In this document: positions 1 through 53,336 of the stretch, one piece after another | Position numbering within the stretch: the first letter of the stretch is position 1 | Layout of the letters: each line of letters opens with the position of its first letter | Position numbers and translations under genes: made by a program | Notes under the pieces: generated by a model | What the model was told of the DNA's origin: nothing | Seen by the model: the letters and a program-made list of their open reading frames with translations, nothing else | Database searches by the model: none | Source: an archaeon | Lineage (GTDB): Archaea; Nanobdellota; Nanobdellia; Pacearchaeales; GW2011-AR1 | Assembly (NCBI GenBank): GCA_043811855.1 | Contig: JBDRMT010000026.1 | Coordinates: forward strand, 1 to 53,336 | Direction of reading: 5' to 3' | Length of the DNA stretch: 53,336 nucleotides

Positions 1-129
1 TTTGTAAACCCTCATCAGGGATTGAAAGAGAAAACTCCTGCAATTAAAGCTGGAATAAAATTAAAGTTAGGTAGAATGAAATTATTTGGACTCATAAAAT
101 TTATAACCAAAACCTCAAGAGACGATTAG
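1..129 (+). CDS. DDE transposase, C-terminal fragment (5' part lies outside the window), IS6-family-like
   Basis: Frame 1 is open from nt 1 to the TAG at 127-129 and reads FVNPHQGLKEKTPAIKAGIKLKLGRMKLFGLIKFITKTSRDD*. The PHQ-L-x-x-KTPA-x-x-AGI tail resembles the conserved C-terminus of IS6-type DDE transposases. It is absent from the ORF track because no start codon lies inside the window. Confidence 0.5.
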   Translation, partial: FVNPHQGLKEKTPAIKAGIKLKLGRMKLFGLIKFITKTSRDD

Positions 130-226
130 TTGTTAATATCCTAAGCAGCCTTTGTTTGATAAGAAATCAGAGGTTTTAATATTTTGAAATCAAAAGATTT
201 AAATATCTTAAAATATCAGAAAATAA

Positions 227-511
227 ATGGATTATTTAGATATGAAAGTAGAAAATTATGAAAGAGGCATAAGATTTAGGTTTTGGTTTTCAAGACCCGT
301 TTTAATTGATGATTTAGAACCTCTCTGGATGCCTGGAGGACCTATTTTTGAAGGGTTAGTAGAAAAAGGATATATGTCTAAGAAAGGAATAAACTCTGTT
401 TATTTTAGAATGGATGAAGTAAGACCTTTTCGTACCCCTCAAGGCACTTTTGAAGTAATGTTTAATTATTATCTTATACGTCCTATTAATCACCCTTTTT
501 CAAAGAATTAA
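227..511 (+). CDS. hypothetical protein
   Basis: 94-codon ORF in an AT-rich, stop-rich background. No motif recognised. Confidence 0.4.
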   Translation: MDYLDMKVENYERGIRFRFWFSRPVLIDDLEPLWMPGGPIFEGLVEKGYMSKKGINSVYFRMDEVRPFRTPQGTFEVMFNYYLIRPINHPFSKN

Positions 512-514
512 TAT

Positions 515-1393
515 TTAAACAACCTTCCCTCTAATCTTATCCATTATTTTTTGAAAACCTAAATGATAATCTCTTACTCTAACTGGAGCACCTGTCAAAG
601 GCCTATTATGAGCTATTGCATTTCTAATAGGTTCCATATCTTGCAATCTGCTGCACCATTCCTTTGTATCAATATAATTAGCAAAAATAGGTTTATTAGA
701 TTCTATAATAATCTTATAATCATAAAAATCTGCAAACAATAATAAATCTACTTCTTTTTCTTCATCTAATCCCTCTTCTCTTCTAGAAGCACACTTTGCT
801 CTTACTTTTTTTGGAACACCCCTTCTCCACCACGCCTCATTAAAATTTTCTTCTAATAATATCCTAATAAACTCCCTCACATTATTTTCAAATAAATATA
901 AAGAATCTCTTTTTGAAACTTCATGACCTCCTCCAGGACTAACATTTTTTGAAAGACATTTTGTTAAATATTCCTTAACAGAAATAGCATTAGGAACTTT
1001 ATAAAAACATAAGGTTTCTTTAAAATAAGGTTCAGCTTCTTTAAACCTTCCCATCTTATATAACAACTCTCCTAAAACTATTTTTGGAGCCCATAAATGA
1101 GGTCCTAATTGAATTGATTTTTTAAATAGCTTTTCAATAGTATCTAAAGATTCAATGTCTTTTAATGACTTTCTCATAAACTCTTTTCCAAGATAATAAT
1201 AATTCATAGGATCTTGAGGATTTTTTCTTATGCTTTCTTTTAAAAATTCTTCAGCTTTCATTTCACAATATCTCACCTTTTTTAGAAATTTATTAAATAA
1301 AATCTCCTTAGTTTTTAATGATTTCTTTACTCTATTATTCATCTCCAAAACCCTTATAAAGAAGTTCGCACAATTAAAGGTATGAACCCCCAA
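515..1393 (-). CDS. TPR-repeat protein with C-terminal Swt1-like HEPN domain (putative RNase)
   Basis: The N-terminal half has TPR-like helices (NYYYLGKEFMRK, LGELLYKMGRFKEAEPYFKE). The C-terminal half follows the Swt1-type HEPN layout (LYLFENNVREFIRILLEE..AWWRRGVPKKVR...) and ends in the R-x4-H motif RNAIAH. The Met at 1342 (MNNRVKK) is a more plausible start than 1393. Confidence 0.65.
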   Translation of the reverse strand: MGVHTFNCANFFIRVLEMNNRVKKSLKTKEILFNKFLKKVRYCEMKAEEFLKESIRKNPQDPMNYYYLGKEFMRKSLKDIESLDTIEKLFKKSIQLGPHLWAPKIVLGELLYKMGRFKEAEPYFKETLCFYKVPNAISVKEYLTKCLSKNVSPGGGHEVSKRDSLYLFENNVREFIRILLEENFNEAWWRRGVPKKVRAKCASRREEGLDEEKEVDLLLFADFYDYKIIIESNKPIFANYIDTKEWCSRLQDMEPIRNAIAHNRPLTGAPVRVRDYHLGFQKIMDKIRGKVV

Positions 1394-1425
1394 GAATTTA
1401 TCAAACCTAAGAAAGCAAAGCTTTC

Positions 1426-2265
1426 TTGGCCTTAAAAATTTTAAAAATGGATAAAGAAAAATTTTTAAAGAACCTGGAAACTGAAATAAAAATATCTAAA
1501 CTTAGTCCCTATACATTAAGAAATTACTTAGATTCTAATAAACAACTGTTAGAATTTTCTAATAAACAACCAAATCAAATAGATCAACAAGATATAAAGA
1601 ATTTCTTAGCAGAAAAAATGTCAGATAAGTCTTCATCCTCAACAATTCTTTTTCTTTCTTCAATAAAATTTGCATATTCTTCTTTATTACAAAGAGATCC
1701 TACTTCAGGGATTAAAAGGCCTAAAAACCAAAAAAAGATTCCAGTAATTTTAACAAAACAAGAAGTTCAAGATTTAATAAATGCAGCAGAAACAATAAAA
1801 TCTCAATTAATAATACAAATGCTGTACTCATCAGGATTAAGAGTTTCAGAAATAGTAAGTGTAAAACCTGTTGATCTAGACTTAATAGAGAATACAGGAT
1901 GGGTTAGAGAGGGAAAAGGAGGAAAGGATAGAATGTTTATTCTTTCAAAAAAACTTTCAAAAAAATTAGAAAAATTTATTAAAAAACATCCTGATTGGAA
2001 GTATTTATTTTCAAAAACAAAACACCTAACAACAAGAAACATTCAGAAGATTGTTCAAAAAACAGCAAAAAAAGCAGGTATTGAAAAATCTGTTCATCCT
2101 CATACCCTAAGACATTCTTTTGCAACACATCTTCTTGATTCAGGAGTAGATATTAGGAAGATACAATTTCTTCTAGGACACTCAAGTATTGCAACAACAC
2201 AAATTTATACTCATATCTCTGGAGAGCAAGTTAAATCAATAAAAAATCCATTGGATAATTTATAA
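1426..2265 (+). CDS. xerA: tyrosine recombinase XerA (XerC/D family)
   Basis: It has an N-terminal SAM-like core-binding domain and a C-terminal catalytic box HTLRHSFATHLLDSGVDIRKIQFLLGHSSIATTQIYTH, which supplies the R..HxxR..Y residues. Confidence 0.9.
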   Translation: MALKILKMDKEKFLKNLETEIKISKLSPYTLRNYLDSNKQLLEFSNKQPNQIDQQDIKNFLAEKMSDKSSSSTILFLSSIKFAYSSLLQRDPTSGIKRPKNQKKIPVILTKQEVQDLINAAETIKSQLIIQMLYSSGLRVSEIVSVKPVDLDLIENTGWVREGKGGKDRMFILSKKLSKKLEKFIKKHPDWKYLFSKTKHLTTRNIQKIVQKTAKKAGIEKSVHPHTLRHSFATHLLDSGVDIRKIQFLLGHSSIATTQIYTHISGEQVKSIKNPLDNL

Positions 2266-2266
2266 G

Positions 2267-2280
2267 AATCTTTTTAAATA
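2267..2280 (+). promoter_or_regulatory. BRE/TATA-like promoter element (AATCTTTTTAAATA) upstream of dfx
   Basis: It is centred about 25 nt upstream of the ATG at 2300 and belongs to the same motif family seen before several other genes and before tRNA-Gly. Confidence 0.35.
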
Positions 2281-2299
2281 AGTATTTCTTTTAAAAATT

Positions 2300-2677
2300 A
2301 TGACAGAAAAAAATCAAATTTACAAATGTGAAGTTTGTGGAAATATTGTTGAGGTTTTACATGAAGGAGGAGGAGAATTAGTCTGTTGCAATCAACCTAT
2401 GAAACTTCAAAAAGAAAATACAGTTGATGCTGCAACTGAAAAGCATGTTCCAGTTTTAGAAGAAGTAGGAGAGGATAGGTTTAATATCAAGATAGGAGAA
2501 ATTCCTCATCCAATGACAAAAGAGCATTATATTGAGTGGATAGAAGCAATTGGAGAGAACAATGAGCATTGTAAAATCTTTCTAAAACCAGGAGATAAAC
2601 CTGAAGCAGAATTTTGTTTTAAAGTTAAAAAAGCAAGGACTTATTGCAACTTGCATGGATTATGGGAAAATAACTAA
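2300..2677 (+). CDS. dfx: desulfoferrodoxin (2Fe superoxide reductase)
   Basis: The N-terminal desulforedoxin motif is YKCEVCGNIVEV...VCCNQPM. It is followed by the neelaredoxin domain (EKHVPV, HPMTKEHYIEWI, CNLHGLW). Confidence 0.9.
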   Translation: MTEKNQIYKCEVCGNIVEVLHEGGGELVCCNQPMKLQKENTVDAATEKHVPVLEEVGEDRFNIKIGEIPHPMTKEHYIEWIEAIGENNEHCKIFLKPGDKPEAEFCFKVKKARTYCNLHGLWENN

Positions 2678-2750
2678 TCATAAATAAAACATAGAAATAC
2701 TTTTAAAATAACTTTCTTATGAACTACTATTAAAAAGGAGAATAAAGAAA

Positions 2751-3614
2751 ATTACAGTTTATTCACACTCAAGATTATCAACATTTGAACAATGTCCTCT
2801 TAAATTTAAATTTAGATACATTGATTATCTTGAACCAGATTTTAAACAATCAATAGAAGGATTTTTAGGAAATAAGGTTCATGATACTTTAGAGTGGATT
2901 TATAGGGAGGTGAAAAATGGAAAAACTTTTGAATTAGATGAAGTAATTCAACATTTTGTTATTTCCTGGAATAATGATTTTACTAATTCTATTAAAATAA
3001 TAAAACCAGATTTAAATTTAGAACATTATTTTAACAAAGGTATAAAATTTTTAATTAATTATTTTATGAAACATAAACCCTTTAAAGACAATACTATTGC
3101 AACTGAAAAGAAAGTTTTTGTTAATCTTGACAATAAAGGAGAATATAAACTAATAGGATATATTGATAGATTAGTTCATAATAGAGATTTAAATATTCTT
3201 GAAGTTCATGATTATAAAACCTCAAGTTCAATAAAATCTCAACAAGAACTTGATAATGATAGGCAACTAGCTTTATATTCAATTGCCATAAGAGAGGAAT
3301 TTAAAGATGCAGAAGATGTTCATCTTATATGGCACTTTCTTGATTTTAATCAAACTTTAACTTCAAAAAGAACCTCAGAACAACTTGAATATTTAAAACA
3401 AGAACTTATAGATTTAATAATCAAGATAGAGTCTACAACAGATTTTCCTCCTAATTTAGGTTGTTTATGTAATTGGTGCGAATTTCAAAGTAAATGCCAA
3501 GAATTTCAAAAAAATATTAATCAAATTCAATTAACTTCTAAAACTTGCCAAAGTAGTTTAGAAGACTTTAATAATCATAATAACAACAATAAAATTGAAG
3601 AAAATGGTAATTAA
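2751..3614 (+). CDS. PD-(D/E)XK nuclease, RecB/Cas4-like with 4Fe-4S cysteines
   Basis: The ORF-track entry starts at GTG 2910, but the same frame is open back to 2712 and encodes ITVYSHSRLSTFEQCPLKFKFRYIDYLEP, the conserved N-terminal Cys block of this family. The core motif is EVHDYKTS. The C-terminus has C-x2-C-x5-C (CNWCEFQSKC). There is no ATG, GTG or TTG in frame in 2712-2909. An ATT at 2751 lies 10 nt after AGGAG, so the start is uncertain. Confidence 0.7.
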   Translation: MTVYSHSRLSTFEQCPLKFKFRYIDYLEPDFKQSIEGFLGNKVHDTLEWIYREVKNGKTFELDEVIQHFVISWNNDFTNSIKIIKPDLNLEHYFNKGIKFLINYFMKHKPFKDNTIATEKKVFVNLDNKGEYKLIGYIDRLVHNRDLNILEVHDYKTSSSIKSQQELDNDRQLALYSIAIREEFKDAEDVHLIWHFLDFNQTLTSKRTSEQLEYLKQELIDLIIKIESTTDFPPNLGCLCNWCEFQSKCQEFQKNINQIQLTSKTCQSSLEDFNNHNNNNKIEENGN

Positions 3615-3780
3615 ACTTATCTTTCCAGAAAATATGATTATTAAGATTCCTGAAAAAATAATGTTTGGTGATTTTGAACTCTTAGAAGAAATCTACTTAG
3701 ACCAAGATGTAGATACTCCTTGCTCAGGATTTGAAGCTTCTGCACCAAGTTCTTTTATGGATAGGGCTTTTGGATTTTAA
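3595..3780 (+). CDS. hypothetical small protein
   Basis: 61-codon ORF that overlaps the nuclease stop by 20 nt. No motif recognised. Confidence 0.3.
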   Translation: MKKMVIKLIFPENMIIKIPEKIMFGDFELLEEIYLDQDVDTPCSGFEASAPSSFMDRAFGF

Positions 3781-3788
3781 ATAAAAGA

Positions 3789-3959
3789 TTATTCCTCTAT
3801 AATAGCATTCTTAACAACAATTGGAACCTGAAATTTATCACCACAACTTAAACATTCACCAGTTATAATTGTAGTTGCTGCTGTTAAAAGTTTACATCCA
3901 GAACTCTTAATTCTAGCAGCCATACCAACGTTAATGTCTTGTCCACCCTTACATTTCAT
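3789..3959 (-). CDS. hypothetical small four-Cys protein (56 aa), below the ORF-track length cutoff
   Basis: Hand translation gives MKCKGGQDINVGMAARIKSSGCKLLTAATTIITGECLSCGDKFQVPIVVKNAIIEE*. It fills an otherwise empty spacer. No family recognised. Confidence 0.35.
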   Translation of the reverse strand: MKCKGGQDINVGMAARIKSSGCKLLTAATTIITGECLSCGDKFQVPIVVKNAIIEE

Positions 3960-4085
3960 TTAAAAATTATAATTTTTAAGTTTAATAGTTTAACGCAATG
4001 GATTTATATATCTTAGAAAATATATGTTAATAGTCTAACTAAATCCTTATAAATTCTTTTAATTTTTCTTTAGTTTATATCAAAA

Positions 4086-6005
4086 ATGTGGTCTTTACAT
4101 GAAAATGAAAAATCTTTAAAACCTCTAGTCTTTTCAAACGGAAAAACTCAAGAAGATATTGTTAAAGAGGTTGTAAACGCAGTTGAACAAGGATTTAAAA
4201 TAATTTTTATTAAAGGAATGTGTGGAACAGGAAAAAGTGCAATTGCTTTAAACCTAGCAAGATATTTTGGAAAAACTTCAATAGTAGTTCCAATAAAATC
4301 TTTACAAGAACAATATACAAATGATTATACTAAAAAACTTCATATTTTAGATAAAAACAATAATGAAAAATTAAAAATATCTTCTGTATTTGGAAGAAAA
4401 AATTTTAAATGCAAATATTTAGATGAAAATGAAGAAATAATTAAAACAGAAAGTGTGAAAAAAGAAAAAAATGCAAAATTATTTGATATTTATGAAGATA
4501 CCAGGCAGATTGAAGCTTTTAATTCAAAAGATGATGAATCTTGTGATAATAATTACCTTCCATGTAAAATTGAAATTAAAGAAAAAAATATTTCTATAAT
4601 AAAAGATTATATTAAACAAAATCCTCTTGTAAAAAAATCTAATTTTTCTTCAATAAATGAGGTTAAGAGAATGACAATTGCTCCTGTCTGTCCTTACTGG
4701 TCCCCCCTATTTCCTAGTGAAATTGATATTACTTTTAAAAATTCTCAGAAAGTATATTATAAGGGTTTAGAAGATATTCAGTTTACAATTCATCAAAGAC
4801 AACCTGGTTGCAAATACTATGAACAATATATTTCCTATGCAAATTCAGATGTTTTAATCTTTAATTCACTAAAATATAAACTTGAAAGTTTAATGAATAG
4901 AAAACCTCAAACAGAACTTGAAATAATTGATGAATGTGATGAATTTTTAGATAGTTTTGCAAATCAAGAAAAAATAACTCTTAACAGATTATTATTTGCT
5001 TTAAACATGGTTTTTACTGATAATGAAAAAACAAGCAACTTAGTCCAGGAACTAATAAGTTTAACAAATAAAATAAAAAAGTATCCTGTTTCAGATAAAG
5101 TTATCAAGGTTTCAGATACAGATATAGAAAAACTATTATTAAATTTTCTAAAAAATAGAGATTTACTTTACGAAACAGAAATTGAAGATTCAAGCTATCT
5201 TCATCATTTAGATGAAGTTTCAAGAATTTTCTATGATTTTTTAGACGAAACTTACTTTTCAGTAGATAAATTTGAAAATGATGTTTCCATAAACCTTGTA
5301 ACAACAAACTTAGAAAAAAGATTTAAAGAATTAACAGAAAAAAATAAAGTAATTATAATGATGAGCGGAACAATTCACTCAGAAAATATTTTAAAAACAA
5401 TTTTCGGATTAGATAATTTTAAAATAATTGATGCAGAAATTCAACATCAAGGAGAACTAATTAAATGTAAACATGGATATGAATTAAATTGTAGCTATAA
5501 TAGTTTCCAAAACAATTTAACCTCAAGAGAAGATTATCTAAAAGCTTTTTCAAAAACAATTGAATGTGCAAAACCCCCTGTTTTAGTTCATTTAACAAGT
5601 TTTTCAGATCTTCCAACAGAATATGAAAAACAAAAACATAGTTTAGAAAGCCTTCCAACTCAACAAGAACTTATAAGAAATCAAAATTTAGATCCCAGAG
5701 GCAAGAGAGTTGAAGATTTTAAAAATAAAAAAACAAACATATTGTTTACGACAAGATGTTCAAGAGGAGTAGATTTTCCAGGAGATACTTGCAATTCAAT
5801 AATAATTTCAAGATTTCCTTATCCAAATATATCTTCACTTTTTTGGAAGATCCTTAAAAAAACAAATCCAGAATATTTTATGGATTTTTATATGGATAAA
5901 GCTAAGAGAGATTTATTACAAAAGATTTATAGAGGATTAAGATCAAAAAATGATAGAGTTTATTTGCTTTCACCAGATATTAGGGTTTTAGGTTTTGAAA
6001 TATAG
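4086..6005 (+). CDS. Rad3/XPD/DinG-family SF2 DNA helicase
   Basis: Recognised motifs: Walker A GMCGTGKSA, Walker B IIDECDEF, MSGT motif, helicase_C_2-like block ILFTTRCSRGVDFPGDTCNSIIISRFPYPN, and motif VI QKIYRGLRS. Four spaced Cys residues between Walker A and Walker B (FKCKY, SCDNNYLPC, VCPYW) are compatible with an XPD-type FeS domain. Confidence 0.75.
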   Translation: MWSLHENEKSLKPLVFSNGKTQEDIVKEVVNAVEQGFKIIFIKGMCGTGKSAIALNLARYFGKTSIVVPIKSLQEQYTNDYTKKLHILDKNNNEKLKISSVFGRKNFKCKYLDENEEIIKTESVKKEKNAKLFDIYEDTRQIEAFNSKDDESCDNNYLPCKIEIKEKNISIIKDYIKQNPLVKKSNFSSINEVKRMTIAPVCPYWSPLFPSEIDITFKNSQKVYYKGLEDIQFTIHQRQPGCKYYEQYISYANSDVLIFNSLKYKLESLMNRKPQTELEIIDECDEFLDSFANQEKITLNRLLFALNMVFTDNEKTSNLVQELISLTNKIKKYPVSDKVIKVSDTDIEKLLLNFLKNRDLLYETEIEDSSYLHHLDEVSRIFYDFLDETYFSVDKFENDVSINLVTTNLEKRFKELTEKNKVIIMMSGTIHSENILKTIFGLDNFKIIDAEIQHQGELIKCKHGYELNCSYNSFQNNLTSREDYLKAFSKTIECAKPPVLVHLTSFSDLPTEYEKQKHSLESLPTQQELIRNQNLDPRGKRVEDFKNKKTNILFTTRCSRGVDFPGDTCNSIIISRFPYPNISSLFWKILKKTNPEYFMDFYMDKAKRDLLQKIYRGLRSKNDRVYLLSPDIRVLGFEI

Positions 6006-6050
6006 TTTTAAATATAATAATATTTAAAAGCTGTTAATCTATTTTATTAA

Positions 6051-6728
6051 ATGGAATCTGAAGAGCAAAATCAGTTATTAAGGCCTAAATTAGCAGCAAC
6101 AAGCCTTTTTTATGATTATTTAAAGGAACCAAGGGATCCTATTAATTATACTTTAGAAGAATTTGGCCATGATCTTGGAGCTTATGCACTTAGAAAAACA
6201 GATGCCGATAGAGTAATGGCTTCTCTAAATTTAATTGCACAAAGTTTAGGAACTGAAAGATTAGAAGCAATTTGTAAAGAAGGCAAAAATCCCTCAGTAT
6301 CTCTTAAAGGTGATAATTTTCCAAATACAACTTTAGAAATGAGTTTAGGATTTTTAAAAAGAGGAAATTCTATTTTTTTAAGCGCTCTTGCACAATCAGC
6401 ATGTAGGATAAATTTAAGTCAATATGAAGGTTCTGAAGATTATGTAGCATGGGAAAATGCTTTAAGAGAAATAAGTGAGAGGGTTAATAGAACTTCAGCT
6501 ACCTGTAATATCACCAGAGATGTACAAGAGGAAAATAAAGATATTCAGATTTTTACTGCAGAGGTAAAACTAACTTATGATAATTGTGGATATCTCCCCT
6601 TACCTAGGGTTAGTAGAAATGCTTTAGAGGTTGTAAGAGCTGTTCAAGATTCATACAATGCAACTGAAAAACTTAAACAAAGAAAACAAAATAGAATTAA
6701 GCAAACTGTTAAGGAATTAACTTCTTAA
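6051..6728 (+). CDS. hypothetical protein (Lys-poor, compositionally atypical)
   Basis: 225-codon ORF. Its amino-acid composition (A/L/R/E/S-rich, few K/I/N) differs from neighbouring genes. No motif recognised. Confidence 0.5.
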   Translation: MESEEQNQLLRPKLAATSLFYDYLKEPRDPINYTLEEFGHDLGAYALRKTDADRVMASLNLIAQSLGTERLEAICKEGKNPSVSLKGDNFPNTTLEMSLGFLKRGNSIFLSALAQSACRINLSQYEGSEDYVAWENALREISERVNRTSATCNITRDVQEENKDIQIFTAEVKLTYDNCGYLPLPRVSRNALEVVRAVQDSYNATEKLKQRKQNRIKQTVKELTS

Positions 6729-6865
6729 AATAAACTAATCTCCCTTTTTCAATCCTCTTATTATTAGTATTATTTTAACTTAAACACGCGAACTACTCTT
6801 ACATAAAATTCTTTAAGGTTACCAGCAAATTCTTTTTATAGAATACTAATAAAAAACCATCCTTT

Positions 6866-7513
6866 TTATTTACTTTCTTCTACAGCTTCTATTTCAACAG
6901 AATCTTTTGAAGTGAATAATTGAGTTATTGAAAATACAATTCTAAATATAAATTCTATTGCAAAAATAAAAATAAGAAAGATGATTATATGATTAAATAA
7001 ACCAGGAATAGCCATAATCTTATCAGTAATAACCCCTAAGTTAAAAAAACTTGAACCTATTATAAATGCAGCTAAAATAGTAAATGGAAGTATTTTAGCA
7101 AGATCTCTAGATAAATCTTCACTAATATAAGAAGTTACTCTTACAGAGGTTATTATTGCAGCAGAAATCAAAAGAATCTGCTGAGTATTTCCAGACTCAG
7201 ATAAAACTAATAAGAAGATTGAAAATATTGAAAACCAAAATAATACTAAAAATGGGAGTATTATTAAATATTCTAAAATATAAAGAAAAAGAGCTAAACT
7301 CTTTTCTGCAACAGGATGAAGAGCATATTCATATTGTCTTAGATTTAGTTCAATTATATCTCTTTTTGCAAGAAACTTATAAAATTTCCAAATAAAAAGA
7401 GCATAAATTAAAATTAAAACCGTATAAACAAATAAATTAACTAATACTTTTTGATCTTCTGGAATAGCACTATAAATGCTATTAAACAATTCTATAAAGT
7501 AATCAAATATCAT
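6866..7513 (-). CDS. integral membrane protein
   Basis: The 215-aa product has several long hydrophobic segments. Confidence 0.55.
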   Translation of the reverse strand: MIFDYFIELFNSIYSAIPEDQKVLVNLFVYTVLILIYALFIWKFYKFLAKRDIIELNLRQYEYALHPVAEKSLALFLYILEYLIILPFLVLFWFSIFSIFLLVLSESGNTQQILLISAAIITSVRVTSYISEDLSRDLAKILPFTILAAFIIGSSFFNLGVITDKIMAIPGLFNHIIIFLIFIFAIEFIFRIVFSITQLFTSKDSVEIEAVEESK

Positions 7514-7561
7514 CTTAACCTCTTCTTTCTTATTAAAAAGAAAACTTATTAATAAACCTTT

Positions 7562-7984
7562 TTATCTAAAGCTCTTTTGTCTCTTTTTTCTAGCTTTACT
7601 ATCTCCAGGTTTATAAGCTTCTTTTCTTCTTGTATCTGCAATTAGTAAAGTTTTATCATATTTAATAAATGCTTTTCTTAATGCATCTGATTTTGTAAAA
7701 TTAACTAAAACTCTAGCAATTGCAAGTCTCGCAGCTTCAATTCTACTCTCTGAACCTCCACCTTTAATATTTACAAAAATATCAAATTTAAAATTTTTAA
7801 GAGTTTTTTTTGCAATTTCAATAGGTTCATCAATAACTAATTTTTTAAAAAAATCCAAATTTTCATAAGGAACTTTATTAATTAAGACTCTCCCACTTCC
7901 TTCAACAATTGTAGCTTTTGCAATTGATGTTTTTCTTTTTCCACTAACTGTTAATTTACTTGCTATTGATTTTTTTTCTACCAT
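7562..7984 (-). CDS. rps9: 30S ribosomal protein S9 (uS9)
   Basis: Motifs GKRKTSIA, GGGxxSRIEAARLAIARVL and the C-terminal ...KARKKRQKSFR. Confidence 0.95.
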   Translation of the reverse strand: MVEKKSIASKLTVSGKRKTSIAKATIVEGSGRVLINKVPYENLDFFKKLVIDEPIEIAKKTLKNFKFDIFVNIKGGGSESRIEAARLAIARVLVNFTKSDALRKAFIKYDKTLLIADTRRKEAYKPGDSKARKKRQKSFR

Positions 7985-8047
7985 GTTTAAATTTTCTCCC
8001 AGTTTCTTGGAAATTTAAATGCTTGAATATCTTTGATTTTCATTGTT

Positions 8048-8455
8048 TTATAATTTTTCTGAAAGTTCTTTTAATTCAATATATTTTAATTTTTTAGGAG
8101 CACTTATTTTAACCATTTTTTCACCTTCAAATTCATTAGGAATACCCTCATAACACTTAATTCTTTTAAAAGCTAGTTTTCCTTGACCCCTTCTAAAATC
8201 AGGTAACATACTTCTTATGCTTCTTTTTAAAATCATATGAGGTATTTTTGAAAGCTGTGGACCTTTTTGTGAATGACCTCCTTTAGCTCTAATTTCTTTA
8301 TATTTCTTAATAATATTTTTTTTATTTCCAGTAATAATCACCTTTTCAGAATTTAAGATAACAACATCCTTATCTTCTATTGCCTTCTTAGCAGCATAAC
8401 TGCACAATCTTCCAAAAACAGCTCCACTTGCATCAATAATAAGTTTATCTGCCAT
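8048..8455 (-). CDS. rpl13: 50S ribosomal protein L13 (uL13)
   Basis: Motifs IDASGAVFGRLCSYAAK, MLKRSIRSMLP and the canonical position between L18e and S9. Confidence 0.9.
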   Translation of the reverse strand: MADKLIIDASGAVFGRLCSYAAKKAIEDKDVVILNSEKVIITGNKKNIIKKYKEIRAKGGHSQKGPQLSKIPHMILKRSIRSMLPDFRRGQGKLAFKRIKCYEGIPNEFEGEKMVKISAPKKLKYIELKELSEKL

Positions 8456-8456
8456 T

Positions 8457-8816
8457 TTAACCTATAATCTTAACTCCTTTTAAATCTTTATTTTTGCTAA
8501 TCTCTTCTTTAATACTTTTAATTTCACAGCCTGCTTTTTTTAGTTTTTCTTTTGCTTGTTCTGAAAAACCAAATGCACTAACACTTATTTTTTTGTTAAT
8601 ATCTCCACTTCCTAAAACTTTTCCAATAACTAAAACTTTATCATCTTCAAATTTATCAAGAACATCTAAATTAACACTTTTATATTGGCTTTTAGGTGCA
8701 GATAACTTTTTAGCTAAATCTAATAAATTATTTTTTTTAGCTAGATTAATGCTCTCAACTATTTCTATATTTCTTTTCCTAGTTGCTCTTTTACTTATTT
8801 GTGTTTTACTTATCAT
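8457..8816 (-). CDS. rpl18e: 50S ribosomal protein L18e (eL18)
   Basis: Size, the basic N-terminus, the motif VLGSGDI..KISVSAFGFSEQAKEKLKKAG, and its position between RpoD and L13 as in the archaeal operon. Confidence 0.85.
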   Translation of the reverse strand: MISKTQISKRATRKRNIEIVESINLAKKNNLLDLAKKLSAPKSQYKSVNLDVLDKFEDDKVLVIGKVLGSGDINKKISVSAFGFSEQAKEKLKKAGCEIKSIKEEISKNKDLKGVKIIG

Positions 8817-8918
8817 AGTATAATAAATTTAGTAGAAGCAATATGCTCCTGCTAACGCGATTAACTCGCAGGTATTTTGTAATTTTCCTAGCAATTAGGG
8901 CTTTTTAAAACTTTCGAA

Positions 8919-9002
8919 TGCGGGAAAGAGGATTTGAACCCCTGTAGGCACTAAGCCAATACGACCTTAACGTATCCCGTTTGACCACTCCGGCATTCCC
9001 GC
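8919..9002 (-). tRNA. tRNA-Leu (class II, long variable arm); anticodon reads AAG in my manual fold
   Basis: The reverse complement is gcgggaatgccggagtggtcaaacgggatacgttaaggtcgtattggcttagtgcctacaggggttcaaatcctctttcccgca. The anticodon stem is atacg/cgtat with loop ttAAGgt. It is near-identical to the tRNA at 27193-27276 outside the anticodon arm. CCA is not encoded. Confidence 0.8.
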
Positions 9003-9064
9003 ATTTATAAAATTAGTATAAAACAAGCATATTTATAATTTGTCATTAAATTATTCTTAAAAAA

Positions 9065-9313
9065 TTATGTATAAAATATACCATTTAGTAAAGTAGAATT
9101 TATAAATAAAGATAAAATAATAATTCCTAATCCATAAATAGCAATTTTTCGATCTCTATTAAATAATCCTGAAATACAAAATATTATTCCACTCAACACT
9201 ATAATTGCAAAAATAATAATAAAAAAACCTAAATTAAAAATCATTTGTGATAAAGATAAAACTAAAATTATAATTGATATAAAAAATCCTATTCTTGCAA
9301 CTGTAAACCTCAT
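9065..9313 (-). CDS. small membrane protein
   Basis: 82 aa, almost entirely hydrophobic, with about 3 TM segments. Confidence 0.45.
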   Translation of the reverse strand: MRFTVARIGFFISIIILVLSLSQMIFNLGFFIIIFAIIVLSGIIFCISGLFNRDRKIAIYGLGIIILSLFINSTLLNGIFYT

Positions 9314-9334
9314 TTTTTATACTTCCCTCTATTT

Positions 9335-10000
9335 CTACTTAACAGCTTTATCTAATTCTTTTAAGTTATCTTCTAAAACTTCAATAGATTTTAAAAAAAC
9401 ATCTTTAACTTCTAATTGGCCCCATGCTTCAACATTAATTATTAGTTCTTTAGCTTGTTTTATTGATTTTATTTTCTTAATTTGTTCTTCACCTACTCCT
9501 TTAGTTTTTAATTCTTCATCATCATAACTAACCTTTCCATCATTATCAATATAAACAAAATCTAAAACATCTTCATCAATATTATGCTTATAGAAAATTA
9601 AACCAGGTGAATATTTAATATGATCAATTCCCCTTCCTAATCTTGCATCGCAAACCATTTCAACTTCCTGTTCTTTTCCTAAAATAACAATTGGAATTTT
9701 AAGTTCAGTTCCAACATTAGGTTTAATATCTGTTGAATAAACAATTTTAGGTCCCATTTCTTTTAACTTAAATTTAGTTTCTTTAGAACTTTTTTCAGTT
9801 TTTATTGGAATCAATCCCGTTCTATGAGCTAAAATTTCATCATAAAGAGCAGAATCATTTTTTATAATATCTATTTCATCAATTGCCATAACAGGTATTT
9901 CTAAGATGCTTCTCCTAATGGCATTTGCTAAACCTATTTCCATATCTGTAACAAAGCTTAGTTTTTGCTTTTCCTTATCATAATTTTGTAATTTTATCAT
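9335..10000 (-). CDS. rpoD: DNA-directed RNA polymerase subunit D (Rpo3)
   Basis: Motif LANAIRRSILEIPVMAIDEIDIIKNDSALYDEILAHRTGLIP, and its position downstream of S11 in the archaeal operon. Confidence 0.9.
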   Translation of the reverse strand: MIKLQNYDKEKQKLSFVTDMEIGLANAIRRSILEIPVMAIDEIDIIKNDSALYDEILAHRTGLIPIKTEKSSKETKFKLKEMGPKIVYSTDIKPNVGTELKIPIVILGKEQEVEMVCDARLGRGIDHIKYSPGLIFYKHNIDEDVLDFVYIDNDGKVSYDDEELKTKGVGEEQIKKIKSIKQAKELIINVEAWGQLEVKDVFLKSIEVLEDNLKELDKAVK

Positions 10001-10038
10001 TTTAATTATTGTTAATGTTTGTTTTTAAGCTTTATTAT

Positions 10039-10302
10039 TTAGGAGAGAGGAGAAATATCTCTTCTGTATCCTGGTAAAAAACTCTCTAGTAGTATTTGTG
10101 ATCTTCCCATACCCAATTCCTCTCCTGTTCCCAACCCTACAGAAAATGTTGCAGAAAGATTTCTAACTTGATCTTTATCTAGACTATCCGCCCCTAAACA
10201 ATCATATAACAAAGAAAGTCTCTGCCTTACAAAAGGATTTATTTGATGTGGTCCCAATCTTTCTTCCATTATCCTTTGAAATTGTTGATAACTCATTGCC
10301 AT
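10039..10302 (-). CDS. orphan ORF (87 aa from MAMSYQQ) inserted between S11 and RpoD
   Basis: The open frame is very unlike its neighbours, with almost no Lys and many G/L/R/S/Q. The ATG lies 1 nt after the S11 stop codon. No family recognised. Confidence 0.45.
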   Translation of the reverse strand: MAMSYQQFQRIMEERLGPHQINPFVRQRLSLLYDCLGADSLDKDQVRNLSATFSVGLGTGEELGMGRSQILLESFLPGYRRDISPLS

Positions 10303-10303
10303 C

Positions 10304-10840
10304 TTAAACTCTTCTACCTCTTCTACCACCTTTCTTTTTTGGACCTCCCCTAGGAATCCTTGTTTTATCCATTATACTTATTATTTTAAATCCTGCTCTT
10401 GTTAGTGATTTAATTGCAGCATGTGTACCCGGTCCTGGATTATTTTGTCCAGTTGAAGCTCTTACTTTAACATAAAATCCAGTTATCCCATTATCTCTTG
10501 CTTCTTCTGCAATTTTTTGAGAAATAAACATAGCAATTGTAGGATTTGCTTTTAATCTATCTTGTTTTGTTGACTGTCCTCCAGAATATTTAGCAAGACT
10601 TTTTCCAGACATATCTGTTAAATTCATAATAGTATTATTAAATGTAGTATAAATATTTAGAATTCCTATTCTTTCTTTTCTATCTTTTTTCTTTTCTATC
10701 TTTATCTCTTTCTTAACCTCTTGTTTTTCTTCTTTAACCTCTTTTTCAGATTTTGATTCTTTCTTAGTATCTATTTCCTCTGATGAGCTAGGAGTACTTT
10801 CTTCCTTTTCAACTTTCTTTTCTTTAACTTCTTCTGCCAT
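10304..10840 (-). CDS. rps11: 30S ribosomal protein S11 (uS11) with a roughly 55-aa Lys/Glu-rich N-terminal extension
   Basis: The core reads GILNIYTTFNNTIMNLTD...GPGTHAAIKSLTRAGFKI. It is preceded by MAEEVKEKKVEKEE...KKKDRKER. Confidence 0.95.
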   Translation of the reverse strand: MAEEVKEKKVEKEESTPSSSEEIDTKKESKSEKEVKEEKQEVKKEIKIEKKKDRKERIGILNIYTTFNNTIMNLTDMSGKSLAKYSGGQSTKQDRLKANPTIAMFISQKIAEEARDNGITGFYVKVRASTGQNNPGPGTHAAIKSLTRAGFKIISIMDKTRIPRGGPKKKGGRRGRRV

Positions 10841-10842
10841 TC

Positions 10843-11439
10843 TTATTCTTTCTTCTCTCCATTTACTTCTTCAGCTTTATTCTCTTCCTTAGGTTCTTTA
10901 CTTACTTCTGGTTCTTCTTTTACTTTTTGTTTTTCTTCTTCTAATTCTTCTTTAATTTTTTCAACTTTAGTTTTAGGTTTTTTATCTGTTTTTAATGTAA
11001 TATTTAACTTAACCAAACCTTCTTCTTCTAAACTAACTTGATAAGAAGGAATATTTACAATTTGGTCTCCAATTGAAACATGCTTATGAGTTATTAATTG
11101 TCTTGCTTGTTTTGTAGTAGTTGTTAAACCTTTTTTCTTAAGAATTGTTTGTAATCTTCTTTTTAACCAATCTTCTTTATCAAGTGCTAGAGAATCAGCA
11201 ACACTTTTTACTCCAAAACCTTTTTTATGAAGCTTTTCAACAAAAGCATTTTTTTCTTCATCACTTTTAGTAATTAATTCTTTAGCCTGATTTCTAATTC
11301 TTCCAATAGCAGCATCTGCTTTCCAAATTTCTTTTTTATTTTTCAAACCATACTTATCCTTAAGAACATTTTCTGCTTCAATTCTTGCCTTATCAAAAGG
11401 TCTTTGTGGTCTTGAATATTTTTTCTTTTTTCTTATCAT
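10843..11439 (-). CDS. rps4: 30S ribosomal protein S4 (uS4) with a Lys/Glu-rich C-terminal tail
   Basis: MIRKKKKYSRPQRPFDKARIEAE is the canonical archaeal S4 N-terminus, so I prefer the start at 11439 over the track start at 11463. An S4 RNA-binding domain is present (LQTILKKKGLTTTTKQARQLITHKHV). Confidence 0.9.
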   Translation of the reverse strand: MIRKKKKYSRPQRPFDKARIEAENVLKDKYGLKNKKEIWKADAAIGRIRNQAKELITKSDEEKNAFVEKLHKKGFGVKSVADSLALDKEDWLKRRLQTILKKKGLTTTTKQARQLITHKHVSIGDQIVNIPSYQVSLEEEGLVKLNITLKTDKKPKTKVEKIKEELEEEKQKVKEEPEVSKEPKEENKAEEVNGEKKE

Positions 11440-11441
11440 TT

Positions 11442-11651
11442 TTAAAATAAATAACCCATACAATCTTTAATTTGTTCAAGGGCCTTAGGATGCATCTCAA
11501 CATAACTAGAAGTAAGACTAACAGCAGCAACAGATAAAGATGCTGTAGCAACGAGTAATTCTCTCCTTACCATCCTGTTTCCAAATTCGACTTCTTTTTT
11601 TAAGAGTTGATGTAAATTTTCTAATCCCTCCCAATATTCTTTTCTTCCCAT
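11442..11651 (-). CDS. orphan ORF (69 aa) inserted between S13 and S4
   Basis: It fits exactly into the gap: it starts about 2 nt after the end of S13 and ends 3 nt before the S4 ATG. The product MGRKEYWEGLENLHQLL...VATASLSVAAVSLTSSYVEMHPKALEQIKDCMGYLF is predicted helical. No family recognised. Confidence 0.45.
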   Translation of the reverse strand: MGRKEYWEGLENLHQLLKKEVEFGNRMVRRELLVATASLSVAAVSLTSSYVEMHPKALEQIKDCMGYLF

Positions 11652-11652
11652 T

Positions 11653-12147
11653 TTATTTTTTAGCTCCTTTCTTTTTTACTCCAACAACTGCTTTTTTCTT
11701 TCCCTTAGTTCTAAAATTACTTCTAGTTCTTTGTCCACGAGTAGGATGTCCAAAAGCATGCCTCAATCCTCTATAAGACCTTATTTTCTTTAGTCTTCTA
11801 ATATCAAATTCTTTTTTCATATCTAAACTACTTGTAATTAAATGCCTATCTTCTCCACTTTCAAAATCTCTTCTTCTATTAACTAGAAAATCAGGAAGTT
11901 TAGGATTGTTTAAAAAGTCAGTTATTTTTTTAATTTCTTCTTCATTTAATTCATAAACTTTTTTACTTGGATCCATTTTTAAAATCTTACAAATTGCATT
12001 TGAAATACTCCAAGAAACACCTTTAATATAAGTTAAACCTGTTAAAATATTTTTATTTCCTGGAAGGTCTGTTTGTAGAATTCTAACTATAGAAAACTTT
12101 TTATCATCTTTCTTATCTTGCTTTGTTTTTTGTACTGTTTCTTCCAT
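11653..12147 (-). CDS. rps13: 30S ribosomal protein S13 (uS13)
   Basis: Motifs IVRILQTDLPGNK, YRGLRHAFGHPTRGQRTRSNFR. Confidence 0.95.
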   Translation of the reverse strand: MEETVQKTKQDKKDDKKFSIVRILQTDLPGNKNILTGLTYIKGVSWSISNAICKILKMDPSKKVYELNEEEIKKITDFLNNPKLPDFLVNRRRDFESGEDRHLITSSLDMKKEFDIRRLKKIRSYRGLRHAFGHPTRGQRTRSNFRTKGKKKAVVGVKKKGAKK

Positions 12148-12188
12148 ATTAAATAACTAAAATCTTTAATTTTTATCCTTTATTTATG

Positions 12189-12269
12189 TATAGCAAATGA
12201 CTCAATAAATTGAGCAATATAGTTATTTGCTATATTCAAGAAACATAAATTATTCAAATATTTATGTTT
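12189..12269 (-). terminator. two perfect 10-bp-stem hairpins in the DUF655/S13 spacer (possible operon terminator or processing structure)
   Basis: tatagcaaat (12189-12198) pairs with atttgctata (12225-12234), with an inner ctcaat/attgag pair. aaacataaat (12241-12250) pairs with atttatgttt (12260-12269). Confidence 0.3.
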
Positions 12270-12309
12270 GTTGTTATAATTCATTAAATAAATGCTTTTT
12301 TAAACCTTT

Positions 12310-12858
12310 CTAAGAATATCCACTACCTATAAATAAAAAATATTTCTCTTTTCCAGTTATCTCTTCTATTAATCTTTTTTCAATAGCTTTTCTAGGATCA
12401 GGTAGATTTGTAACCCTTTTCTTTAAATCTCCTAGTGATTCAAATAGTTTCTTTCCTCTTTCATTTAAAATAGCAGTAGTATGCTTTTTTCCAAATCCTG
12501 GAAGTAATTCAAATTGGTGTAATCTTGTATTTATAGCTTCTGCATTATTAAAAAAATCAATAAATTTCTTTTCATTTTCAGAAATTTGTTTATCAATAAA
12601 AGATTGCAACTGTTCTTTTGCAGTTTCTGTTAATTTATTTTCAGGAAGTCTTCCAAGAATATAATAAATTTTTTCCCTTTTTCCTTCTCCAATATAAACT
12701 TTTTCATTAACTTCTAGTTTAACCCCTCTTCTAGGAATTAATTGTAGTAATGTAAAATTCTTTATCCCAATAGCCTGAGCTATAGGCATCATTTTATTTT
12801 CTAAAGGATAACCATAAGGGAGGTAATCTAAAATTATTGCATATTCTTCTTTTTCCAT
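12310..12858 (-). CDS. DUF655/COG1491-family putative RNA-binding protein (S1-like plus HhH)
   Basis: Motifs AIILDYLPYGYP...LLQLIPRRGVKLEVNEKVYIG and LHQFELLPGFGKKHTTAILNER. The L21e-RpoF-DUF655 arrangement is a conserved archaeal neighbourhood. Confidence 0.8.
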   Translation of the reverse strand: MEKEEYAIILDYLPYGYPLENKMMPIAQAIGIKNFTLLQLIPRRGVKLEVNEKVYIGEGKREKIYYILGRLPENKLTETAKEQLQSFIDKQISENEKKFIDFFNNAEAINTRLHQFELLPGFGKKHTTAILNERGKKLFESLGDLKKRVTNLPDPRKAIEKRLIEEITGKEKYFLFIGSGYS

Positions 12859-12938
12859 GTTTAAATTTCCTCATTTCATTTCCCTCAAAGGGAAATTTAA
12901 ATATTTGAAAATCTTGATTTTCATTATTGTTATTAACC

Positions 12939-13250
12939 TCACTTTGCAGATTTAACAATCTCAAGTATTTTATTAGATTCATCCTCATTTAAACTAACAT
13001 CTACAAATATTTTACTAAGATCAAATATATCTTCTGGAAGGAGGTCTACAACCTTAACAATATGTTCTCTTTTTATTTTTATTGAATCAAATTTTTCTAA
13101 TTCTTCTTTAATTTTCTTTGCTTGTTCAGGTTTTGTCTTTAAAAATTTCTTTAAAAAAAGATCTATTTCTTGTTTTTTTTCACTATCTGAAATATCTTTG
13201 ATAATTTTTTGAACTTCATTCATGTTTAAGGGGGTTCTGTCTAGTATCAT
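12939..13250 (-). CDS. rpoF: DNA-directed RNA polymerase subunit F (Rpo4)
   Basis: Supported by size, the motif KIKREHIVKVVDLLPED, and its position directly after L21e. Confidence 0.75.
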   Translation of the reverse strand: MILDRTPLNMNEVQKIIKDISDSEKKQEIDLFLKKFLKTKPEQAKKIKEELEKFDSIKIKREHIVKVVDLLPEDIFDLSKIFVDVSLNEDESNKILEIVKSAK

Positions 13251-13256
13251 TTTTAC

Positions 13257-13544
13257 TTATTTTAACTTCTTTAAATGAATAGGATGAATTATATAAGTTT
13301 TTTCCTTTTTTATATCTTTTATTTTTACTAAATATGACCTTCCTCTCTTTCCACTTATAATCCCACTTCTACCTTGTATTTGTTTTGGAAATTTAGGTTG
13401 AACACTAAGTTCTCTTTTTACAGCTACTCTTTCTCCTTCTTTAAACTCTTGAAAGTAGTTACTAAGCTTAATTTTTCCATGTTCTCGCTTAGATTTTCTT
13501 TTTAGCATGTGATTATTTAAGTTTAATTTACTTACCAAACTCAT
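13257..13544 (-). CDS. rpl21e: 50S ribosomal protein L21e (eL21)
   Basis: Motifs KRKSKREHGKIKLSNYFQEFKEGERVAV and GRSGIISGKRGRSYLVKI. Confidence 0.9.
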   Translation of the reverse strand: MSLVSKLNLNNHMLKRKSKREHGKIKLSNYFQEFKEGERVAVKRELSVQPKFPKQIQGRSGIISGKRGRSYLVKIKDIKKEKTYIIHPIHLKKLK

Positions 13545-13621
13545 AGAATTATAGTGTTTTTAAAGGTTGCTATAAATTTATTTTAATAAGGTCAAAAACA
13601 TAGTTTCTGAGGTATCTATAG

Positions 13622-13786
13622 CTAAAACCTTCCTTGCTCTAAATCTCCTCTCCTGCCTGCTTCTTGCATGTTTTGAACAATTGCATGGAACATCTTATCT
13701 CCAAAAGCACCCTTTCCACATCTTTCACAAAAATCTATTAAACTTTCTTCAGAAATGTCACATTTACAGTAGATACATTTTTTCAT
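13622..13786 (-). CDS. small zinc-ribbon-like protein (54 aa), below the ORF-track cutoff
   Basis: Hand translation gives MKKCIYCKCDISEESLIDFCERCGKGAFGDKMFHAIVQNMQEAGRRGDLEQGRF*. It has CxxC...CxxC pairs. Confidence 0.4.
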   Translation of the reverse strand: MKKCIYCKCDISEESLIDFCERCGKGAFGDKMFHAIVQNMQEAGRRGDLEQGRF

Positions 13787-13863
13787 TTTATGGTTTTTCC
13801 TCTTTTTTATTTTTTGATGAAATTAATTAAGAAATTTAGTTTATAAACTTTTATGTTTAAATT

Positions 13864-14739
13864 TTAACTTTCTCTTTTTCTCCTTTTTCTCCAATTTCTA
13901 TAAATAATCCAAATAATTATAAGGACAATAATTAAAATAATAATCCCTGTAATATTACTTTTTTGCATTAAACCTAACTCAACAGCTTTTTTTTCTGTAT
14001 AAACTTTTACTGGAACTTCAAAACTCTCCTCGTATTCTTTATTAAAAACATCTTTAAATTTTAATATTACCGGAAGGTTAAAATTTTCAGAAATATCTTC
14101 CTTAAAAAAAATTTGAAAATCAACACTATCAAAATCATCACTATCTAAATCTCCTACATAAACATTTTTTTGAGAAAGTAAGCTAAATTTTGTTGATTTT
14201 TCAACTTCAACCTCTAAAAACCTAATATCGCTTAAACCTTTGTTAATGATTTTAATAGAAACTTGATTATCTTTACCTTTTAATAAAAGACTATCTTCTA
14301 CACTTACATCAATAATAGGTTCAGAACGAACATCAAGACTTATTAAAGATTCTTTAACACTTTTTTCACTTTTTCCATCTTCAAGATAACTTATCTGAAC
14401 AGGTATTTTATAAGTTTGAGGTTTAGCATTATTTAATGAAACTAATTCAAAGTTTGCATATTTTAATTTACCCTCTCTTATCTCATCAATACCATATTCT
14501 GAGCTTGAATCAAAAGGTGCAAAAGGAATTTCTTTTAAATCTAAAAAAACACTAACATCACTAACATCAGCATCTCCATTATTTCTTAAACCTATTTCAA
14601 TATGAGTAGATTCTCCTGGTTTAATCCCTGAAGAGTCCATTATAACCGAATCAATAACAAGAGCAGAAATACTACTAAGGCTTATTAAAAAAACACATAC
14701 AAATATTAATAGTTTGTTCATAAAAATATTTAGAAACAA
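13864..14739 (-). CDS. secreted surface protein with C-terminal TM anchor (COG1361/CARDB-like beta-sandwich); paralog of 17051-17944
   Basis: It has an N-terminal signal/TM segment. The block VGDLDSDDFDSVDFQIFF is shared with the paralog (VGDLDSDDFESLDFRLKV). The C-terminus is a TM segment followed by a basic tail, RNWRKRRKRES. Confidence 0.6.
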   Translation of the reverse strand: MFLNIFMNKLLIFVCVFLISLSSISALVIDSVIMDSSGIKPGESTHIEIGLRNNGDADVSDVSVFLDLKEIPFAPFDSSSEYGIDEIREGKLKYANFELVSLNNAKPQTYKIPVQISYLEDGKSEKSVKESLISLDVRSEPIIDVSVEDSLLLKGKDNQVSIKIINKGLSDIRFLEVEVEKSTKFSLLSQKNVYVGDLDSDDFDSVDFQIFFKEDISENFNLPVILKFKDVFNKEYEESFEVPVKVYTEKKAVELGLMQKSNITGIIILIIVLIIIWIIYRNWRKRRKRES

Positions 14740-14882
14740 GATTTATAAGGATTGTTAAGATTGTTTATATACTTATTTCAAGATTATCAATAAAACTTAC
14801 CTTCTTATGATTGAATGTATTGTTACTTCTATAAAAATACAACAATAGAAAGATTTTTAAATCAAGGAGTATAAGAAAAAAC

Positions 14883-15659
14883 ATGGAAGAAACAAGTTAC
14901 GGAGAAATTAAAGCAGGAAAACCTGAATTTGAACCAAGAGACTTACTGGTAGTTCCTCATAAAGAAAATCCCTTAGTTGTTAGTAGGTTTGGACTAAATA
15001 ATTATAAAAATAATTTACAACAAATGAAAGGAAAATTTTCTTGTTTGCCAGATTACCCTCAAATAACCTTTAGACCTGCAATTACTTCAGAATCAATTTC
15101 AGCAGTTGCTTATAATTTTAAAAACATAGCTAAACCACAAATTTTTGACCCTAATTTGTTACAAGCAGGATATATAACAAGAACATCAGAAGGAGTTTTT
15201 GCAAATCCTTTTGATGAACAAGGAAATCCATTAACTGATAAAAAAACTCTTAAATTAAAATTAAATGGAGTTAAGCCAATAAAAGTTGGAAAAGGTAATA
15301 TTTATCTCTGTGAAAATGGATTAGCTTTTGCAGAATATGATTCATTTAAGCAAGGAGTTCAGAGTAGTGAAGATTTTTCAAGATCAGGTTTAGCTAGAAT
15401 ATTAGAACATACTGAACAAGAAACAGCTGAAAACCTTGAAGCTATTTCATCACCTAAAAATTATAAATTAGGAGTAAATGTCTTTGGTTTTGAACCTATT
15501 CAAGAGTCTGTTTTAAGGGTTGCTGGCCTTTTCTCTTGTAGGCTTTCTGGTGTTGGTCAGTTGCTTGTTCTTGGTCGCAACTGGAGCGACGGCAACGGCG
15601 GCTTTGCTTTTGGGGTGTTAAATAATACTGGCGAAGCCAGCGCGCAAAATTCTGAGTAA
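14883..15659 (+). CDS. DGR target (variable) protein; VR lies at the C-terminus
   Basis: 258-aa product with no signal peptide or TM segment. The C-terminal stretch ...RVAGLFSCRLSGVGQLLVLGRNWSDGNGGFAFGV is encoded by the VR. Confidence 0.85.
   Translation: MEETSYGEIKAGKPEFEPRDLLVVPHKENPLVVSRFGLNNYKNNLQQMKGKFSCLPDYPQITFRPAITSESISAVAYNFKNIAKPQIFDPNLLQAGYITRTSEGVFANPFDEQGNPLTDKKTLKLKLNGVKPIKVGKGNIYLCENGLAFAEYDSFKQGVQSSEDFSRSGLARILEHTEQETAENLEAISSPKNYKLGVNVFGFEPIQESVLRVAGLFSCRLSGVGQLLVLGRNWSDGNGGFAFGVLNNTGEASAQNSE
15517..15617 (+). repeat. DGR variable region (VR)
   Basis: It aligns without gaps to 15844-15944 over 101 nt. Of 20 mismatches, 18 are at positions where the TR has A. Confidence 0.9.
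15628..15640 (+). promoter_or_regulatory. GC-rich stem-loop just 3' of the VR (candidate DGR target-recognition hairpin)
   Basis: The sequence is ctggc-gaa-gccag (5-bp GC-rich stem, GAA loop) followed by cgcgc. This is conspicuous in an AT-rich genome, and it begins 11 nt after the end of VR homology. Confidence 0.5.
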
Positions 15660-15810
15660 GGTTTATTAATTTTAATTTTTAAGCTATTATGTCTTAGTTT
15701 GGCTTTTAATCATGCTAGGGCCACATGTATTTTACTTATACTCAAAAGAGCATTAAATACAAATGCAACATTAAGTAAACAAATATTTTGTTAAAATATG
15801 AAGCATTGGT

Positions 15811-15830
15811 GATTTTACTTTAAAGTAAAA
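15811..15830 (+). other. perfect 20-nt palindrome 13 nt upstream of the TR
   Basis: attttactttaaagtaaaat is its own reverse complement, giving a 10-bp stem. Confidence 0.5.
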
Positions 15831-15843
15831 TGCTACATAGTCT

Positions 15844-15944
15844 GGGTTGCTGGCCTTAACTCTAATAGGCTTTCTGATGGTGATCAGTTGAATGTTAATG
15901 GCCACAACTGGAGCGACAACAACAACGGCTATGCTTTTGGAATG
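15844..15944 (+). repeat. DGR template region (TR), non-coding
   Basis: It has 26 adenines, concentrated in AAY-type triplets when read in the VR frame (LNSNRLSDGDQLNVNGHNWSDNNNGYAFGM). It lies 25 nt upstream of the RT start codon. Confidence 0.9.
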
Positions 15945-15969
15945 GCTCTAGCAACTAAGATTTATTAAT

Positions 15970-17031
15970 ATGAAAACTTACAAAAATATCTATACTCAAA
16001 TTTATAATATCAGTAATTTGCTCTTTGCTTGGAGAAAAGCAAGAAAAGGAAAAACAAAAAAACCTTATGTAATTGAATTTGAAAAAGATATTATAGGAAA
16101 CTTATTCAAGATTCATAAAGAATTAAAAAATCAAACTTACAAACCCCTACCATTAGAAACATTTATTTTACGAGATCCAAAAACTCGTAAAATTTCAAAA
16201 GCAGATTTTAGAGATAGAATAGTTCATCATGCAATAATTAGAGTTTTAGAACCAATATTTGAACCAACTTTTATTTATGATTCTTGTGCAAATAGAAAGG
16301 GCAAAGGAAACTTATTTGCCTTAAAAAGATTTTATCAATTTTCAAAGAAAGTTTCTGAAAACGGAAAAACAAAAGGAATTTTTAATAATAATCAAATTAA
16401 AGGTTATTGTTTAAAAGCAGACATAAAACATTATTTTCATGAAGTTGATCATGAATCTCTTTTGAATATAATTAAAAGAAAAATATTTGATAAAAGAGTT
16501 ATTTTGTTAATTAAACAAGTCTTAAATAATATTGCGAGGGGGACGAAACAGTTCAAAATTCACAATTTTACAAAAGGCATGCCTTTAGGAAATTTAACAA
16601 GCCAGTTTTTTGCAAATATTTATTTAAATGAATTAGATTATTTTGTAAAACATGAATTAAGATGTAAGTATTATATTAGGTATGTTGATGATTTTATTTT
16701 ACTTTCTTCTTCAAAATCACAACTTGAAATTTGGAAACAAAAAATTAGTAAATTTCTTAATAAAAAATTAAAATTAGAACTTCATACAGATAAATCAAGA
16801 ATAATTTCTCTTTCAAAAGGAATTGATTTTGTTGGATTTAGAAACTTTTATTATCATAAGTTATTAAGAAAAAGAAATATTAGAAAGATGAAATATAAAA
16901 TAAGATTATTTAATAAAAAAGAGATATCTTATGAAAAATTAATTGAAAGTTTTCAGGGATGGCAAGCTTATGCAAACTGGGCAAATAGTGATAATTTAAT
17001 AAAAAAAGTTTTAAAAGAGATTAAAATATAA
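15970..17031 (+). CDS. DGR reverse transcriptase
   Basis: RT motifs are present: RDRIVHHAI, KADIKHYFHEVDH, LGNLTSQFFANIYLNELD (the DGR-type I/LGxxxSQ signature) and RYVDDFILL (the YxDD box). No maturase/X, endonuclease or intron RNA domains are evident. Confidence 0.9.
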   Translation: MKTYKNIYTQIYNISNLLFAWRKARKGKTKKPYVIEFEKDIIGNLFKIHKELKNQTYKPLPLETFILRDPKTRKISKADFRDRIVHHAIIRVLEPIFEPTFIYDSCANRKGKGNLFALKRFYQFSKKVSENGKTKGIFNNNQIKGYCLKADIKHYFHEVDHESLLNIIKRKIFDKRVILLIKQVLNNIARGTKQFKIHNFTKGMPLGNLTSQFFANIYLNELDYFVKHELRCKYYIRYVDDFILLSSSKSQLEIWKQKISKFLNKKLKLELHTDKSRIISLSKGIDFVGFRNFYYHKLLRKRNIRKMKYKIRLFNKKEISYEKLIESFQGWQAYANWANSDNLIKKVLKEIKI

Positions 17032-17050
17032 AAAATTATATAATAAAGAA

Positions 17051-17944
17051 CTACCTACGAAATTTTCTTTTTTTCTTAAATTTCCTATAAACAAACCAGG
17101 CAATAATCAAAACAATAACAATTAAAATAAAATAACCTGCAACCCCTCCATTACTTATGCCTAATTCTTTTGCAGTATACATTTCTAAGTCTAAAATAAT
17201 CTCCTTTTCATAATCATTATTTAGTGAATCTTTATAACTTATTTTTAAGGGTAATTCTACATCTTTCTTAGTATTTATTACTTTTAGTCTAAAATCTAAA
17301 CTTTCAAAATCATCACTATCTAAATCACCAACATATTGTCTTGAATTTGAGATAGTCCTATAATCAGAACTTTCTCCTAACTCAACTGTTAAAAATTTAA
17401 TATCTGCTAATCCATAATTAATAAATCTAATAGTTACATCTCCAATATTATTTCCCTGATAAATTTCTGAATTTTCAACTTCAACAAAGAATTTAGGTAC
17501 TCTTTGAACTATAATCCCAAAAGTGTCATTATCTTCTCTTTCATCACCAATATGATTAACATAATCAATAAGAATCTCTGCATTATAAATTCCTTCTTCA
17601 ACACTAGGATCATAAATTATATTATAAGTAAAAATTCTTGATTCTCCTGAAGGTAATCTTGCAACCTTTCTCCTACTAATGTCTTCATAAAAATAAATAT
17701 TATTAGGCAAATATATCTCAGTTCTTAAATCTAATATTGAAAAGTTTCCGGTATTTTCAATTTCAAGTTTTAATTCTTTTAAATTTTCTTGATCACTATC
17801 AATAATATCCACACTTTTTATAAAAACAATATGTCCAAAATTAAGTCTATATTGTCTTTCAAAATCAAGAGCATAAACAAATCCTACAATTAGTAAAGAG
17901 AATATTATTAAAACACCAAATATCATCAACTCTTTTTTTACCAT
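17051..17944 (-). CDS. secreted surface protein with C-terminal TM anchor (COG1361/CARDB-like); paralog of 13864-14739
   Basis: It has a signal/TM segment at the N-terminus, the shared VGDLDSDDFESLDF block, and a C-terminal TM segment followed by KFKKKRKFRR. Confidence 0.6.
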   Translation of the reverse strand: MVKKELMIFGVLIIFSLLIVGFVYALDFERQYRLNFGHIVFIKSVDIIDSDQENLKELKLEIENTGNFSILDLRTEIYLPNNIYFYEDISRRKVARLPSGESRIFTYNIIYDPSVEEGIYNAEILIDYVNHIGDEREDNDTFGIIVQRVPKFFVEVENSEIYQGNNIGDVTIRFINYGLADIKFLTVELGESSDYRTISNSRQYVGDLDSDDFESLDFRLKVINTKKDVELPLKISYKDSLNNDYEKEIILDLEMYTAKELGISNGGVAGYFILIVIVLIIAWFVYRKFKKKRKFRR

Positions 17945-17979
17945 GTTATAGTAATCTATATTTTCTTTTATTTAAAAAC

Positions 17980-19200
17980 TTATTCATATCTTAGTGCATC
18001 AACTGGTTTTAATTTGCTTGCTTGATAAGAAGGTAAAACTCCTGAAACTAGTCCTACAATAAACGCAAAAGCTAAACTTCCAACAATTATCCAAGGATTC
18101 ATAGAAGCTCTTAGTAAAGTAGATCCAATATAAACAAATGCAATATATTCAATAGATTTTGCAATTATTATTCCAATTACTACACCTGCTAATCCTCCTA
18201 CTAATCCTAAAATTCCAGCTTCAATAACAAATATTGATAATATATCAGAATTTTTTGCACCAATAGCTTTCATAGTTCCAATTTCTTTTCTTCTTTCTAA
18301 AACAGAAGTATACATTGTATTTGCAATTCCAATTCCTCCAACAATAACTGAAATTGATCCAATTCCCAATAAAAATGCAGTTAAAATATTTAAAATATTA
18401 TTAAAAGTACCTAAAAGTTCTTCAGGTGTAAGAACTGTAAAATCCATTGTTTCTTCTTTAACATCTCTAAACTTCATTAATTTTCTTTCAGCTCTTTCTG
18501 CAACTTCATTCATATCTTCTCCTTTTTTAATTTGTGCATAAATAAAATCAACTCTTTCTCCAGAATTAAATAAGCCTTGAAAATCTTTATAAGAAATATA
18601 AACTTGTTGATCATCTTGAGGATTTCCAACAGCATCTAAAACTCCAACAACTTCAAATTCAACATCATTTATAATAATGATATCTCCAGCTGAAACAGGT
18701 TTATCAAATATTTTTCTATATTTATAATTATAACCTATTGCAGCTTTTCCAGATTCTCCTTCCCTTATGAATCTTCCATCTTCCATATCAAGCCCTGTAG
18801 ATTCAAAAACCAAATCTAATTTATCTCCTTCAGTAGGTAAACCCATTACTGAAAAATATCTTGTTTGGTCCTTAAATTCAAATTTTGCATTTCCCATAGT
18901 AAAATAAGTAACTCCCTCAACACCCTTTACTTTTTCAATAATATCAACATCATCTAAAGTTAATTCAACAGCATTTCCAGTTGAACCAGGAGCTCCTGCC
19001 TGCCCTTTAGGTTGTATAAAAAACTTATCTGTTCCTAATAATTCAAACTGTTCATTAACAAACTCATTTAAACCTAAAGATAAACTTAATAAAACAAAAA
19101 TAGTTAAAATTGCTAAAAATATTCCTAATAATGTTAAAATACTTCTAGCTTTTCTTTGCAATAAACTTCTATAAGCTATTTTAAAATAATCTTGTATCAT
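17980..19200 (-). CDS. ABC transporter permease, MacB/FtsX family
   Basis: It has an N-terminal TM segment, a large periplasmic-type domain, and an FtsX C-terminal 3-TM block (GIANTMYTSVLERRKEIGTMKAIGAKNSDI). It ends ...YQASKLKPVDALRYE. Confidence 0.85.
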   Translation of the reverse strand: MIQDYFKIAYRSLLQRKARSILTLLGIFLAILTIFVLLSLSLGLNEFVNEQFELLGTDKFFIQPKGQAGAPGSTGNAVELTLDDVDIIEKVKGVEGVTYFTMGNAKFEFKDQTRYFSVMGLPTEGDKLDLVFESTGLDMEDGRFIREGESGKAAIGYNYKYRKIFDKPVSAGDIIIINDVEFEVVGVLDAVGNPQDDQQVYISYKDFQGLFNSGERVDFIYAQIKKGEDMNEVAERAERKLMKFRDVKEETMDFTVLTPEELLGTFNNILNILTAFLLGIGSISVIVGGIGIANTMYTSVLERRKEIGTMKAIGAKNSDILSIFVIEAGILGLVGGLAGVVIGIIIAKSIEYIAFVYIGSTLLRASMNPWIIVGSLAFAFIVGLVSGVLPSYQASKLKPVDALRYE

Positions 19201-20414
19201 GATCTCAATGCATCAACTGGCTTTAATTTACTTGCTTGATAAGAAGGAATTAATCCTGAAAAAACTCCAATTAAAAAAGAAAAAATTACCATTGAAACAA
19301 TGAATAAAATAGAAATATTAACTCTTATGATTTCATTTCCAAAAAAACTATTTGCAGCTCCTGCAGCACCTAAAGATAATAAAGTTCCTATTAAGACTCC
19401 AATTACCCCTCCTACAAAACCCATTAATCCTGATTCAATAACAAATATTGATAATATATCAGAATTTTTTGCACCAATTGCTTTCATAGTTCCAATTTCT
19501 TTTCTTCTTTCTAAAACAGAAGTATACATTGTATTTGCAATTCCAATTCCTCCAACAATTAAAGATATCATTGCAATACCAATAACAACTAAATTAACAG
19601 AAAAAAGAATATCTCTTACAGCACCAATAGCTTCTAAAGGTGTTTCAACAGAAAAATCTTCTTCACCTTCATCTAAATTTCTATCGTTTCTTAAAGCTTT
19701 TTCAATTCTTTGTCCAACTTCTTCAATTTCATCAGGATTTTCAACCTGAGCAACAATTAAATCAATTTCATCATCAATATCTAACAAATCTTTCATATCA
19801 TCATTTAACATTACAATAACGTCATTAGTCTGAAAACTACTGCCTTTTTTCAAAATACCAATAACCTCAAAATTTTCTCCTTGTATCTTTAAATTTTTTC
19901 CAACCTCTATTTCTTTACCAAAAGTTGTTTCTTTTGCAATATTTTGACCAATAACAATCTTTCCATTATCTCCTTGTTTTAATAATCTTCCTTCTTCAGC
20001 AACTAAATCTCCTGCACCATAAACCACATCCATCTGTTCTTCTTCTTCAGGAATATCTCCAATATAATTAAAACTAGCAACTTTGTTATACTCAACCTTA
20101 ACAACCCTAATCAATCGTTGAACAACTACATCAACCCCCCTTACACTTTCAATAACTTCTACATCATGTTCATTTAGTTTTTCAACAACAGTACTTCCAG
20201 GAGGTCCAAATCCTGTTCCTGCATTTTGAATAGTTAATTTATCTGTTGAAAGTGTTGCAAATTGAGCAGTAACTGCATCCTGAAGCCCTTGCCCCAACCC
20301 TACAAGAGCAACAACAGCAGCAATCCCAATAAAAATACCCAACATTGTTAACCAGCTTCTTAACTTCCTTCGCCTTAGATTATTTGTAGCTAGTTTAAAA
20401 AAATCTATTATCAT
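19197..20414 (-). CDS. ABC transporter permease, MacB/FtsX family (paralog)
   Basis: It has the same architecture and an identical GIANTMYTSVLERRKEIGTMKAIGAKNSDILSIFVIE block. It overlaps the downstream permease by 4 nt. Confidence 0.85.
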   Translation of the reverse strand: MIIDFFKLATNNLRRRKLRSWLTMLGIFIGIAAVVALVGLGQGLQDAVTAQFATLSTDKLTIQNAGTGFGPPGSTVVEKLNEHDVEVIESVRGVDVVVQRLIRVVKVEYNKVASFNYIGDIPEEEEQMDVVYGAGDLVAEEGRLLKQGDNGKIVIGQNIAKETTFGKEIEVGKNLKIQGENFEVIGILKKGSSFQTNDVIVMLNDDMKDLLDIDDEIDLIVAQVENPDEIEEVGQRIEKALRNDRNLDEGEEDFSVETPLEAIGAVRDILFSVNLVVIGIAMISLIVGGIGIANTMYTSVLERRKEIGTMKAIGAKNSDILSIFVIESGLMGFVGGVIGVLIGTLLSLGAAGAANSFFGNEIIRVNISILFIVSMVIFSFLIGVFSGLIPSYQASKLKPVDALRS

Positions 20415-20533
20415 TTTGCAAAATCTCCGTATTTTGTGAAATTCAAAACCTACAAAAGGTTTTGTTATAAAATATAATCAGAACCAGAGTTTATATGTTT
20501 TATTGAAAAATAAATTAACTATGAGGTTTTTTA

Positions 20534-21217
20534 CTAATTTTTACTAAGTGTATGAGGAACTCCTTTTAAGGTTTGTCTAATAAAACTCATTTCTTCTTCA
20601 CTTTTTGAATCTGTAAAAAGATTATATAAACTAGTAATACCTGAAAGATAATGGCCAAGAACTCTTTGACCGTAATTTATCCTAACTTCATATTTTCCTT
20701 CTTGAAGAGCTTTTAAACTTTGATGATTTGCATCAAGTTCTACAATATTATGAGCAGTAATAGGACGAATCTTATTTTCTATCCATGCATCTCTGAATTG
20801 AACAGTATCAAAATAAGGAATTCCTATTGCAACTTGTCTAAAATGAGTTCCCTCATGTTCTCTTAATAAGTGTCTTATTTCACCTTCTGTATAATTTTTA
20901 GAAAATAACCTCGTACCAACAAATAAAGGAGGTTTATTTCCAGAACCTAATAAATAAGATGCTGTTGGAAATCCTGCTATTGAATTAGAAAAACTTCTTT
21001 GCATTAAAGGTTGATTAACAACCTGAGAAGCTATTTCTTCAGAAGCACCTAATCCTCTTAATTGCTCTTCAAACCATTCCTTAGCTAATTTTCCATCTGG
21101 ATCATAACAAATACCTTCACAATAAGGAATTGGTTCTGATAAAAGCTCTGCTAAGAATCTAGGCCTTTTAGATTCATCAATTTTTGCTTCTTCTAGACTT
21201 ATTTTTTGATTAACCAT
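20534..21217 (-). CDS. hypothetical protein with HExxH motif (possible zinc metallopeptidase)
   Basis: The sequence LLREHEGTHFRQ contains H-E-G-T-H. Composition is Lys-poor and atypical for this window. The start at 21217 (MVNQKIS) overlaps the upstream gene by 8 nt; the track start is 21271. Confidence 0.4.
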   Translation of the reverse strand: MVNQKISLEEAKIDESKRPRFLAELLSEPIPYCEGICYDPDGKLAKEWFEEQLRGLGASEEIASQVVNQPLMQRSFSNSIAGFPTASYLLGSGNKPPLFVGTRLFSKNYTEGEIRHLLREHEGTHFRQVAIGIPYFDTVQFRDAWIENKIRPITAHNIVELDANHQSLKALQEGKYEVRINYGQRVLGHYLSGITSLYNLFTDSKSEEEMSFIRQTLKGVPHTLSKN

Positions 21218-21620
21218 TTGTTTTAAGTTTCCATTCTGGAATAATTTCTTGCATTCTTGAAATATGATCACTGTTTATTCCAATTGAGTAATGTTTACTT
21301 GATCTTGAAAAAACTGCCACTTTATCCGCCGTTTGAACATCTGCATAACCCATGCCAACAGCTTGATATCTTGTTCCAGTAGGGCTTGGAATCTCAGTTC
21401 GGACTCTTGTTTCTCCCATTCCAACATTTCCATCAGGATGACTATCCCCTACAATTAATTCATATTCAATGCCTAGCCCATCTAACGTGTCTTTTAGTAT
21501 ATTTGCATGTAAAACTCCTCTACCTAACCTCAAACAGGAATCTCCATCTATCTCCATCTGTACTACCTTGTATAACCCATCTTCTTGAGGCCAATTTACT
21601 AAAGAGATTTTTTCTTCCAT
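21210..21620 (-). CDS. hypothetical protein (compositionally atypical)
   Basis: 136-codon ORF, G/D/V/R-rich. No motif recognised. Confidence 0.45.
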   Translation of the reverse strand: MEEKISLVNWPQEDGLYKVVQMEIDGDSCLRLGRGVLHANILKDTLDGLGIEYELIVGDSHPDGNVGMGETRVRTEIPSPTGTRYQAVGMGYADVQTADKVAVFSRSSKHYSIGINSDHISRMQEIIPEWKLKTNG

Positions 21621-21698
21621 AACTAATGTAGAAATAATTACCCTTATAAATCTTTCTATTAGTTACCACTAAAAAGTAACATATAATATTAAGAAGTC

Positions 21699-22388
21699 TT
21701 ACTTATTAACAATCTTTCCATCTCTTAAATGATAAATCTTATTAGCATGTTTAGCAACATACATATCATGAGTAACTAAAATAATTGTTTTTCCTTCATC
21801 ATTTAGCTTATTAAGCATTTTTGCAACTTCTTCTCCTCTTTTGGAATCTAAATTTCCAGTAGGTTCATCAGCTAAAATAACTTCAGGATCATTTGCAAGT
21901 GCACGAGCAACAGCAACTCTTTGCCTTTCCCCTCCTGATAATTCACCAGGAAGATGAGTTAATCTATGACCCATTCCTAATTTTTCTAATAATTCTTTTG
22001 CTTTTTCTTTTCTTTCTTCACCACCAACCCCTTGAAAAATCATAGGTAACATTACATTTTCTAATGCATTTAATGTAGGTATTAAATTAAAAGTTTGAAA
22101 AACAAAACCTATTTTTCTACCTCTTATTTGTGCTAATTCTGATTCTCCTAAATGTTCAATATTAATATTATCTAAAAAAATATCTCCTTTGGTTGCAAAG
22201 TCCAAAGCACCAACAAGATTCATCATTGTACTTTTTCCACTTCCACTTGGACCAACAATAGCAATAAAATCTCCTTTTTTAACTGTAATATCCACATCAT
22301 CAACAGCCTTTATAGTTTCATCACCTAAAAAATAACATTTATCAACTTTTCTTAATTTAATTATTTCATTATTTTTTTCTTTTACCAT
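21699..22388 (-). CDS. ABC transporter ATP-binding protein (MacB/LolD-like)
   Basis: Motifs: Walker A GPSGSGKST, Q-loop, signature LSGGERQRVAVARAL, Walker B ILADEPTGNLD, and the H-loop VTHD. Confidence 0.95.
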   Translation of the reverse strand: MVKEKNNEIIKLRKVDKCYFLGDETIKAVDDVDITVKKGDFIAIVGPSGSGKSTMMNLVGALDFATKGDIFLDNINIEHLGESELAQIRGRKIGFVFQTFNLIPTLNALENVMLPMIFQGVGGEERKEKAKELLEKLGMGHRLTHLPGELSGGERQRVAVARALANDPEVILADEPTGNLDSKRGEEVAKMLNKLNDEGKTIILVTHDMYVAKHANKIYHLRDGKIVNK

Positions 22389-22438
22389 TATATATAATAA
22401 ATAAAAGAGTATTTATAATTAATTATTATAATAAGAAA

Positions 22439-23476
22439 TCATCTACAACTGCAATCAGTGACTATTTCTCTTTCTCTAATGGGTTCAAAACCTCTATGAA
22501 AAGGCATAGGTCCAACAAATCTTGTATTATCTTTTTCTTTTATTTCAAAAGGTGTAAGTCCAACAAATCTTCCATTAACATATGCAACAGCAATATAATC
22601 TCTAACTCCTCCATTTCTTTGACGAAGAAGATAATCTCCAATATCATCAGATTTAAATGTAAGACTGCCTCCCCCTATAGTTGAAGTAGTTCTATAAACA
22701 TTCCTTCCATCAGTATTAAAGACTCTTAAATCAAGCCTTTTTCCTTCCTGGTCTGGAAGAGAAGTTGATGCCATTACTCTTAAAGGTTCTCCAGGAAAAA
22801 ACCTATCATCTAAACCTTGAAAATCTTCAGGATAATTAATAACTCCATCGTTTTGTAGATTATGCATATCATTTGCAGTAAATAAATTAAATCCAGGAAT
22901 AGAATAACTATGTTTTTCTCCTGGTTTTATTCCTGAATTCATACCATTTACATCAATTTCAACCTTGCCAGCAAGTTTTCCATTAAGAGTAGCATACAAT
23001 GTAAAGGGTCCCGTCCTTTCTCCACTTAATCCTAATAATACAGGCATAACATTCTGTTGAATTACCCTAAGATCATCACCTGCTAAATGATAAGGTCGAC
23101 TCCTTTCTGGGATTAGACTTTTTCTTTCTCCCCTATGTAAAGCATATAATCCTAATATTTTTCCATTAGACTCTCCTGATAAACAAAGGACAGTAAGAGC
23201 TTCATCAACTCTAAATTCATTTTTAATTCCTACAGCTTCATGAGGATAATTTACTCTATGATCTCCATTAAAATCAAACACATTATTGCAAGCAACCACA
23301 TGAAAACTAGGACTTATAAGATTAAAATCAGGTTCAGGTAAAGGAGTAAATTCAGGAATAGGAACTATATCTGGAATTGTTTGAGGTCCAACTCGAGGTT
23401 GTTGTGCATTTGCAAAAGAAGGTAGTACTAATGCAACTAACCCCCCAGAACCTTTTAAAAAATCTCTTCTATTCAT
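22439..23476 (-). CDS. secreted protein with twin-arginine (Tat) signal peptide and an internal two-domain duplication
   Basis: The N-terminus MNRRDFLKGSGGLVALVLPSFANAQ is Tat-like. There are two related modules (...NGDHRVNYPHEAVGIKNEFRVDEALTV... and ...NDGVINYPEDFQGLDDRFFPGEPLRV...). Composition is Lys-poor. Confidence 0.55.
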   Translation of the reverse strand: MNRRDFLKGSGGLVALVLPSFANAQQPRVGPQTIPDIVPIPEFTPLPEPDFNLISPSFHVVACNNVFDFNGDHRVNYPHEAVGIKNEFRVDEALTVLCLSGESNGKILGLYALHRGERKSLIPERSRPYHLAGDDLRVIQQNVMPVLLGLSGERTGPFTLYATLNGKLAGKVEIDVNGMNSGIKPGEKHSYSIPGFNLFTANDMHNLQNDGVINYPEDFQGLDDRFFPGEPLRVMASTSLPDQEGKRLDLRVFNTDGRNVYRTTSTIGGGSLTFKSDDIGDYLLRQRNGGVRDYIAVAYVNGRFVGLTPFEIKEKDNTRFVGPMPFHRGFEPIREREIVTDCSCR

Positions 23477-23535
23477 TAAAATTATTAACCTTAAATCTAT
23501 TTAAATCTATGTTACCATTTTTTTCTGATGAAAGA

Positions 23536-24471
23536 TTATAAGTCTTTCATTAGCCTTTCAATTTCTTCCCAAGTTTTAAATTTATTTAACTCTCTTCTTA
23601 ACTTACTACTTCCACTTAAACCCTTTGTAAATTCTTGTGCTTTTAATTTAGCATCAACTAAACTAAAAATTTTATATTTTTTACATAACTTAATATATTC
23701 AAAATAATCTGCAATCTTCTCTTTTTTAATTTGGAAAACTTGATTTCCTTTTAAGTACTCATTAATCTCTTTAAAAATAAATGGATTACCAATTGCAGCT
23801 CTTCCAATCATTACATAATCACAACCAGTTTCATCCAACATATCCTTAGCATCTTTTCCATTCCAAACATCTCCATTTCCTATAATTGGAATTTTAACAG
23901 CTTGCTTTACTTTTTTTATAATATTCCAATCTGCTTTTCCACTATAACCTTGTTCAACAGTTCTTGCATGAACAATAACAGCACTTACTCCTGCACTTTC
24001 ACAAATCTTTGCAATTTCAACAGCATTTTCTTTTTTATTAATTCCAGTTCTAATCTTTACAGTAATGGGAATCTTAACAGCCCTAACTAGTTCCTCAACT
24101 ATTTCTTTAATTTTATTTTTTCTTTTTAATAAAGCTCCTCCACTTCCTTGAGACATAATTTTTTTTGAAGGACAACCTAAATTAAAATCAATTATATTAA
24201 AATTCTTTTCCAAGATATTTGCTGCTTTAATAATGTTTTCAACATTCTGACCAAAAATTTGAGCAACAACAGGTTTTTCTTTTTTATTTGTTAAAGCTAG
24301 ATTCATAACAGATTTATTTTTCTTAGCAATAGCATTTGCAGAAAGTAACTCAGTACTAGCTAAACCTGCTCCATATTTTTTACATAATAATCTAAAAGCT
24401 AAATTAGTAATATTATGCATAGGAGCTAAAATCACTTTTGACTTAAGTTTAGGAAATTCTTTGTTTACCAT
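23536..24471 (-). CDS. dus: tRNA-dihydrouridine synthase
   Basis: Motifs LAPMHNITNLAFR, IDFNLGCPSKK, VKIRTG, VHARTVEQGYSGKADW, MIGRAAIGNPFIF. Confidence 0.9.
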   Translation of the reverse strand: MVNKEFPKLKSKVILAPMHNITNLAFRLLCKKYGAGLASTELLSANAIAKKNKSVMNLALTNKKEKPVVAQIFGQNVENIIKAANILEKNFNIIDFNLGCPSKKIMSQGSGGALLKRKNKIKEIVEELVRAVKIPITVKIRTGINKKENAVEIAKICESAGVSAVIVHARTVEQGYSGKADWNIIKKVKQAVKIPIIGNGDVWNGKDAKDMLDETGCDYVMIGRAAIGNPFIFKEINEYLKGNQVFQIKKEKIADYFEYIKLCKKYKIFSLVDAKLKAQEFTKGLSGSSKLRRELNKFKTWEEIERLMKDL

Positions 24472-24504
24472 ATATTTTATATATTATCCTACCTTTAAAA
24501 TCTT

Positions 24505-24768
24505 ATGAAATCAAAAAAACTATCAAAACAAGAGATTCAAGAGCAAATAAAAGAGATTTTTTCAAAAAAACCTAATCAAAAAGAAATTAAAAAAGCTAAA
24601 AAACTAGCAATGTCAAAAAACATAAAATTAGGTTCTTTAAAGAAAATGTTTTGTAAAAAATGTTTCACTTTCTTTACACATAATAATTCTCAAATAAAAA
24701 TTAAAAAACCTTTTAAGATAATTAAATGTAAAGAATGCGGTTATGTTAGTAAGTATAAATTATCTTAA
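24505..24768 (+). CDS. rnp4: RNase P protein component 4 (Rpp21/Rnp4)
   Basis: The N-terminus is basic. The zinc ribbon is FCKKCFTFF...IKCKECGY. Confidence 0.75.
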   Translation: MKSKKLSKQEIQEQIKEIFSKKPNQKEIKKAKKLAMSKNIKLGSLKKMFCKKCFTFFTHNNSQIKIKKPFKIIKCKECGYVSKYKLS

Positions 24769-25253
24769 AATCTTTCAAACTTTTTAATTTTCTCAATAAC
24801 ATCACTACTAGAATATCCCTCAATTAAATCTAAACAAATCATTTTTCCTCCATAACCTTCAATTAACTCTTTTTCCTCTCTAATTCTTTCACATAATCCT
24901 GCTCCCCCTTTTGTATGAACTTCAGGTTTAAGAGTTTTTAAAATTTCTAAAGGATTATCATCATTAAAAATAATAACATAATCAACACCTTTAATATGTC
25001 CAATTACAAATGCTCTATCTTTTTCATTATTATAAGGTTTTGGAAATCCTTTAAACTTTCTAACAGATTCATCAGAATTAATAGCAACAATAAAAATATC
25101 CCCCAACCTTGACATTTCTTTTAAAATATGAATATGTCCTTTATGAATTATATCATAGCATCCATTTGTTGTAACAATACTTTTACCTTCTTTACGAGCT
25201 TGTTCAACAATTTCTTTTAATTCTTCTAATGTCTTTAAATTACCTTGTTCCAT
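24765..25253 (-). CDS. cytidylyl/adenylyltransferase, RfaE/HldE domain II-like (heptose-1-phosphate adenylyltransferase-like)
   Basis: The motif GKSIVTTNGCYDIIHKGHIHILKE..GDIFIVAINSDESVRKFKG...HTKGG matches the HldE C-terminal domain pattern. Confidence 0.75.
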   Translation of the reverse strand: MEQGNLKTLEELKEIVEQARKEGKSIVTTNGCYDIIHKGHIHILKEMSRLGDIFIVAINSDESVRKFKGFPKPYNNEKDRAFVIGHIKGVDYVIIFNDDNPLEILKTLKPEVHTKGGAGLCERIREEKELIEGYGGKMICLDLIEGYSSSDVIEKIKKFERF

Positions 25254-25386
25254 AAATAATAATCTATAATCATATTATAAAAAGAAATCTGTTTTAGGAT
25301 ATAAGTATCTCACAAACACAACACGCGAGACTTCTCTTAACTGCCCAATAGTTTATAATTATAATAATTACTAAGAATATAAATAA

Positions 25387-25584
25387 TCAGAATTTCTTGA
25401 ACTTATTAATTATTTCTAGATTATCAACCTGTCCTAAAAAAATAGCCCTGCAACAATATCTTTCTATTCCAAGATCATCTAAAACTTCTTTAGAATCCTC
25501 ATCTTTTTCAGTTCTTTGTTTAAATTCTTCCCAAAGGTGACCTAATGGTTTTCCACAACTAAAACAACGGACCGGAATAATAAT
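25387..25584 (-). CDS. rpoN: DNA-directed RNA polymerase subunit N (Rpo10), apparent ATT start
   Basis: Not in the ORF track. Hand translation gives (I/M)IIPVRCFSCGKPLGHLWEEFKQRTEKDEDSKEVLDDLGIERYCCRAIFLGQVDNLEIINKFKKF*, a canonical RpoN sequence. The frame has an in-frame TAG 4 codons upstream of the ATT and contains no ATG, GTG or TTG. GGAG lies 6 nt before the ATT at 25584. Confidence 0.85.
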   Translation of the reverse strand: MIIPVRCFSCGKPLGHLWEEFKQRTEKDEDSKEVLDDLGIERYCCRAIFLGQVDNLEIINKFKKF

Positions 25585-25602
25585 CTTAATCTCCTATCAT
25601 AT

Positions 25603-26880
25603 CTACAATTTTAATTTATTTAGGTATATTTGTTTTGGATAATTTTTAGAGTAAACATAACCCAATCTCTCCAAAACTCCTACTTGAGCATAGACTTTTT
25701 TCTTTTTTAAAGCTTTCGATAGGTCATTATTTGTAATTCCAGGCCTATTTTTTATTAATTCAAGAATATCTTTAAATCTTTTTTCTAAATCACCTCTTTT
25801 ATAGTAGATAAGACTAGAATTATTTATTTTTTTTGAATGAATTATGTAGGAGAGTATTTTGTTCTTAAAGGCCTCTTTATTATTGGTAACGAGATTTATT
25901 CCATCATCTCTATTAAATAAATTTAATCTTTTAAGATGGGTTTTGAAGATTTCCCTCATCTGTGGGTCTTTACAAGACCACCTAAAACAAGAATCTTCTA
26001 AAAAAATATTCCCTTCAGCATCAAATAATCCTGCAAAAAATATATTGAAATTTTTGATTTTGTAGAGAAATTCATTTAAGTTTGATTCAAGATATCTAAA
26101 AAAAGAAGCTAAGATACCATTTGCTGCATGAACAGAAAAAGAAACACCCTTCTCTTTCTGTTTGATCCAATAGATTTTATCATATTTTATTATTTTAGGA
26201 ATAATTTCTTTAATACCAATATAAAGGAAGATCTCTATATCTTGATGCAATCTATGTAGATATTTTTTAGAAAAGGACAGTATGTTCTTTTCAAGATTAA
26301 CAATTCCAAATCTTTTTCCTCCTGCTTTATCTCCTACCCACAATCCAAAAAAATATAAGAAATCATCATCTATCTTAATTTTCTTTGGCAATTTAATAAT
26401 AAACTCTTTCTTTTTTTTATTTGAATGGGTTGTATAACTAACTTCTAAAAAATCTCCCTTACTCTTAACATAATTAAATTTTCTAGCTCCAAAATCAATT
26501 AATTTTTTATATGACAGAAACCACCTCTCAAGGTCAAGATACTTATCATTTAAAATTTCCTTAAATGGGGGAATATCTCTTTTCCATTCTTTTAGAGTTT
26601 CAATTCTTACTTTCCTTCCATTGTCCATGGATTTTTTAATTTGATCTCTTCTATAAAATTTAGATAATGTGTTTTTTTCTATTTCTTGCTTTGAGATAAT
26701 TTTTGTATCAACAATTTTCTTAATGGTTTTTTCAGAAATTGAAAAAACATAACCATTTTTATAAGATCTAAATGTAGAGGCAGGAATTTTAATAGAATCG
26801 CTTGCTTTTCTAGAATTTCTAAATTTAACTCTAAGATTTCCAAATACCTGTTTCATAAAATCTGGTTCTATTTCAAACAT
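25603..26880 (-). CDS. free-standing double-motif LAGLIDADG homing-endonuclease-like protein with C-terminal winged helix
   Basis: The two LAGLIDADG blocks are LYFFGLWVGDKAGG and FFAGLFDAEGNIFLE. The C-terminal ILELIKNRPGITNNDLSKALKKKKVYAQVGVLERLGYVYS resembles a wHTH. Confidence 0.7.
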   Translation of the reverse strand: MFEIEPDFMKQVFGNLRVKFRNSRKASDSIKIPASTFRSYKNGYVFSISEKTIKKIVDTKIISKQEIEKNTLSKFYRRDQIKKSMDNGRKVRIETLKEWKRDIPPFKEILNDKYLDLERWFLSYKKLIDFGARKFNYVKSKGDFLEVSYTTHSNKKKKEFIIKLPKKIKIDDDFLYFFGLWVGDKAGGKRFGIVNLEKNILSFSKKYLHRLHQDIEIFLYIGIKEIIPKIIKYDKIYWIKQKEKGVSFSVHAANGILASFFRYLESNLNEFLYKIKNFNIFFAGLFDAEGNIFLEDSCFRWSCKDPQMREIFKTHLKRLNLFNRDDGINLVTNNKEAFKNKILSYIIHSKKINNSSLIYYKRGDLEKRFKDILELIKNRPGITNNDLSKALKKKKVYAQVGVLERLGYVYSKNYPKQIYLNKLKL

Positions 26881-27010
26881 AAGGTCATTATTTTTTGATT
26901 TAATATATAATTAAGGTTGTTAAACTATATAAACTTTACCCTTAAGAAACATCAAATAGGAGTAATCATTATAGACCAACAAAAAGTTAAAAAATATAAT
27001 AAAAAATAAA

Positions 27011-27126
27011 TGAAGACAACATCATAGCTTTACTTCATTTCTGAAACTAATACTAATGACATAGCCTGCTTAACTTCTCTGTTCGGAATGGAAAGAGGTG
27101 TGACCAGACTATTGTGGTCGTCTTCA
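27011..27126 (-). rRNA. rrf: 5S ribosomal RNA
   Basis: The reverse complement begins tgaagacgaccacaatagtctggtcacacctctttccattccgaacagagaagttaagcaggc. It contains the universal 5S core CC(A/C)TTCCGAAC...GAAGTTAAGC. The ends pair as helix I (tgaagac/gtcttca). Confidence 0.8.
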
Positions 27127-27192
27127 ATAATATCTAAAACTTATGCTTTATAAACCTTTTTATACCTTCTTTTATTACCAATTTTATATCCT

Positions 27193-27276
27193 GCGGGGAT
27201 GCCGGAGTGGTCAAACGGGATTGGCTCAAAACCAATTGGCTTAGTGCCTACAGGGGTTCGAATCCTCTTCCCCGCA
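27193..27276 (+). tRNA. tRNA-Leu (CAA), class II
   Basis: The sequence is gcggggatgccggagtggtcaaacgggattggctcaaaaccaattggcttagtgcctacaggggttcgaatcctcttccccgca. The anticodon stem is attgg/ccaat with loop ctCAAaa. Confidence 0.9.
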
Positions 27277-27296
27277 TCTAATATATTTGCAGAATT

Positions 27297-27581
27297 CTAA
27301 TTTAACATACTAAAAATCCCTTTTTGTAATATTAATATGGCAATTATAATCACAATTACCTTAGGTAATGCAACAACAAGTCCAATTAAAATAAGTATTG
27401 CAAAAATAATATCCATAACACTTGCAACATCTAAACTTGCAACAAAAACCAGCCCTTTTACTAATAAAAATAAAGCTAATATTAAAACTATTCCTCCAAG
27501 AAATTCAACATGGAAAATTCCATATACCCAGAATAATATTCCTACTGCCAGGTCTAATGAACCCAATATCTTAACTATCAT
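27297..27581 (-). CDS. small membrane protein
   Basis: The 94-aa product is fully hydrophobic with 3 TM segments. It is preferred over the overlapping plus-strand ORF 27337-27591. Confidence 0.5.
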   Translation of the reverse strand: MIVKILGSLDLAVGILFWVYGIFHVEFLGGIVLILALFLLVKGLVFVASLDVASVMDIIFAILILIGLVVALPKVIVIIIAILILQKGIFSMLN

Positions 27582-27606
27582 GATTTTTTAGTATGAGAAA
27601 GTCTTT

Positions 27607-28620
27607 TTAAATACTACTATTTCCATATCTTTCTAAAACTTCTTTAGGATTAGTTGTAGCAGTTCCCATCTTCTCAACAACCAACCCTGCAATCATGTTT
27701 CCAAATCTTGCTGAATTATAAATATTCATTCCACATGCAAATCCTAATGAAACTCCTGCAGTTAAACTATCTCCTGCACCTGTATGATCTGAAACTTCTC
27801 TAGCATAAGTTTCTAACATTTTTGAATTTCCATTATCATAAATAAAAACTCCTTCTCTATCACAAGTTATTATAACATATTTTGGGTTCATTTTTTCCTG
27901 AATTTCTTTCCCAATTCTAAGTAAATCTTTTATTTCAGGAATTCCTAAACCTAACATTCCTCCTGCTTCTTTTCTGTTTGGACAAATAATAGTACAATTT
28001 TTAAAATTCTCAAAATTACCTGGTTTTAAATCAGCAATAACAGGAACATTAAATTGATTAGCTAAACTAATTATCTTTTTACTTAAACTCTCTCCATTAG
28101 AATTACTAACAAAAAATCCTTTATTATAATCAGATAAAACAATTGCATTGTAGTTTTTTATTTCCATTCTTAATATCTCTAAAAGTCTTTCTTGTAAGTT
28201 ATTAGAAATTTCAATAGGTTTGCCTTCTTCTTCATCTAATCTAAAACTATACTCTCCTTCATCATCATAAAATCTATTTTTTACAATAGTTTTTATTTCT
28301 TGGCTAAAAATAATTTTAGGATTTATCCTTTTTTCTTTTAATGTTCTTTCAATTTCCCTACCTTCAAAATCTTCTCCAACAATTCCATAAAAATCACAAT
28401 CTGAAAAAGGAGCTATATTGCTTGCAACATTTGCTCCTTGTCCTGGAATATTTTTTGAATTTTTTTTATCAGTCATACTAACCCTTAATAAAGGAACTCT
28501 TTTTTTATCAGGGTTTAATCTTTCTCTCTTACAATTGATATCTCTATCTAGCACAGCATCACCTATAACTGCAATTTTTAAACCTTTCATCTTCATAATA
28601 ATGTCTTTTAGTTCATCCAT
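27607..28620 (-). CDS. PfkB-family sugar kinase, RfaE/HldE domain I-like
   Basis: Motifs KIAVIGDAVLDR, the pfkB signature DHTGAGDSLTAG, and an overall ribokinase-like length. Confidence 0.8.
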   Translation of the reverse strand: MDELKDIIMKMKGLKIAVIGDAVLDRDINCKRERLNPDKKRVPLLRVSMTDKKNSKNIPGQGANVASNIAPFSDCDFYGIVGEDFEGREIERTLKEKRINPKIIFSQEIKTIVKNRFYDDEGEYSFRLDEEEGKPIEISNNLQERLLEILRMEIKNYNAIVLSDYNKGFFVSNSNGESLSKKIISLANQFNVPVIADLKPGNFENFKNCTIICPNRKEAGGMLGLGIPEIKDLLRIGKEIQEKMNPKYVIITCDREGVFIYDNGNSKMLETYAREVSDHTGAGDSLTAGVSLGFACGMNIYNSARFGNMIAGLVVEKMGTATTNPKEVLERYGNSSI

Positions 28621-28717
28621 TTTTTATATCTTAAACAACATGCCTTATAAAAATAATTGTGCTTGAGTTAGTAATTAAGTTATAAAAATATTAGTTTCTA
28701 AAAAATAAAAACTTAAG

Positions 28718-28999
28718 TTAATTTCCACACTTATCCTTTGGAAAAGGGCTACGTTTTTTAATATAATCCAACTTATTTTGAGAATCTTCTTTATTATCAG
28801 GAGCATAACCATGAGCGCCACTTCCCTCTCCTGAAAGTATTATACTTGATCCACTTTCTTGTTTAGGAGCATAACCATGAGCGCCACTTCCCTCTCCTGC
28901 AATTTTTCCATGTGCACCACTTCCGCTTCCAGAACATCCACTCATTAAAATAACTCCACCTGCTAATAAACTTAACAATCTACTTGTCTTTTTTCTCAT
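28718..28999 (-). CDS. putative lipoprotein with Gly/His repeats
   Basis: The signal plus lipobox-like sequence is LLAGGVILMSGC. The motifs GSGSGAHG, GEGSGAHGYAP and GEGSGAHGYAP follow. Confidence 0.55.
   Translation of the reverse strand: MRKKTSRLLSLLAGGVILMSGCSGSGSGAHGKIAGEGSGAHGYAPKQESGSSIILSGEGSGAHGYAPDNKEDSQNKLDYIKKRSPFPKDKCGN
28799..28899. repeat. exact 35-nt direct repeat (period 66 nt) inside the lipoprotein gene
   Basis: aggagcataaccatgagcgccacttccctctcctg occurs at 28799-28833 and 28865-28899. It encodes the GEGSGAHGYAP repeats. Confidence 0.9.
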
Positions 29000-29146
29000 T
29001 AAATATTAAAGTTTATAGAATTAATAAATGTTTTTATCATAAAATAAGGATATTAAAAATTAAAAATCTTTGCAAATTTAATCTATTTGTCAATAAAAAA
29101 CACAAAACACAAACATTAAAATAACCTTAATTTCTATTTTTCCTAT

Positions 29147-29222
29147 GCCCTTGTAGCTCAGTTTGGATTAGAGCACTTCTCTCCTAAGGAAGGGGTCGCA
29201 GGTTCAAGTCCTGCCAAGGGCG
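29147..29222 (+). tRNA. tRNA-Arg (CCT)
   Basis: Acceptor stem gcccttg/caagggc, D stem gctc/gagc, anticodon loop ctCCTaa, T arm gcagg-ttcaagt-cctgc. Confidence 0.9.
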
Positions 29223-29265
29223 TTCTCTCATAAAACCTTATAAACCTATTAATTTAGAAATTATT

Positions 29266-31689
29266 ATGAAAAATAAAATATATGATTGTACAGGAATTGG
29301 ATCAGCAATACTAGACATAGTCTTTGAAGTGCCTGATAGTATCTTAGACGAACTTAACTTAAATAAAGGAGAAATGCATTTAGTAGATAAAGAAAAAAGT
29401 AATGAAATCTTAGAAAAATTATCTTCTTATGAATCAAGAATAGTTCCAGGAGGGAGTGCATCAAACACTGTTGCAGGAATTAGCTTTTTAGGAGGCAAAT
29501 CAGGTTTTATTGGAAAAATAGGAAAGGATAAACATGGGGAAATATACAAAGAAGTAACTAAAAGATTTAATGTTGATAATGATTTATCAGATCATGAATC
29601 AGAATCAACAGCAATTGCAATAACTTTTATAACTCCAGATAAACAAAGAACCTTTGCAACTTATTTAGGAGCTTGTTTGCATCTAAATCAAGATAATATA
29701 AATAAAGAGAAAATAAAAAATAGTAAGATTATACATTTAGAAGGATATCAACTAGATATCCCAAACATAAAAGAAAATTTGTTAGATATTTTAAAATATG
29801 CTAAAAAAAACAAAACTCTTGTATCTCTTGATTTATCAGATTCTGCTTTAATTTTAAGGCATAAAGATTTCTTAGATAATTTATTAAAAAATTATGTTGA
29901 TATTGTTTTTGCAAATGATGATGAAGCAAAAACATTTACAAATAAAGAACCAGAACAAGCCTTAGATGAACTTTCAAATTATTGTAATACAGCAATTGTA
30001 AAACTAGGTGAAAAAGGAAGTTTAATTAAAAAAGATAATAAAATCTATAAAATACCTGCTCAAAAAGTAAAAGTTGAAAATACAAATGGTGCAGGAGATA
30101 TGTATGCTGCAGGAATATTATATGGAATTGCAAAAAATCAAGATTTAAAAAACGCAGGTAATTTAGCAAGCAATGCAGCAGCATTAGTTGTTTCAAATAA
30201 AGCCGCAAGACTTGAAGATGATCAAAAACAGATAGTAAACCTTTTAAAGGATAAATACAGTTCAGAAATACTGAAAATGGACGAAACAGAAAATTATAAG
30301 GTAAGAGACATTTCCTTAGCAGAATTTGGAAGAAAAGAAATAGAAATTGCAGAAAAAGAAATGCCTGGTTTAATGGCAATTAGAGAAAAATATGGCCCTA
30401 ATAAGCCTTTAAAAGGAGCAAGGATAACAGGAAGCTTGCATATGACAATCCAAACAGCAGTTTTAATAGGAACTTTAGTTGAATTAGGAGCAGATGTAAG
30501 ATGGGCTAGTTGTAATATTTTCTCTACTCAAGACCATGCTGCAGCTGCAATAGCAGAAACAGGAGTTCCTGTTTTTGCATGGAAAGGTGAAACACTAAAA
30601 GAATATTGGTGGTGCACTAAAAAAGCATTAGATTTTGGAGAGAGTTTAGGTCCAAATTTAATTGTAGATGATGGAGGAGATGCAACTTTAATGATTCACA
30701 AAGGAGTAGAAGTTGAAAAAAATCCTAAGTTATTAGAAAAAGATTATTCAGATGAAGGAGAAGATTTTAAAGAACTTATGCTAAGCTTAAAAGAAATTTA
30801 TCAAGAAGATAATCAAAGATGGACTAATATTGTTAAAGAAATGAAAGGAGTTTCAGAAGAAACTACCACAGGAGTTAATAGATTATACCAAATGTTAAAT
30901 GAAAACAAATTATTGTTTCCAGCAATTAATGTTAATGATTCTGTTACAAAATCTAAATTTGATAATTTATATGGATGTAGAGAAAGTTTAGCAGATGGTA
31001 TAAAAAGAGCAACAGATGTTATGATTGCAGGAAAAACAGTTGTTGTATGTGGTTATGGAGATGTAGGAAAAGGTTGTGCTCAAAGCATGAAAGGTTTTGG
31101 AGCAAGAGTTATTGTAACTGAAATTGATCCAATTTGTGCATTACAAGCAGCAATGGAAGGATATGAAGTCAAGACAATTGAAGATAGTTTAGATGAAGCA
31201 AATATTTATGTAACAACAACAGGTAATAGGGATATTATTAGGATTGAACATATGGAAAAAATGAAAGATCAAGCAATTGTTTGTAATATTGGACATTTTG
31301 ATAATGAAATACAAATGGATAAATTAGAAAAATATCCAGATATTAAAAAAATAAATATAAAATCTCAGGTTGATAAATACAAATTTCCAGATGGACATGA
31401 AATATTTATTTTAGCAGAAGGAAGATTAGTTAATCTAGGATGTGCAACAGGTCATCCAAGTTTTGTTATGAGTAATTCATTTGCAAATCAAACTCTTGCT
31501 CAAATTGATTTATGGACTAAAGATTATGAAGTTGGGGTTTACATGCTTTCAAAAGAATTAGATGAAGAAGTTGCAAGACTTCATTTAGATAAACTTGGAG
31601 TAAAACTTACAAAACTAACTCAAGAACAGGCAGACTATCTTGGAATAAAAAAAGAAAGTAATTTTAAACCAGACCATTATAGGTATTGA
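29266..31689 (+). CDS. ahcY: fusion protein: PfkB-family (adenosine/nucleoside-type) kinase plus S-adenosyl-L-homocysteine hydrolase
   Basis: The N-terminal roughly 330 aa are ribokinase-like ([20 protein letters not shown]). From about aa 343 the sequence is canonical SAHH ([33 protein letters not shown], the NAD site GYGDVGKG, and [13 protein letters not shown]). It is one uninterrupted frame. Confidence 0.85.
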
Positions 31690-31711
31690 TTATCCTTAAT
31701 TCTAAAAAGAC

Positions 31712-31723
31712 AATCTTTAAAAA
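31712..31723 (+). promoter_or_regulatory. BRE/TATA-like promoter element AATCTTTAAAAA upstream of tRNA-Gly
   Basis: The TATA centre is about 27 nt upstream of tRNA position 1. Confidence 0.45.
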
Positions 31724-31746
31724 TACACTAAAACTACTAAAAATAT

Positions 31747-31817
31747 GCGCTGGTAGTTTAGTGGTAGAATCACTGCCTTCCAAGCAGTTGGCCCGGGTTC
31801 GAGTCCCGGCCGGCGCA
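31747..31817 (+). tRNA. tRNA-Gly (TCC)
   Basis: Anticodon stem actgc/gcagt, loop ctTCCaa, T arm ccggg-ttcgagt-cccgg, and an acceptor stem with one G-U pair. Confidence 0.9.
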
Positions 31818-31884
31818 TTTAATTATAAATTTATAAGATAAAATAGTAAACTTTTAAAAACCCTGATTTTATCATTTTATTATC

Positions 31885-32955
31885 ATGTCAGAACATACAG
31901 AAGAAGAAACAGAGAAATCAGAAGAACAAGAAGATAGTTCTGAAACTAAGGAAGAAACTAGTAATTCACAAAATGAAGATTCAAGCAAACCAGAACCTAA
32001 AGAAGAACCTATTAAACATGAGTCTCATAAACCTAAAAAAGAACCAAAAGAAAAAATCCCTTTTAAAGAAAGATCAGGTAAATGGTATGATAAAAACTAC
32101 AAACTTCTTTTATTAATTCCCCTAATACTCCTTGTTTTATCTCTTGTACAATTAGGAATACAATATCAACAAACAGGAGATTTTATTAATAAAGACATAA
32201 CCTTAACAGGAGGAACTTCAATAACTATTTTTACACAAGATTCTGAGATATCTACAGTCCAACTCTCAGAGTATTTATCTTTATCTGGAAAAGTTCAAGA
32301 TTTTTCAGTAAGAGAATTATCTGATTTTAGATCAGGAAAACAAAAAGCAGTTATTATTGAATCAGTTTTAGAATCTAATGAATTAAAACCTCTTATAGAG
32401 GAATTTATAAATTATAATCTTGATTCTGAAAATTCATCTATAGAATCTACAGGTTCTTCTTTAGGAGAATCTTTTTATAATCAACTAAGATTTGCAATTT
32501 TAATCTCATTTATTTTAATGGCAGTTATAGTTTTTCTTATCTTTAGAAATATAGTACCAAGTACTGCTGTAGTTATTTCAGCATTTGCAGACATTATTAT
32601 GACTCTTGCTTTTATTGATATTTTAGGAATAAAACTTTCAACAGCAGGAATTACAGCAATTTTAATGCTTATTGGTTATTCAGTTGATAGTGATATTATG
32701 CTTACCACAAGATTATTAAAAAGACATGGAGAAATAAACAAGAACTTAAAAGGAGCTTTTAAAACAGGTATAACTATGACATTAACCTCTATTGTTGCAC
32801 TAATAGCTGCACTTTTAATAACCCAATCTTTTTCAAGTGTTTTAGAACAAATATTCACAATTTTGTTAATTGGACTTGCTTTTGACATACTTAACACTTG
32901 GATTACAAATGCTTCAATATTAAAATGGTATTTAGAAAAACATAGGAGAGAATAA
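31885..32955 (+). CDS. secF: protein-export membrane protein SecF with a roughly 65-aa acidic/Lys-rich N-terminal extension
   Basis: The C-terminal 6-TM SecF block is FAILISFILMAVIVFLIFRN...MLIGYSVDSDIMLTTRLLKR. Confidence 0.85.
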   Translation: MSEHTEEETEKSEEQEDSSETKEETSNSQNEDSSKPEPKEEPIKHESHKPKKEPKEKIPFKERSGKWYDKNYKLLLLIPLILLVLSLVQLGIQYQQTGDFINKDITLTGGTSITIFTQDSEISTVQLSEYLSLSGKVQDFSVRELSDFRSGKQKAVIIESVLESNELKPLIEEFINYNLDSENSSIESTGSSLGESFYNQLRFAILISFILMAVIVFLIFRNIVPSTAVVISAFADIIMTLAFIDILGIKLSTAGITAILMLIGYSVDSDIMLTTRLLKRHGEINKNLKGAFKTGITMTLTSIVALIAALLITQSFSSVLEQIFTILLIGLAFDILNTWITNASILKWYLEKHRRE

Positions 32956-32956
32956 A

Positions 32957-34456
32957 ATGAATTGGAAAATTTGGTTATTAATAATTTGTATTTTAGGATC
33001 AGTCTTAGCTATATTTCCTTTAGATTTTTCAAAAGGAGTTCAAGTAGTTTCAGTTGAAGATGGTTCACAAGCATTTGAACAAGGATTAAGACAAGGAGAT
33101 ATTATAATATCCATAGATGAACAAAAAATAACAAATTTTGAAGATTATAAAAATGCACTTTCAAATTTCCCAACAGATGAAAAAATAAGATTAACAATAA
33201 CAACTAAAACAAATTTGTTTATTCTTTTTGTTGATGAAGCTCCAAAAATATCTGTTAAAGATATAGAACCTCATAGAGTTAAGACAGGATTAGATTTATC
33301 AGGAGGAGCAAGAGCATTAATAACTGCAGAAGAAAAAGAACTTACAGATAGTGAGTTAAATGATCTTGTTGCAGTAACAAGTGAAAGATTAAATATCTAT
33401 GGATTAAAAGATGTTCAAATACGTCCTGTTAAAGATCTTTCAGGTAAAAATTTTATGTTAGTTGAAATAGCAGGTTCTACTCCTAATGAATTAGAAAAAC
33501 TTATTGCTCAACAAGGAAAATTTGAAGCAAAAATTGGAAATCAAACTGTTTTTGAAGGAGGAGATAAAGATATTACTTATGTCTCAAGAACAGGTGAACA
33601 ATCAGGTATTTATTCTTGTGATAAATCTCAAGAAGGAGAATCTTGTAGATTTAGATTTGCAATATCTTTAAGTGAAGAAGCTGCAAAAAAACATGCTGAT
33701 ATTACCTGTGAGTTAGAATTAAGTACTGAAAATCCTCAATATCTTGAACAAAAATTAGATCTTTATTTAGATGAAGAATTAGTAGACTCTTTATTTATTG
33801 GAAAAGATCTTAAATGCTCAGAAACAACTCAGATATCTATAAGTGGTGCAGGAACAGGTGTAACAAGAGAAGAAGCTTATGATAATGCTCTTGAAGATAT
33901 GAAACATCTTCAAACAGTTTTAATTTCTGGAAGCTTACCTTTTAAATTAAAAATAGAAAAATTAGATACTATTAGTCCTTTATTAGGAAAAGAGTTTATT
34001 AATACAATATTAATTGCAGGTATTATAGCAATTTTAGCAGTAGGAATTATTGTTTTTATAAGATATAGAAAAATAAAACTATCTTTAGCAGTAATTTTAA
34101 CAAGTTTAGCAGAGGTTTTGATTATACTTGGAATTTCTGCTTTATTTAGTAGAAATTTAGATCTTCCAGCAATAGCAGGTATTATTGCAGCAATTGGAAC
34201 AGGTGTTGACTCTCAAATTATAATTTTAGATGAATCTCAAATGACTGCTATGTCTTTAAAAGAAAGAATCAAAAGAGCTTTAGCAATCATATTAGGAACT
34301 TATGTAACAACATTATTTGCACTTCTTCCATTATTATGGGCAGGAGCAGGATTATTAAAAGGATTTGCAATAACAACAATAATTGGTATATCTATTGGTG
34401 TATTCATAACAAGACCAGCATTTTCAGAAATTGTTAAGAAGATTTTAAAAGATTAA
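32957..34456 (+). CDS. secD: protein-export membrane protein SecD
   Basis: It contains GLDLSGGARALI, a large extracytoplasmic domain and a C-terminal 5-6 TM block (GIIAAIGTGVDSQIII). It starts 1 nt after the secF stop. Confidence 0.85.
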   Translation: MNWKIWLLIICILGSVLAIFPLDFSKGVQVVSVEDGSQAFEQGLRQGDIIISIDEQKITNFEDYKNALSNFPTDEKIRLTITTKTNLFILFVDEAPKISVKDIEPHRVKTGLDLSGGARALITAEEKELTDSELNDLVAVTSERLNIYGLKDVQIRPVKDLSGKNFMLVEIAGSTPNELEKLIAQQGKFEAKIGNQTVFEGGDKDITYVSRTGEQSGIYSCDKSQEGESCRFRFAISLSEEAAKKHADITCELELSTENPQYLEQKLDLYLDEELVDSLFIGKDLKCSETTQISISGAGTGVTREEAYDNALEDMKHLQTVLISGSLPFKLKIEKLDTISPLLGKEFINTILIAGIIAILAVGIIVFIRYRKIKLSLAVILTSLAEVLIILGISALFSRNLDLPAIAGIIAAIGTGVDSQIIILDESQMTAMSLKERIKRALAIILGTYVTTLFALLPLLWAGAGLLKGFAITTIIGISIGVFITRPAFSEIVKKILKD

Positions 34457-35301
34457 ATCATACCTCTTTCTTCCATAAATCTTTTACAAAATTCAATATT
34501 TTTTTTAACACCTTCTTCTAAACTAACTTTAGGATTATATCCTAATTTTCTTATTTCAGAAATATCAACACTAACCTGTTGAGGTTGTGCAATTTCTTCA
34601 TCTTTAATAACTATCTTACTAGAACTTCCTGTTTCTTTAATAATAAACTCAGCTAAATCATAAACATTATGCTCTTGCTCTCCACTAATATTATATTCTT
34701 TATTCCATTCTGAATTTATCACTAATATCATAGCATCAATAAAATCATCAATAAAAGTAAAATCTAAAGTTTTTGTTTTTGGATTCCCATAAATTTCTAA
34801 ATCTCTTCCTAATAAAGCATTTGTAATAAAAATATACATTAATCTTCTTGTATCATCTTTAATAGACCCATAAACAGTTGAAGGTCTTATTATTAAATAA
34901 TCAATACCATAACATTCTTTATATGCTTTTGTTAATTCTTCACCATAAATCTTACTTGCAGTATAAGGGTTTTTTTCTTTGCTTAGAATTCTTGATGATG
35001 AAAAACAAATAAACTTTGGAATTTTATTTTTTCTGCAAAATTCTAAAACAGTTTGAAAATCCCTTACATTTTCCAAACCAAGCAGAGGATTTTCAATAAT
35101 TTGGTTTATTTTACAATTAGATGCACAATGAATAAACATATCAACATTAGCTCCTAGAGCTAAAGTAAAATTATTTAAAATTTTAACTTCTCTTCCTTCT
35201 CTCTTATCAATGCCCATTACAACTTTATGACCTTCTTGCTCAAGTCTTTTTTTTAAATAACTTCCAATTAATCCTCTATGTCCTGTTATTATTATATTCA
35301 T
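34453..35301 (-). CDS. NAD-dependent sugar epimerase/dehydratase (SDR family)
   Basis: Motifs MNIIITGHRGLIGSYL (Rossmann GxxGxxG) and the YxxxK pair YTASKIYGE. Confidence 0.8.
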   Translation of the reverse strand: MNIIITGHRGLIGSYLKKRLEQEGHKVVMGIDKREGREVKILNNFTLALGANVDMFIHCASNCKINQIIENPLLGLENVRDFQTVLEFCRKNKIPKFICFSSSRILSKEKNPYTASKIYGEELTKAYKECYGIDYLIIRPSTVYGSIKDDTRRLMYIFITNALLGRDLEIYGNPKTKTLDFTFIDDFIDAMILVINSEWNKEYNISGEQEHNVYDLAEFIIKETGSSSKIVIKDEEIAQPQQVSVDISEIRKLGYNPKVSLEEGVKKNIEFCKRFMEERGMI

Positions 35302-35322
35302 AAAAAAGCTTAATTACCAAAG

Positions 35323-35334
35323 TTTTTAAAGATT
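35323..35334 (-). promoter_or_regulatory. BRE/TATA-like promoter element (AATCTTTAAAAA on the minus strand) upstream of 34453-35301
   Basis: The motif sits 22-33 nt upstream of the ATG at 35301. The 16-nt string aaagtttttaaagatt and its spacing to the ATG are the same as upstream of gmd. Confidence 0.4.
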
Positions 35335-35336
35335 TA

Positions 35337-35795
35337 TTGACTGTTAGGATTATGTACATAAAATACCATATAATCATAGGAGCAATTGTATCAATAATTC
35401 TTTACTTATTATTTCCAATAACAATTATCCAAGCAGTAATAATCTTTCTAGCTTCTTTTTTAATTGACCTAGATCACTTCGGGCCTTATTATAAGGAAAC
35501 AAGAAATCTCAACCCAAAAAAAGCAACAAAATATTATATTGATTCAGAAAAAAAATGGATAAAAATGAATAAACATGAAAGAAAAACTTATCTTCATTTT
35601 TTAATAATCTTTCACGGATTTGAATTCTGGATAATCCTCCTAGTTCTTGCATTTTTCTTTCCAATATTCTACTTTATCTTATTAGGAATTGCAATTCATA
35701 TGGTTTTAGATTATATTGATATGATAAAACTTAAATATCCTTTTTATTGTAAGTTCAGTCAGGTTTATGTTTATCTTAAAAACAAGAAAAAGTAA
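35337..35795 (+). CDS. integral membrane protein (possibly DUF457/YdjM-like)
   Basis: It has four hydrophobic segments, with conserved-looking LIDLDHF and HMVLDY motifs. Confidence 0.5.
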   Translation: MTVRIMYIKYHIIIGAIVSIILYLLFPITIIQAVIIFLASFLIDLDHFGPYYKETRNLNPKKATKYYIDSEKKWIKMNKHERKTYLHFLIIFHGFEFWIILLVLAFFFPIFYFILLGIAIHMVLDYIDMIKLKYPFYCKFSQVYVYLKNKKK

Positions 35796-35804
35796 ATTTT
35801 TTAT

Positions 35805-36602
35805 TTAAGCTGCTTGAGCATGTTCTTTTAATCTTGCATGAATAGCATTAGTCAGTACATAAAGTTGTTCAGTTCTTCGTGAATCTAAATCAATTCTTGC
35901 ATCTTCAATTTTTCTTTGTGATGCTGGATGAGTATAATTAATTTTAAATCCAATAACTTTATATCCTTGAATAATAGCATCTGCAACAGGCACAAAAATA
36001 GATTCCCAATCATCTCCATATCTTCCATCATAAGTTAAAAAACAGTTTTCAAAAACTTTTCTAGTACCAATTCTAGGTCCACTCCAAAGATCAAGATTTT
36101 CTTCATAACCTAAATATTCATTTAACAATCTACTTACAGCTAGATTACCTGCGTTTTCTGCATATTGTTGTACTTTTGGATAAGAATTTAAAGGTCTCCT
36201 ATCTGGAATAACAAGATCAGCTCTTTCTTCAGCTATTGGTATAATTGTTTTCCATAATTCAGGAATAAAATTTGATTTTTCAGGTTCTGTCCATACAATA
36301 ACTTCATTACTAAAATCAAGACCCTCTCGAAATGCTTCTCTTCTTCCAACTCCCATTCCTGTCTTTTCTTGATCATAAATAGCTACTCCAAGAGCAGCAA
36401 ATTTATTTAATAATTTATAATGAGAACCTCCATCAACAACAACAATTCCATATCCTCTATCAGAAGCTCTTCTTATCATATTTAATGCTAACTCACTTCT
36501 AATTTTATCGTTAGCATTTCCTTCAGGATTAGGATACCAAGTAGTTGTAGCAATAGTAGTCTCTTCTGCAATTGCTCTTTCTAAATCACTAAATAATATC
36601 AT
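35805..36602 (-). CDS. hypothetical protein, possibly GT-A-like glycosyltransferase (compositionally atypical)
   Basis: IVVVDGGSHYKLL and VWTEPEK loosely resemble GT-A nucleotide-binding and acidic motifs. Composition is Lys-poor. The functional call is weak. Confidence 0.35.
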   Translation of the reverse strand: MILFSDLERAIAEETTIATTTWYPNPEGNANDKIRSELALNMIRRASDRGYGIVVVDGGSHYKLLNKFAALGVAIYDQEKTGMGVGRREAFREGLDFSNEVIVWTEPEKSNFIPELWKTIIPIAEERADLVIPDRRPLNSYPKVQQYAENAGNLAVSRLLNEYLGYEENLDLWSGPRIGTRKVFENCFLTYDGRYGDDWESIFVPVADAIIQGYKVIGFKINYTHPASQRKIEDARIDLDSRRTEQLYVLTNAIHARLKEHAQAA

Positions 36603-36651
36603 AATAAAAATCCATTTTTAATATTTTTAAATATTTAGATAGTATAATTGT

Positions 36652-38874
36652 CTAGAAATTCATTACTTTGTTTTTAGATTTAATATACTCAAGTGCTTTT
36701 CTTCTTTCATTTTTTAGTTGTTCATCTGTCATAACATCATGTTCAAATGTAAAATCTCTGTCTATTTCTCCTTCTTTTAAACCTAAAGTCATATTGTAAA
36801 TAGAAAAATCCTCTGTTTTTAATTTAATTCCATACTTTTTAGGGTTAGTATAAATATCTGATCCTGGATAAGGAACAAAAGTAGATACATTAACAGCATG
36901 AGGATGAGTTTTTTCAACAAACTGAATAAGTCTATCTGCAAAACCTGGTTTTTCTCCAGGAAGTCCAATAATAAAAAATAAACGAACCTTTATCCCTGCA
37001 TCATGAGTCATTTTAATAATATTTTCTGCTTGTTCTAAACCTATATTTTTACCAACTTTATCTAAAACCTCTTGTGTTGGAGATTCTATACCATAAGCAT
37101 TTTCCTCACAACCAGCTTTTTTTAAATGATAAAGAATTTCAGGGTCTACATAATCAACCCTAGTTTCTATTCTAAATCTAATTCCAAGAGGAGCAATTTT
37201 TTCACAAATTTCTATTAATCTCTTTTTATTTACTGTAAATGTGTCATCCATTATCCTGAAATTTTTAATATCATGATATTTAATAATCTCTTTTATTTCT
37301 TCAACTACATTATCAGGACTTCTAAACCTAACTCTTTGATGCCACATTATATCACTTGCACAAAACGAACAATTATTTGGACATCCTCTTGAGGTGATAA
37401 TTGCTGCTGTTGGACCTGCACCAACAAAAAGAGCATTTTCTGAAAAACAATTCTCAAAAGGAAGAAGATGTCTTGCAGGAAAAGGCACAGAATCTAAATT
37501 TTCAATAGGCTCTCTTTGATAAAATCTTTTATTATTGTTCTTATCTTCATAATCTTTTAATAAATCAAGAAAAGCAAGTTCACCTTCTCCAATAACAACT
37601 TTATCAAAAATATTACTTATTTTGTTTGAATTTGCAGTAGCATGTATTCCTCCAATTACTATCCATGAATCAGGATTTTTCTTTTTTATAATTTCTGCAA
37701 TTTTCTCAGATAAATAATAATCAGGAGTAGCAGCATTAATACCATAAACATCTGAATCTCCAATAAGTTTTTCAATCTCATCAAATTTTTTATTTCTTAA
37801 GTCTGTTATCTTTACTAAATATCCATTTTTTTCTGCAACTGCAGCTAAATAAAGAATTCCAATAGGAAGATTTCTCATGTCATCTCCAAGATAAGGATTT
37901 GAAGGAATTATTAGTTCTACTTTTGGTTTTAAAGGCTTTTTATTAAGTTCCTCTAAATACCATTTAATTGTTTTTCTTAAACCTTCTTTAAAACTTATTT
38001 TAGCTTTAAATCCAAATTCTTGCTCTGCTTTTGAAGTATCTAAACATCTTCTAGGTTGACCATCTGGTTTAGTTGTATCCCAAACAATTTCTCCTTGAAA
38101 ATTTGTTAGTTCTGCAATAATATTAACTAGCTCTTTTATTGTTGTTTCTTGCCCTGAACCAATATTAATAGGTTCGCTTTTATTATATCTCTCTATAGCT
38201 AAAATAATTGCATTAACAGCATCTTCCACATAAAGAAATTCTCTTGAAGCACTTCCAGTACCCCAAATTTCAACTTTATCTTTATTTTCTACAAATTTTT
38301 TAATTAAAGCAGGAATAACATGTGAATTTTCAGGATGAAAATCATCTCTAGGACCATAAAGATTAACCATTAACAAATGAATTGCATTAAATCCATATTG
38401 TTGCCTATAACCTTGGCTTTGAACCATCATCATTTTTTTAGTTAATCCATAAGCAGCATTTGTTTCTTCAGGATAACCTTCCCATAAATTTTCTTCTTTA
38501 AATGGAACAGGAGTAAATTTAGGATATTCGCAAACAGTTCCCATTCCATAAAATTTTTCAACATTATTTAACCTTGCATATTTTTGAATAAAAGTATTCA
38601 TTAAAATATTATTATCATAAACACTTCCAGGATTTTTTTTCATATAACCAATACCCCCACCATCAACAGCTAAATGAATAACTATCTGAGGTTTTGAATC
38701 TTCAAACAATCTCTTTACATCTCCTTCTTTTGTTAAATCATATTCATTTCTTGAAAATGTAAAAACATCTGCTCCTAATCCCTTCAACTTTTCAACTAAA
38801 AAACCTCCTACAAAACCCATGCCTCCTGTAACTAATACTCTCTTCTCACTCCAAAATTCTTTATCCATTTTCAC
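36652..38874 (-). CDS. fusion protein: GDP-L-fucose synthase/ColC-like SDR plus cobalamin-binding (class B) radical SAM domain
   Basis: The N-terminal roughly 315 aa resemble Fcl (VLVTGGMGFVGGF, AAYGLTKKMM, HVIPALIKKF). The remainder is a B12-binding-type domain (IGILYLAAV...VIGGIHAT) followed by the radical SAM motif SRGCPNNCSFC. It is a single open frame of 740 codons. Confidence 0.8.
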   Translation of the reverse strand: MKMDKEFWSEKRVLVTGGMGFVGGFLVEKLKGLGADVFTFSRNEYDLTKEGDVKRLFEDSKPQIVIHLAVDGGGIGYMKKNPGSVYDNNILMNTFIQKYARLNNVEKFYGMGTVCEYPKFTPVPFKEENLWEGYPEETNAAYGLTKKMMMVQSQGYRQQYGFNAIHLLMVNLYGPRDDFHPENSHVIPALIKKFVENKDKVEIWGTGSASREFLYVEDAVNAIILAIERYNKSEPINIGSGQETTIKELVNIIAELTNFQGEIVWDTTKPDGQPRRCLDTSKAEQEFGFKAKISFKEGLRKTIKWYLEELNKKPLKPKVELIIPSNPYLGDDMRNLPIGILYLAAVAEKNGYLVKITDLRNKKFDEIEKLIGDSDVYGINAATPDYYLSEKIAEIIKKKNPDSWIVIGGIHATANSNKISNIFDKVVIGEGELAFLDLLKDYEDKNNNKRFYQREPIENLDSVPFPARHLLPFENCFSENALFVGAGPTAAIITSRGCPNNCSFCASDIMWHQRVRFRSPDNVVEEIKEIIKYHDIKNFRIMDDTFTVNKKRLIEICEKIAPLGIRFRIETRVDYVDPEILYHLKKAGCEENAYGIESPTQEVLDKVGKNIGLEQAENIIKMTHDAGIKVRLFFIIGLPGEKPGFADRLIQFVEKTHPHAVNVSTFVPYPGSDIYTNPKKYGIKLKTEDFSIYNMTLGLKEGEIDRDFTFEHDVMTDEQLKNERRKALEYIKSKNKVMNF

Positions 38875-38937
38875 TTAGTTTAAAATAATATTCCATTTAT
38901 AATGTTTTTTCTTTTATAGAATATACCTTAATACTAT

Positions 38938-38951
38938 AATCTTTATAAATA
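38938..38951 (+). promoter_or_regulatory. BRE/TATA-like promoter element (AATCTTTATAAATA)
   Basis: It is centred about 25 nt upstream of the ATG at 38971. Confidence 0.35.
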
Positions 38952-38970
38952 ATCTTTCATACTATTTTTT

Positions 38971-39684
38971 ATGAAAACTAAGATTCATCATCATTATGCA
39001 GCAACAATTGTAAAACCTAATACAGGTTGTGATTTTTTCCTTGTAAAGTATGATGCTACTTATCCAATTGAATTTTTAAGAGGAAGAGCTAATCTTCTTG
39101 GAGGAAATGCTAGTACTGAAGATATATCTCCTCAAGCAACCTTAGAAAGAAACATAAGAGCAAAATTCTCAACAAAAGAATCAGGAAATGCCCCCCTTTT
39201 AGATCTTGTTGCACATCTAGGAAGTGTTCCAATTTGTGATACTCCAATTAGAAAAACCTCTTCAGGAGAGGGTAAAAAAGAAAGAATAAGAGAGGCTATA
39301 CTAACAGGCTTAAGACCTTATGAAGATTATATGTTAACAGTTCCTTGTTTAAATGAAGAAGGTTACAAACCTCCAATGATATTTAGTTGTTTTTTAACAA
39401 CCTTAGACCCTATAGATTTTAATTTAATAAGAGAATATCATAGAGAACATGGCACTCTATTAAATATAGGAGAATCTTGGATCTATAGATTAAATGATTT
39501 GACTGAAGAAAATCCTCTTACTGCTTGGGCAACAGGAATTGCAATAGGAGATTTTATGAAGGTTTCAAAGCCAATCCCCAACCCAGATCATGTATTAATT
39601 GAACATTTAGGACCTCCTAGAGAATTATATAGAGCTTATACAAAAGAATTTGATTATGATTTTCCAGAAGGAGGATTTAGATAA
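38971..39684 (+). CDS. hypothetical protein (possible degenerate Nudix-like fold; compositionally atypical)
   Basis: GGNASTEDISPQATLERNIRAKF keeps the G-x5-E-x7 spacing of a Nudix box but lacks the REUxEE core. This is a weak call. Confidence 0.3.
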   Translation: MKTKIHHHYAATIVKPNTGCDFFLVKYDATYPIEFLRGRANLLGGNASTEDISPQATLERNIRAKFSTKESGNAPLLDLVAHLGSVPICDTPIRKTSSGEGKKERIREAILTGLRPYEDYMLTVPCLNEEGYKPPMIFSCFLTTLDPIDFNLIREYHREHGTLLNIGESWIYRLNDLTEENPLTAWATGIAIGDFMKVSKPIPNPDHVLIEHLGPPRELYRAYTKEFDYDFPEGGFR

Positions 39685-39695
39685 TCTTCTTAAAA

Positions 39696-40841
39696 TTATA
39701 TTCTTTCACTTAAAATTTCTTTTATTGATTTAATCATATAATCTATTTTATCATTATTCATATATTGATTATTTGGAAGATAAATTCCTTTGTTATCAAT
39801 TATATCTGCCATAGTAGTTTTATCTTGCTTATAAAATTTATTCTTAAAAACAGGTTGCTTTAGTAAATTACCTCCAACAACAGGTCTACATTCAACTCCT
39901 TTTAATGGAAGGTTTTCTAAAACAAAATCTCTTTCCTCTTTACTTTTAAGAATAACAGCAAAAGAAAAAGAAGATGTTTCATTTAAATTAACTTTTTGAG
40001 ATTCTAAATCTAAATCTTTAATTTTTTCTAAAAAATAATTATGATTTTCAATTCTTTTTCTTATAAAACTATCTAATTTATTTAACTGAACTATTCCTAT
40101 TGATGCGTTTAAATTAGTATTTCTAAAATTATATCCAAAAACATCAAAAGTAAAATTTTTATTCTTATCAGGATATTTACTATGTCTTGTTGTACCTCTT
40201 GTCCAACCATGAGATCTCATAGATTTTAATAATTCATAAAATTCAAAATCATCTGTAACAACCATTCCACCTTCAATTGTTGTAATATGATGTCCAAAAT
40301 AAAAACTAAAACTTGCCATTTTTCCAAAATTTCCTACTTTAATTCCATTAAATCTAGCACCAAGACTTTCACAACAATCTTCTATTAAAATCAATCTATT
40401 TTTATCACAAATTTCTTTTATTTCTTCAATCTTAGCACTCTGACCAAGAAGATGAACTAAAAAAACAGCTTTTGTTTTTTCACTAATCATTCTTTTTAAA
40501 GAATTCACATCAAGATTAAAACTTTCATCAACATCACAAAAAACAGGATTCATTCCATTCTGAAGTATCGGATATACTGTTGTTGGCCAAGTAACACTTG
40601 GAACAATAATCTCATCATCATTTAAAAATCCACATCTTTGTTTTAATAAACTTATCATCAATAAATTTGCACTACTACCACTATTTACCATAACTGCATA
40701 TTTAGAACCATTCCATTCTGCAAATCTTTTTTCAAAATCTTCAACAACTCTACCATGAGTATACTCTTTGCTGTTTAAACACTCATTAACAGCTCTGATT
40801 TCTTCTTCACCAATAGAATCTTCCATTAATTTTATTTTCAT
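39696..40841 (-). CDS. PLP/PMP-dependent sugar 3-dehydratase of the DegT/DnrJ/EryC1 family (ColD/E1-like)
   Basis: It has the family fold (NSGSSANLL, IEDCCESLGA). At the position of the usual Schiff-base Lys the sequence reads SFSFYFGHHITTIEGG. His replacing Lys is the hallmark of ColD and CDP-hexulose 3-dehydrase E1. Confidence 0.7.
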   Translation of the reverse strand: MKIKLMEDSIGEEEIRAVNECLNSKEYTHGRVVEDFEKRFAEWNGSKYAVMVNSGSSANLLMISLLKQRCGFLNDDEIIVPSVTWPTTVYPILQNGMNPVFCDVDESFNLDVNSLKRMISEKTKAVFLVHLLGQSAKIEEIKEICDKNRLILIEDCCESLGARFNGIKVGNFGKMASFSFYFGHHITTIEGGMVVTDDFEFYELLKSMRSHGWTRGTTRHSKYPDKNKNFTFDVFGYNFRNTNLNASIGIVQLNKLDSFIRKRIENHNYFLEKIKDLDLESQKVNLNETSSFSFAVILKSKEERDFVLENLPLKGVECRPVVGGNLLKQPVFKNKFYKQDKTTMADIIDNKGIYLPNNQYMNNDKIDYMIKSIKEILSERI

Positions 40842-40845
40842 GTTA

Positions 40846-41916
40846 TTAGTTTTTATTATTTCTACATTTCAAATAAAATTCATCTTCAGCTTCTTTTAGA
40901 TCTTGATAAACCATTAATCTAACTAGTTCATAAAACTTAATTTTAGGTTCCCACCCTAATTTTTCCCTTGCTTTTGTAGGATCTGCTAGTAAATTATCAA
41001 CTTCTGCAGGCCTAAAATATCTAGGATCTATTTCAACAATAACTTTTCCATTTTCATCTAAATATTTTTCATTAACTCCTTGTTCTCCATTTGACTTAAT
41101 ATTTAAACCCACAGATCTAGCTGCTTCTTCTAAAAACTCTCTAACAGAATGATTTTCACCTGTTCCAATAACATAATCATCTGGCTCTTGTTTTTGTAAC
41201 ATTAACCACATAGCTTCAACATAATCTTTAGCATGACCCCAATCTCTTTTAGCTTCTAAATTTCCTAAAAAAACCTTTTCTTGTAAACCTAACTTAATTT
41301 TAGCTAAGGCTCTTGTTATTTTTTTTGTAACAAAAGAACCTCCTCTTCTTTCAGATTCATGATTAAACAAAATTCCATTACAAGCAAATAAATTATAAGA
41401 TTCTCTATAATTTTTTGTTATATTATGTGCAAAAACCTTTGCACAAGCATAAGGACTTCTAGGATAAAAAGGAGTCTTTTCATTTTGAGGACTTTCCATT
41501 ACTTTTCCAAACATTTCAGAAGAACTTGCTTGATAATATTTTGCTTCAGGACAAAACTTTCTCATAGCATCAAGAACCCTCAATGTTCCTAATCCTGTAA
41601 CATCAGCAGTATTTTCAGGAATATCAAAACTAACTCTAACATGGCTTTGTGCACCAAGGTTATAAATCTCATCAAATTTATTTTTCCTTAGTATATCACT
41701 TATTGAACTTGAATCTGTTAGATCTCCAAAAGTCATTATTAATCTTACATCCTTATCATGAGGATCATTAAAAATATGATCTATTCTTCCAGTATTAAAT
41801 GAACTACTCCTTCTGATTATGCCATGAACTTCATAACCTTTTTCTAAGAGAAACTCTGCAAGATAACTTCCATCTTGTCCTGTTATTCCAGTTATAAGTG
41901 CTCTTTTTCTCTCCAT
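40846..41916 (-). CDS. gmd: GDP-mannose 4,6-dehydratase
   Basis: Motifs [60 protein letters not shown]. Confidence 0.95.
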
Positions 41917-41937
41917 AGAAAGTCTATCTATAAAAAG

Positions 41938-41949
41938 TTTTTAAAGATT
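41938..41949 (-). promoter_or_regulatory. BRE/TATA-like promoter element (AATCTTTAAAAA on the minus strand) upstream of gmd
   Basis: It lies 22-33 nt upstream of the ATG at 41916. It is part of a 21-nt string, tataaaaagtttttaaagatt, that is repeated exactly at 44050-44070. Confidence 0.45.
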
Positions 41950-41993
41950 GTTATATGTATTTATATATGATTAAATTGGAAATGCCTTATATT

Positions 41994-43106
41994 TTACATA
42001 AAATTTGGATGATAAATTGGATCTCTTACAGAGGCTAATATTTCCCCTATATTCATATCTCCTAATATTTGGTTTGTTTTTATACCATATAAAAATTCAT
42101 TTATTTTCTCAAATCTACAATGTTTTTGACAATCTTTAAGATTAATTCTTTCATAAGCTTTTTTCCTTTGCTCTGATGCCCAAATCTCTTTAAAACTCTG
42201 CTTTGACAAGTCTCCATAACAAAACTCTTCTTTATTTTTTAAAACATAACAAGGATATACTTTTGCATTTGGAGAAACTACTGTATAAAAGTGATGCACA
42301 TTACATTCTTTATAGGTTTCGCAAGCTTTTTTTTCAGAAAGTAGTTCAAAACGGTTTGTTGTAGCAGAAACAAGAAAATTCTCATCACTTAACTGGACAC
42401 ATCTTTTTAATTCTTCCATTATAGAATCTAATTCTTCATCTTGGGGTTTTTGCATATTTCCCCAATTATAAAAAGGTCTGATTCTAATATTATCTACACT
42501 AAGTTCTTTTGCTAGCTTTGTTGCATTATAAACTCCCTTTATAGTATGTGGGCCAACTAAGTAGCAAATTCCTATAAGTATCTCACTTTTATTTTGTTTT
42601 TTTGCAAGAACTAATTTTCTAACATTATCAACTACTTCTTTAAACACTTCCTCACCCATTCCATGAGTTTTTTTATAAATATCTGGTCCATCTGCATCAA
42701 GACTAATTCTCATAAATGAACAACAATTAACTATCGCATCTATAAGATCATCAGACATACCATAACCATTAGTACTAATAGCACACTCAATATTATTATC
42801 ATTAATAAATCTCAATATTTCTGCTAAATTTGGATGACAAATAGGGTCTCCTCCCCCTCCAAGAACAATAGTTTTGATTCCAACCTCTTTGAATTGTAAG
42901 ATTATATTTTTAGCTAAATCAAGATTTAGGGTAGTATTATCCGCACCTATCCCAGTATCAAAACATAACGGACATTTATTATTACATTTATTTGTAAGAG
43001 TAAAATCAATTGCATGAGGAAAGGTGTTTCCTGTTTCTTTCCATTTTAGCAAACTATCTAAATGTTTCATAAGTTTATAACTGCTGTAAATAGTCTCTTT
43101 TTTCAT
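41994..43106 (-). CDS. radical SAM protein with C-terminal Cys-rich (SPASM/twitch-like) region
   Basis: The CX3CX2C motif is CNNKCPLC. C-terminal cysteines include CYVLKNKEEFCYG...CQKHC. Confidence 0.8.
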   Translation of the reverse strand: MKKETIYSSYKLMKHLDSLLKWKETGNTFPHAIDFTLTNKCNNKCPLCFDTGIGADNTTLNLDLAKNIILQFKEVGIKTIVLGGGGDPICHPNLAEILRFINDNNIECAISTNGYGMSDDLIDAIVNCCSFMRISLDADGPDIYKKTHGMGEEVFKEVVDNVRKLVLAKKQNKSEILIGICYLVGPHTIKGVYNATKLAKELSVDNIRIRPFYNWGNMQKPQDEELDSIMEELKRCVQLSDENFLVSATTNRFELLSEKKACETYKECNVHHFYTVVSPNAKVYPCYVLKNKEEFCYGDLSKQSFKEIWASEQRKKAYERINLKDCQKHCRFEKINEFLYGIKTNQILGDMNIGEILASVRDPIYHPNFM

Positions 43107-43109
43107 TTT

Positions 43110-44006
43110 TTATTCCTCAGTATTTTTAATACTGTAAAAAGTATTTTTAATATTTTCTATTATTTTTGGCAATTTTTCTTTAAAAACTTCTTGCGGACTC
43201 CATCCAAATAACTCTTTTGCTTGATGATTATTAAAAGCAAACCCATAATCTCCTCCTTCCATATTTTCTATTTCTATGTTTGGATCTAACATTCTTATGA
43301 ATTGTAAAATTGAAATTAAATTAGAATTACCTCCACCTGCATTAATCTTTTTACCATAATGATTAGAATCTAAAAATAATTGTATTAATCTTCCTAAATC
43401 ATCAACATGAAGAACATCTCTAACTTGTTTTCCTTTATTATTCACTCTTATTTTTTCTCCTTTTAAATAATTTTTAATTATACTTGTAATCCAATTTCCT
43501 TTAGAAGAATCAAAATCAGTATAACAAGTAGATAATCTTATTACAATACTCTTAGGCACACATTCTGAAATAAGTTCTCCAATCAACTTTGTTTTAGAAT
43601 ATGCAGTTTCAGGAGCAAAAGGTTGACTATCATCAATAAAACGTTTAAGAAAATAATAATCTTTTTTTTCAACAACATCTGATTCTTTTACACAATTACC
43701 AAAAACATCCTTTGTAGAAATATAAACAAGTTTTACATCTAAATCTTGAAGTGCATTAACTAGATTATGCATTCCTGCAACATTTACTTTATAACTTTGA
43801 TCATTTATTTTAAATGTTTTGTTAGCTTTATCAGCAATTGTAGCACAATTAACTACAGCATCAATCTTATTTTTTATAATAACCTCTTGATTAAGTGATA
43901 ATATATCTTGTTTTCTTCCCCACCCAATCACATTATTTTTTTTGCTTAAAAAAGAGTACAACCCTCTTCCTAAATAGCCTTCATGTCCTATTAAGAGTAT
44001 ATTCAT
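43110..44006 (-). CDS. NAD(P)-dependent sugar epimerase/reductase (SDR, RmlD-like)
   Basis: Motifs MNILLIGHEGYLGRGL and the YxxxK pair YSKTKLIGE. Confidence 0.75.
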   Translation of the reverse strand: MNILLIGHEGYLGRGLYSFLSKKNNVIGWGRKQDILSLNQEVIIKNKIDAVVNCATIADKANKTFKINDQSYKVNVAGMHNLVNALQDLDVKLVYISTKDVFGNCVKESDVVEKKDYYFLKRFIDDSQPFAPETAYSKTKLIGELISECVPKSIVIRLSTCYTDFDSSKGNWITSIIKNYLKGEKIRVNNKGKQVRDVLHVDDLGRLIQLFLDSNHYGKKINAGGGNSNLISILQFIRMLDPNIEIENMEGGDYGFAFNNHQAKELFGWSPQEVFKEKLPKIIENIKNTFYSIKNTEE

Positions 44007-44058
44007 TCTAAAAACTCCTTCTTTTAAATATAAACATAGAATCTCTATTTATAAAAAG

Positions 44059-44070
44059 TTTTTAAAGATT
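44059..44070 (-). promoter_or_regulatory. third copy of the AATCTTTAAAAA element, in a divergent spacer
   Basis: It lies within the exact 21-nt repeat at 44050-44070. It is 53-64 nt from the minus-strand ATG at 44006 and about 66 nt from the plus-strand ATG at 44136, so its assignment is ambiguous. Confidence 0.3.
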
Positions 44071-44135
44071 ATTACATATTACTGATATAAATCTACCCTA
44101 GTTAATTATTTAAACTAATATATTTCTATAATAAA

Positions 44136-45563
44136 ATGAAGACTATTCTGACTGAAAAAAGAGAAGAAAAAAGAAAACAAAGGGTAATGTTTGCAATTGC
44201 TCCATGGGATATGTGGGGAGGAGAAGATGACAGCGGATATCCTACAGGAATAGCTTATTTAGCAGCAGTTTTAGAAAGAGAAGGTTATGAAGTTTCTGTT
44301 CTTAATCTAACATATACAAGATATGAAGATGTAATAGAGGATGTTAAAAGAAAAATAAAAGAAATAAACCCTGATATTTTTGGAATAAATATTATGACTA
44401 ATAGTAGGAATTCAGCATTAAAATTACTAAATGTTGTCAAAGAAATAAATCCAAATATTCCTATTATTGCAGGAGGAGTTCATACTACAATTTTACCTGA
44501 ACAAGTTCTTAATAATTTTCCAGTTGATTTTTTAGTTTTAGGAGAAGGTGAAATAACCTTAACTGAATTAGTTTCAACCTTAAAAGAAAAAAAACCTCTT
44601 AAAGATTTTAAAAAAATAAAAGGAATAGCATTTAAATATAATGGAGAGATTTTAACTACAGAAAAAAGAGAGAGAATTAGAGATCTTGATTCTTTACCTA
44701 TTCCAAAACATGAGCTTTTTTCAGAAATAATAGAAAAAAGTGGAGAAGCATCAGTAATGACTTCAAGAGGATGCCCTTATGCTTGCTCATTTTGTCCAAG
44801 TTCTGTTCATTGGGGAAGATATATGATTCAGAGAAGTGTAGAAAACGTTTTTAAAGAAGTACAGTATCTTATTGAAAGATTCCCAAGTTTAAAATCTATT
44901 TTCTTTTTTGATGATGAATTTATTTGTAATAAAGAAAGAGTTATAAAATTGTGTAAAATGATGATTGATAATAATGTTAATATTGGTTGGACTTGTTTAG
45001 GAAGAGTTACTTCAATAGATGAGGAATTAGTAAGTTGGATGAAAAGAGCAGGTTGCAAAGAAATGATTTTTGGTGTTGAAAGTGGTTCTCAAAAGATTTT
45101 AGATGCCTTAGGTAAAAAAGTTAAAATTCATCAGATTGTTGAAGCCTTTAGAATTTGTAAGAAATATAAAATCCCAACAAGATGTTTAACAATTATTGGT
45201 TTACCAGGAGAAAATTCTCAAACAGTTAAAGAAACAATTAAGTTAGTTAAAAAAGTAAGAGATACTTCTGAACCTGCAATATTACTTGTTTTTCCAGGAA
45301 CAAGAATCTATGAAATAGCCAAAGAAAAAGGAGTTTTAGATGATGAATACTGGTTATCTGATAAATTAGTGCCTTTTTATACTGGAGAACATTCAAAAAT
45401 GCAACTATGGTGGTGGTCTTTTAAAGTAGGATTTTATAGTCGTTTATATGCTAAACCCTTTAGCCTTTTTGAATTTTTTAATCGTAAAATCCTTCAAAAA
45501 TTAGATAATATTCAGGGTTTTAAAAGAATTTTTAAAAGATATGTAACAAATAAGACTGATTAA
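44136..45563 (+). CDS. cobalamin-binding (class B) radical SAM protein
   Basis: The B12-domain pattern is GIAYLAAVLE...IIAGGVHTT...VLGEGE. The radical SAM motif is SRGCPYACSFC. Confidence 0.85.
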   Translation: MKTILTEKREEKRKQRVMFAIAPWDMWGGEDDSGYPTGIAYLAAVLEREGYEVSVLNLTYTRYEDVIEDVKRKIKEINPDIFGINIMTNSRNSALKLLNVVKEINPNIPIIAGGVHTTILPEQVLNNFPVDFLVLGEGEITLTELVSTLKEKKPLKDFKKIKGIAFKYNGEILTTEKRERIRDLDSLPIPKHELFSEIIEKSGEASVMTSRGCPYACSFCPSSVHWGRYMIQRSVENVFKEVQYLIERFPSLKSIFFFDDEFICNKERVIKLCKMMIDNNVNIGWTCLGRVTSIDEELVSWMKRAGCKEMIFGVESGSQKILDALGKKVKIHQIVEAFRICKKYKIPTRCLTIIGLPGENSQTVKETIKLVKKVRDTSEPAILLVFPGTRIYEIAKEKGVLDDEYWLSDKLVPFYTGEHSKMQLWWWSFKVGFYSRLYAKPFSLFEFFNRKILQKLDNIQGFKRIFKRYVTNKTD

Positions 45564-45564
45564 G

Positions 45565-47247
45565 ATGGTTATAAAGAATTCAAAAATAATAAGATATTTT
45601 AAGGATAAGAGAATTCTTATTGCAGGAGTAAATGTTGAAGATCAAGAAGCAAACAACATAGATTTACATTCATTATTTAAAACTGCATTCAAAAAAGTAA
45701 TAACCTTTGATTTAAGAAAACAATATTTTTTACATGGTAGCAAAACTTTAAATGAAAACTTTATAAATATTTTAAAAAAAGAAACTCCAGAGTATATACT
45801 TCTTATATTAGGTTATGATGAACTTGATTTAGAGTCTCTAAAAAAAATAAAAGAAATATGCCCAAATACCAAGGTTTTTATACAATATGGTGATGATCGA
45901 TGGAAATTTGATGACTGGGCAAGATACTACTCATTGTTCTCAGACTATGTATTAACTACAGAAAAAGAAAACTCTTATTATAAAGAAGATGGAATAAATG
46001 ATGTTTACCCCTGGTATGGAGTTGATATAAAACTTTTCAAACCTAATAATCTAAAAAAAATCTATGATACTTCTTTTATTGGATGCCCAATGTCAAATAG
46101 AGGGGATTATGTCAAATTCTTAACAGATAAAGTAAATATAAAATTATTTGGAGGAGGATGGGATGCATATCCAGAACTAAAAAAAGTTTATAAAGGCTAT
46201 TTAGATTCAGAAGAATATTCTAATACTATCAACAAGACTAAAATAAATATAAGTTTTTCAAAATCTTATTATCCTGGAAGAGGAGATACTCATTTTAAAT
46301 CAAGACTTTTTGAAGTTTTTGCTACTAACTCTTTTTTACTTGTAGAATATTATCCTCAATTAAAACTTTATTATAATAAGTACTATGATAAGATATCATT
46401 CAACTCAAAAAATGAACTTCTTAAAAAAATAAAATATTATCTTGAGAATGAAGAAGAAATGAAAAAAATGACAGAATATTTTTATAAAGAAACAATTAAA
46501 AATTATTCTTGGGAAAAACAATTAGAAAATCTACTACATATTCTATATAAAGATAGGGATAGAAAACCAAAAAAAGAACTTCCAAAATTAAAAAACAAGA
46601 TTATAGAATTAAATGAAGAAGACCTTAAAAAACCATCAGACTATTTAAAACAAAAAACAAAAAGTTTTGATTATATATGTTTTAAAAAAGATGAAACTTT
46701 ACCTTCAAAATATAAAACTTATTTTCAAATATATTCTTTAGAAAAATCTAAAAAACAAATAAGTTGCTGTGATTATCATCTTTATTCAAAAAAGCTAGGA
46801 GATTATATGCTTTTTACTGCAAAAAGAGCCTTTGAAACCATTGAAGATAAAAATAATTTTAATAAATTGTTAAATATAAATCAGATAGCAGTAACAAAGA
46901 ACTTCTTTTTTAATAATCTTAAAAAATTCAAAAAAATATTTAATAATGATACTATAGATTTTATTAATAATGATAATACTGTTTTTATTTCCATACCCTT
47001 AGTGCAAATTAAAAACCTAAGGATCAAGAGTGATAATGAGATTAATAAAGCTTTTAGAATGAAATTTTTTGATAAACTTTATCTATTAATTCAATCTAAA
47101 AAAATAATATCAAATAGATATATTTATGATTTTTTTATAGAATCTCTGTTTAGAGGAGATTTTTTGTTACTAAAGTCATTTTTTGGATATATCTTTAACA
47201 AAGAAAATTTAATAAGGCTTGTAGCAGTTAAAAGAAGTGTAAACTAA
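45565..47247 (+). CDS. CgeB-like (DUF3880-type) glycosyltransferase with extra C-terminal domain
   Basis: HFKSRLFEVFATNSFLLVEY and LKKIKYYLENEEEMKKM resemble the CgeB/Glyco_trans_1_2 C-terminal region. The last roughly 230 aa are unassigned. Confidence 0.5.
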   Translation: MVIKNSKIIRYFKDKRILIAGVNVEDQEANNIDLHSLFKTAFKKVITFDLRKQYFLHGSKTLNENFINILKKETPEYILLILGYDELDLESLKKIKEICPNTKVFIQYGDDRWKFDDWARYYSLFSDYVLTTEKENSYYKEDGINDVYPWYGVDIKLFKPNNLKKIYDTSFIGCPMSNRGDYVKFLTDKVNIKLFGGGWDAYPELKKVYKGYLDSEEYSNTINKTKINISFSKSYYPGRGDTHFKSRLFEVFATNSFLLVEYYPQLKLYYNKYYDKISFNSKNELLKKIKYYLENEEEMKKMTEYFYKETIKNYSWEKQLENLLHILYKDRDRKPKKELPKLKNKIIELNEEDLKKPSDYLKQKTKSFDYICFKKDETLPSKYKTYFQIYSLEKSKKQISCCDYHLYSKKLGDYMLFTAKRAFETIEDKNNFNKLLNINQIAVTKNFFFNNLKKFKKIFNNDTIDFINNDNTVFISIPLVQIKNLRIKSDNEINKAFRMKFFDKLYLLIQSKKIISNRYIYDFFIESLFRGDFLLLKSFFGYIFNKENLIRLVAVKRSVN

Positions 47248-47256
47248 TCTAATTTA

Positions 47257-47430
47257 AAATGAAATCAAAAAACATATTAATAAAACCTGTGAAAATCAAG
47301 AATATTATTAACTTATACAATTACAAGGAGAGTATACTGGAATCTATAAGCAAGAATACACTAGCACCCTAAGTTTGTAGGATATTAATACATAATAAAA
47401 TTTAAACCAAAAATAAATGAAATCAAAAAA
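47257..47430 (+). repeat. spacer element bounded by an exact 16-nt direct repeat that contains the start of the flippase gene
   Basis: aaatgaaatcaaaaaa occurs at 47257-47272 and 47415-47430. The internal block 47298-47390 is homologous to 51378-51470. Confidence 0.8.
47259..47372 (+). CDS. candidate 37-aa peptide ORF inside the spacer element
   Basis: The product is MKSKNILIKPVKIKNIINLYNYKESILESISKNTLAP*. It shares in-frame KNIxNLYNxK and SKxxLA blocks with the ORF at 51351-51473, including synonymous differences. Confidence 0.35.
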   Translation: MKSKNILIKPVKIKNIINLYNYKESILESISKNTLAP

Positions 47431-48994
47431 AGAAGGACCTGGTGAAATTGATAATTATCTTAAAAGGCTAGTTAAAACTTCTATTTTTGTTTTTTTAAGC
47501 TTAATACTATCTAAAATATTTACCTATCTTTACAGAATTATAATTGCAAGATCTTTTGGAGCAGAAGTATATGGATTATATTCTCTAGCTATGATGGTTA
47601 CTGGAATTTTAATAGCTTTTTCAGCATTAGGATTAGGAGCTGGGATTTTAAGATATTTTTCTTATTATAGAGGGAAAAAGGAAACAAGTAAAATAAAATA
47701 TATTTTAAGATCTTCTTCAAAAATATTAATCTTATCAAGTATATTTTTTATGCTATTTCAGTTTTTTTCAGCAGAGTTTATTGCTGTAAATCTATTTCAT
47801 GATGAAAGTCTTATATTATACTTAAAATGGTTTAGTATTACAATCCCCTTACTAACAATAGGATATATTTTTATATACGCTTTAAAGTCCTTTGAAAAAA
47901 CAAATTGGTCTTCTTTTTCAGAAAATATCTCTCAAAACTTAGTTCAATTTATTTTTATTGTGTTATTAATCTTTTTAGGTTTAAGAGAAATTTCAATAAT
48001 GTTTTCACATATTGCAGGAGCTGCATTTTTATTTATAATAGGGTTTATAATTTGTAAATATAAATTACCTGAAATTTTTAAGAGTTATAAATTAAATAAA
48101 AAAGAAAAAAGCAAGGTAAGAAAAGAATTATTTAACTATTCTTGGCCATTAATGCTTTTTACAATAATTTCCTCGTTTTTCTATTGGATAGATACATTTG
48201 CAATAGGTTATTTTCAAAATACACTTGAAGTTGGACTTTATAATGCAGCAGTCCCAATAGTTTCTCTTCTTTATATTGCTCCAACAATATTTGTCCAACT
48301 GCTTTTTCCACTAATTACAAAAGAATATGCAAAAAAGAATTATAATACAATAAAAGAGCTTAGTAAACAAGTAACAAAATGGATATTAATCTTAAATTTA
48401 CCAATGTTAGCAATTATGCTCTTATTTCCTGGAACAATTCTAAATATTCTTTTTGGAGCAGAATTTGTAACTACAGCAACAGAAAACGCTTTAAGGTTAT
48501 TAGCAATAGGAGTATTTTTTCCTGCAACACTCTTTATATCAAACAACCTAATATCTATGGCAGGAAAATCAAAAACAATCCTTTTAAATATGGTAGTTGT
48601 AGCCATAGTTAACATAGTATTGAATATTCTTTTAGTTCCAAAATATGGAATAGAAGGTGCAGCATTTTCAACAATGATTTCATCTGTTTTACTTGGATTA
48701 ATGTTCTTACTTCAAGGAAAATATTATTTATCAATAGTCCCATTTAGAAGGAAAATGTTAAGAATAGTTCTTGCAATAATTATTCCATCTATTATAATCT
48801 TTTACTTAAGAACCATAATTGAAATAAATATTTTAAATGTAATCACTGTTGCAATATTCTTTTTATTAATCTATATTCTATCCATAATAGTAACAGGATG
48901 TTTAGATAGAAATGATATTATGATTATAGATTCTTTTTTAAAAGGACATAAAAATTTAAAAGGTCTTTTTCATAGTGTTGAACATAAAGTATAA
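47417..48994 (+). CDS. wzx: oligosaccharide/polysaccharide flippase (Wzx, MOP superfamily)
   Basis: 525 aa with about 14 TM segments and the typical polysaccharide-biosynthesis-protein layout. Confidence 0.8.
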   Translation: MKSKKEGPGEIDNYLKRLVKTSIFVFLSLILSKIFTYLYRIIIARSFGAEVYGLYSLAMMVTGILIAFSALGLGAGILRYFSYYRGKKETSKIKYILRSSSKILILSSIFFMLFQFFSAEFIAVNLFHDESLILYLKWFSITIPLLTIGYIFIYALKSFEKTNWSSFSENISQNLVQFIFIVLLIFLGLREISIMFSHIAGAAFLFIIGFIICKYKLPEIFKSYKLNKKEKSKVRKELFNYSWPLMLFTIISSFFYWIDTFAIGYFQNTLEVGLYNAAVPIVSLLYIAPTIFVQLLFPLITKEYAKKNYNTIKELSKQVTKWILILNLPMLAIMLLFPGTILNILFGAEFVTTATENALRLLAIGVFFPATLFISNNLISMAGKSKTILLNMVVVAIVNIVLNILLVPKYGIEGAAFSTMISSVLLGLMFLLQGKYYLSIVPFRRKMLRIVLAIIIPSIIIFYLRTIIEINILNVITVAIFFLLIYILSIIVTGCLDRNDIMIIDSFLKGHKNLKGLFHSVEHKV

Positions 48995-48996
48995 AA

Positions 48997-49857
48997 ATGG
49001 TTTCAATAAAAAGTAAGATTTATAGTATGCTTCCAAAGAACATGCAAAAAAAAACAAAAAGTTTTTATTATGATTCTATTTTATATCCTATTAACAAGCT
49101 TAAAAATAAAATAAAATATGGTGAATCTGATTTTTTTGATACAATCTGTATAGAAACAACAACTCATTGCAATTTAAGATGTGATTTTTGCCCAAATAAG
49201 ATATATGAAAGAGGAACATTAAAAAATAAAAAACTTATGGATGAAGAACTCTTTAAAAAAATAATAAATCAACTTGCAGAAGTAAAATTTAAAGGAACAA
49301 TCATGCCTCATTTTTATGGAGAACCTCTAACAGATGAAAGACTTACTGATTGGGTTTCTTATATAAAAGAAAAACTTCCTAAATCAAGAATTGAAATAAA
49401 TTCAAACGGTATTTTATTAACTCCAGAAATTTATAAACAACTAATAAATGCAGGAGCAGATAGCTTTACAATTTCTCAATACACTCCTGAAATGACAGAG
49501 GGAATGAAACAAGTATTTGAATATCTTAAAAAAAGACCTAAAGAAAATAAAATAAATTATAGAGTTTTTAAGGAAGATACTGCTATTTGTAATAGGGGAG
49601 GAGAGATTGAAGTTAAAAAACCTTGGGAAAAACCCTTGTGTACTTATCCTATTAATTTTATAAATATTGATTATAATGGAAATATGGTTATATGTTGTAA
49701 TGATTATCATAGTTCTATAAAATTAGGAAATCTAAATCAAGAAAGATTAATAGATATCTGGTTTAAACCTTATTATAAAAATCTTAGAAAAAGCTTAAGA
49801 AAAGGAGTTTATGATCTTTTAATTTGCAAAAGGTGTGTAGGTGAAATCACCTCTTAA
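48997..49857 (+). CDS. radical SAM protein with C-terminal Cys cluster (SPASM/twitch-like)
   Basis: The CX3CX2C motif is CNLRCDFC. C-terminal cysteines include CNRGG, CTYP, VICCNDYH, CKRC. Confidence 0.8.
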   Translation: MVSIKSKIYSMLPKNMQKKTKSFYYDSILYPINKLKNKIKYGESDFFDTICIETTTHCNLRCDFCPNKIYERGTLKNKKLMDEELFKKIINQLAEVKFKGTIMPHFYGEPLTDERLTDWVSYIKEKLPKSRIEINSNGILLTPEIYKQLINAGADSFTISQYTPEMTEGMKQVFEYLKKRPKENKINYRVFKEDTAICNRGGEIEVKKPWEKPLCTYPINFINIDYNGNMVICCNDYHSSIKLGNLNQERLIDIWFKPYYKNLRKSLRKGVYDLLICKRCVGEITS

Positions 49858-49883
49858 TATCAATTCTCTCAACCCAATAGAAT

Positions 49884-49895
49884 AATCTTTAAAAA
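49884..49895 (+). promoter_or_regulatory. BRE/TATA-like promoter element AATCTTTAAAAA
   Basis: It is centred about 25 nt upstream of the ATG at 49917, which would give a leaderless or near-leaderless mRNA. Confidence 0.45.
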
Positions 49896-49916
49896 GGATT
49901 TTTATATTGTATAAAA

Positions 49917-51347
49917 ATGGCAAAAGTCTTACTAGTTCAACCAAACAAAAATCTGCAATTAAATACAACTTTCTATAAAACAGAAATGCCTATTAGTCTA
50001 GTTTATATGGGAACTGCAATTGAAGAGAAACACGATGTAAAAATCTATGATAGAAACTTAAATGTTAGTGATTCTGATTTTTTAAGATTTTTAAAAAGAT
50101 ATAACCCAGACATAATTGGTTTCACACTAATGACTTCTGAAATGATAATTGATTTTATGCATCTTGGAAAAATAATTAAAAAAGAATTTCCAGAAAAAAT
50201 AATTATTGTAGGAGGAGTGCATACAACAATAGAACCTGATTCAGTTTTAAATGAATCTTATGTAGATTATATAATAAGAGGAGAAGGTGAAGAAACATTT
50301 TTAGAGTTCTGCAATACTTTTGATAAAAATCCTAGAGATTTAAAGAAAATTAAAAATATTAATCATAATCCATTAAGACCTTTTGTAAATATGGATGATT
50401 TAGAACTTCCAAATTATAATTTAGTTAATTTAAAGAAATATGGAACTTATTTTATACATCTAAGTAGAGGATGTCCAGGTAATTGTACTTTTTGTTATAG
50501 TTGTGGAATGTGGGGGGTTAATAATAGGCCTTTAGTTAGAAGTTATGGGACTGAAAAAATAATGAATTTTTTTAAGAAAGTTGTTAATGAATATGATTTA
50601 AAGTATTTTACAATTTCTGATGATAATTTTATACCTTTTAAATCAAGAGCTATTAAGGTTTGTAATTTTTTAAAGGATTATAATGTACATTTTTTCTGTT
50701 ATGGAAGAGCAGATTATGTAAGTGATGAAATATTAAGACCTTTAAAAAAAGCAGGATGTCATACTATCCAAATAGGAGTTGAGTCTGGAAGTCAAAGAAT
50801 CTTAGATCTTCTTAATAAAAGAACAACAATAAAACAAAATGCTGATGCAATCGCTTGCTGTAAAAGAAATAAAATACACTGCGATGCTAGTCTTATGATT
50901 GGAATGCCAACAGAAACTAGAGAAGATTTAAAGATGACTCTAGATTTTCTTAAAAAAACAAGACCCAACACAGTAAATTTAAAAGTTTATAATCCTCTTC
51001 CTGGTCCTCCTTTATTTGATTATTGTGTTGAAAAAGGTTTATTAAAAAAACCAGAAAATCTAGAAGGTTGGAGTAAATGGGCAGGAGGTTTTTTCAGAGT
51101 CCAACATAATGTTAGTGAAATTCCAAATCAAGAACTTATGGCAGCTTCAAGAGAAGGAGAAAGTATAGATTATTATAAAAATAAGTTTAAAAAATTTATA
51201 TACTGGTTAAAAGCAGGAAATTGGGATTATGTATTAAGACAATCAAGATTACTTGTAAAGACTCCAAGAGGGTTAAAAATACCCTTAATAGGTTATTTAA
51301 AAGCTCCAGATACTTATGATGAAAATAAGCCTGAAAGAAATTTTTAA
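49917..51347 (+). CDS. cobalamin-binding (class B) radical SAM protein (paralog of 44136-45563)
   Basis: The B12-domain pattern is LVYMGTAIEE...IIVGGVHTT...IRGEGE. The radical SAM motif is SRGCPGNCTFC. Confidence 0.85.
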   Translation: MAKVLLVQPNKNLQLNTTFYKTEMPISLVYMGTAIEEKHDVKIYDRNLNVSDSDFLRFLKRYNPDIIGFTLMTSEMIIDFMHLGKIIKKEFPEKIIIVGGVHTTIEPDSVLNESYVDYIIRGEGEETFLEFCNTFDKNPRDLKKIKNINHNPLRPFVNMDDLELPNYNLVNLKKYGTYFIHLSRGCPGNCTFCYSCGMWGVNNRPLVRSYGTEKIMNFFKKVVNEYDLKYFTISDDNFIPFKSRAIKVCNFLKDYNVHFFCYGRADYVSDEILRPLKKAGCHTIQIGVESGSQRILDLLNKRTTIKQNADAIACCKRNKIHCDASLMIGMPTETREDLKMTLDFLKKTRPNTVNLKVYNPLPGPPLFDYCVEKGLLKKPENLEGWSKWAGGFFRVQHNVSEIPNQELMAASREGESIDYYKNKFKKFIYWLKAGNWDYVLRQSRLLVKTPRGLKIPLIGYLKAPDTYDENKPERNF

Positions 51348-51349
51348 AA

Positions 51350-51602
51350 AATGAAAAACAATAAATTAAAATTTAAAAAGAATATTAGGAATTTATACAA
51401 TCATAAGGGGATATGTGGTACTCTAGAAAGCAAGAGTAGCCTTGCGTGTAATGTTTATGAAATACTAATATAATCTATAAAATATGAATATAAAAGTTAA
51501 TATAAATAAAATAAATAACTCTTAAACTTACATGCTTAAACTACTCTTGCTAGTAAGATTATAAAATACTGAAACTAACACAAAACAATGAAAAACAATA
51601 AA
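51350..51602 (+). repeat. second spacer element, bounded by an exact 16-nt direct repeat that contains the start of the downstream GT gene
   Basis: aatgaaaaacaataaa occurs at 51350-51365 and 51587-51602. The internal block is homologous to 47298-47390. An internal 11-nt inverted repeat pairs agcaagagtag (51429-51439) with ctactcttgct (51541-51551). Confidence 0.8.
51351..51473 (+). CDS. candidate 40-aa peptide ORF inside the spacer element
   Basis: The product is MKNNKLKFKKNIRNLYNHKGICGTLESKSSLACNVYEILI*. It is a paralog of the ORF at 47259-47372. Confidence 0.35.
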   Translation: MKNNKLKFKKNIRNLYNHKGICGTLESKSSLACNVYEILI

Positions 51603-52802
51603 AGAAAAAAAAGAATCATATTTTACTTTGCAATGGAACCTCAAGTTTATCAATATAAATTTGCAAAGGCTTTAAGAGAAAGAGGTTATGAAACAATTTT
51701 ATTTACAATATCTGAAAAATATAAAATAAACTATGATTTTTATAACCAGGCATTTGATAAAATTTATTGTTCTGATTTTGAATTTAGAGGAGAAAATATA
51801 AAAAACATAAAATATCTTCTAAAGAAAGGACCCAAACTTCTTTATTTTTTAATAAAATCAAAACTAATAAAACCCGATGTAGTTATTGGTCTTTCAGGAA
51901 TAAATTGGCAAGTAAAATTTGCAAGAAAATATTTTTATAAAAAAATTCCTTTTATATTTTTTACTCATGATATGAGATCTCATTTTTTTGAATCAAAAAA
52001 AAGTGCTTTAAAACAAAATCTAGAATTTGAAATAGAAGCAGAAAAATATAATTTTGAAAATGCAGATGGAATAATTCATAAAGGAGCTCCAGAAGGGTTA
52101 GAAGCTATTCAAGGAAGAATCTTTAACAAGGTTAAATTACCAAAACTTCAACTAAGCTTTGAACCTTATTGCTCTAAAGAATTTCAAGTACCTATAAATA
52201 AAGATAAACTTTCAAAAAAAGATAAAGAATTACATTTAGTATATGTAGGTTTTTTTTGGACTAATCAAGGAGAAGCAGGTTCACATTTCTTTAACAAACT
52301 ATTAGACCAAAAAATTCATCTTCACTTATATATTACAGGAATAGGAGATGATCTTTCAAAAGAAGAAAAATTAGATTATCTTAATGATTTTTTTCCAGGA
52401 TGTAAAGAAAATAAATATTTTCATATTCATCCAACCCTTCCTCCCAAGGATTTAATTCCAGAAATTTCTAAATATGACTTTGGATTATTTCCATTGATTC
52501 CTCTTTCAAAAGAAAATATAGAACCAAAGTTTTGCGCATCAAATAAAATAGCTTCTTATTTAGAAGCTGGATTACCTCTAATAACTCCTGAGGAACTTAT
52601 TTTTTTAAATAAAACCTTAAAATCTTATGGATTAGATATAATTTATAATGATAAAAACATAATGGGTTTAAATAAGAGGTTAAAAAAATTAGATTACGAA
52701 GATTTAATTAATAAACTTAAAAAAATGAGAGAAGAATATAGTATAGAAAAAAATATTAACAAACTTCAAGAGTTTATTGAGGAGGTAATTAAAAATAAAT
52801 AA
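51588..52802 (+). CDS. GT-B-fold glycosyltransferase (GT4-like)
   Basis: The C-terminal CASNKIASYLEAGLPLITPEE resembles the GT4 sugar-donor-binding helix. The overall length and N-terminal Rossmann-like half also fit. Confidence 0.5.
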   Translation: MKNNKRKKRIIFYFAMEPQVYQYKFAKALRERGYETILFTISEKYKINYDFYNQAFDKIYCSDFEFRGENIKNIKYLLKKGPKLLYFLIKSKLIKPDVVIGLSGINWQVKFARKYFYKKIPFIFFTHDMRSHFFESKKSALKQNLEFEIEAEKYNFENADGIIHKGAPEGLEAIQGRIFNKVKLPKLQLSFEPYCSKEFQVPINKDKLSKKDKELHLVYVGFFWTNQGEAGSHFFNKLLDQKIHLHLYITGIGDDLSKEEKLDYLNDFFPGCKENKYFHIHPTLPPKDLIPEISKYDFGLFPLIPLSKENIEPKFCASNKIASYLEAGLPLITPEELIFLNKTLKSYGLDIIYNDKNIMGLNKRLKKLDYEDLINKLKKMREEYSIEKNINKLQEFIEEVIKNK

Positions 52803-52811
52803 AAATTAAAA

Positions 52812-53240
52812 ATGAAACCTCCCCAACAAAAAATTGCCCATTTTGATGATCATGCTAGATTTTATGATATAGTTATAAAAACAAATCCTAGATACCTAGC
52901 CATGTTAGATTTCCATCTTGCCTCATTAGATGCTTGTGATGATGTTTTAGATAGTGGAGCTGGAACAGGAAACTTAACTCTTCCACTTTTACAAAGAGGT
53001 AAAAGAGTTTGTGCTGTAGATAATAGTGATGATATGATAACTCAATTAAGAGAAAAATGTAAAGAATATTCTTCAAGATTTGAAATCAGAAAAAGAGATT
53101 TAACTCAACCTTTAGATTTTCCTGATGGATCTTTTGATGGAACTGCATCATGCTATGTTGTACCTTATGTTAATGAACCTGTTTATTTTAGTGAAAACTG
53201 TAGTATCCTGTTATTATTTCCCAACGATAAGTTAAATTGA
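52812..53240 (+). pseudogene. class I SAM-dependent methyltransferase, apparently 3'-truncated by IS insertion
   Basis: Motif I is VLDSGAGTGNLTL, and DNSDDM and DGSFDG are present. After ...CYVVPYVNEP the frame runs into unrelated sequence (ENCSILLLFPNDKLN*), only 4 nt before the stop codon (53245) of an oppositely oriented transposase. At 142 aa it is short for the family. Confidence 0.55.
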
Positions 53241-53244
53241 TTCT

Positions 53245-53336
53245 TCATTTTTTTAGTTTTCTTATAAATGCTTGTGAGGGTGTTTCTAGTATATCAAACT
53301 TAAGAGATCTATGAGGTCTTCTATCATTATACCATT
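53245..53336 (-). CDS. DDE (rve-type) transposase/integrase, C-terminal fragment (the rest lies outside the window)
   Basis: The minus-strand translation from the window edge is WYNDRRPHRSLKFDILETPSQAFIRKLKK*. The WYN-x-x-RPH-x-SL...TP tail is typical of IS481/IS3-type transposases. Confidence 0.55.
   Translation of the reverse strand, partial: WYNDRRPHRSLKFDILETPSQAFIRKLKK

What the first reader, a model, noticed from the sequence alone, without database searches (positions are those of the whole stretch)
14883..17031. Complete diversity-generating retroelement (VR-bearing target gene, TR, DGR-type RT) with no visible Avd and an apparently intracellular target
Seen directly: nt 15517-15617 (the 3' end of ORF 14883-15659) and the non-coding nt 15844-15944 align without gaps over 101 nt. 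By hand count 20 positions differ. Of these, 18 are TR adenines (18 of the 26 A in the TR become T, G or C in the VR). Only 2 of the 75 non-A positions differ (VR15553/TR15880 and VR15575/TR15902). Read in the VR frame, the TR encodes LNSNRLSDGDQLNVNGHNWSDNNNGYAFGM, so the adenines sit in the first and second positions of AAY/GAT/CAC/TAT codons. The VR encodes LFSCRLSGVGQLLVLGRNWSDGNGGFAFGV. An RT ORF starts 25 nt after the TR and carries the YVDD box and the LGNLTSQ (I/LGxxxSQ) signature typical of DGR RTs. Established knowledge: adenine-specific mutagenic retrohoming (the Bordetella phage BPP-1 paradigm), and DGRs have been reported in DPANN archaea. Unusual or inferred: no Avd-sized ORF fits in the 184-nt VR-TR spacer or next to the cassette. 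The target has no signal peptide or TM segment. The N-terminal roughly 210 aa of the target match no family I recognise.
Basis: partly seen in the sequence, partly recalled or inferred. Interest (0 to 1): 0.9.

Follow-up and report, generated by a model that had tools for sequence, protein, structure and literature searches.

The report
Active Avd-less archaeal DGR with RT-16 RNA
This is a working diversity-generating retroelement in a tiny DPANN archaeon that rewrites the tail of a small soluble protein without the usual helper protein Avd, apparently relying instead on a conserved structured RNA (Rfam RT-16) placed in front of its template.

Summary
VR 15517-15617 and TR 15844-15944 align without gaps, with 20 mismatches. 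Eighteen are at TR adenines and 2 of 75 are at other bases (Fisher p = 6.6e-12).

The element is active. An independent metagenome contig is identical to the window over 1,676 nt. It differs at 19 positions, all inside the VR, and 17 of them lie opposite TR adenines.

The RT is DGR-type: its best solved relative is Bordetella phage bRT (E 1.4e-41), and it carries LGNLTSQ and YVDD. No Avd was found in the window or beside related cassettes.

The "empty" VR-TR spacer is not empty. It holds an archaeal TATA-like box and a full-length Rfam RT-16 RNA (76 bits) that ends 2 nt before the TR. RT-16, TR and RT are linked in about 50 Nanoarchaeota loci.

Covariation shows that the RT-16 5' end pairs with the 17 nt just 3' of the TR. 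This closes the TR into a loop. The topology is a circular permutation of the BPP-1 template:primer / stop-duplex core.

The target belongs to a DPANN-only family of about 250 aa. It has no signal peptide, no Pfam match and no Foldseek match.

Avd-less DGRs are already known. The RNA architecture is the new part.

The parts
14883..15659 (+). Target (variable-protein) gene, 258 aa. It is a soluble protein and a member of a DPANN-only family of about 250 aa.
   Evidence: ORF. 83 homologs in the 90%-identity clusters and 344 clusters at 50% identity, almost all about 250 aa. No Pfam, NCBIfam, PHROG or PDB-sequence match. AF2 model with pLDDT 89 has no Foldseek hit. No TM segment or signal peptide.
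15517..15617 (+). VR. The mutable part is about 15531-15604. It encodes predicted strands residues 210-219, 226-230 and 240-246.
15606..15617 (+). IMH-like invariant end of the VR (GCTTTTGGGGTG, encoding AFGV). It differs from the TR (GGAATG) by two fixed bases.
   Evidence: The same GG/AA difference occurs in L001-L007, L092 and L032. AFGV is nearly invariant in the family.
15628..15640 (+). GC-rich hairpin CTGGC-GAA-GCCAG, 10 nt after the VR. It is the candidate target-recognition hairpin/cruciform.
   Evidence: Present with compensatory stem changes in 13 loci. It lies in the coding tail or across the stop codon.
15662..15670 (+). TATA-like box TTTATTAAT (archaeal promoter) for the RT-16-TR-RT transcript.
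   Evidence: Centred 24-28 nt upstream of UCUUAG in 31 of 41 distinct loci.
15690..15841 (+). RT-16 RNA (Rfam RF03019). It is the 5' structured domain of the DGR RNA.
   Evidence: 76.4 bits (gathering score 50), E 3.5e-10, model positions 1-158. The same arrangement occurs in about 50 loci.
15690..15697 (+). S1 (UGUCUUAG): 5' strand of long-range helix A. Alternatively it forms the 5' strand of the lower stem of Rfam P1.
15714..15723 (+). S2 (GCUAGGGCC) plus A15723: 5' strand of long-range helix C. A15723 is the candidate priming nucleotide and starts the invariant ACAYG (15723-15727).
   Evidence: The priming role is an inference by analogy with Sp A56 of BPP-1.
15832..15840 (+). Invariant GCUACAUAG at the RT-16/TR junction. 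It is the 3' end of helix P2 and the candidate cDNA stop.
15844..15944 (+). TR (template repeat), non-coding.
   Evidence: It is identical in the L032 population variant.
15943..15961 (+). TR 3' flank: S3a (U-GGCUCUAGC) and S3b (CUAAGAU). These pair with S2+A15723 and with S1.
   Evidence: Helix C is 94% paired, and 7 of its 9 pairs change on both sides. 0 of 500 shuffles reach the observed values. Both helices appear in the MFE fold, the centroid fold and the RNAalifold consensus.
15970..17031 (+). DGR reverse transcriptase, 353 aa, intact. LGNLTSQ at 16585-16605 and YVDD at 16681-16692.
   Evidence: RVT_1 2.3e-23. bRT 8ub7_A E 1.4e-41 over residues 2-344. phrog_1423 1e-118.
16538..16542 (+). 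Short G5 run in the RT. At this site, relatives carry poly-G of 8-11 or (AG)n tracts.

Best explanation
The locus is a chromosomal, currently active DGR that encodes no Avd in the window, in a DPANN (Nanoarchaeota-type) archaeon. It belongs to a large clade whose RNA component is the Rfam motif RT-16. SHOWN: a TATA-like box sits about 26 nt before the RT-16 5' end. RT-16 abuts the TR. The 17 nt after the TR pair with the RT-16 5' end through two covarying helices: S1 with S3b, and S2 plus A15723 with U15943 plus S3a. Helix P2 of RT-16 ends just upstream of the TR. The TR is therefore a loop of about 100 nt held between two helices joined by a 2-nt linker (C15724-A15725 of the invariant ACAYG, 15723-27). 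In BPP-1 the Sp strand makes the same core (template:primer duplex, a 2-nt linker, then the upstream 'cPRT stop' duplex). Here the organising strand lies 5' of the TR instead of 3'. The RT is a bRT homolog. Two natural variants of this locus differ only in the VR, and almost only opposite TR adenines. INFERRED: one transcript (RT-16, TR, flank, RT mRNA) folds into this junction. The RT binds it without Avd. cDNA synthesis is cis-primed at or next to A15723, runs through the TR with random incorporation opposite A, and stops at P2. The cDNA then replaces VR 15517 to about 15605, guided by the IMH-like end and the downstream GC hairpin. This diversifies a C-terminal beta-meander on a soluble binding protein of unknown ligand (about 4e14 possible variants).
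For: A-specific TR/VR mismatches, p = 6.6e-12. The same pattern holds in L001, L002, L003, L006 and L007, with 12/12, 16/16, 15/16, 17/17 and 18/18 mismatches at A, and in four VRs sharing one TR in L092. Population variant L032 shows 19 differences in 1,777 nt, all in the VR, 17 opposite TR-A. RT relationships: bRT 1.4e-41 versus group II RT 1e-21, below the NCBIfam cut-offs for group II and retron RTs, and phrog_1423 1e-118. RT-16 scores above the gathering threshold in the window and in 11 other loci scanned with Rfam, and always ends 1-6 nt before the TR. Long-range helices: 88.5% of cells paired, 15 of 18 pairs with double changes, 0 of 500 shuffles reaching the observed values, and slide controls at 22-52%. 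Pairs outside Rfam P1 covary, for example C-G to U-A five times. The MFE fold, centroid fold and RNAalifold consensus recover both helices. Promoter geometry. No Avd. BPP-1 architecture taken from Handa et al., bioRxiv 10.1101/2023.10.23.563531. Avd-less DGRs appear to work without avd elsewhere in the genome (Wu et al. 2018).
Against: No experiment or RNA/cDNA data are available here, so the priming site and Avd-independence are inferences. Only 53 kb of the genome is visible, so an Avd gene elsewhere cannot be excluded. The lower stem of Rfam's P1 hairpin (S1 with S2) also covaries and cannot coexist with the long-range helices, so the RNA may switch conformation or only one form may matter. 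The S1 and S3b windows were anchored by best complementarity, which inflates the scores for P1 and helix A; helix C used fixed windows. The long-range pairing could correspond only to a 'stop' duplex and not to a template:primer duplex. The function and fold class of the target remain unknown.
Confidence: 0.75

Rival explanations
1. This is a conventional Avd-dependent DGR whose avd gene lies elsewhere in the genome. RT-16 is only a leader or regulatory RNA for the RT mRNA and not a functional substitute for Sp/Avd.
For: Avd is essential in BPP-1. Only 53 kb of the genome is in the window. Avd proteins are poorly conserved, so HMMs may miss one.
Against: No Avd family hit among the small ORFs of the window. 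No conserved Avd-sized ORF in or next to about 18 related cassettes. Wu et al. found no distant avd in genomes with Avd-less DGRs. RT-16 is structurally joined to both ends of the TR by covarying helices.
Confidence: 0.15
2. The long-range helices are only the equivalent of the 'cPRT stop'/closing duplex. Priming happens elsewhere, either from RNA inside the RT coding region or by target-primed reverse transcription at the VR.
For: Pairing between sequences upstream and downstream of the TR is reported as the stop duplex in 207 of 278 Avd-bearing DGRs. Only about 25 nt separate the TR from the RT start codon, so a downstream element would have to overlap the ORF. The two TR adenines next to helix C never appear mutated in VRs.
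Against: Helix C starts at the last TR base and is followed on the other strand by an invariant A-C-A. This mirrors Sp47-56/A56/G57 of BPP-1. A separate helix (P2) already sits at the TR 5' end as a stop candidate.
Confidence: 0.3
3. The locus is not a DGR. The RT plus RT-16 forms a retron-like or group-II-like element, and the TR/VR repeat is a decaying partial gene duplication.
For: The RNA topology resembles retron a1/a2 pairing, with 5'-end pairing to sequence 3' of the template. Weinberg et al. suggested that many RT motifs might be retrons. Some sources name homologs 'retron-type RT'.
Against: The mismatches are adenine-specific in six independent loci and four paralogs. The population variation is restricted to the VR. 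The RT is closest to bRT, and its retron and group II scores are far below their cut-offs. Rfam finds no group II intron RNA.
Confidence: 0.02

Closest known systems
Bordetella phage BPP-1 DGR (mtd-avd-TR-brt; Sp RNA = Rfam RT-10)
   Same: Adenine-specific TR-to-VR transfer. The RT is homologous over its full length (E 1.4e-41) with I/LGxxxSQ and YxDD. AAY-rich TR. The VR lies at the 3' end of the target with an invariant IMH-like end and a downstream GC hairpin. The TR is looped out between two RNA helices joined by a short linker.
   Different: No Avd. Here the structured RNA (RT-16, about 150 nt) lies 5' of the TR, with only about 17 conserved nt 3' of it. In BPP-1 a 140-nt Sp lies 3' of the TR. 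The two RNA families differ (RT-16 versus RT-10). This element is cellular and archaeal. The target is not a recognisable CLec protein.
Architecture A1 (TR-RT, no accessory gene) DGRs of the CPR/DPANN set (Wu et al. 2018; Paul et al. 2017)
   Same: Target-TR-RT order, no accessory gene, DPANN host, and a VR class unassignable to CLec or Ig by sequence ('UVR').
   Different: Those surveys did not describe an associated structured RNA. The 2024 RNA-element survey covered only Avd-bearing DGRs. I could not check whether this exact target family is one of UVR1-6.
Rfam RF03019 RT-16 RNA (Weinberg et al. 2017)
   Same: Full-length match above the gathering score, next to an RT gene.
   Different: The published motif had no assigned function, and only RT-10 was tied to a DGR. 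Here the lower P1 stem competes with, or is replaced by, pairing to sequence beyond the TR, which the motif boundaries did not include.
AvpA, Nanoarchaeota DGR variable protein (Handa et al. 2016)
   Same: Single-domain soluble protein of about 256 aa. The VR lies near the C-terminus and ends in an IMH-encoded beta-strand (RFxGV versus AFGV here). The hairpin is encoded in the tail. Host lineage is similar.
   Different: No sequence or profile similarity. The AvpA motifs GxxVVVYAH and HPxxxPFxG are absent. No solved structure matches the model at Foldseek E below 0.4, and none of the 50 listed matches is a C-type-lectin protein. The AvpA DGRs were described as having Avd-like proteins.
Retron msr-msd/RT
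   Same: The 5' end of the ncRNA pairs with sequence just 3' of the template. This places a conserved unpaired or terminal purine next to the template end, as with a1/a2 and the branching G.
   Different: The RT is of the DGR clade. The template is a copy of a protein-coding segment. The product is used for A-mutagenic homing into the VR.

Membership tests
Diversity-generating retroelement | TR/VR repeat pair whose differences fall almost only at TR adenines | tested here: met
   18 of 20 mismatches are at A (18 of 26 A versus 2 of 75 non-A), p = 6.6e-12.
Diversity-generating retroelement | RT of the DGR clade with motif 4 [I/L]GxxxSQ and a YxDD catalytic box | tested here: met
   The best PDB relative is BPP-1 bRT 8ub7_A, E 1.4e-41, aligned over residues 2-344. 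LGNLTSQ aligns to IGSLTSQ. YVDD is present. No tree was built.
Diversity-generating retroelement | VR inside a protein-coding target, TR non-coding and next to the RT, and TR adenines in codon positions 1 and 2 (AAY) with no possible stop codons | tested here: met
   8 AAY codons, 25 of 26 A in positions 1 or 2, no stop codon reachable.
Diversity-generating retroelement | IMH-type invariant VR end and a GC-rich hairpin/cruciform downstream of the VR | tested here: met
   Fixed GGGGTG versus GGAATG. Hairpin 15628-15640 is conserved with compensatory changes. Its function was not tested.
Diversity-generating retroelement | Ongoing diversification of the VR in populations | tested here: met
   L032 versus the window: 19 differences in 1,777 nt, all in the VR, 17 opposite TR-A.
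Diversity-generating retroelement | Accessory protein Avd (present in about 74% of DGRs; essential in BPP-1) | tested here: not met
   No ORF of 45 aa or more between the target and the RT. No PF05635/TIGR02436 hit among the small ORFs of the window or near related cassettes. The rest of the genome was not seen.
Diversity-generating retroelement | Variable protein with a C-type-lectin or Ig-like fold | tested here: inconclusive
Rfam RF03019 (RT-16 RNA) | Covariance-model score at or above the gathering score over the full model | tested here: met
   76.4 bits versus 50, model positions 1-158, coordinates 15692-15841.
Rfam RF03019 (RT-16 RNA) | Location next to an RT gene on the same strand | tested here: met
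   The RT starts 129 nt downstream. The same holds in related loci.
Retron | Retron-clade RT and an msr/msd ncRNA producing msDNA | tested here: not met
   NF038233 scores 48.5 bits against a cut-off of 235. The bRT match is far stronger. Only the panhandle topology is alike.
Group II intron | Intron RNA domains flanking an RT/maturase ORF | tested here: not met
   TIGR04416 scores 152.6 bits against a cut-off of 300. Rfam finds no group II intron family in 15400-17200 even at E up to 1.
AvpA-like archaeal variable proteins | Conserved motifs GxxVVVYAH, HPxxxPFxG and RFxGV, and sequence homology to AvpA | tested here: not met
   The family profile gave no significant match to any PDB sequence; the single hit at E up to 10 is an acyl-carrier-protein reductase (E 1.8). 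The first two motifs are absent from alignment A1, and only the beta5 motif (AFGV) is similar.

The most novel reading that the evidence does not exclude
RT-16 is the functional equivalent of the BPP-1 Sp RNA moved to the 5' side of the template, and it also takes over the scaffolding role of Avd. That would make this a two-component DGR, consisting of one 353-aa RT and one cis RNA of about 280 nt. cDNA synthesis would be cis-primed, retron-like, from the 2'-OH of A15723 upstream of the template. In many relatives the RT may additionally be switched on and off by slippage at a poly-G or (AG)n tract.
Probability: 0.35. Interest if true: 0.8.

Novelty: new variant of a known kind. Interest (0 to 1): 0.62.

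Why it matters
About a quarter of known DGRs lack Avd, and how they reverse-transcribe is an open question. The only mechanistic model (BPP-1) depends on Avd and on a 3' spacer RNA, and the recent survey of DGR RNA elements left the Avd-less elements out.

This locus and about 50 relatives give a concrete, compact and testable architecture for one Avd-less clade.

- It has its own promoter and a defined 5' structured RNA, which gives the orphan Rfam motif RT-16 a role.
- Two covarying long-range helices pin both ends of the template.
- There is a candidate priming nucleotide.
- There is direct evidence that the element is active in nature.

If the RT and its RNA suffice, this would be the smallest DGR core known. 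That matters for understanding A-mutagenic reverse transcription and for engineering targeted mutagenesis tools.

The target family is abundant in DPANN archaea, soluble, and without a recognisable fold or export signal. This bears on what these host-dependent nano-archaea need to vary.

Tried and rejected
- **Other VR copies.** A scan of both strands of the window with A-wildcards found none.
- **Locus search with the 40-sequence alignment.** It failed because no stretch was conserved enough. A 15-sequence alignment worked.
- **Target fold and family.** Pfam, NCBIfam and PHROGs gave nothing. A profile search against PDB sequences gave nothing. Foldseek against PDB and BFVD gave only noise, with TM about 0.1. 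Three other target types of the same DGR clade also hit nothing in PDB sequences, so AvpA could not be retrieved for a direct profile comparison.
- **Metagenome pattern scan.** Twelve of 65 matches were chance hits without RT-16 and were discarded.
- **Avd candidates.** ORFs of 80-190 aa next to 18 related cassettes were examined. Those inside the cassettes are RT C-terminal fragments or antisense noise. The rest are MazG-like, CxxCxxCC or unconserved.
- **Direct evidence for phase variation.** I looked for near-identical locus pairs that differ in tract length and found none.
- **Literature gaps.** The supplement of Weinberg et al. and Paul et al. 2017 are not held. A full-text search for RT-16 found nothing relevant.
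- **The look-up of encoding contigs for the window's own target.** Not on record.
- **Retron and group II readings.** Rejected on RT scores and on the A-specific pattern.
Full report
**1. Observation**

VR 15517-15617 and TR 15844-15944 align without gaps over 101 nt, with 20 mismatches. Eighteen fall at TR adenines (18 of 26 A). Two fall at the other 75 positions (Fisher p = 6.6e-12). No other copy of the TR exists on either strand of the window.

The target is 14883-15659 (258 aa). The RT is 15970-17031 (353 aa) and starts 25 nt after the TR.

In the target's frame the TR holds 8 AAY codons. Twenty-five of its 26 adenines are in codon positions 1 or 2. No stop codon can arise, and about 4e14 protein variants are possible.

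**2. It is a DGR, and it is active**

- The RT matches Pfam RVT_1.
- Its best solved relative is the Bordetella phage DGR RT (8ub7_A, E 1.4e-41, aligned over residues 2-344; LGNLTSQFFANIY aligns with IGSLTSQLFANVY). Group II intron RTs follow at 1e-21.
- Its NCBIfam scores for group II and retron RTs are far below the curated cut-offs.
- It matches phrog_1423 'reverse transcriptase' at 1e-118.

A scan of public metagenome contigs returned L032 (Ga0180007_10115256, 1,777 nt), which covers window 14523-16299. The two sequences are identical at all 1,676 positions outside the VR. They differ at 19 positions inside it. Seventeen of those lie opposite TR adenines. The other two are exactly the window's two non-A mismatches, and at those positions L032 agrees with the TR.

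The last two apparent A-to-G changes (TR GGAATG, VR GGGGTG) are identical in both variants and in all related loci. They are therefore fixed IMH-type differences and not mutagenesis.

A GC-rich hairpin with a 3-nt loop (CTGGC-GAA-GCCAG, 15628-15640) lies 10 nt after the VR. It recurs in 13 loci with compensatory stem changes, inside the coding tail or even across the stop codon. This corresponds to the target-recognition hairpin/cruciform reported downstream of the VR in the Bordetella phage DGR and in archaeal DGRs.

**3. The family of elements**

The target has 83 homologs in the 90%-identity clusters, all about 240-265 aa. Those that carry a source name are annotated as Nanoarchaeota or unclassified archaea.

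Twenty-six GTDB genome loci encode a relative of the target.

- Five of them have an adjacent TR with 12/12, 16/16, 15/16, 17/17 and 18/18 mismatches at adenines.
- Four have a detectable RT homolog of 64-71% identity.
- One contig (L092) has four tandem target paralogs and one TR. Each VR differs from the TR at 14-18 adenines and at 1-2 other bases.

The RT has thousands of homologs. The top 120 are 64-73% identical, and those that carry a source name are annotated as Nanoarchaeota, Pacearchaeota or unclassified archaea.

The window also carries archaeal ribosomal protein genes, an RNA polymerase subunit F homolog, a 5S rRNA gene and tRNA genes. The element is therefore chromosomal.

**4. The spacer is not empty: promoter plus RT-16 RNA**

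Rfam's gathering-threshold scan places RF03019 'RT-16 RNA' at 15692-15841. The score is 76.4 bits against a threshold of 50, and the whole model (1-158) is matched. The hit fills the gap between the target's stop codon and the TR and ends 2 nt before the TR.

RT-16 is one of 19 'RT' motifs found near RT genes by Weinberg et al. 2017. Only RT-10 (the BPP-1 TR-brt spacer) was assigned to a DGR in that paper. RT-16 had no assignment (PMC5737381).

RT-16 is also called directly after the target gene in 8 of the 26 genome loci. In the five of these where a TR was located, it ends 1-6 nt before the TR.

A pattern taken from the RT-16 3' half retrieved 65 metagenome stretches.

- Twelve were chance matches lacking RT-16.
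- The rest show RT-16 followed by a TR and a bRT-like RT wherever the contig extends far enough.
- Of 43 loci with room upstream, 33 have the same target family directly upstream.
- The others carry different proteins of about 230-280 aa that also end in a VR plus a hairpin-encoding 'SAEGAS' tail. One type is a distant homolog of the window's target (hhalign 85%, E 6e-6). Another is unrelated.

A box TTTATTAAT/C is centred 24-28 nt before the first conserved RT-16 bases (UCUUAG) in 31 of 41 distinct loci. In the window it lies at 15662-15670. This is the spacing of an archaeal TATA box from its transcription start (established knowledge). It implies a dedicated transcript that starts at the RT-16 5' end and continues through the TR into the RT ORF. 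That reading is an inference.

**5. Long-range RNA pairing**

The 17 nt after the TR (GGCUCUAGC-AA-CUAAGA, 15944-15960) are conserved and are absent from the VR. They are complementary to the RT-16 5' end.

- Helix A: S3b (CUAAGAU) pairs with S1 (UGUCUUAG, 15690-15697).
- Helix C: U15943 plus S3a pairs with S2 (GCUAGGGCC, 15714-15722) plus A15723.

I counted pairs on 29 distinct loci (alignment A4).

- Helix C was extracted with fixed windows. It is 94.3% paired, and 7 of its 9 pairs change on both sides.
- The whole two-helix structure is 88.5% paired, and 15 of 18 pairs have double changes.
- No shuffle out of 500 reaches any observed measure.
- Sliding the partner by 1-3 columns drops pairing to 22-52%.

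Pairs that lie outside Rfam's P1 hairpin covary, for example C-G to U-A five times at the pair formed with the last TR base.

Three independent predictions contain both helices:

- the minimum-free-energy fold of window 15690-15972;
- the centroid fold of the same stretch;
- an RNAalifold consensus on an independent MAFFT alignment of 23 full-length RNAs with a fixed 30-nt 3' extension.

The lower stem of Rfam's P1 (S1 with S2) is also well paired and covaries. Its S1 window was chosen for best fit, so that count is biased upward. P1 and the long-range helices exclude each other. The RNA may therefore switch conformation, or the P1 stem may only form before the 3' flank has been transcribed.

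**6. Comparison with the BPP-1 RNP**

In the cryo-EM structures of bRT-Avd-RNA, one Sp strand forms two duplexes (Handa et al., bioRxiv 10.1101/2023.10.23.563531).

- Sp47-56 forms the template:primer duplex with TR 118-129 (the template base is TR G117). The priming nucleotide is A56.
- After two unpaired nucleotides, Sp59-70 forms the 'cPRT stop' duplex with the segment upstream of the TR.
- The TR loops out between the two duplexes.

The order of elements here is the same. S2 plus A15723 pairs with the sequence that begins at the last TR bases. Two nucleotides, C15724 and A15725 of the invariant ACAYG (15723-15727), follow. Then comes the 5' strand of helix P2, whose 3' strand ends in the invariant GCUACAUAG immediately upstream of the TR.

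The difference is connectivity. The organising strand lies 5' of the template, not 3'. This is a circular permutation. It gives a retron-like arrangement, with a priming-candidate purine upstream of the template and next to a stem that closes on the template's 3' end.

That paper's survey of RNA elements covered only the 278 DGRs that have Avd.

I therefore propose that RT-16 is the Sp-equivalent scaffold of this Avd-less clade and that priming occurs at or next to A15723. The pairing is shown. The priming site and Avd-independence are inferred.

**7. Avd**

- There is no ORF of 45 aa or more between the target and the RT.
- None of the small ORFs of the window hits Avd families.
- Gene calls around L092 and ORFs around 18 related cassettes show no conserved Avd-sized gene.

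Avd-less DGRs are not new. Wu et al. 2018 report avd in 74% of DGRs, describe an accessory-free 'Architecture A', and found no distant avd in those genomes (PMC5758913). The absence of Avd is therefore real for what can be seen, but on its own it is ordinary.

**8. The target**

The family alignment shows about 210 conserved N-terminal residues. A hypervariable stretch of about 35 residues follows, on the scaffold RVAxLxSxR..RL.V.G..W.D...G.AFGVL.

A profile search of 1.84 billion cluster representatives finds 344 clusters. Nearly all are single-domain proteins of about 250 aa.

No member examined has a TM segment or a signal-like N-terminus. One distant member (P0206) has a twin-arginine/lipobox leader.

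AlphaFold2 with the family alignment gives a confident model (pLDDT 89, pTM 0.87). The VR forms three C-terminal strands.

Foldseek finds nothing in PDB or BFVD; the best E-value is about 0.4 with TM about 0.1. None of the 50 listed matches is a C-type-lectin protein.

A divergent CLec fold is not excluded, for three reasons.

- AvpA is a 256-aa Nanoarchaeota DGR protein with a CLec core interrupted by inserts. Its VR sits near the C-terminus and ends in an IMH-encoded beta5 strand 'RFxGV' (here 'AFGV').
- The order of secondary-structure elements in the model is compatible with that layout.

The other AvpA motifs are absent, however, and profiles do not connect the two families. Fold class is therefore undecided, and function is unknown. 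A ligand-binding role is inferred from the DGR context.

**9. Noticed in relatives: repeat tracts in the RT**

Twenty-one of 28 distinct RT genes of this clade carry a simple-sequence tract at one fixed site. The tract lies 20-60 nt before the GMPLGNLTSQ codons and is either poly-G/C of 8-11 or (AG)n of 16-25 nt.

- Seventeen of the 21 are out of frame in the assembled consensus, with both +1 and -1 shifts.
- All 7 genes without a long tract are in frame. The window is one of these; it has only G5 at 16538-16542.

This pattern suggests slipped-strand phase variation of DGR activity. I found no pair of near-identical loci with different tract lengths, and assembly error at such tracts is an alternative explanation. 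It remains a lead.

**10. Verdict**

The finding is real and the DGR interpretation is supported. As a DGR in a DPANN archaeon without Avd, it is a member of a known kind. The new elements are:

- the assignment of RT-16 to this DGR clade;
- the covarying helices that tie RT-16 to the 3' side of the TR in a permuted BPP-1-like core;
- the dedicated promoter;
- the direct evidence of activity;
- the unclassifiable target fold.

Together these make it a new variant of a known kind and a good experimental entry point to Avd-independent DGRs.

Noticed in passing
window 16538-16542 (G5); related loci L006, L007, L042, L045, L051, L052, L058, L062, L064, L065, L073, L076, L077, L083, L087, L088, L090: At one fixed site in the RT ORF, just upstream of the GMPLGNLTSQ codons, 21 of 28 distinct relatives carry poly-G/C of 8-11 or (AG)n of 16-25 nt. 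Seventeen of these are out of frame (both +1 and -1). All 7 without a long tract, including the window, are in frame. This may be phase variation of DGR activity, or assembly error.
   Followed up: partly
window 13864-14739 (-) and 17051-17944 (-); 17980-22388 (-): The + strand DGR cassette sits between two paralogous membrane-anchored CARDB-domain proteins that share a YVGDLDSDDF(D/E)S motif. These belong to a cluster with two MacB/FtsX permeases and an ABC ATPase. The genomic context differs in related loci, so the cassette seems to have been inserted here.
   Followed up: partly
L092 5613-10226: Four tandem paralogous target genes (260, 259, 259 and 258 aa) are served by a single RT-16-TR-RT unit. 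Each VR differs from the TR at 14-18 adenines, plus 1-2 non-A positions.
   Followed up: yes
L004, L009, L019, L021, L013 (target homologs): Many target-family genes have no RT-16, TR or RT within 5 kb, yet some keep the TTTGGGGTG end and the GC hairpin. L013 has two paralogs 3.6 kb apart. They may be trans targets of a DGR elsewhere, or former targets.
   Followed up: no
protein P0206 (372 aa, distant family member): It carries an N-terminal twin-arginine-like leader with a lipobox (MIRLSRLTRREFL...FAGCG), unlike the rest of the family. At least one relative therefore looks exported.
   Followed up: no
window 15961-15969: The TATA-like motif TTTATTAAT occurs a second time immediately before the RT start codon, overlapping the end of helix A. 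This is not conserved in other loci.
   Followed up: no
L040, L041, L047, L080, L069: These are decayed copies of the element. RT-16 is intact, but the TR is truncated or the RT is fragmentary or missing.
   Followed up: partly
L028/L072, L045/L040/L063/L047/L058, L052/L087/L080, L081: RT-16-type DGRs also diversify other small proteins (about 230-280 aa) with no known domains. All end in a VR followed by a hairpin-encoded '(S)AEGAS'-like tail. One type is a distant homolog of the window's target, and another shows no similarity.
   Followed up: partly

Follow-up and report, generated by a model that had tools for sequence, protein, structure and literature searches.

A probable cell-surface glycan biosynthesis island rich in radical SAM genes in a DPANN archaeon

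What might an archaeon with a small genome make with five radical SAM genes set in a sugar-coat cluster that adjoins genes for protein export? The question is raised by a contig of 53,336 nucleotides, all of which was analysed (the window). The locus is probably a cell-surface glycan biosynthesis island consisting of two divergent operons in a DPANN archaeon close to Nanoarchaeota/Pacearchaeota, and a pathway is proposed for it below.

Layout of the island

The features are given in order, with the position of each CX3CX2C motif in its protein.

31885-34456, plus: secF-secD, conserved left anchor of the island (SecD_SecF_C and PDZ domains)
34453-35301, minus: SDR epimerase/reductase, 282 aa (Pfam Epimerase, 116 bits)
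35337-35795, plus: YdjM-like small membrane protein (PF04307, 30.5 bits, cutoff 29)
35805-36602, minus: 265-aa protein, possibly a GT-A dolichyl-phosphate glycosyltransferase (weak AglJ-like match)
36652-38874, minus: 740-aa fusion protein; CPNNCSFC at aa 498
36652-37914, minus: class-B radical SAM domain of the fusion (B12-binding aa 337-438, Radical_SAM aa 492-643, CPNNCSFC aa 498-505)
37942-38847, minus: GDP-L-fucose synthase/ColC-like SDR domain of the fusion, aa 10-311 (NF047922, 264 bits)
38971-39684, plus: orphan ORF, 237 aa, on the strand opposite to the surrounding left-operon genes
39696-40841, minus: ColD-type GDP-4-keto-6-deoxymannose 3-dehydratase (PDB ColD 2gms, E = 7e-84, 285 bits)
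40846-41916, minus: GDP-mannose 4,6-dehydratase, Gmd (TIGR01472, 544 bits, cutoff 415)
41994-43106, minus: twitch-type radical SAM protein, 370 aa (Radical_SAM and SPASM); CNNKCPLC at aa 41
43110-44006, minus: RmlD-like SDR, 298 aa (Epimerase 90 bits, RmlD_sub_bind 72 bits)
44007-44135: AT-rich divergent intergenic region separating the two operons (sequence read directly)
44136-45563, plus: class-B radical SAM protein, 475 aa (B12-binding 86 bits, Radical_SAM 99 bits); CPYACSFC at aa 213
45565-47247, plus: glycosyltransferase-like protein, 560 aa (Glyco_trans_1_2, 69 bits)
47417-48994, plus: Wzx-type flippase (Polysacc_synt, 98 bits)
48997-49857, plus: BtrN-like twitch radical SAM protein, 286 aa (PDB BtrN 4m7t, E = 7e-30); CNLRCDFC at aa 58
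49917-51347, plus: class-B radical SAM protein, 476 aa (B12-binding 71 bits, Radical_SAM 78 bits); CPGNCTFC at aa 186
51588-52802, plus: GT-B glycosyltransferase, 404 aa (weak Glyco_transf_4 match)
52812-53240, plus: short class-I SAM methyltransferase, 142 aa (Methyltransf_25, 57 bits)

A six-frame scan of the 53-kb window for ORFs of 70 aa or more found CX3CX2C at exactly five places, one in each of the five radical SAM genes. The preliminary description had placed the motifs in these same ORFs, and each ORF was found with the quoted motif and a Radical_SAM (PF04055) match above cutoff (54-99 bits against 29.5). Its division into three class-B enzymes and two SPASM/twitch-like proteins also held, the B12-binding domain PF02310 being present in three (56 bits in the fusion, 86 and 71; cutoff 32.1) and SPASM PF13186 in two (40 and 46 bits; cutoff 21.5). 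Each of the two SPASM proteins has only four conserved auxiliary cysteines and both are therefore twitch-like. The family matches likewise agreed with the Gmd, ColD-like 3-dehydratase, SDRs, glycosyltransferases, Wzx and methyltransferase that had been listed among the radical SAM genes; the three SDRs are the 282-aa and 298-aa proteins and the SDR domain of the 740-aa protein, and the two or three glycosyltransferases are the 560-aa and 404-aa proteins and, doubtfully, the 265-aa AglJ-like protein, which scores below cutoff.

Assignment of the radical SAM proteins to well-known non-sugar families had been named as an outcome that would count against a sugar locus. In NCBIfam, none of the five reached the cutoff of a curated non-sugar family; the BchE, HpnJ, PhpK, QCMT, MiaB, HemZ, MoaA, PqqE and RiPP maturase models all scored far below cutoff. 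Since all NCBIfam matches are this low, the reaction types assigned below are guesses. The nearest solved relatives include the sugar-acting enzymes BtrN, AprD4 (for the class-B enzymes) and DesII/BlsE (for the 370-aa enzyme).

The island genes are tightly packed, with intergenic gaps of 2-241 bp, and their GC3 is about 0.1, the YdjM-like ORF (0.24) being the exception; this near-uniformity does not indicate a recently acquired patch. The AT-rich region between the operons may serve as a promoter. ManB, ManC, AglB, Wzy and a recognisable colitosyltransferase are absent from the 53-kb window, as are cobalamin genes. The contig stops at 53336 and the cluster may thus be cut short.

At the left edge, SecD is 68% identical to its counterpart in L012 and 54-58% identical to those in L005, L044 and L089, relatives in which secFD likewise precedes a glycan island with radical SAM genes. 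Orthologs of the YdjM-like protein (36-38% identity in L005, L088, L089 and L044) adjoin secD in the relatives, several of whose glycan islands lie directly downstream of secFD-ydjM. The 282-aa SDR reaches no NCBIfam cutoff. The possible role of the 265-aa protein in dolichyl-phosphate glycosyl transfer is suggested by NCBIfam matches to AglJ (TIGR04182, E = 1.8e-5, 24 bits against a cutoff of 325) and to a dolichyl-phosphate hexose transferase model (E = 1e-3); Pfam gave no match. The 237-aa orphan ORF had no match in Pfam, NCBIfam or the PDB. With a GC3 of 0.12, similar to that of the genes around it, it is probably a native coding sequence.

The left operon and the fusion protein

In the ColD-type dehydratase, the motif FGHHITTIEGG puts a His at the position of ColD His188, where aminotransferases have Lys. 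ColD would already cover 3-deoxygenation, which was counted against the role assigned to the fused radical SAM domain.

The 740-aa protein joins a fucose-synthase-like SDR to a class-B radical SAM domain, a fusion known from one MAG contig. The SDR domain matched PDB GDP-fucose synthases with E-values of 1.5e-55 to 1e-50. T113, C115, Y141, K145 and H184 align to S107, C109, Y136, K140 and H179 of the E. coli enzyme (GFS), all five catalytic residues being kept or conservatively replaced (Ser to Thr). The orthologs of the fused radical SAM domain (P0002-P0027, 50-68% identical) are unfused. At five of the five loci examined, these unfused orthologs (53-63% identity) lie inside glycan clusters, and at three a fucose-synthase-like SDR is beside or near them: in L170 (293 bits) it adjoins a ColD/E1-type His-bearing dehydratase, in L002 (145 bits) it is followed by a GT11 fucosyltransferase-family gene, and in L001 (194 bits) the locus also has a Gmd (488 bits). 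When an AF2 model of the fused domain (pLDDT 90.9) was analysed with Foldseek, AprD4 was the best match (TM 0.75, whole length), followed by CysS, TsrM, QCMT, TokK and OxsB.

The possibility was considered that the cluster makes a glycan, yet with three class-B enzymes that are AprD4-like, that is, cobalamin-free radical dehydratases or rearrangement enzymes acting with NAD(P)H reductases, and that the sugars are multiply deoxygenated rather than C-methylated. This reading is less likely than the main one, though the most probable of the alternatives. AprD4 (6fd2) was the top PDB sequence match for all three class-B enzymes (1e-16 to 1e-22) as well as the top fold match for the fused domain. 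In the apramycin pathway AprD4 works with a separate reductase, an arrangement paralleled by the SDR fusion and by the adjacency of radical SAM and SDR genes in L002 and L170. Both AprD4 and ArsL have Rossmann-like domains and leave cobalamin unbound; a Pfam B12-binding match is therefore no proof of cobalamin use. The reactions of class-B radical SAM enzymes also include ring contraction, cyclisation and others. However, the phmmer alignments to AprD4 were confined to the radical SAM core, whereas for OxsB, QCMT, CysS and TokK, which bind cobalamin, the alignments with the 475-aa and 476-aa enzymes reached the N-terminal domain. Furthermore, the B12-binding scores of 56-86 bits exceed the Pfam cutoff of 32, the AprD4 family model NF033070 gave no more than 71-92 bits, its cutoff being 500, and 3-deoxygenation is already supplied by ColD. 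The preliminary description had proposed a C-modified, for example C-methylated, deoxyhexose for a surface glycan. The nucleotide-sugar and glycan setting was borne out. C-methylation is one candidate reaction, given the likeness to AprD4, a cobalamin-free dehydratase, and the window has no gene for the cobalamin import that had been expected of a reduced-genome archaeon.

The 370-aa twitch enzyme belongs to a family of 25 homolog clusters, the named matches among which are DPANN, and in which C41, C45, C48, C268, C286, C326 and C330 are invariant. Foldseek analysis of its AF2 model (pLDDT 89) gave the lowest E-value for SuiB (6e-16, TM 0.64) and the highest TM-scores for DesII (0.66-0.69) and BlsE (0.65/0.72, rmsd 4.3 A). 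DesII was also the best match among PDB sequences (5e-6), and BlsE matched at 3.5e-5. The RmlD-like SDR gene sits 4 bp upstream of the gene for this enzyme.

The right operon and its recurrence in relatives

A set of right-operon genes is present together in L088/L013, with 40-55% identity and orthologs of the 475-aa (55%), 476-aa (50%) and 560-aa (40%) proteins; such genes also co-occur in L005, L089 and L173. The Wzx orthologs (43-49% identity) adjoin BtrN-like genes in L005 and L088, lie nearby in L089 and are also present in L173. Orthologs of the 404-aa glycosyltransferase are 39-48% identical in L005, L089 and L173, the copies in L005 and L089 carrying Gtf3_C. Relatives of the 475-aa enzyme include fusions to GT4 (P0258) and to an FkbM methyltransferase (P0253). 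The BtrN-like enzyme, with about 100 homolog clusters, aligns over aa 46-280 to BtrN 24-255, the CX3CX2C motif and four auxiliary-cluster cysteines being aligned. The 142-aa methyltransferase ends 96 bp short of the contig end, is followed by the tail of a minus-strand gene and is probably truncated.

Glycan islands of Nanoarchaeota/Pacearchaeota relatives hold 4-6 radical SAM genes each (5-6 in L088/L013, L005, L089 and L173) and are partially syntenic with the right-hand operon. Counted over 10 kb to each side, four or more radical SAM genes were present at 11 of 80 species-representative loci with a BtrN-like gene. The density of radical SAM genes, earlier called unusual, is indeed high but is not unique. 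The relatives have these enzymes within glycan clusters, so that a mosaic of unrelated operons, the other outcome that had been named as adverse, does not describe the locus.

It is improbable that the modules were juxtaposed by accident and share no product, with some genes, such as the truncated methyltransferase and the orphan ORFs, decaying. No relative examined has the left (colitose) module together with the right (Wzx/BtrN-like) one, the 265-aa protein, 237-aa orphan, 298-aa SDR and 142-aa methyltransferase have orthologs in none of the relatives' loci compared, and the methyltransferase is short. However, GC3 is uniform save for the YdjM-like ORF, the genes are closely spaced, the radical SAM motifs are intact and each module is conserved separately. 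Surface-glycan loci normally vary in module content.

It is very unlikely that the class-B or SPASM enzymes modify a lipid, be it the polyprenyl/dolichyl carrier or the membrane lipids, instead of sugars. Although HpnJ, HpnR and the ladderane-lipid B12 radical SAM model are among the top NCBIfam matches, none of their scores (84-185 bits) comes near its cutoff (360-650); GDGT-MAS appears weakly among the sequence and fold matches of the 370-aa enzyme. Radical SAM domains fused to a GDP-sugar enzyme or to GT4 suggest that sugars are the substrates, and the island has no lipid biosynthesis genes; to our knowledge, lipid synthesis is generally absent from DPANN archaea.

Least probable of all is that a ribosomal peptide or protein is matured by some of the radical SAM enzymes, chiefly the two SPASM/twitch proteins, and that these lie in a glycan locus by chance. 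In its favour, SuiB, SkfB, CteB and anSME are fold matches of the 370-aa model, many NCBIfam matches are RiPP maturases and positions 51351-51473 encode a 40-aa ORF containing two Cys. Against it, these NCBIfam matches are far below cutoffs, the homology to BtrN is full length, DesII and BlsE equal or exceed the maturases in TM-score with lower rmsd, both twitch families lie within glycan clusters at every locus inspected, no RiPP recognition element, leader-peptidase or transporter genes were seen, and no convincing precursor-peptide gene was found in the island, whose small ORFs lie in AT-rich spacers.

Proposed pathway and comparison with known systems

That the sugars of this glycan island are tailored by radical chemistry is well supported by the fusion, the BtrN homology, the DesII/BlsE/SuiB-like model, the failure to reach any non-sugar family cutoff and the islands of the relatives. 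The left operon would follow the GDP-L-colitose route, in which Gmd converts GDP-mannose to GDP-4-keto-6-deoxymannose, ColD strips the 3-OH and the fucose-synthase/ColC-like domain epimerises and reduces. The fused class-B domain may act on the same GDP-6-deoxy or 3,6-dideoxy hexose, most likely methylating an unactivated carbon, presumably with cobalamin; alternatively, an AprD4-style radical dehydration or rearrangement would yield a keto product for the fused reductase. The 370-aa enzyme and its RmlD-like partner could add one more radical reaction, either redox or deoxygenation. In the right operon, a module common with Nanoarchaeota (class-B enzyme, glycosyltransferase, Wzx, BtrN-like enzyme, second class-B enzyme and second glycosyltransferase), the BtrN-like enzyme would oxidise or epimerise a secondary alcohol group on a sugar, and the class-B enzymes would alkylate or rearrange sugars. 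A lipid carrier would bear the growing glycan, with Wzx as its flippase. With similar clusters in related archaea, such microbes probably make unusual, uncharacterised surface sugars.

DesII, which acts on TDP-4-amino-4,6-dideoxyglucose, and BlsE, which acts on cytosylglucuronate, are like the 370-aa enzyme in fold, but identity is 14-16%, RiPP maturases are about as close by fold and the island lacks a DesI-type aminotransferase partner. AprD4/AprD3, the sugar 1,2-diol dehydratase and reductase of apramycin 3'-deoxygenation, share the reductase partnership; here, however, the partner is a fused GDP-sugar SDR and the class-B N-terminal domains score well as B12-binding.

We know of no cobalamin-dependent radical SAM C-methyltransferase for GDP-sugars or cell-surface glycans. 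GenK, GenD1/GntE, MoeK5 and Fom3 are listed in a 2026 review, the text of which does not contain the words 'sugar', 'glycan', 'polysaccharide' or 'GDP' (PMC12931638). The class-B enzymes are likened to these by architecture, an N-terminal B12-binding domain followed by the radical SAM core, and a sugar or nucleotide-linked substrate context is common to both, although the known enzymes serve bacterial antibiotic pathways.

The GDP-L-colitose pathway (Gmd, ColD and ColC) of E. coli O55 and Yersinia O-antigens differs in its bacterial setting, the host here being archaeal with a ColC-like domain fused to a class-B radical SAM domain and a window without ManB, ManC or a recognisable colitosyltransferase. 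Nevertheless, Gmd is above the equivalog cutoff, the dehydratase is a full-length homolog of ColD, and the SDR domain keeps the Cys/His epimerisation and Tyr/Lys reduction pairs of ColC. Finally, BtrN, the twitch 2-deoxy-scyllo-inosamine dehydrogenase of butirosin biosynthesis, is encoded in an aminoglycoside cluster, whereas its homolog lies in a Wzx-type glycan cluster. Most members of the family have a second Cys at the position of BtrN Phe188, and the 286-aa enzyme might catalyse epimerisation instead of dehydrogenation.

Radical SAM genes of the island

The preliminary description placed five radical SAM genes in a glycan cluster and assigned three to the B12-binding class B and two to a SPASM/twitch-like group. 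All five open reading frames and their CX3CX2C motifs were recovered at the positions it gave, and the Gmd, ColD, SDR, glycosyltransferase, Wzx and methyltransferase genes it named beside them were likewise present.

Genes of the island and its left flank (window coordinates)
31885-34456, secF-secD
35337-35795, YdjM-like ORF
36652-38874, left operon, 740-aa fusion of an SDR and a class-B radical SAM domain
38971-39684, opposite strand to the left operon, 237-aa orphan
39696-40841, left operon, predicted ColD
40846-41916, left operon, Gmd
41994-43106, left operon, 370-aa radical SAM protein
44007-44135, AT-rich spacer
44136-45563, right operon, 475-aa class-B radical SAM protein
45565-47247, right operon, 560-aa glycosyltransferase (GT560)
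47417-48994, right operon, Wzx flippase
48997-49857, right operon, 286-aa BtrN-like radical SAM protein
49917-51347, right operon, 476-aa class-B radical SAM protein
51588-52802, right operon, 404-aa glycosyltransferase (GT404)

The radical SAM superfamily is marked by a CX3CX2C motif that holds a [4Fe-4S] cluster inside a partial TIM-barrel core. Among six-frame ORFs of at least 70 aa, the motif occurred five times in the window, always in these genes, and all five proteins, with the motif in each, scored 54-99 bits against PF04055 (Radical_SAM; cutoff 29.5). A B12-binding domain (PF02310, cutoff 32.1) lies N-terminal to the radical SAM core in the 740-aa (56 bits), 475-aa (86 bits) and 476-aa (71 bits) proteins, in agreement with the class-B assignment. 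Their mutual identity of 29-35% suggests that they are old paralogs. The 370-aa and 286-aa proteins matched Pfam SPASM, in line with their assignment to a SPASM/twitch-like group. However, neither family has the features of a full SPASM domain (CX2CX5CX3C and at least seven conserved cysteines; two auxiliary clusters with 7-8 cysteines). Because just four auxiliary cysteines are conserved per family despite the Pfam match, both are predicted to be twitch-type proteins with one extra cluster.

The possibility was considered that the enzymes belong to well-known non-sugar families, which the preliminary description had named as grounds for rejecting a role in glycan synthesis. None of the five reached the curated NCBIfam cutoff of any family, and that objection therefore fails. 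The best class-B scores against BchE, HpnJ, HpnR, PhpK, QCMT, ladderane, BzaD and RiPP methylase models were 84-188 bits, compared with equivalog cutoffs of 360-750. The AprD4 model NF033070 (cutoff 500) gave 71, 92 and 71 bits for the three class-B enzymes. AprD4 was the top solved-structure sequence match for all three, followed by OxsB, QCMT (9ccb), CysS, TsrM and TokK. AprD4 and ArsL have related Rossmann-like domains, yet bind no cobalamin (PMC12931638). The three class-B enzymes may bind cobalamin and transfer methyl groups from methylcobalamin. The best fold match, for the fused domain, is AprD4. A RiPP reading was rejected, as no convincing precursor gene and no leader-protease or transporter gene was found with them.

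The 286-aa protein is homologous to BtrN over its full length (E = 7e-30), with the radical SAM motif aligned. Its C215, C233, C277 and C280 correspond to BtrN C169, C187, C232 and C235, are invariant in the family alignment and match the four cysteines of the single auxiliary [4Fe-4S] cluster of the BtrN type. BtrN oxidises an aminocyclitol in the 2-deoxystreptamine pathway, whereas the neighbours of the 286-aa gene are Wzx and glycosyltransferases and include no 2-deoxystreptamine genes. The family comprises about 100 clusters, many from DPANN MAGs. A Cys-Cys doublet (CCNDY, aa 233-234 of the 286-aa protein) replaces BtrN Cys187-Phe188 in 58 of 66 scorable homologs (loci L008-L087 of relatives); in the closest relative, locus L012, the homolog reads CS at this point, and in three bacterial homologs the CF of BtrN is retained. 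As a lead only, the extra cysteine might be a hydrogen-atom donor, which would make the enzyme an epimerase rather than a dehydrogenase. The idea is modelled on twitch epimerases such as HygY.

The 370-aa family has 25 clusters, and those with a source name come from DPANN archaea. In searches with a structure model (pLDDT 89), SuiB had the lowest E value (TM 0.64), DesII the highest TM (0.66-0.69), and BlsE a TM of 0.65/0.72. DesII and BlsE were also among the best PDB sequence matches. Relatives of the 475-aa enzyme include a GT4 glycosyltransferase fused to a class-B radical SAM domain (P0258, 850 aa) and a class-B domain fused to an FkbM methyltransferase (P0253, 743 aa). Four of its closest database relatives (P0239, P0240, P0249 and P0272) are giant proteins, 2000-2300 aa long, that contain four or five class-B radical SAM modules in tandem.

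The colitose genes and the SDR-radical SAM fusion

Gmd exceeded its equivalog cutoff (TIGR01472, 544 bits; cutoff 415). The DegT-family protein matched ColD (PDB 2gms, E = 7e-84), and its GHHITT aligns with SHHIAT of ColD, so that a histidine replaces the Schiff-base lysine of aminotransferases. Other DegT proteins in relatives' loci have lysine at the position of ColD His188. The protein is thus assigned as a true ColD, a PMP-dependent 3-dehydratase. The fusion gene lies immediately downstream of the Gmd and ColD genes. An SDR domain resembling GDP-L-fucose synthase occupies residues 10-311 of its product (NF047922, 264 bits; PDB fucose synthases, E = 1e-50 to 1.5e-55). In this domain T113, C115, Y141, K145 and H184 align with E. 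coli S107, C109, Y136, K140 and H179, giving the Ser/Thr-Tyr-Lys residues together with Cys and His. Since 264 bits is below the NF047922 cutoff of 500, the domain may equally be read as ColC or as fucose synthase. Gmd, ColD and a ColC-like SDR would constitute the canonical route to GDP-L-colitose.

A linker of about eight residues joins the SDR domain to the class-B domain. Among the best 120 database matches, the window protein was the only one to combine the two. Unfused orthologs of the class-B half (50-68% identity) occur in Micrarchaeota, Diapherotrites, Ratteibacteria and Omnitrophota, and in all five neighbourhoods inspected the setting was a glycan cluster.

Neighbourhoods of unfused orthologs of the fused class-B domain (L numbers are genomic loci of relatives)
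L170, 63% identity: follows Wzx; abuts a fucose-synthase-like SDR (293 bits) and an RfbH/ColD-type DegT gene with His at ColD His188
L002, 55% identity: followed by a fucose-synthase-like SDR (145 bits, best match) and a GT11 fucosyltransferase-family gene
L001, 58% identity: Gmd (488 bits) and a fucose-synthase-like SDR (194 bits) at most 5 kb away

L170 thus has the same trio as the window: class-B ortholog, fucose-synthase-like SDR and His-bearing ColD-type DegT protein. Taken jointly, the fusion and the conserved neighbourhood are good evidence that the subfamily acts on GDP-6-deoxyhexoses. The model of the fused radical SAM domain, which covers that domain only, had a pLDDT of 91 and was closest in fold to AprD4 (TM 0.75), then to cobalamin methylases. 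A combined fusion alignment was dropped because SDR-only sequences misaligned. A metagenome scan with the fused-domain alignment and generic patterns (RGCPxxC[SA]FC) returned mostly distant class-B enzymes (28-35% identity) and was not used for the ortholog neighbourhoods.

Two further SDRs, not fused to other domains, are encoded in the island, as are a Wzx flippase, two proteins credibly assigned as glycosyltransferases (560 and 404 aa) and a methyltransferase of 142 aa, which looks truncated. A 265-aa candidate glycosyltransferase is doubtful, as its AglJ matches are sub-threshold only. The 237-aa orphan, an ORF with native codon usage in the middle of the colitose operon, had no match in Pfam (E up to 10), NCBIfam, PDB sequences or the fetched loci, and no support was found for a Nudix-like reading made by sequence inspection. 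Between the 476-aa class-B gene and GT404, a spacer of 241 bp holds a 40-aa ORF with two cysteines (51351-51473), which opens with the same residues as GT404 (MKNNK) and is probably a chance ORF or a duplicated start.

Chromosomal setting and recurrence in relatives

The window spans the whole of a 53,336-bp contig from an NCBI MAG. The contig (G+C 27%; protein accessions include MFH1358673.1, MFH1358677.1 and MFH1358682.1) carries in its left 29 kb an archaeal ribosomal-protein and RNA-polymerase-subunit operon, 5S rRNA, tRNAs, a desulfoferrodoxin gene, a diversity-generating retroelement (DGR) and a MacB-type ABC transporter. SecD shares 68% identity with its counterpart in the Pacearchaeota MAG L012 and 54-58% with those in MAGs of Nanoarchaeota, Woesearchaeota and Pacearchaeota; on these identities the organism is placed among DPANN archaea of the Nanoarchaeota/Pacearchaeota type. 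Its desulfoferrodoxin points to an anaerobic way of life. At the contig start (515-6005) a Swt1-like HEPN protein, tyrosine integrase, desulfoferrodoxin, PD-(D/E)XK nuclease and helicase may represent an element that has integrated or that serves in defence. An 807-aa fusion (29266-31689) of a PfkB (adenosine-kinase-like) domain and S-adenosylhomocysteine hydrolase (AdoHcyase, 491 bits) is encoded a short way upstream of secFD and of the SAM-consuming island, and may recycle SAH.

Diversity-generating retroelement (14883-17031) and flanking genes
13864-14739, CARDB-domain protein
14883-15659, DGR target ORF, with the variable repeat at 15517-15613
15692-15841, RT-16 RNA (RF03019, 76 bits)
15844-15940, template repeat, 81% identical to the variable repeat; many mismatches fall at template adenines
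15970-17031, reverse transcriptase
17051-17944, CARDB-domain protein

The island consists of two divergent operons around the 129-bp spacer. It was considered whether it is a horizontally acquired patch. This was ruled out, since GC3 is about 0.1 in every gene except the YdjM-like ORF (0.24) and gives no sign of recent import. The contig ends at 53336, 96 bp past the 142-aa methyltransferase, and so the island may extend further. Of the parts expected in a Wzx-dependent or archaeal N-glycosylation pathway, the window has the flippase Wzx; neither a polymerase (Wzy) nor an oligosaccharyltransferase (AglB) was found in it.

Recurrence was evaluated in 80 loci from species-representative genomes, anchored on the BtrN-like family, by using iterated HMMs to count the radical SAM genes in the 10 kb to each side. 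A first-pass phmmer annotation had lacked the sensitivity needed for SDRs and glycosyltransferases; with iterated HMMs, assignments to the DegT and SDR classes were still noisy, and radical SAM counts alone were used.

Radical SAM genes per locus (80 loci)
0 genes, 2 loci
1 gene, 54 loci
2 genes, 10 loci
3 genes, 3 loci
4 genes, 7 loci
5 genes, 2 loci
6 genes, 2 loci

The density that the preliminary description called unusual does fall in the upper tail, although it is not unique to the window. The dense loci are mostly from DPANN, with one each from Brocadia, Omnitrophota, Tectomicrobia and Bdellovibrionales.

Dense loci of relatives (from precomputed Pfam annotation)
L005 (Nanoarchaeota): secF-secD and a small ORF homologous to the YdjM-like ORF, then Wzx, BtrN-like gene, glycosyltransferases and six radical SAM genes
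L088: five radical SAM genes
L089 (Pacearchaeota): five radical SAM genes, also after secD
L173: three class-B and three SPASM radical SAM genes

Right-operon orthologs co-occur in L088/L013 (Wzx 49%, BtrN-like 53%, class-B pair 55% and 50%, GT560 40%). L005, L089 and L173 share Wzx, the BtrN-like gene and GT404 (39-48% for GT404) with the window, except that the BtrN-like gene was not found in the fetched L173 stretch; L173 also has an ortholog of the 370-aa enzyme (47% identity). The left colitose module and the right module were not found together in the other loci examined, and the closest relative, L012, has a different sugar pathway. The modules thus appear to shuffle at a fixed chromosomal site, as expected of surface-glycan loci. 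The relatives' islands also contain E1-dehydrogenase/transketolase-like thiamine-diphosphate enzymes, encoded by two adjacent genes in L005 (15644-16796), L088 (18857-20618) and L089 (17561-18792) and by one in L173 (14255-15454). These could add two-carbon branches to sugars; the window, up to the contig end, has none.

Proposed chemistry and known systems

The gene identities, the fusion, its catalytic residues and the conservation of the neighbourhoods are taken as shown. Radical tailoring of glycan sugars by the island is considered somewhat probable. The radical SAM enzymes would act on nucleotide-linked or lipid-linked sugars, the fused class-B domain possibly on a colitose or fucose intermediate, and the reaction type of each enzyme is likewise proposed by analogy. 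The preliminary description favoured a C-modified, for example C-methylated, deoxyhexose. C-methylation is the commonest class-B reaction. Precedents on sugars are GenK, GenD1 and MoeK5, with Fom3 as the nucleotide-linked case (PMC12931638). However, the closest structure, AprD4, dehydrates sugar diols without cobalamin and in partnership with a reductase, an arrangement paralleled in the window by the SDR fusion, and C-methylation specifically is therefore placed well short of an even chance.

A broader proposal is offered tentatively, and is rather doubtful as a whole: that DPANN of the Nanoarchaeota/Pacearchaeota type carry a hypervariable glycan island, often at secFD-ydjM, in which a number of class-B and twitch radical SAM enzymes, joined in relatives by TPP-dependent C-C enzymes, would through anaerobic radical chemistry yield undescribed C-alkylated, branched or multiply deoxygenated sugars. 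The fusion would then be the first GDP-sugar-specific class-B enzyme, channelling directly from the colitose/fucose synthase. Through the fusion, an uncharacterised subfamily found in DPANN archaea, Omnitrophota and Ratteibacteria gains a likely class of substrate, so that a biochemical test is simple to design. Should the enzymes need cobalamin, the island would imply that an organism whose genome is very small scavenges the vitamin. The lifestyle of these ultra-small archaea depends on host-cell contact, and we know of no work on their surface chemistry.

Three features appear to be undescribed: several radical SAM enzymes together in archaeal surface-glycan islands, a protein in which a GDP-sugar synthase and a class-B radical SAM domain are fused, and the repeated occurrence in DPANN of islands of this kind downstream of secFD. 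Neither GDP-sugar class-B enzymes nor DPANN glycan loci rich in radical SAM genes turned up in a literature search, whose incomplete coverage makes this weak evidence of novelty. [quoted passage not shown] Taken singly, the parts resemble enzymes already known, those of the colitose pathway together with BtrN, AprD4/AprD3, DesII/BlsE and class-B methylases. Most known cases of radical SAM enzymes tailoring sugars come from antibiotic pathways of bacteria (gentamicin, apramycin, butirosin and desosamine); in these ultra-small, host-dependent archaea, enzymes of the same types occur several at once in surface-glycan loci.

Follow-up and report, generated by a model that had tools for sequence, protein, structure and literature searches.

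A GDP-fucose synthase/ColC-type reductase and a B12-domain radical SAM enzyme encoded in a single frame of a small archaeal genome

Among the described systems, those closest to the locus analysed here are the GDP-L-colitose pathway of Escherichia coli O55 and Yersinia pseudotuberculosis, which employs GMD, ColD and ColC, and the GDP-fucose synthases known as Fcl, GFS or FX. As for radical SAM enzymes, class B methyltransferases with a sugar or a nucleotide-linked compound as substrate include GenK and GenD1 (gentamicin) and Fom3 (cytidylyl-hydroxyethylphosphonate), while in the apramycin pathway the radical SAM diol dehydratase AprD4 is paired with the NADPH reductase AprD3. Few enzyme groups whose substrates are unknown are as large as the B12-domain radical SAM enzymes. 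In the literature searched, no class B member is known to be fused to an SDR or located within a GDP-deoxyhexose operon.

The window (the whole 53,336-nucleotide stretch of DNA that was analysed, from a tiny groundwater archaeon) likewise encodes GMD, a ColD homolog having His188 and an SDR of the Fcl/ColC type. However, a radical SAM enzyme, which is absent from the known colitose and fucose pathways, is attached covalently to this SDR, and the SDR scores under the curated Fcl cut-off (264 vs 500 bits). Like class B methyltransferases, the radical SAM half has a B12-type Rossmann domain at its N-terminus and, after it, a CxxxCxxC radical SAM core; it structurally matches CysS, MgmA, TsrM and TokK but reaches no curated subfamily model. 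Its substrate may plausibly be a sugar or a nucleotide-linked compound. AprD4/AprD3 likewise bring together a radical sugar-modifying enzyme and a ketoreductase, and AprD4 has the same domain layout as the window enzyme, yet it is a dehydratase and not a methylase. Moreover, AprD4 and AprD3 are two distinct polypeptides whose substrate is an aminoglycoside and not a nucleotide sugar, whereas the window module already has a PLP-type 3-dehydratase. The features of the locus are the following:

36652..38874, minus strand: whole fusion ORF, 740 codons from GTG plus the stop codon, or 738 if counted from the ATG at codon 3
37939..38874, minus strand: N-terminal extended-SDR domain of the GDP-L-fucose synthase/ColC type, residues 1-312, with GGMGFVGG, T113, C115, Y142, K146 and H185
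37921..37956, minus strand: 12-residue junction, LEELNKKPLKPK (307-318), linking KWY, the conserved end of the SDR, to VELIIPSNPYLGDD, the conserved start of the radical SAM part
37561..37866, minus strand: B12-binding-type Rossmann domain, residues 337-438 (PF02310 and alignments)
36946..37401, minus strand: Radical SAM core, residues 492-643, with C498-x3-C502-x2-C505 at 37360-37383
39696..40841, minus strand: ColD-type PLP/PMP 3-dehydratase (PDB 2gms at 7e-84), whose FGHH has its first His aligned with His188 of ColD
40846..41916, minus strand: GDP-mannose 4,6-dehydratase (GMD; TIGR01472, 544 bits, over the 415-bit equivalog cut-off)
38971..39684, plus strand: 237-aa ORF with no Pfam, NCBIfam or PHROG match
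35805..36602, minus strand: gene of 265 aa lying immediately downstream of the fusion, weakly similar to AglJ/dolichyl-phosphate hexose transferase (NCBIfam TIGR04182 at 1.8e-5, far under the cut-off)

The single 740-codon frame proposed in the first-pass annotation was found uninterrupted at 36652..38874 (minus strand) by both the ORF listing and the translation of the window, and every string quoted there (VLVTGGMGFVGGF, YGLTKKMM, HVIPALIKKF, LNKKPLKPKVELIIPSNPY and SRGCPNNCSFC) could be retrieved from the translation. The database copy of the fusion protein is 738 aa long and begins at the ATG two codons past the GTG. The SDR part matches the Fcl profile through residue 311 and, in the same frame, the radical SAM part aligns with stand-alone homologs from residue ~319; the junction, which had been placed near nt 37920, was located at approximately nt 37921-37956.

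The assignment of the N-terminus to an Fcl/ColC-type SDR was borne out by a full catalytic set in the alignment and by the modelled fold. An Epimerase domain was recognised at residues 13-239 (Pfam, E 2e-54), and the NCBIfam model NF047922 (Fcl) scored 263.9 bits over profile positions 2-306 of 308, under its 500-bit equivalog cut-off. The GxxGxxG dinucleotide-binding motif (VTGGMGFVGG, residues 15-24) aligned with all homologs. The S/Y/K catalytic triad is present as T113/Y142/K146, aligned to S107/Y136/K140 of the E. coli enzyme, and the epimerisation acid-base pair is intact as C115/H185 (E. coli C109/H179), with C115 lying within GTVCEYP and H185 within NSHVIPAL. Searches against the PDB retrieved 7ll6 at 3e-56 and also E. 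coli GFS, and the model superposed on the GDP-fucose synthase structures 1gfs, 1e7s and 4bl5 with TM values of 0.84-0.86.

The C-terminal half (residues ~319-740), which carries CPNNCSFC, was confirmed by Pfam, NCBIfam and structure search to contain the cobalamin-binding-type domain and the radical SAM core that had been announced. PF02310 scored 56 bits at residues 337-438 (gathering cut-off 32.1) and PF04055 91 bits at residues 492-643 (cut-off 29.5). The cluster cysteines C498, C502 and C505 are invariant in 17 aligned orthologs, as are the GGIHAT and GEGE motifs of the B12-binding domain among orthologs, and the core was modelled with pLDDT of 80-97. Judging from its sequence, this half belongs to the class-B-type (B12-domain) radical SAM enzymes, within a large uncharacterised ortholog group that elsewhere exists as a separate gene of the same module. 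Foldseek matched it with AprD4, MgmA, CysS, TsrM and TokK, AprD4 being the best structural match (TM 0.70) and, at 5e-17, also the top sequence hit among solved structures. None of the curated NCBIfam radical SAM subfamilies was matched above its cut-off: the highest scores, far below the cut-offs, were those of HpnJ (hopanoid cyclitol-ether formation; 154 of 578 bits) and BchE (132 of 481), followed by PhpK (112 of 600), MJ_0865 (87 of 360) and AprD4 (71 of 500, over the radical SAM core only). HpnJ presumably remodels a sugar ring. Among the neighbouring genes of the fusion in the window, none for hopanoids or bacteriochlorophyll was found, and no PduO-type adenosyltransferase was found in the 74%-complete genome. 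When the two-domain arrangement was modelled, the SDR fold matched GDP-fucose synthase, but the relative placement of the domains was unreliable (pTM 0.62).

Upstream of the fusion, the ColD homolog aligns with the H188N and H188K mutant PDB entries of ColD at the same column (FGHH vs SHH in ColD), and its top NCBIfam match is the RfbH dehydratase. The closest relatives of the locus have a ColD fused to the SDR (P0018, 69%/75% identity), with a radical SAM gene (P0003-type, 68%) in the same cluster. In comparison with P0018, the 237-aa ORF of the window occupies the spot where these relatives have the linker of the ColD::SDR fusion. In the SDR tree the window sequence is sister to P0018 (support 99/94), within a group of 13 having 10 members linked to a His-type dehydratase and none linked to GMD only, the support for this group being just 93/64. 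Genomic context and this weakly supported clade hint that the SDR may function as ColC rather than as Fcl.

Gene neighbourhoods conserved in several phyla lend strong and independent support to a role of the radical SAM enzyme in a GDP-6-deoxyhexose pathway, as the first-pass annotation had suggested. An SDR ortholog (at least 56% identity) was found within 4 kb of the radical SAM ortholog at 7 of 15 ortholog loci, compared with 0 of 65 distant-paralog loci (hand-computed one-sided Fisher test, ~2e-6, the loci not being all independent). This association was seen in Pacearchaeota, Micrarchaeota, Methanoperedens and Planctomycetia, and also at a further Pacearchaeota locus (L025) and on metagenome contigs (L001 and L023), while close radical SAM orthologs occur in Omnitrophota and Ratteibacteria as well. 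The SDR-adjacent orthologs are usually accompanied by GMD and a His-type (ColD-like) 3-dehydratase; in an active-site alignment, the DegT-family genes beside SDR orthologs all have His at the position of the PLP-lysine. In a Methanoperedens MAG (L041/L189), GMD, the His-type DegT gene, SDR and radical SAM gene follow one another on one strand, and the SDR stop overlaps the radical SAM start (GTGA), the SDR lying at 9066-10004 and the radical SAM gene at 10004-11266 of L041; this layout corresponds to the precursor of the fusion before the genes were joined. At 4 to 5 of the 15 ortholog loci, no deoxysugar genes were present within the flanks examined. We infer that the radical SAM substrate is a nucleotide sugar. 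Since SDRs at 55-61% identity were also found in plain GMD-SDR (GDP-fucose-like) pairs, and one radical SAM ortholog sits with GMD and SDR without the dehydratase, the sugar may be of the fucose type in some lineages.

On the whole, the ORF is probably a genuine, lineage-specific and bifunctional fusion, whose ColC/Fcl-type reductase and B12-domain radical SAM enzyme would most likely modify the same GDP-sugar. According to this proposal, the N-terminal half would act as an NADPH-dependent epimerase/4-reductase and complete the GDP-deoxyhexose that GMD and the ColD-type 3-dehydratase encoded nearby begin, along a route leading from GDP-mannose to GDP-4-keto-6-deoxymannose, then to GDP-4-keto-3,6-dideoxymannose and finally to a GDP-colitose-type sugar. 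The C-terminal half would most likely use a 5'-deoxyadenosyl radical on the same GDP-sugar, in the step that immediately precedes or follows the reduction. Loss of the stop/start boundary between two adjacent, translationally coupled genes is the probable origin of the fusion, which would hold the two active sites near each other; physical substrate channelling between the halves is put forward here as a hypothesis. As for the radical chemistry, C-methylation of an unactivated carbon is the leading guess, somewhat short of an even chance, whereas dehydration, rearrangement or epimerisation are possible alternatives.

The four-gene module of GMD, His-type 3-dehydratase, Fcl/ColC-type SDR and B12-domain radical SAM enzyme occurs in DPANN archaea, Methanoperedens and Planctomycetia. 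More tentatively, this conserved module might make an undescribed GDP-deoxyhexose modified by radical chemistry, carrying for example a C-methyl branch or a chain extension, in which case the fusion would be a Rosetta stone giving a nucleotide-sugar substrate to a large orphan class-B radical SAM family. The fusion and the conserved cross-phylum pair, in one case translationally coupled, lead to a testable substrate hypothesis, namely GDP-colitose/fucose-type sugars or their 4-keto precursors. If true, a radical step would be added to nucleotide-sugar biosynthesis and a new class of modified deoxysugars would be predicted at the cell surface of uncultured microbes. Either the fusion protein or its stand-alone counterpart from Methanoperedens could readily be expressed and assayed.

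A different function of the radical half was also considered, in which the fusion is real but the enzyme is an AprD4/HpnJ-like radical dehydratase, or catalyses a rearrangement or epimerisation, the attached SDR then reducing the keto or rearranged product. AprD4 indeed tops both the sequence and the structure matches to PDB entries, the best NCBIfam scores belong to HpnJ and BchE, which are not methylases, and joining a radical enzyme to a 4-ketoreductase would follow the same logic as AprD4/AprD3. On the other hand, the AprD4 family model remains far below its cut-off and covers the radical SAM core only, cobalamin-dependent methylases are almost as close in structure (MgmA, TM 0.68, then CysS, TsrM and TokK), and most characterised B12-domain radical SAM enzymes are methyltransferases. 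The module, moreover, already holds a dedicated 3-dehydratase, and a diol dehydratase would find no vicinal diol remaining in colitose. Taken together, we regard such a function as unlikely.

The fusion is a singleton known from one contig, and it could in principle result from a single spurious inserted base merging two overlapping genes, an SDR of ~314 aa and a radical SAM enzyme of ~436 aa, the latter beginning at an ATG formed by the AAA-TGG (K-W) codons. Deletion of any one base at 37943-37956 (14 options), the only zone where one inserted base would mimic the fusion, restores an SDR with a 9-residue tail, ending in KWYLEELIKSL followed by a stop, and a radical SAM protein with a 14-residue head, opening with MVFRGT.KKPLKPKVELII; both lengths are typical of the stand-alone homologs. 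However, this rescue is weak evidence, because at 28% GC chance is expected to supply both an ATG, out of frame, where a K or E codon meets a W codon and out-of-frame stops close by. In addition, no homopolymer longer than 2 nt occurs in 37943-37956 (an A5 run falls outside), the artefact would imply a 35-nt overlap, larger than the 4-nt overlap in the Methanoperedens MAG, and the SDR clade is often found in real fusions with ColD, GMD, glycosyltransferases and others. No signs of indel errors and no visibly frameshifted genes were seen on the 53-kb contig, which is 86% coding with a median ORF of 286 aa and orderly operon spacing. An artefact of this kind is thus considered improbable. Within the junction itself there is no in-frame ATG, GTG or TTG, and no in-frame start for a separate radical SAM protein before the invariant PYLGD. 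The closest relatives of both halves come from the same metagenome sample. A chimeric join at a repeat was discarded, the junction DNA occurring once in the genome, whereas the C-terminal tails of relatives proved too variable to serve as a reading-frame test at the junction.

We also judge it quite doubtful that, in a real fusion, the radical half acts on a lipid-linked or polymerised glycan, a lipid or a protein, and that co-localisation reflects only a shared glycan cluster: the clusters do contain other B12-domain radical SAM paralogs, class-I methyltransferases and glycosyltransferases, an 1879-aa protein joins B12-domain radical SAM domains to GT2 and methyltransferase domains, and deoxysugar genes are missing near some orthologs, but the association singles out this ortholog group and, as its partners, the GMD/dehydratase/SDR trio (7/15 vs 0/65), SDR and radical SAM enzyme are translationally coupled in Methanoperedens and covalently fused in the window, and, by the Rosetta-stone principle, fusion partners usually carry out consecutive steps of one pathway.

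In agreement with the view that the architecture had not been characterised, a search of 5.8 billion protein clusters, 1.84 billion representatives and 60 related genomes, together with a metagenome junction scan, yielded no second SDR::radical SAM example, and no paper describing this enzyme combination was found in the literature; the SDR::B12-domain radical SAM architecture thus appears to be previously undescribed. Several candidates were dismissed along the way. Three junction-spanning hits of the metagenome scan (L130-L132) were ordinary Fcl genes of 314 aa with a guanylyltransferase behind them, where tblastn had crossed the stop. An apparent fusion with one TAG (G032:C169) consisted of an unrelated SDR gene and a separate B12-domain radical SAM gene 51 nt later, a 718-aa frame (G033:C37) was actually an SDR::ColD-type fusion, and four giant proteins from the exhaustive search were tandem radical SAM or radical SAM-GT-MT polyproteins without SDR.

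A heptose scaffold instead of a hexose was rejected for the window, since an ADP-heptose-type route would not feed GDP-sugar enzymes; GmhA is absent from the genome, and the HldE-like (ADP-heptose-type) genes at 24765-25253 and 27607-28620 are split and score below cut-off. At loci other than the window, a heptose scaffold is conceivable. Strikingly many B12-domain radical SAM enzymes are found in surface-glycan clusters of tiny-genome archaea and bacteria, and about 10 are encoded by this 1-Mb genome.

The fusion gene, read by the first-pass annotation as a single polypeptide, was indeed found to be one open frame encoding three Pfam domains, and all of the sequence strings quoted for it were present in the protein:

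36652..38874, minus strand: fusion ORF, single open frame, 740 codons from GTG
residues 13-239: Epimerase domain (Pfam, E 2e-54)
residues 337-438: B12-binding domain (Pfam, 56 bits; cut-off 32.1)
residues 492-643: Radical_SAM domain (Pfam, 91 bits; cut-off 29.5)

An ATG is found two codons after the GTG; the database version of the protein has 738 aa. For the first half, an SDR, the top NCBIfam model was GDP-L-fucose synthase (profile positions 2-306 of 308 covered; 264 bits, under the curated cut-off of 500), and solved GDP-fucose synthases were matched at 3e-56 (7ll6) and about 1e-50 (E. coli 1bsv, 1bws and 1e6u). Loss of the catalytic triad, set beforehand as evidence against the proposed architecture, was not seen, T113/Y142/K146 being kept in alignment with S107/Y136/K140; C115/H185 occupy the positions of the epimerisation pair C109/H179. 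A structure model of the fusion, a check proposed with the original annotation, was produced from a balanced alignment of both halves and their stand-alone homologs (A4), with a mean pLDDT of 84. Both halves were modelled, the SDR half fitting GDP-fucose synthase with TM 0.84-0.86, but the geometry between domains is unreliable (pTM 0.62).

The second half, a B12-domain radical SAM protein (rSAM), was modelled with pLDDT 80-97, carries the cluster motif C498-x3-C502-x2-C505 and retains all columns invariant among 17 orthologs. NCBIfam models HpnJ (154 bits), BchE (132 bits), then ApyD, PhpK and others matched far under their cut-offs. The nearest solved structure was AprD4 (TM 0.70), a radical SAM 1,2-diol dehydratase acting on paromamine, followed by the cobalamin-dependent methylases CysS and MgmA (TM 0.68), TsrM and TokK, and then OxsB. 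The rSAM half is therefore a compact enzyme, made of a B12-like domain and an rSAM core, that matches no curated subfamily. Known class-B rSAM enzymes with sugars or nucleotide-linked molecules as substrates include GenK, Fom3, OxsB and HpnJ. In the window's own genome (1.0 Mb, 74% complete) ten proteins with a B12-binding domain were counted, all apparently rSAM enzymes, and no PduO-type cobalamin adenosyltransferase was found; ten such predicted enzymes in a symbiont genome of about 1 Mb raise the question of how the cofactor is supplied and loaded, or whether it is bound at all.

The main new result is a conserved functional link between the SDR and the rSAM. Eighty loci from species-representative genomes, fetched with the rSAM ortholog alignment, were searched with the window's neighbouring proteins; 15 carry full-length rSAM orthologs (at least 38% identity, except L042 with 35%) and 65 distant paralogs (35% or less). 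In 7 of the 15 ortholog loci, and in none of the 65 paralog loci, the rSAM has within 4 kb an SDR sharing at least 56% identity with the SDR half of the fusion (one-sided Fisher, computed by hand, about 2e-6, the loci being partly non-independent and representing about six lineages). GDP-mannose 4,6-dehydratase (GMD; 55-68% identity) occurs in 6 of the 15. The arrangements, in which DegT indicates a DegT-family gene, include:

Pacearchaeota L032/L025: rSAM divergent from GMD-DegT-SDR
Planctomycetia L039 and L043: rSAM-GMD-DegT-SDR on one strand
metagenome contig L001: rSAM convergent with SDR-DegT
Methanoperedens MAG L041/L189: GMD-DegT-SDR-rSAM on one strand, within a glycan cluster

In Methanoperedens the rSAM start overlaps the SDR stop as GTGA, and this arrangement is the expected unfused precursor of the window's gene. 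The surrounding glycan cluster also encodes a flippase, glycosyltransferases, methyltransferases and three further B12-rSAMs; a BrnT/CopG-type toxin-antitoxin pair (L189, 5113-5657) is located there between an SDR and a GT2 gene.

The DegT-family proteins encoded next to an SDR ortholog all carry His in the column of the PLP lysine (GHH, AHN or AHL), whereas those away from SDR orthologs have Lys. Five of the His-type proteins (L039 12320-13567, L041 7807-9063, L043 10036-11265, L029 5728-7068 and L032 7606-8814) form at least two subfamilies unlike the 3-dehydratase ColD, with 27-33% identity to the window's ColD homolog, and replace the SHHIATMEGG of ColD either with SFYIAHNIQAGEMG or with STY(I/V)AHLI(S/V)TGVGG; their chemistry may differ from that of ColD.

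In the window, a GMD (544 bits against an equivalog cut-off of 415) and a DegT-family protein (E. coli ColD match at 7e-84) are encoded upstream of the fusion on the same strand. The latter shows FGHH at the His188 column, whose position is pinned by H188N and H188K mutant entries. The closest relatives (L022, L023 and L024) have in one cluster a GMD with 79-81% identity, a ColD::SDR fusion (P0018; 69% and 75% identical to ColD and SDR of the window) and an rSAM of the P0003 type (68%). In the window ColD and SDR are instead separate genes, with the SDR joined to the rSAM, and exactly at the position of the relatives' ColD::SDR linker is found:

38971-39684, plus strand: 237-aa ORF between ColD and SDR, on the opposite strand, without a match in Pfam, NCBIfam or PHROG

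This ORF looks like an insertion that split a ColD::SDR fusion. Such differing pairings of three consecutive enzymes in sister lineages are a classic Rosetta-stone argument for a shared pathway, in which ColD, SDR and rSAM would all take part. Given a bona fide GMD and a ColD-like enzyme, GDP-mannose is the best-supported entry to it in this genome. The window also encodes two split HldE-like proteins, while no GmhA was found in the genome (74% complete):

27607-28620, minus strand: heptose-7-phosphate-kinase-like PfkB protein (218 bits, cut-off 345)
24765-25253, minus strand: heptose-1-phosphate-adenylyltransferase-like protein (155 bits, cut-off 181.5)

These two are the genome's sole candidates for a heptose route, and the HldE route leads to ADP-heptose and to no GDP-sugar.

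Maximum-likelihood analysis of 68 SDR domains placed the SDR of the window as sister to P0018 (support 99/94) within a group of 13 (93/64). Ten members of this group are linked to a His-type dehydratase by fusion or adjacency, and none is GMD-only; the other large group contains GMD-fused or GMD-adjacent SDRs, and the dehydratase label clustered more tightly than in 500 of 500 shuffles. This placement favours a ColC-like (colitose synthase) role. It is, however, short of decisive: plain GMD-SDR pairs also include SDRs with 55-61% identity, the SDR of Methanoperedens groups with the Fcl-like (GDP-fucose synthase) ones, and one rSAM ortholog adjoins GMD and SDR with no dehydratase. The common denominator of these modules is a GDP-6-deoxyhexose, mostly 3-deoxygenated.

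We propose that GMD would convert GDP-mannose into GDP-4-keto-6-deoxymannose, from which ColD would form GDP-4-keto-3,6-dideoxymannose; the SDR half would epimerise C5 and reduce C4 with NADPH, and the rSAM half, cleaving SAM at its [4Fe-4S] cluster, would abstract a hydrogen from the sugar and modify it, these last two steps in either order. Considering the base rate among B12-domain rSAMs and the many methyltransferases in the cluster, our first guess for the modification, somewhat short of an even chance, is C-methylation at an unactivated carbon, either C3 or C6. The main alternative, judged considerably less probable, is a dehydration, rearrangement or epimerisation of the AprD4/HpnJ kind, with the product then reduced by the SDR. 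Channelling of the substrate between the fused halves is a hypothesis.

As for the fusion itself, stand-alone SDRs terminate 5-12 residues past a conserved WY and stand-alone rSAM orthologs begin 2-14 residues ahead of the conserved (V/L)ELII-P-x-PYLGD strand (A4). Only 12 residues (LEELNKKPLKPK, nt 37921-37956) lead from WY to VELII in the fusion, in agreement with the short linker originally described, and the two proteins are joined end to end with no extra linker. No in-frame ATG, GTG or TTG occurs between the two parts, the first being M333, past the invariant PYLGD. When each of the 195 possible one-base insertions or deletions from the WY codons to the VELII codons was simulated, 17 restored an SDR stop together with a canonical rSAM start. 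Three of these are insertions making a new start codon; the other 14 remove one base within gene positions 918-931 (37943-37956 in the window); they open the rSAM as MVFRGT.KKPLKPKVELII from an out-of-frame ATG in the AAA-TGG (K-W) codons and terminate the SDR as ...KWYLEELIKSL-stop. Both products would have ordinary-looking ends, therefore one spurious inserted base in this 14-nt zone would mimic a fusion of two genes, and the relatives' tails are too variable to choose between the fused and split readings. We nevertheless regard such an artefact as improbable. The zone contains no homopolymer of more than two bases, and the 53-kb contig gives no sign of indel errors: coding sequence fills 86% of it, its median ORF is 286 aa long and its operons are regularly spaced; moreover, a one-base rescue carries little weight, because out-of-frame ATGs and stops are common in DNA of 28% GC. 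The closest relatives of both halves share one metagenome sample, and SDRs of this clade are habitually found in fusions in other lineages, with partners that include ColD, GMD and glycosyltransferases. The junction DNA occurs once in the genome, which makes a chimera formed at a repeat unlikely.

The architecture had been put forward as one not known to have been characterised, and no second example emerged. In a word-indexed search of 5.8 billion clusters all three domains were found only in the window's protein, the other strong matches being stand-alone B12-rSAMs of 420-440 aa (45-68% identity) or SDRs with other fusion partners. Exhaustive phmmer against 1.84 billion representatives gave no protein matching both halves (top match 430 bits, a stand-alone rSAM); a match to both would be expected even at about 30% identity, though with one representative per 50% cluster, a fusion whose cluster is represented by a single-domain protein would escape this search. 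Scanning metagenomes with a fragment that spans the junction retrieved no in-frame fusion, 60 related genomes have none (best separate SDR 56% identity, best rSAM 39%), and no literature was found on the fusion or on a GMD/dehydratase/SDR/rSAM module. Both fused domains belong to known superfamilies; what is new is their covalent architecture and, more important, the conserved uncharacterised module that it indicates. Together they give a solid and testable starting point for work on an orphan enzyme family, with the reservation that the fusion is a singleton.

Four long proteins among the phmmer matches (P0128, P0159, P0168 and P0208; 1879-2331 aa) were rejected as further examples of the architecture, having no SDR. 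All are giant polyproteins: three have four to five tandem radical SAM domains, one domain being of SPASM type in two of them; the fourth runs B12-rSAM, methyltransferase, GT2, methyltransferase, GT2, B12-rSAM.

The glycan cluster to which the fusion belongs also contains, over 41994-53240, two further B12-rSAM genes (44136-45563 and 49917-51347), two rSAM-SPASM genes (41994-43106 and 48997-49857), and genes for a flippase of the Wzx/MurJ type (47417-48994) and for a Glyco_trans_1_2 protein (45565-47247). Its pair of rSAM475 and GT560 mirrors rSAM476 and GT567 of relatives L022/L023. Elsewhere, two same-strand ORFs (20534-21271 and 21210-21620, minus strand), neither with a Pfam match, share 62 nt and may be either a true overlapping pair or a single split gene. 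A second fusion (29266-31689, plus strand; 807 aa) joins a PfkB-family kinase (59-315) to S-adenosylhomocysteine hydrolase (343-806), a putative adenosine-kinase::SAH-hydrolase unit that may clear SAH in a genome rich in SAM enzymes.

Follow-up and report, generated by a model that had tools for sequence, protein, structure and literature searches.

Exact duplications of two gene starts around members of a palindromic repeat family in a DPANN archaeal glycan cluster

Rickettsia palindromic elements (RPEs; Ogata et al. 2000) are palindromes of about 100–150 bp, present in dozens of copies per small genome, that lie between genes and also in frame in unrelated conserved genes, where one open frame adds a peptide loop (PMC10969869). 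The archaeal element described here is likewise palindromic, intergenic and in frame in conserved genes with the host frame open, whereas its host is an archaeon and the element is shorter (92 or 62 nt). Since the hosts are unrelated, the likeness is one of functional analogy only. To our knowledge RPEs have not been reported to duplicate gene starts, and we know of no mobilising enzyme for RPEs or for the archaeal element. MITEs such as Correia/NEMIS, ERIC and RUP are small, non-coding, multicopy and mostly intergenic, with inverted ends; they are lineage-specific, can create ORFs and can alter expression (PMC10969869, PMC3184786). MITE densities are reported to be high in some DPANN genomes, and MITE target duplications are stated to measure 2–10 bp (PMC11602168). 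Those duplications abut the inverted repeats and a cognate IS exists; neither was found for the archaeal element, whose associated duplications are 10–43 bp long, set off from its ends and centred on start codons. REP/REPIN sequences are hairpin-forming inverted doublets of about 100 nt, occurring in tens to hundreds of copies per genome with RAYT transposases. The archaeal element resembles them in being species-specific, vertically kept and biased in orientation, and differs from them in its AT-rich rather than GC-rich arms, its in-frame genic copies and the lack of a Y1/RAYT gene in the assembly. Casposon or Cas1-type integration leaves a 14–16-bp duplication abutting inverted ends. Ultra-small symbiotic archaea have almost no non-coding DNA, which raises the question of how selfish repeats persist there.

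Two duplicated gene starts in the glycan cluster

Within the window (the whole 53,336-nt stretch of DNA analysed), a glycosyltransferase-like gene (45565..47247, + strand; ORF list; Pfam Glyco_trans_1_2, E=6e-19; stop TAA 47245-47247) is followed by wzx, which encodes a Wzx-like flippase (47417..48994, + strand; Polysacc_synt/MatE by Pfam) whose 525 aa agree with the 507–525 aa of its homologues. The first-pass annotation had reported an exact 16-nt duplication at the flippase start, and AAATGAAATCAAAAAA does occur at 47257-47272 and again at 47415-47430 on the + strand, each time covering positions −2..+14. Both copies are exact, with mismatches directly outside them (left a/t, right c/a), and the 142 nt given as the distance between them was also what we measured. 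The downstream copy contains the working ATG (47417). The upstream copy, which is probably the original flippase start site, begins 9 nt after the stop of the glycosyltransferase-like gene, its ATG (47259) following that stop by 11 nt, and heads a junk ORF of 37 codons (47259..47372, + strand). The translation of this ORF is MKSKNILIKPVKIKNIINLYNYKESILESISKNTLAP, as had been given; the duplicated ATG reads through a spacer into the open frame of a repeat element (KNIINLYNYK...) and the ORF ends at the TAA of the element's 3′ arm. Between the 16-mers lie, all on the + strand, a left spacer of 25 nt (47273..47297) that is outside the family consensus and resembles only C61:3408-3433, a long-form copy of the element (47298..47393; nhmmer E=4e-12; covariance model 72.9 bits; information content) and a unique, A-rich right spacer of 21 nt (47394..47414), its border taken from element ends set by information content. 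Identity to the family consensus is 70% for this copy, which has a decayed hairpin and an RNA fold no better than that of shuffles (z = +0.76).

The claim that a start duplication is seen twice in one cluster also held: an exact pair of AATGAAAAACAATAAA at 51350..51365 and 51587..51602 (+ strand; offsets −1..+15 relative to the ATG) brackets a second insert of 221 nt. The upstream member of this pair lies 2 nt past the stop of a radical-SAM gene (ORF 49917-51347), with its ATG (51351) 3 nt past that stop, and the downstream member contains the ATG (51588) of the next glycosyltransferase-like gene (51588-52802, + strand, 404 aa; Pfam). The second insert is a composite of a long-form copy on the + strand (51378..51473; nhmmer and covariance model; fold z = −2.4) and an inverted short-form relative of about 62 nt on the − strand (51515..51572; nhmmer E=1.7e-8). 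The proposed homology of the cores at 47298-47390 and 51378-51470 amounts to 69% identity over 94 nt. A 40-codon ORF (51351..51473, + strand; ORF list), which reads MKNNKLKFKKNIRNLYNHKGICGTLESKSSLACNVYEILI up to its stop, is a by-product of the same kind as the 37-codon ORF. Both 16-bp duplications in the glycan cluster start 1–2 nt upstream of the ATG and extend to codon 5 of the gene that follows.

That two start-like sequences, both A-rich and rich in lysine codons, are identical by chance is not a tenable account of these pairs. It is true that ATGAAATCAAAAAA begins two other genes (on C62 and C81) and that ATGAAAAACAATAAA is found before another element copy. The probability that two gene starts in the genome share a 16-mer window is 7–9e-6, however, and a value of about 8e-6 per gene-start pair means that both 16-mer pairs are genuine duplications. 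Among 400 positions drawn at random from the genome, one had a flanking exact repeat as long as 15 nt and none had one of 16 nt, and a control with mismatched flank pairs gave p about 0.001–0.002 for each insert. Genome-wide, 7 start repeats of at least 16 nt were counted versus 0.2 expected, which again speaks against chance, and 8 of at least 15 nt versus 0.4 expected.

A genome-specific family of palindromic repeats

The spacer before wzx had been read as an insertion, and it does consist of foreign DNA, with one member of a dispersed family as its core. The search of the genome for further copies of the core, which the first-pass annotation had proposed, returned 67 long-form copies by iterated nhmmer (56 by covariance model) and about 37 short-form copies of about 62 nt (nhmmer), together ~0.8% of the assembly (a DPANN archaeon of 1.0 Mb, 74% complete). 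The element is roughly 92 nt long, its bounds set from information content at −6/+5 around an 81-nt model, and has imperfect inverted ends TATTAGTAAC...GATACTAATA of 16–19 bp; across the 16 arm pairs of these terminal inverted repeats, 83% of cells are paired, versus 34–45% when the arms are slid. Identity to the consensus is about 68% for every copy, and between independent copies it is 74% at best. Short, dispersed over many contigs and carrying no conserved ORF, the element is a genome-specific non-coding palindromic repeat, MITE-like in kind and RPE-like in behaviour. The family was absent from 198 related genomes (48 congeners and 150 of the order) and from the viral contigs searched, and the only true metagenome matches came from the same population (sample Ga0180007, 99.6–100% identity). 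The window holds one further long-form copy (25298..25379, − strand), 48 nt upstream of a cytidylyltransferase-like gene and without a flanking duplication, and one further short-form copy (6764..6824, − strand; nhmmer).

Copies are found between genes, with a sense:antisense ratio of 30:6 in co-directional gene pairs; others lie at the ends of genes or, in frame, within conserved ones. All five in-gene copies are in sense with the frame open. Relative to solved homologues, a LysA-like decarboxylase has about 24–33 extra residues and TruB about 54, in both cases exactly at the element; the copy in LysA adds only about the core, leaving no space for a 16-bp repeat. The KNIxNLYNxK peptide, for which a search had been suggested, is what the 5′ arm of the element encodes, and five genes contain it in frame. 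Within genes the family survives by preserving the reading frame; at gene starts it does so by bringing a copy of the start. The 37-codon ORF had been described as hidden in the spacer. It exists and shares the frame of the in-gene copies, and at seven or more loci the element is entered by an ORF that begins with an ATG. The 37-codon ORF is not a conserved gene, as the reading into other copies is in a different frame (C24 and C19) or does not occur. We conclude that it is a by-product of the duplicated ATG reading into the element.

The element is better understood as a DNA palindrome than as a selected RNA fold, since it has no Rfam match at E<=1, lacks covariation (0.145 versus 0.141 in shuffled columns) and shows as many A·C as G·U mismatches (86 and 81), with no strand asymmetry. 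Arm pairing, at 81% of arm positions, is likewise the same in real and shuffled columns (81.4% versus 81.1%). A structured non-coding RNA or riboregulator was rejected on these grounds together with the fold of the wzx-spacer copy, and a tRNA or split tRNA because ARAGORN finds none at any copy. A promoter in the 3′ arm was also set aside: GATACT is rare ahead of genes, turning up 12 times in the 546 upstream regions, the signal that genes of this genome do have upstream, AAACC plus TTTAAATA/TTTATA, peaks near −29, and the broad element-to-ATG distances (4–67 nt) count against it. DGR-type adenine mutagenesis does not account for the divergence of the copies, because by information content A columns are as conserved as other columns. 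Judged by their sequence, the arms would not form an integron attC site, having no RYYYAAC/GTTRRRY cores, and the copies are dispersed rather than arrayed; a bulge-helix-bulge intron was discarded because the flanking ORFs are complete, separate genes.

Start duplications and element ends across the genome

The first-pass annotation described an insertion that had duplicated its target. The start duplication is real, and the part of this claim that does not stand is a target-site duplication abutting the element: the 16-mers are set off from the element ends by 25 and 21 nt in the wzx insert and by 12 and 113 nt in the second insert. Of the 67 long-form copies, 65 (all but the two inserts) lack an exact flanking repeat longer than chance would give, and the view that this is not standard IS or MITE behaviour is upheld. 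Decayed duplications were seen at C25:3498, C54:1322, C24:17256 and C19:29989, the ATG having been lost at C54, and 12 of 67 copies exceed the null 95th percentile, with 3.4 expected.

Three of the eight start duplications of at least 15 nt enclose the element family, namely the two inserts and C37:9989/10141. Elsewhere in the genome duplication lengths range over 10–43 nt, and in eight cases the left edge falls 1–11 nt before the ATG. The iscS start carries a 43-nt repeat whose insert is of a different sequence family and abuts its repeat, and hairpin inserts unrelated to the element family show the same start-duplication footprint. The ends of the three element inserts share nothing outside the 92-nt core, and flank-to-flank similarity of the inserts is borderline (score 15 versus a null maximum of 14). 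Some flanking sequence is shared between other copies. On C37, copies A and B are 92% identical and copy A carries, before an unrelated gene, ATGGCGTATGAAAAAA, a diverged copy of gene B's start ATGGTGTATAAAAAA; a pair of copies on C21 has ATGGTGCATGAGAATAAAACC in common; and an element on C24 is preceded by the start of the window's gene at 51588. A donor for either insert was not found in the genome, where the best matches are 75–78% identical.

Origin of the inserts

We lean towards a reading in which the element-containing 142 nt was inserted at the wzx start by segment copying or staggered-break repair, combined with survivorship. At both wzx and the next glycosyltransferase-like gene, the incoming DNA would have entered somewhere in codons 1–5 and duplicated the sequence between two staggered break or switch points, so that the downstream copy restored an intact start. 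The upstream copy would have remained at the old operon position, where it opens a meaningless ORF running into the element and ending at a 3′-arm stop codon; the upstream 16-mers, with ATGs 11 nt and 3 nt past the preceding stops, sit where the start of a tightly packed operon gene is expected, and the closest flippase homologues overlap their upstream gene. An empty wzx site would read stop, 9 nt and AAATGAAATCAAAAAAAGAAGG, with the insert absent; none was found among the related genomes, in which the nearest flippase is 56% identical and has different neighbours. The duplication was probably not made by a transposase cutting at inverted ends. A segment containing the element may instead have been copied, through template switching or the fill-in of a staggered break, into a broken gene start, with selection retaining only those events that regenerate the start, which is the weakest part of the explanation. 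Segment copying is favoured by the unique DNA on both sides of the element, the ATG-led shared flanks, the 10–43 nt range of lengths and the occurrence of the same footprint around unrelated hairpin inserts and around a module of an element plus an NYN gene.

Besides the missing empty site and the absence of the family from related genomes, three observations weigh against this explanation. Both 16-mers are perfect around elements ~30% diverged from consensus, and an upstream copy decaying like the element would have had a 0.7^16, or about 0.3%, chance of staying perfect, in each case; either the family is far older than the event, whose donor is then missing from the 74%-complete assembly, or element divergence is unusually fast, or selection acts on the upstream copy. 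The two 16-bp repeats at near-equal offsets (−2..+14 and −1..+15) resemble a fixed stagger, and the 30:6 sense bias is unexplained by neutral selfish DNA. The perfect 16-mers and the sense bias would both fit a selected regulatory leader, in which the duplicated start, short ORF and hairpin control wzx and the next glycosyltransferase gene, ribosomes from the upstream ATG would switch the hairpin between open and closed, and selection would keep the upstream 16-mer identical. ATG-containing left flanks that travel with the element and the ATG-led ORFs entering it at seven or more loci point the same way. We nevertheless think a leader unlikely, given that there is no covariation or G·U excess, that the fold of the wzx-spacer copy is like shuffles, that the ORFs use two different frames on entering the element and differ in where they stop, and that they end 45 and 115 nt before the real ATG, beyond termination-reinitiation coupling. 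Most copies, moreover, have no upstream ATG or are located in convergent spacers, and older duplications have decayed, to the point of losing the ATG at C54.

Two exact repeats of 16 bp at near-equal offsets are what a cut-and-paste enzyme or integrase (casposase/Cas1-like or an unknown transposase) would produce if its staggered cut were fixed at 16 bp; the repeat of 19 on C37 may be one of 16 lengthened by three A's that match by chance, and if movement is non-replicative, a recent jump of an old, diverged copy would leave a fresh duplication around it. The mobile unit would then be the whole 142-nt or 221-nt piece, whereas the ends of the three inserts have nothing in common beyond the core, the LysA copy has no room for a 16-bp repeat and other duplications vary over 10–43 nt, so that this account, too, seems improbable to us. 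The 74%-complete genome yielded no match to Y1/RAYT (PF01797; controls positive in 6 genomes), DDE_3, DDE_4 or TnpB and no Cas1, and a solo-arm scan of the assembly returned no long partner with the element's ends. Membership in the REPIN/RAYT system was rejected for want of a RAYT (Y1 transposase) gene in this assembly, and casposon or Cas1-type integration for want of a Cas1 gene and because the repeats do not abut the element ends. The single IS4-like pseudogene, beside the copy at C28:1627, was dismissed as an autonomous partner, as its ends (CAGTAGATTGAA) are different and unrelated. Alternatively, the elements would mark junctions of recombined accessory blocks, the duplicated starts being recombination joints left by the shuffling of gene cassettes (wzx with two radical-SAM genes, a glycosyltransferase-methyltransferase block, toxin-antitoxin pairs, NYN genes). 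Copies do lie next to four wHTH-MNT/HEPN modules and to the genome's two NYN genes, at C4:10236-10832 and C86:699-1244; on C4 a unit of about 850 nt, consisting of an element, a 45-codon ORF and an NYN gene, is bracketed by a 12-nt repeat, TAAAATGCTAAA, which is the livG start; and on C2 a small membrane-protein ORF lies between the two copies of a 48-nt repeat that comprises a promoter and a start. The repeats at the two inserts, however, enclose only 142 and 221 nt and no gene, and most copies lie beside ordinary housekeeping genes, which makes such shuffling very improbable here.

A bolder possibility, which we hold to be rather unlikely, is that DPANN archaea have an undescribed insertion process aimed at gene starts that duplicates the stretch from the transcript start to about codon 5. 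The left duplication edge may lie where leaderless transcripts would begin, and copied units elsewhere begin at an ATG. Hairpin DNA, sometimes with an NYN-nuclease gene, would be inserted together with neighbouring sequence, in an event linked to RNA or a transcription bubble or through mobilisation by the NYN nuclease. Such a process, if real, would be a new class of gene-sparing mobile DNA for genomes with almost no intergenic space. Should start duplication, by whatever route, be a regular product of insertion, it would constitute a gene-sparing invasion of compact genomes, which we did not find described in the literature searched. Inserts of this kind also mislead the annotation of surface-glycan clusters, where they produce spurious small ORFs and incorrect start calls and make operons look interrupted; of all loci in these archaea, such clusters are the likeliest to shape contact with the host.

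Duplicated gene starts around two inserts

The first-pass annotation had reported that the start of the flippase gene wzx occurs twice, and reading the sequence confirmed this. AAATGAAATCAAAAAA stands at 47257-47272, preceded by ...GTAAAC TAA tctaattta, and again, identical and with 142 nt in between, at 47415-47430, where it continues into GAAGGACCT... The insert lies downstream of an ORF for a glycosyltransferase-like protein (45565-47247), and the flippase (Polysacc_synt/MatE, 525 aa, ATG at 47417) fits in length with its homologues, which are annotated flippases of Pacearchaeota/Nanoarchaeota. That the upstream ATG (47259) opens a 37-codon ORF was likewise confirmed from the ORF list and translation. 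The arrangement was also said to be seen twice in one cluster, and we found the second exact pair 4 kb downstream: AATGAAAAACAATAAA lies at 51350-51365, 2 nt past the stop of a radical-SAM gene (49917-51347), and at 51587-51602, where it contains the ATG of ORF 51588-52802.

Since the genome has 28% GC and its gene starts are rich in A and in lysine, we compared 16-nt repeats with three null models: random positions, re-paired copy flanks and pairs of real gene starts. None of 400 random positions had such a flanking repeat, random pairing of flanks from different copies of the repeat element in the inserts gave p of about 0.001-0.002, and the probability that two real gene starts have the same 16-nt window in common was 7-9e-6. 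Genome-wide, seven genes have a start-region copy of at least 16 nt, including the ATG, at most 520 nt upstream (0.2 expected); with the threshold lowered to 15 nt (exact copy, same distance) there were eight (0.4 expected). Given these controls and the genome-wide excess, the start duplications are real, and so is the feature before the flippase. Two inserts elsewhere (C62:21893-21936 and C4:24343-24426, C-numbers being contigs of the assembly) also hold part of the duplicated start in inverted orientation, and in RNA the two could base-pair.

A dispersed palindromic repeat family

Sequence searches of the assembly (1.0 Mb, 88 contigs, 74% complete) recovered the core of the insert repeatedly. 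Iterated nhmmer converged on 67 long-form copies, a covariance model gave 56 at E ≤ 1e-3, and a second profile, for which shorter look-alikes served as the seed, added 37 copies of a short form of ~62 nt. The window has a third long-form copy at 25298-25379 (-) and short-form copies at 6764-6824 and, inverted within the second insert, at 51515-51572. As information content reaches the background level 6 nt to the left and 5 nt to the right of the 81-nt profile, the unit is ~92 nt, laid out as aaaaaTATTAGTAACTTATACAAcTACAAG-variable-AAGCAAGAGAAGTCTCGCGTGTTAAGTTTATAAGATACTAATAtaa with ends forming an imperfect inverted repeat of 16-19 bp. No copy is a tRNA, and the element has no match in Rfam.

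The consensus folds well (z = -3.0) and the second window copy fairly well (z = -2.4); the copy before the flippase, at z = +0.76, folds no better than shuffled sequence. Across 44 copies the arms pair at 81% of positions, a value that is equal after shuffling partners among sequences, and compensatory changes are no commoner than in shuffles. Arm mismatches are G·U in 81 cases and A·C in 86, which speaks against a selected RNA, because RNA selected on that strand would tolerate G·U and not A·C. Copy-to-copy variation is not adenine-specific. The picture is of a palindromic DNA element decaying after being laid down.

Copies are ~68% identical to the consensus and the best pair unexplained by gene duplication reaches 74%; the family looks uniformly old. 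Model searches found no element in 48 congeneric species or in 150 genomes from 84 genera of the order, and viral contigs gave no match to the conserved-arm pattern. The only true matches in metagenomes were four contigs 99.6-100% identical to the source genome. Metagenome contig Ga0180007_10060086 (locus L092), from the same population, spans the ends of C69 (99.8%) and C61 (98% identity); it joins both contig ends, so C69 and C61 are adjacent.

Placement and in-frame copies

Between co-directional genes, 30 of the 67 copies lie sense and six antisense (binomial p = 7e-5), with 12 in convergent spacers, 13 in divergent ones and five inside ORFs. All five in-ORF copies are sense, in a frame that yields KNIxNL(Y/Q/D)..., the peptide of both small ORFs in the window. 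They are translated in frame within TruB-like (C39:35265-36170), LysA-like decarboxylase (C87:5827-6933), Alba-like (C18:14817-15260), Hint-containing (C67:20662-23133) and kinase-fusion (C29:4186-6426) ORFs. Compared with solved structures, the decarboxylase has about 24-33 and TruB about 54 extra residues exactly at the element, and these two copies are insertions into conserved proteins with the frame kept. Slightly upstream, a solo 3' arm accompanies the TruB insert (SLSDTK ... GLLDTK).

Rickettsia palindromic elements (RPEs), for which in-frame insertions in proteins have been described (PMC10969869), resemble the in-gene copies in this respect, and archaea too have MITEs, at high density in some DPANN genomes (PMC11602168, PMC10969869). 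Neither those two papers nor a wider literature search yielded gene-start duplication around MITEs or palindromic elements. The element is an RPE/MITE-like palindromic repeat, specific to its lineage, and its insertion footprints duplicate gene starts.

Several upstream genes stop within the element's 5' arm, in which TTAGTAAC gives TAG/TAA, or a few bases before it; the left flank at C61:3400-3440, CTGTGGAGAAATAAGAT, is similar to the left spacer of the first insert, CTGTGAAAATCAAGAAT. Four wHTH-nucleotidyltransferase (MNT) paralogues each adjoin an element copy (C52:15209-15886, C79:16952-17620, C21:2337-3403 and C4:11086-12029), two of them with HEPN partners.

Origin of the start duplications

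The description of the first insert as an insertion that duplicated its target stands in part: the start is truly duplicated around an element-bearing insert, but the 16-mers are set off from the element ends, with unique spacers of 25 nt on the left and 21 nt on the right before the flippase, and of 12 and 113 nt in the second insert, and repeat lengths vary. Other copies in the 67-copy set have no exact flanking repeat beyond chance, and the LysA in-gene copy leaves no room for one. Flanking-repeat scores exceed the null 95th percentile at 12 of the 67 (3.4 expected). A divergent member at C37 has a 19-nt duplication, and decayed start duplications of 10-28 nt occur at C25:3498, C54:1322 (upstream ATG lost), C24:17256 and C19:29989. 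Unrelated inserts of 39-48 nt leave the same footprint at C20, C39 and C62, and at iscS an unrelated 84-nt two-hairpin insert is bracketed by a 43-nt repeat. At C4:10230-11100 (L097:1400-2270, minus), TAAAATGCTAAA, the livG start, brackets ~850 nt comprising an element, a 45-codon ORF and an NYN-nuclease gene; the genome's only other NYN gene (C86:699-1244) has a short-form copy upstream, plus a GC-rich hairpin resembling that at C4. With repeats that do not abut the element, varying lengths and unrelated inserts sharing the footprint, the earlier judgement that this is not standard IS or MITE behaviour holds. The C4 unit directly follows a wHTH-MNT/HEPN pair.

Flanks were copied along with the element. 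At C37:9120-10160 (L098:320-1360) two divergent copies, 92% identical, are separated by 900 nt, and it is the downstream copy that has the 19-nt start duplication. The upstream copy carries on its left ATGGCGTATGAAAAAA, a diverged version of the duplicated start ATGGTGTATAAAAAA, while its own gene starts ATGGTTGAAAAG; the element thus took the start copy with it when it moved. A common left flank, ATGGTGCATGAGAATAAAACC, adjoins two short-form copies on C21, and on C24 an element comes after ATGAAAAACAATAAAA, with which window gene 51588 starts, a match that taken alone could be chance because many comparisons were made. At C37, C21 and C24 the shared stretch starts at an ATG or a few bases before. 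The inverted ends are thus not the limits of the copied unit.

In the most economical account for wzx and the next gene, a break at the gene start received a copy of a segment that includes the element. The break would lie within the first five codons, and joining would duplicate the 16 bp that separate the two junctions; only events whose duplicated piece includes the ATG would survive, which would explain sightings at gene starts. The ATGs of the upstream 16-mers lie 11 and 3 nt past the preceding stops, as expected in a packed operon, and the closest flippase homologues overlap with their upstream gene. The small ORFs, which end 45 and 115 nt before the real ATGs, are by-products; elsewhere ORFs run into the element in another frame, and they stop at differing places. 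The equal repeat length and near-equal offset of the two 16-mers hint at a fixed stagger.

Both 16-mers are perfect though the enclosed copies are 30% from consensus (equal-decay probability about 0.3% each), so one of three things must hold. Recent events may have used old, diverged donors outside the 74% assembly, whose best donor-like matches are 75-78%; elements may diverge far faster than flanks, for example through sequence exchange between copies; or selection may act on the upstream 16-mer copy. The 30:6 sense bias is without explanation in the insertion account. A promoter in the element arm cannot explain it, because the arms are symmetrical; they are also unlike the genome's own promoter-like signal, AAACC(C/T) then TTTAAATA/TTTATA. 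Positional k-mer enrichment across upstream regions genome-wide puts the peak of this signal about 29-35 nt upstream of the ATG, which fits transcripts that have a short leader or none.

No RAYT, TnpB, Cas1 or mobilising transposase was found in the 74%-complete genome. C28:130-1620 (L084) holds a degenerate transposase gene of the IS4 family (DDE_Tnp_1), interrupted by a TGA, with split frames and inverted ends of about CAGTAGATTGAA; an element copy, itself located after the rtcB stop, lies slightly upstream of it. At C2:2928-3237 a 48-nt duplication (promoter-like sequence + ATGAAAAAA) surrounds 214 nt that encode, via the duplicated start, a small membrane protein (about 70 aa), a gene-sized version of the footprint.
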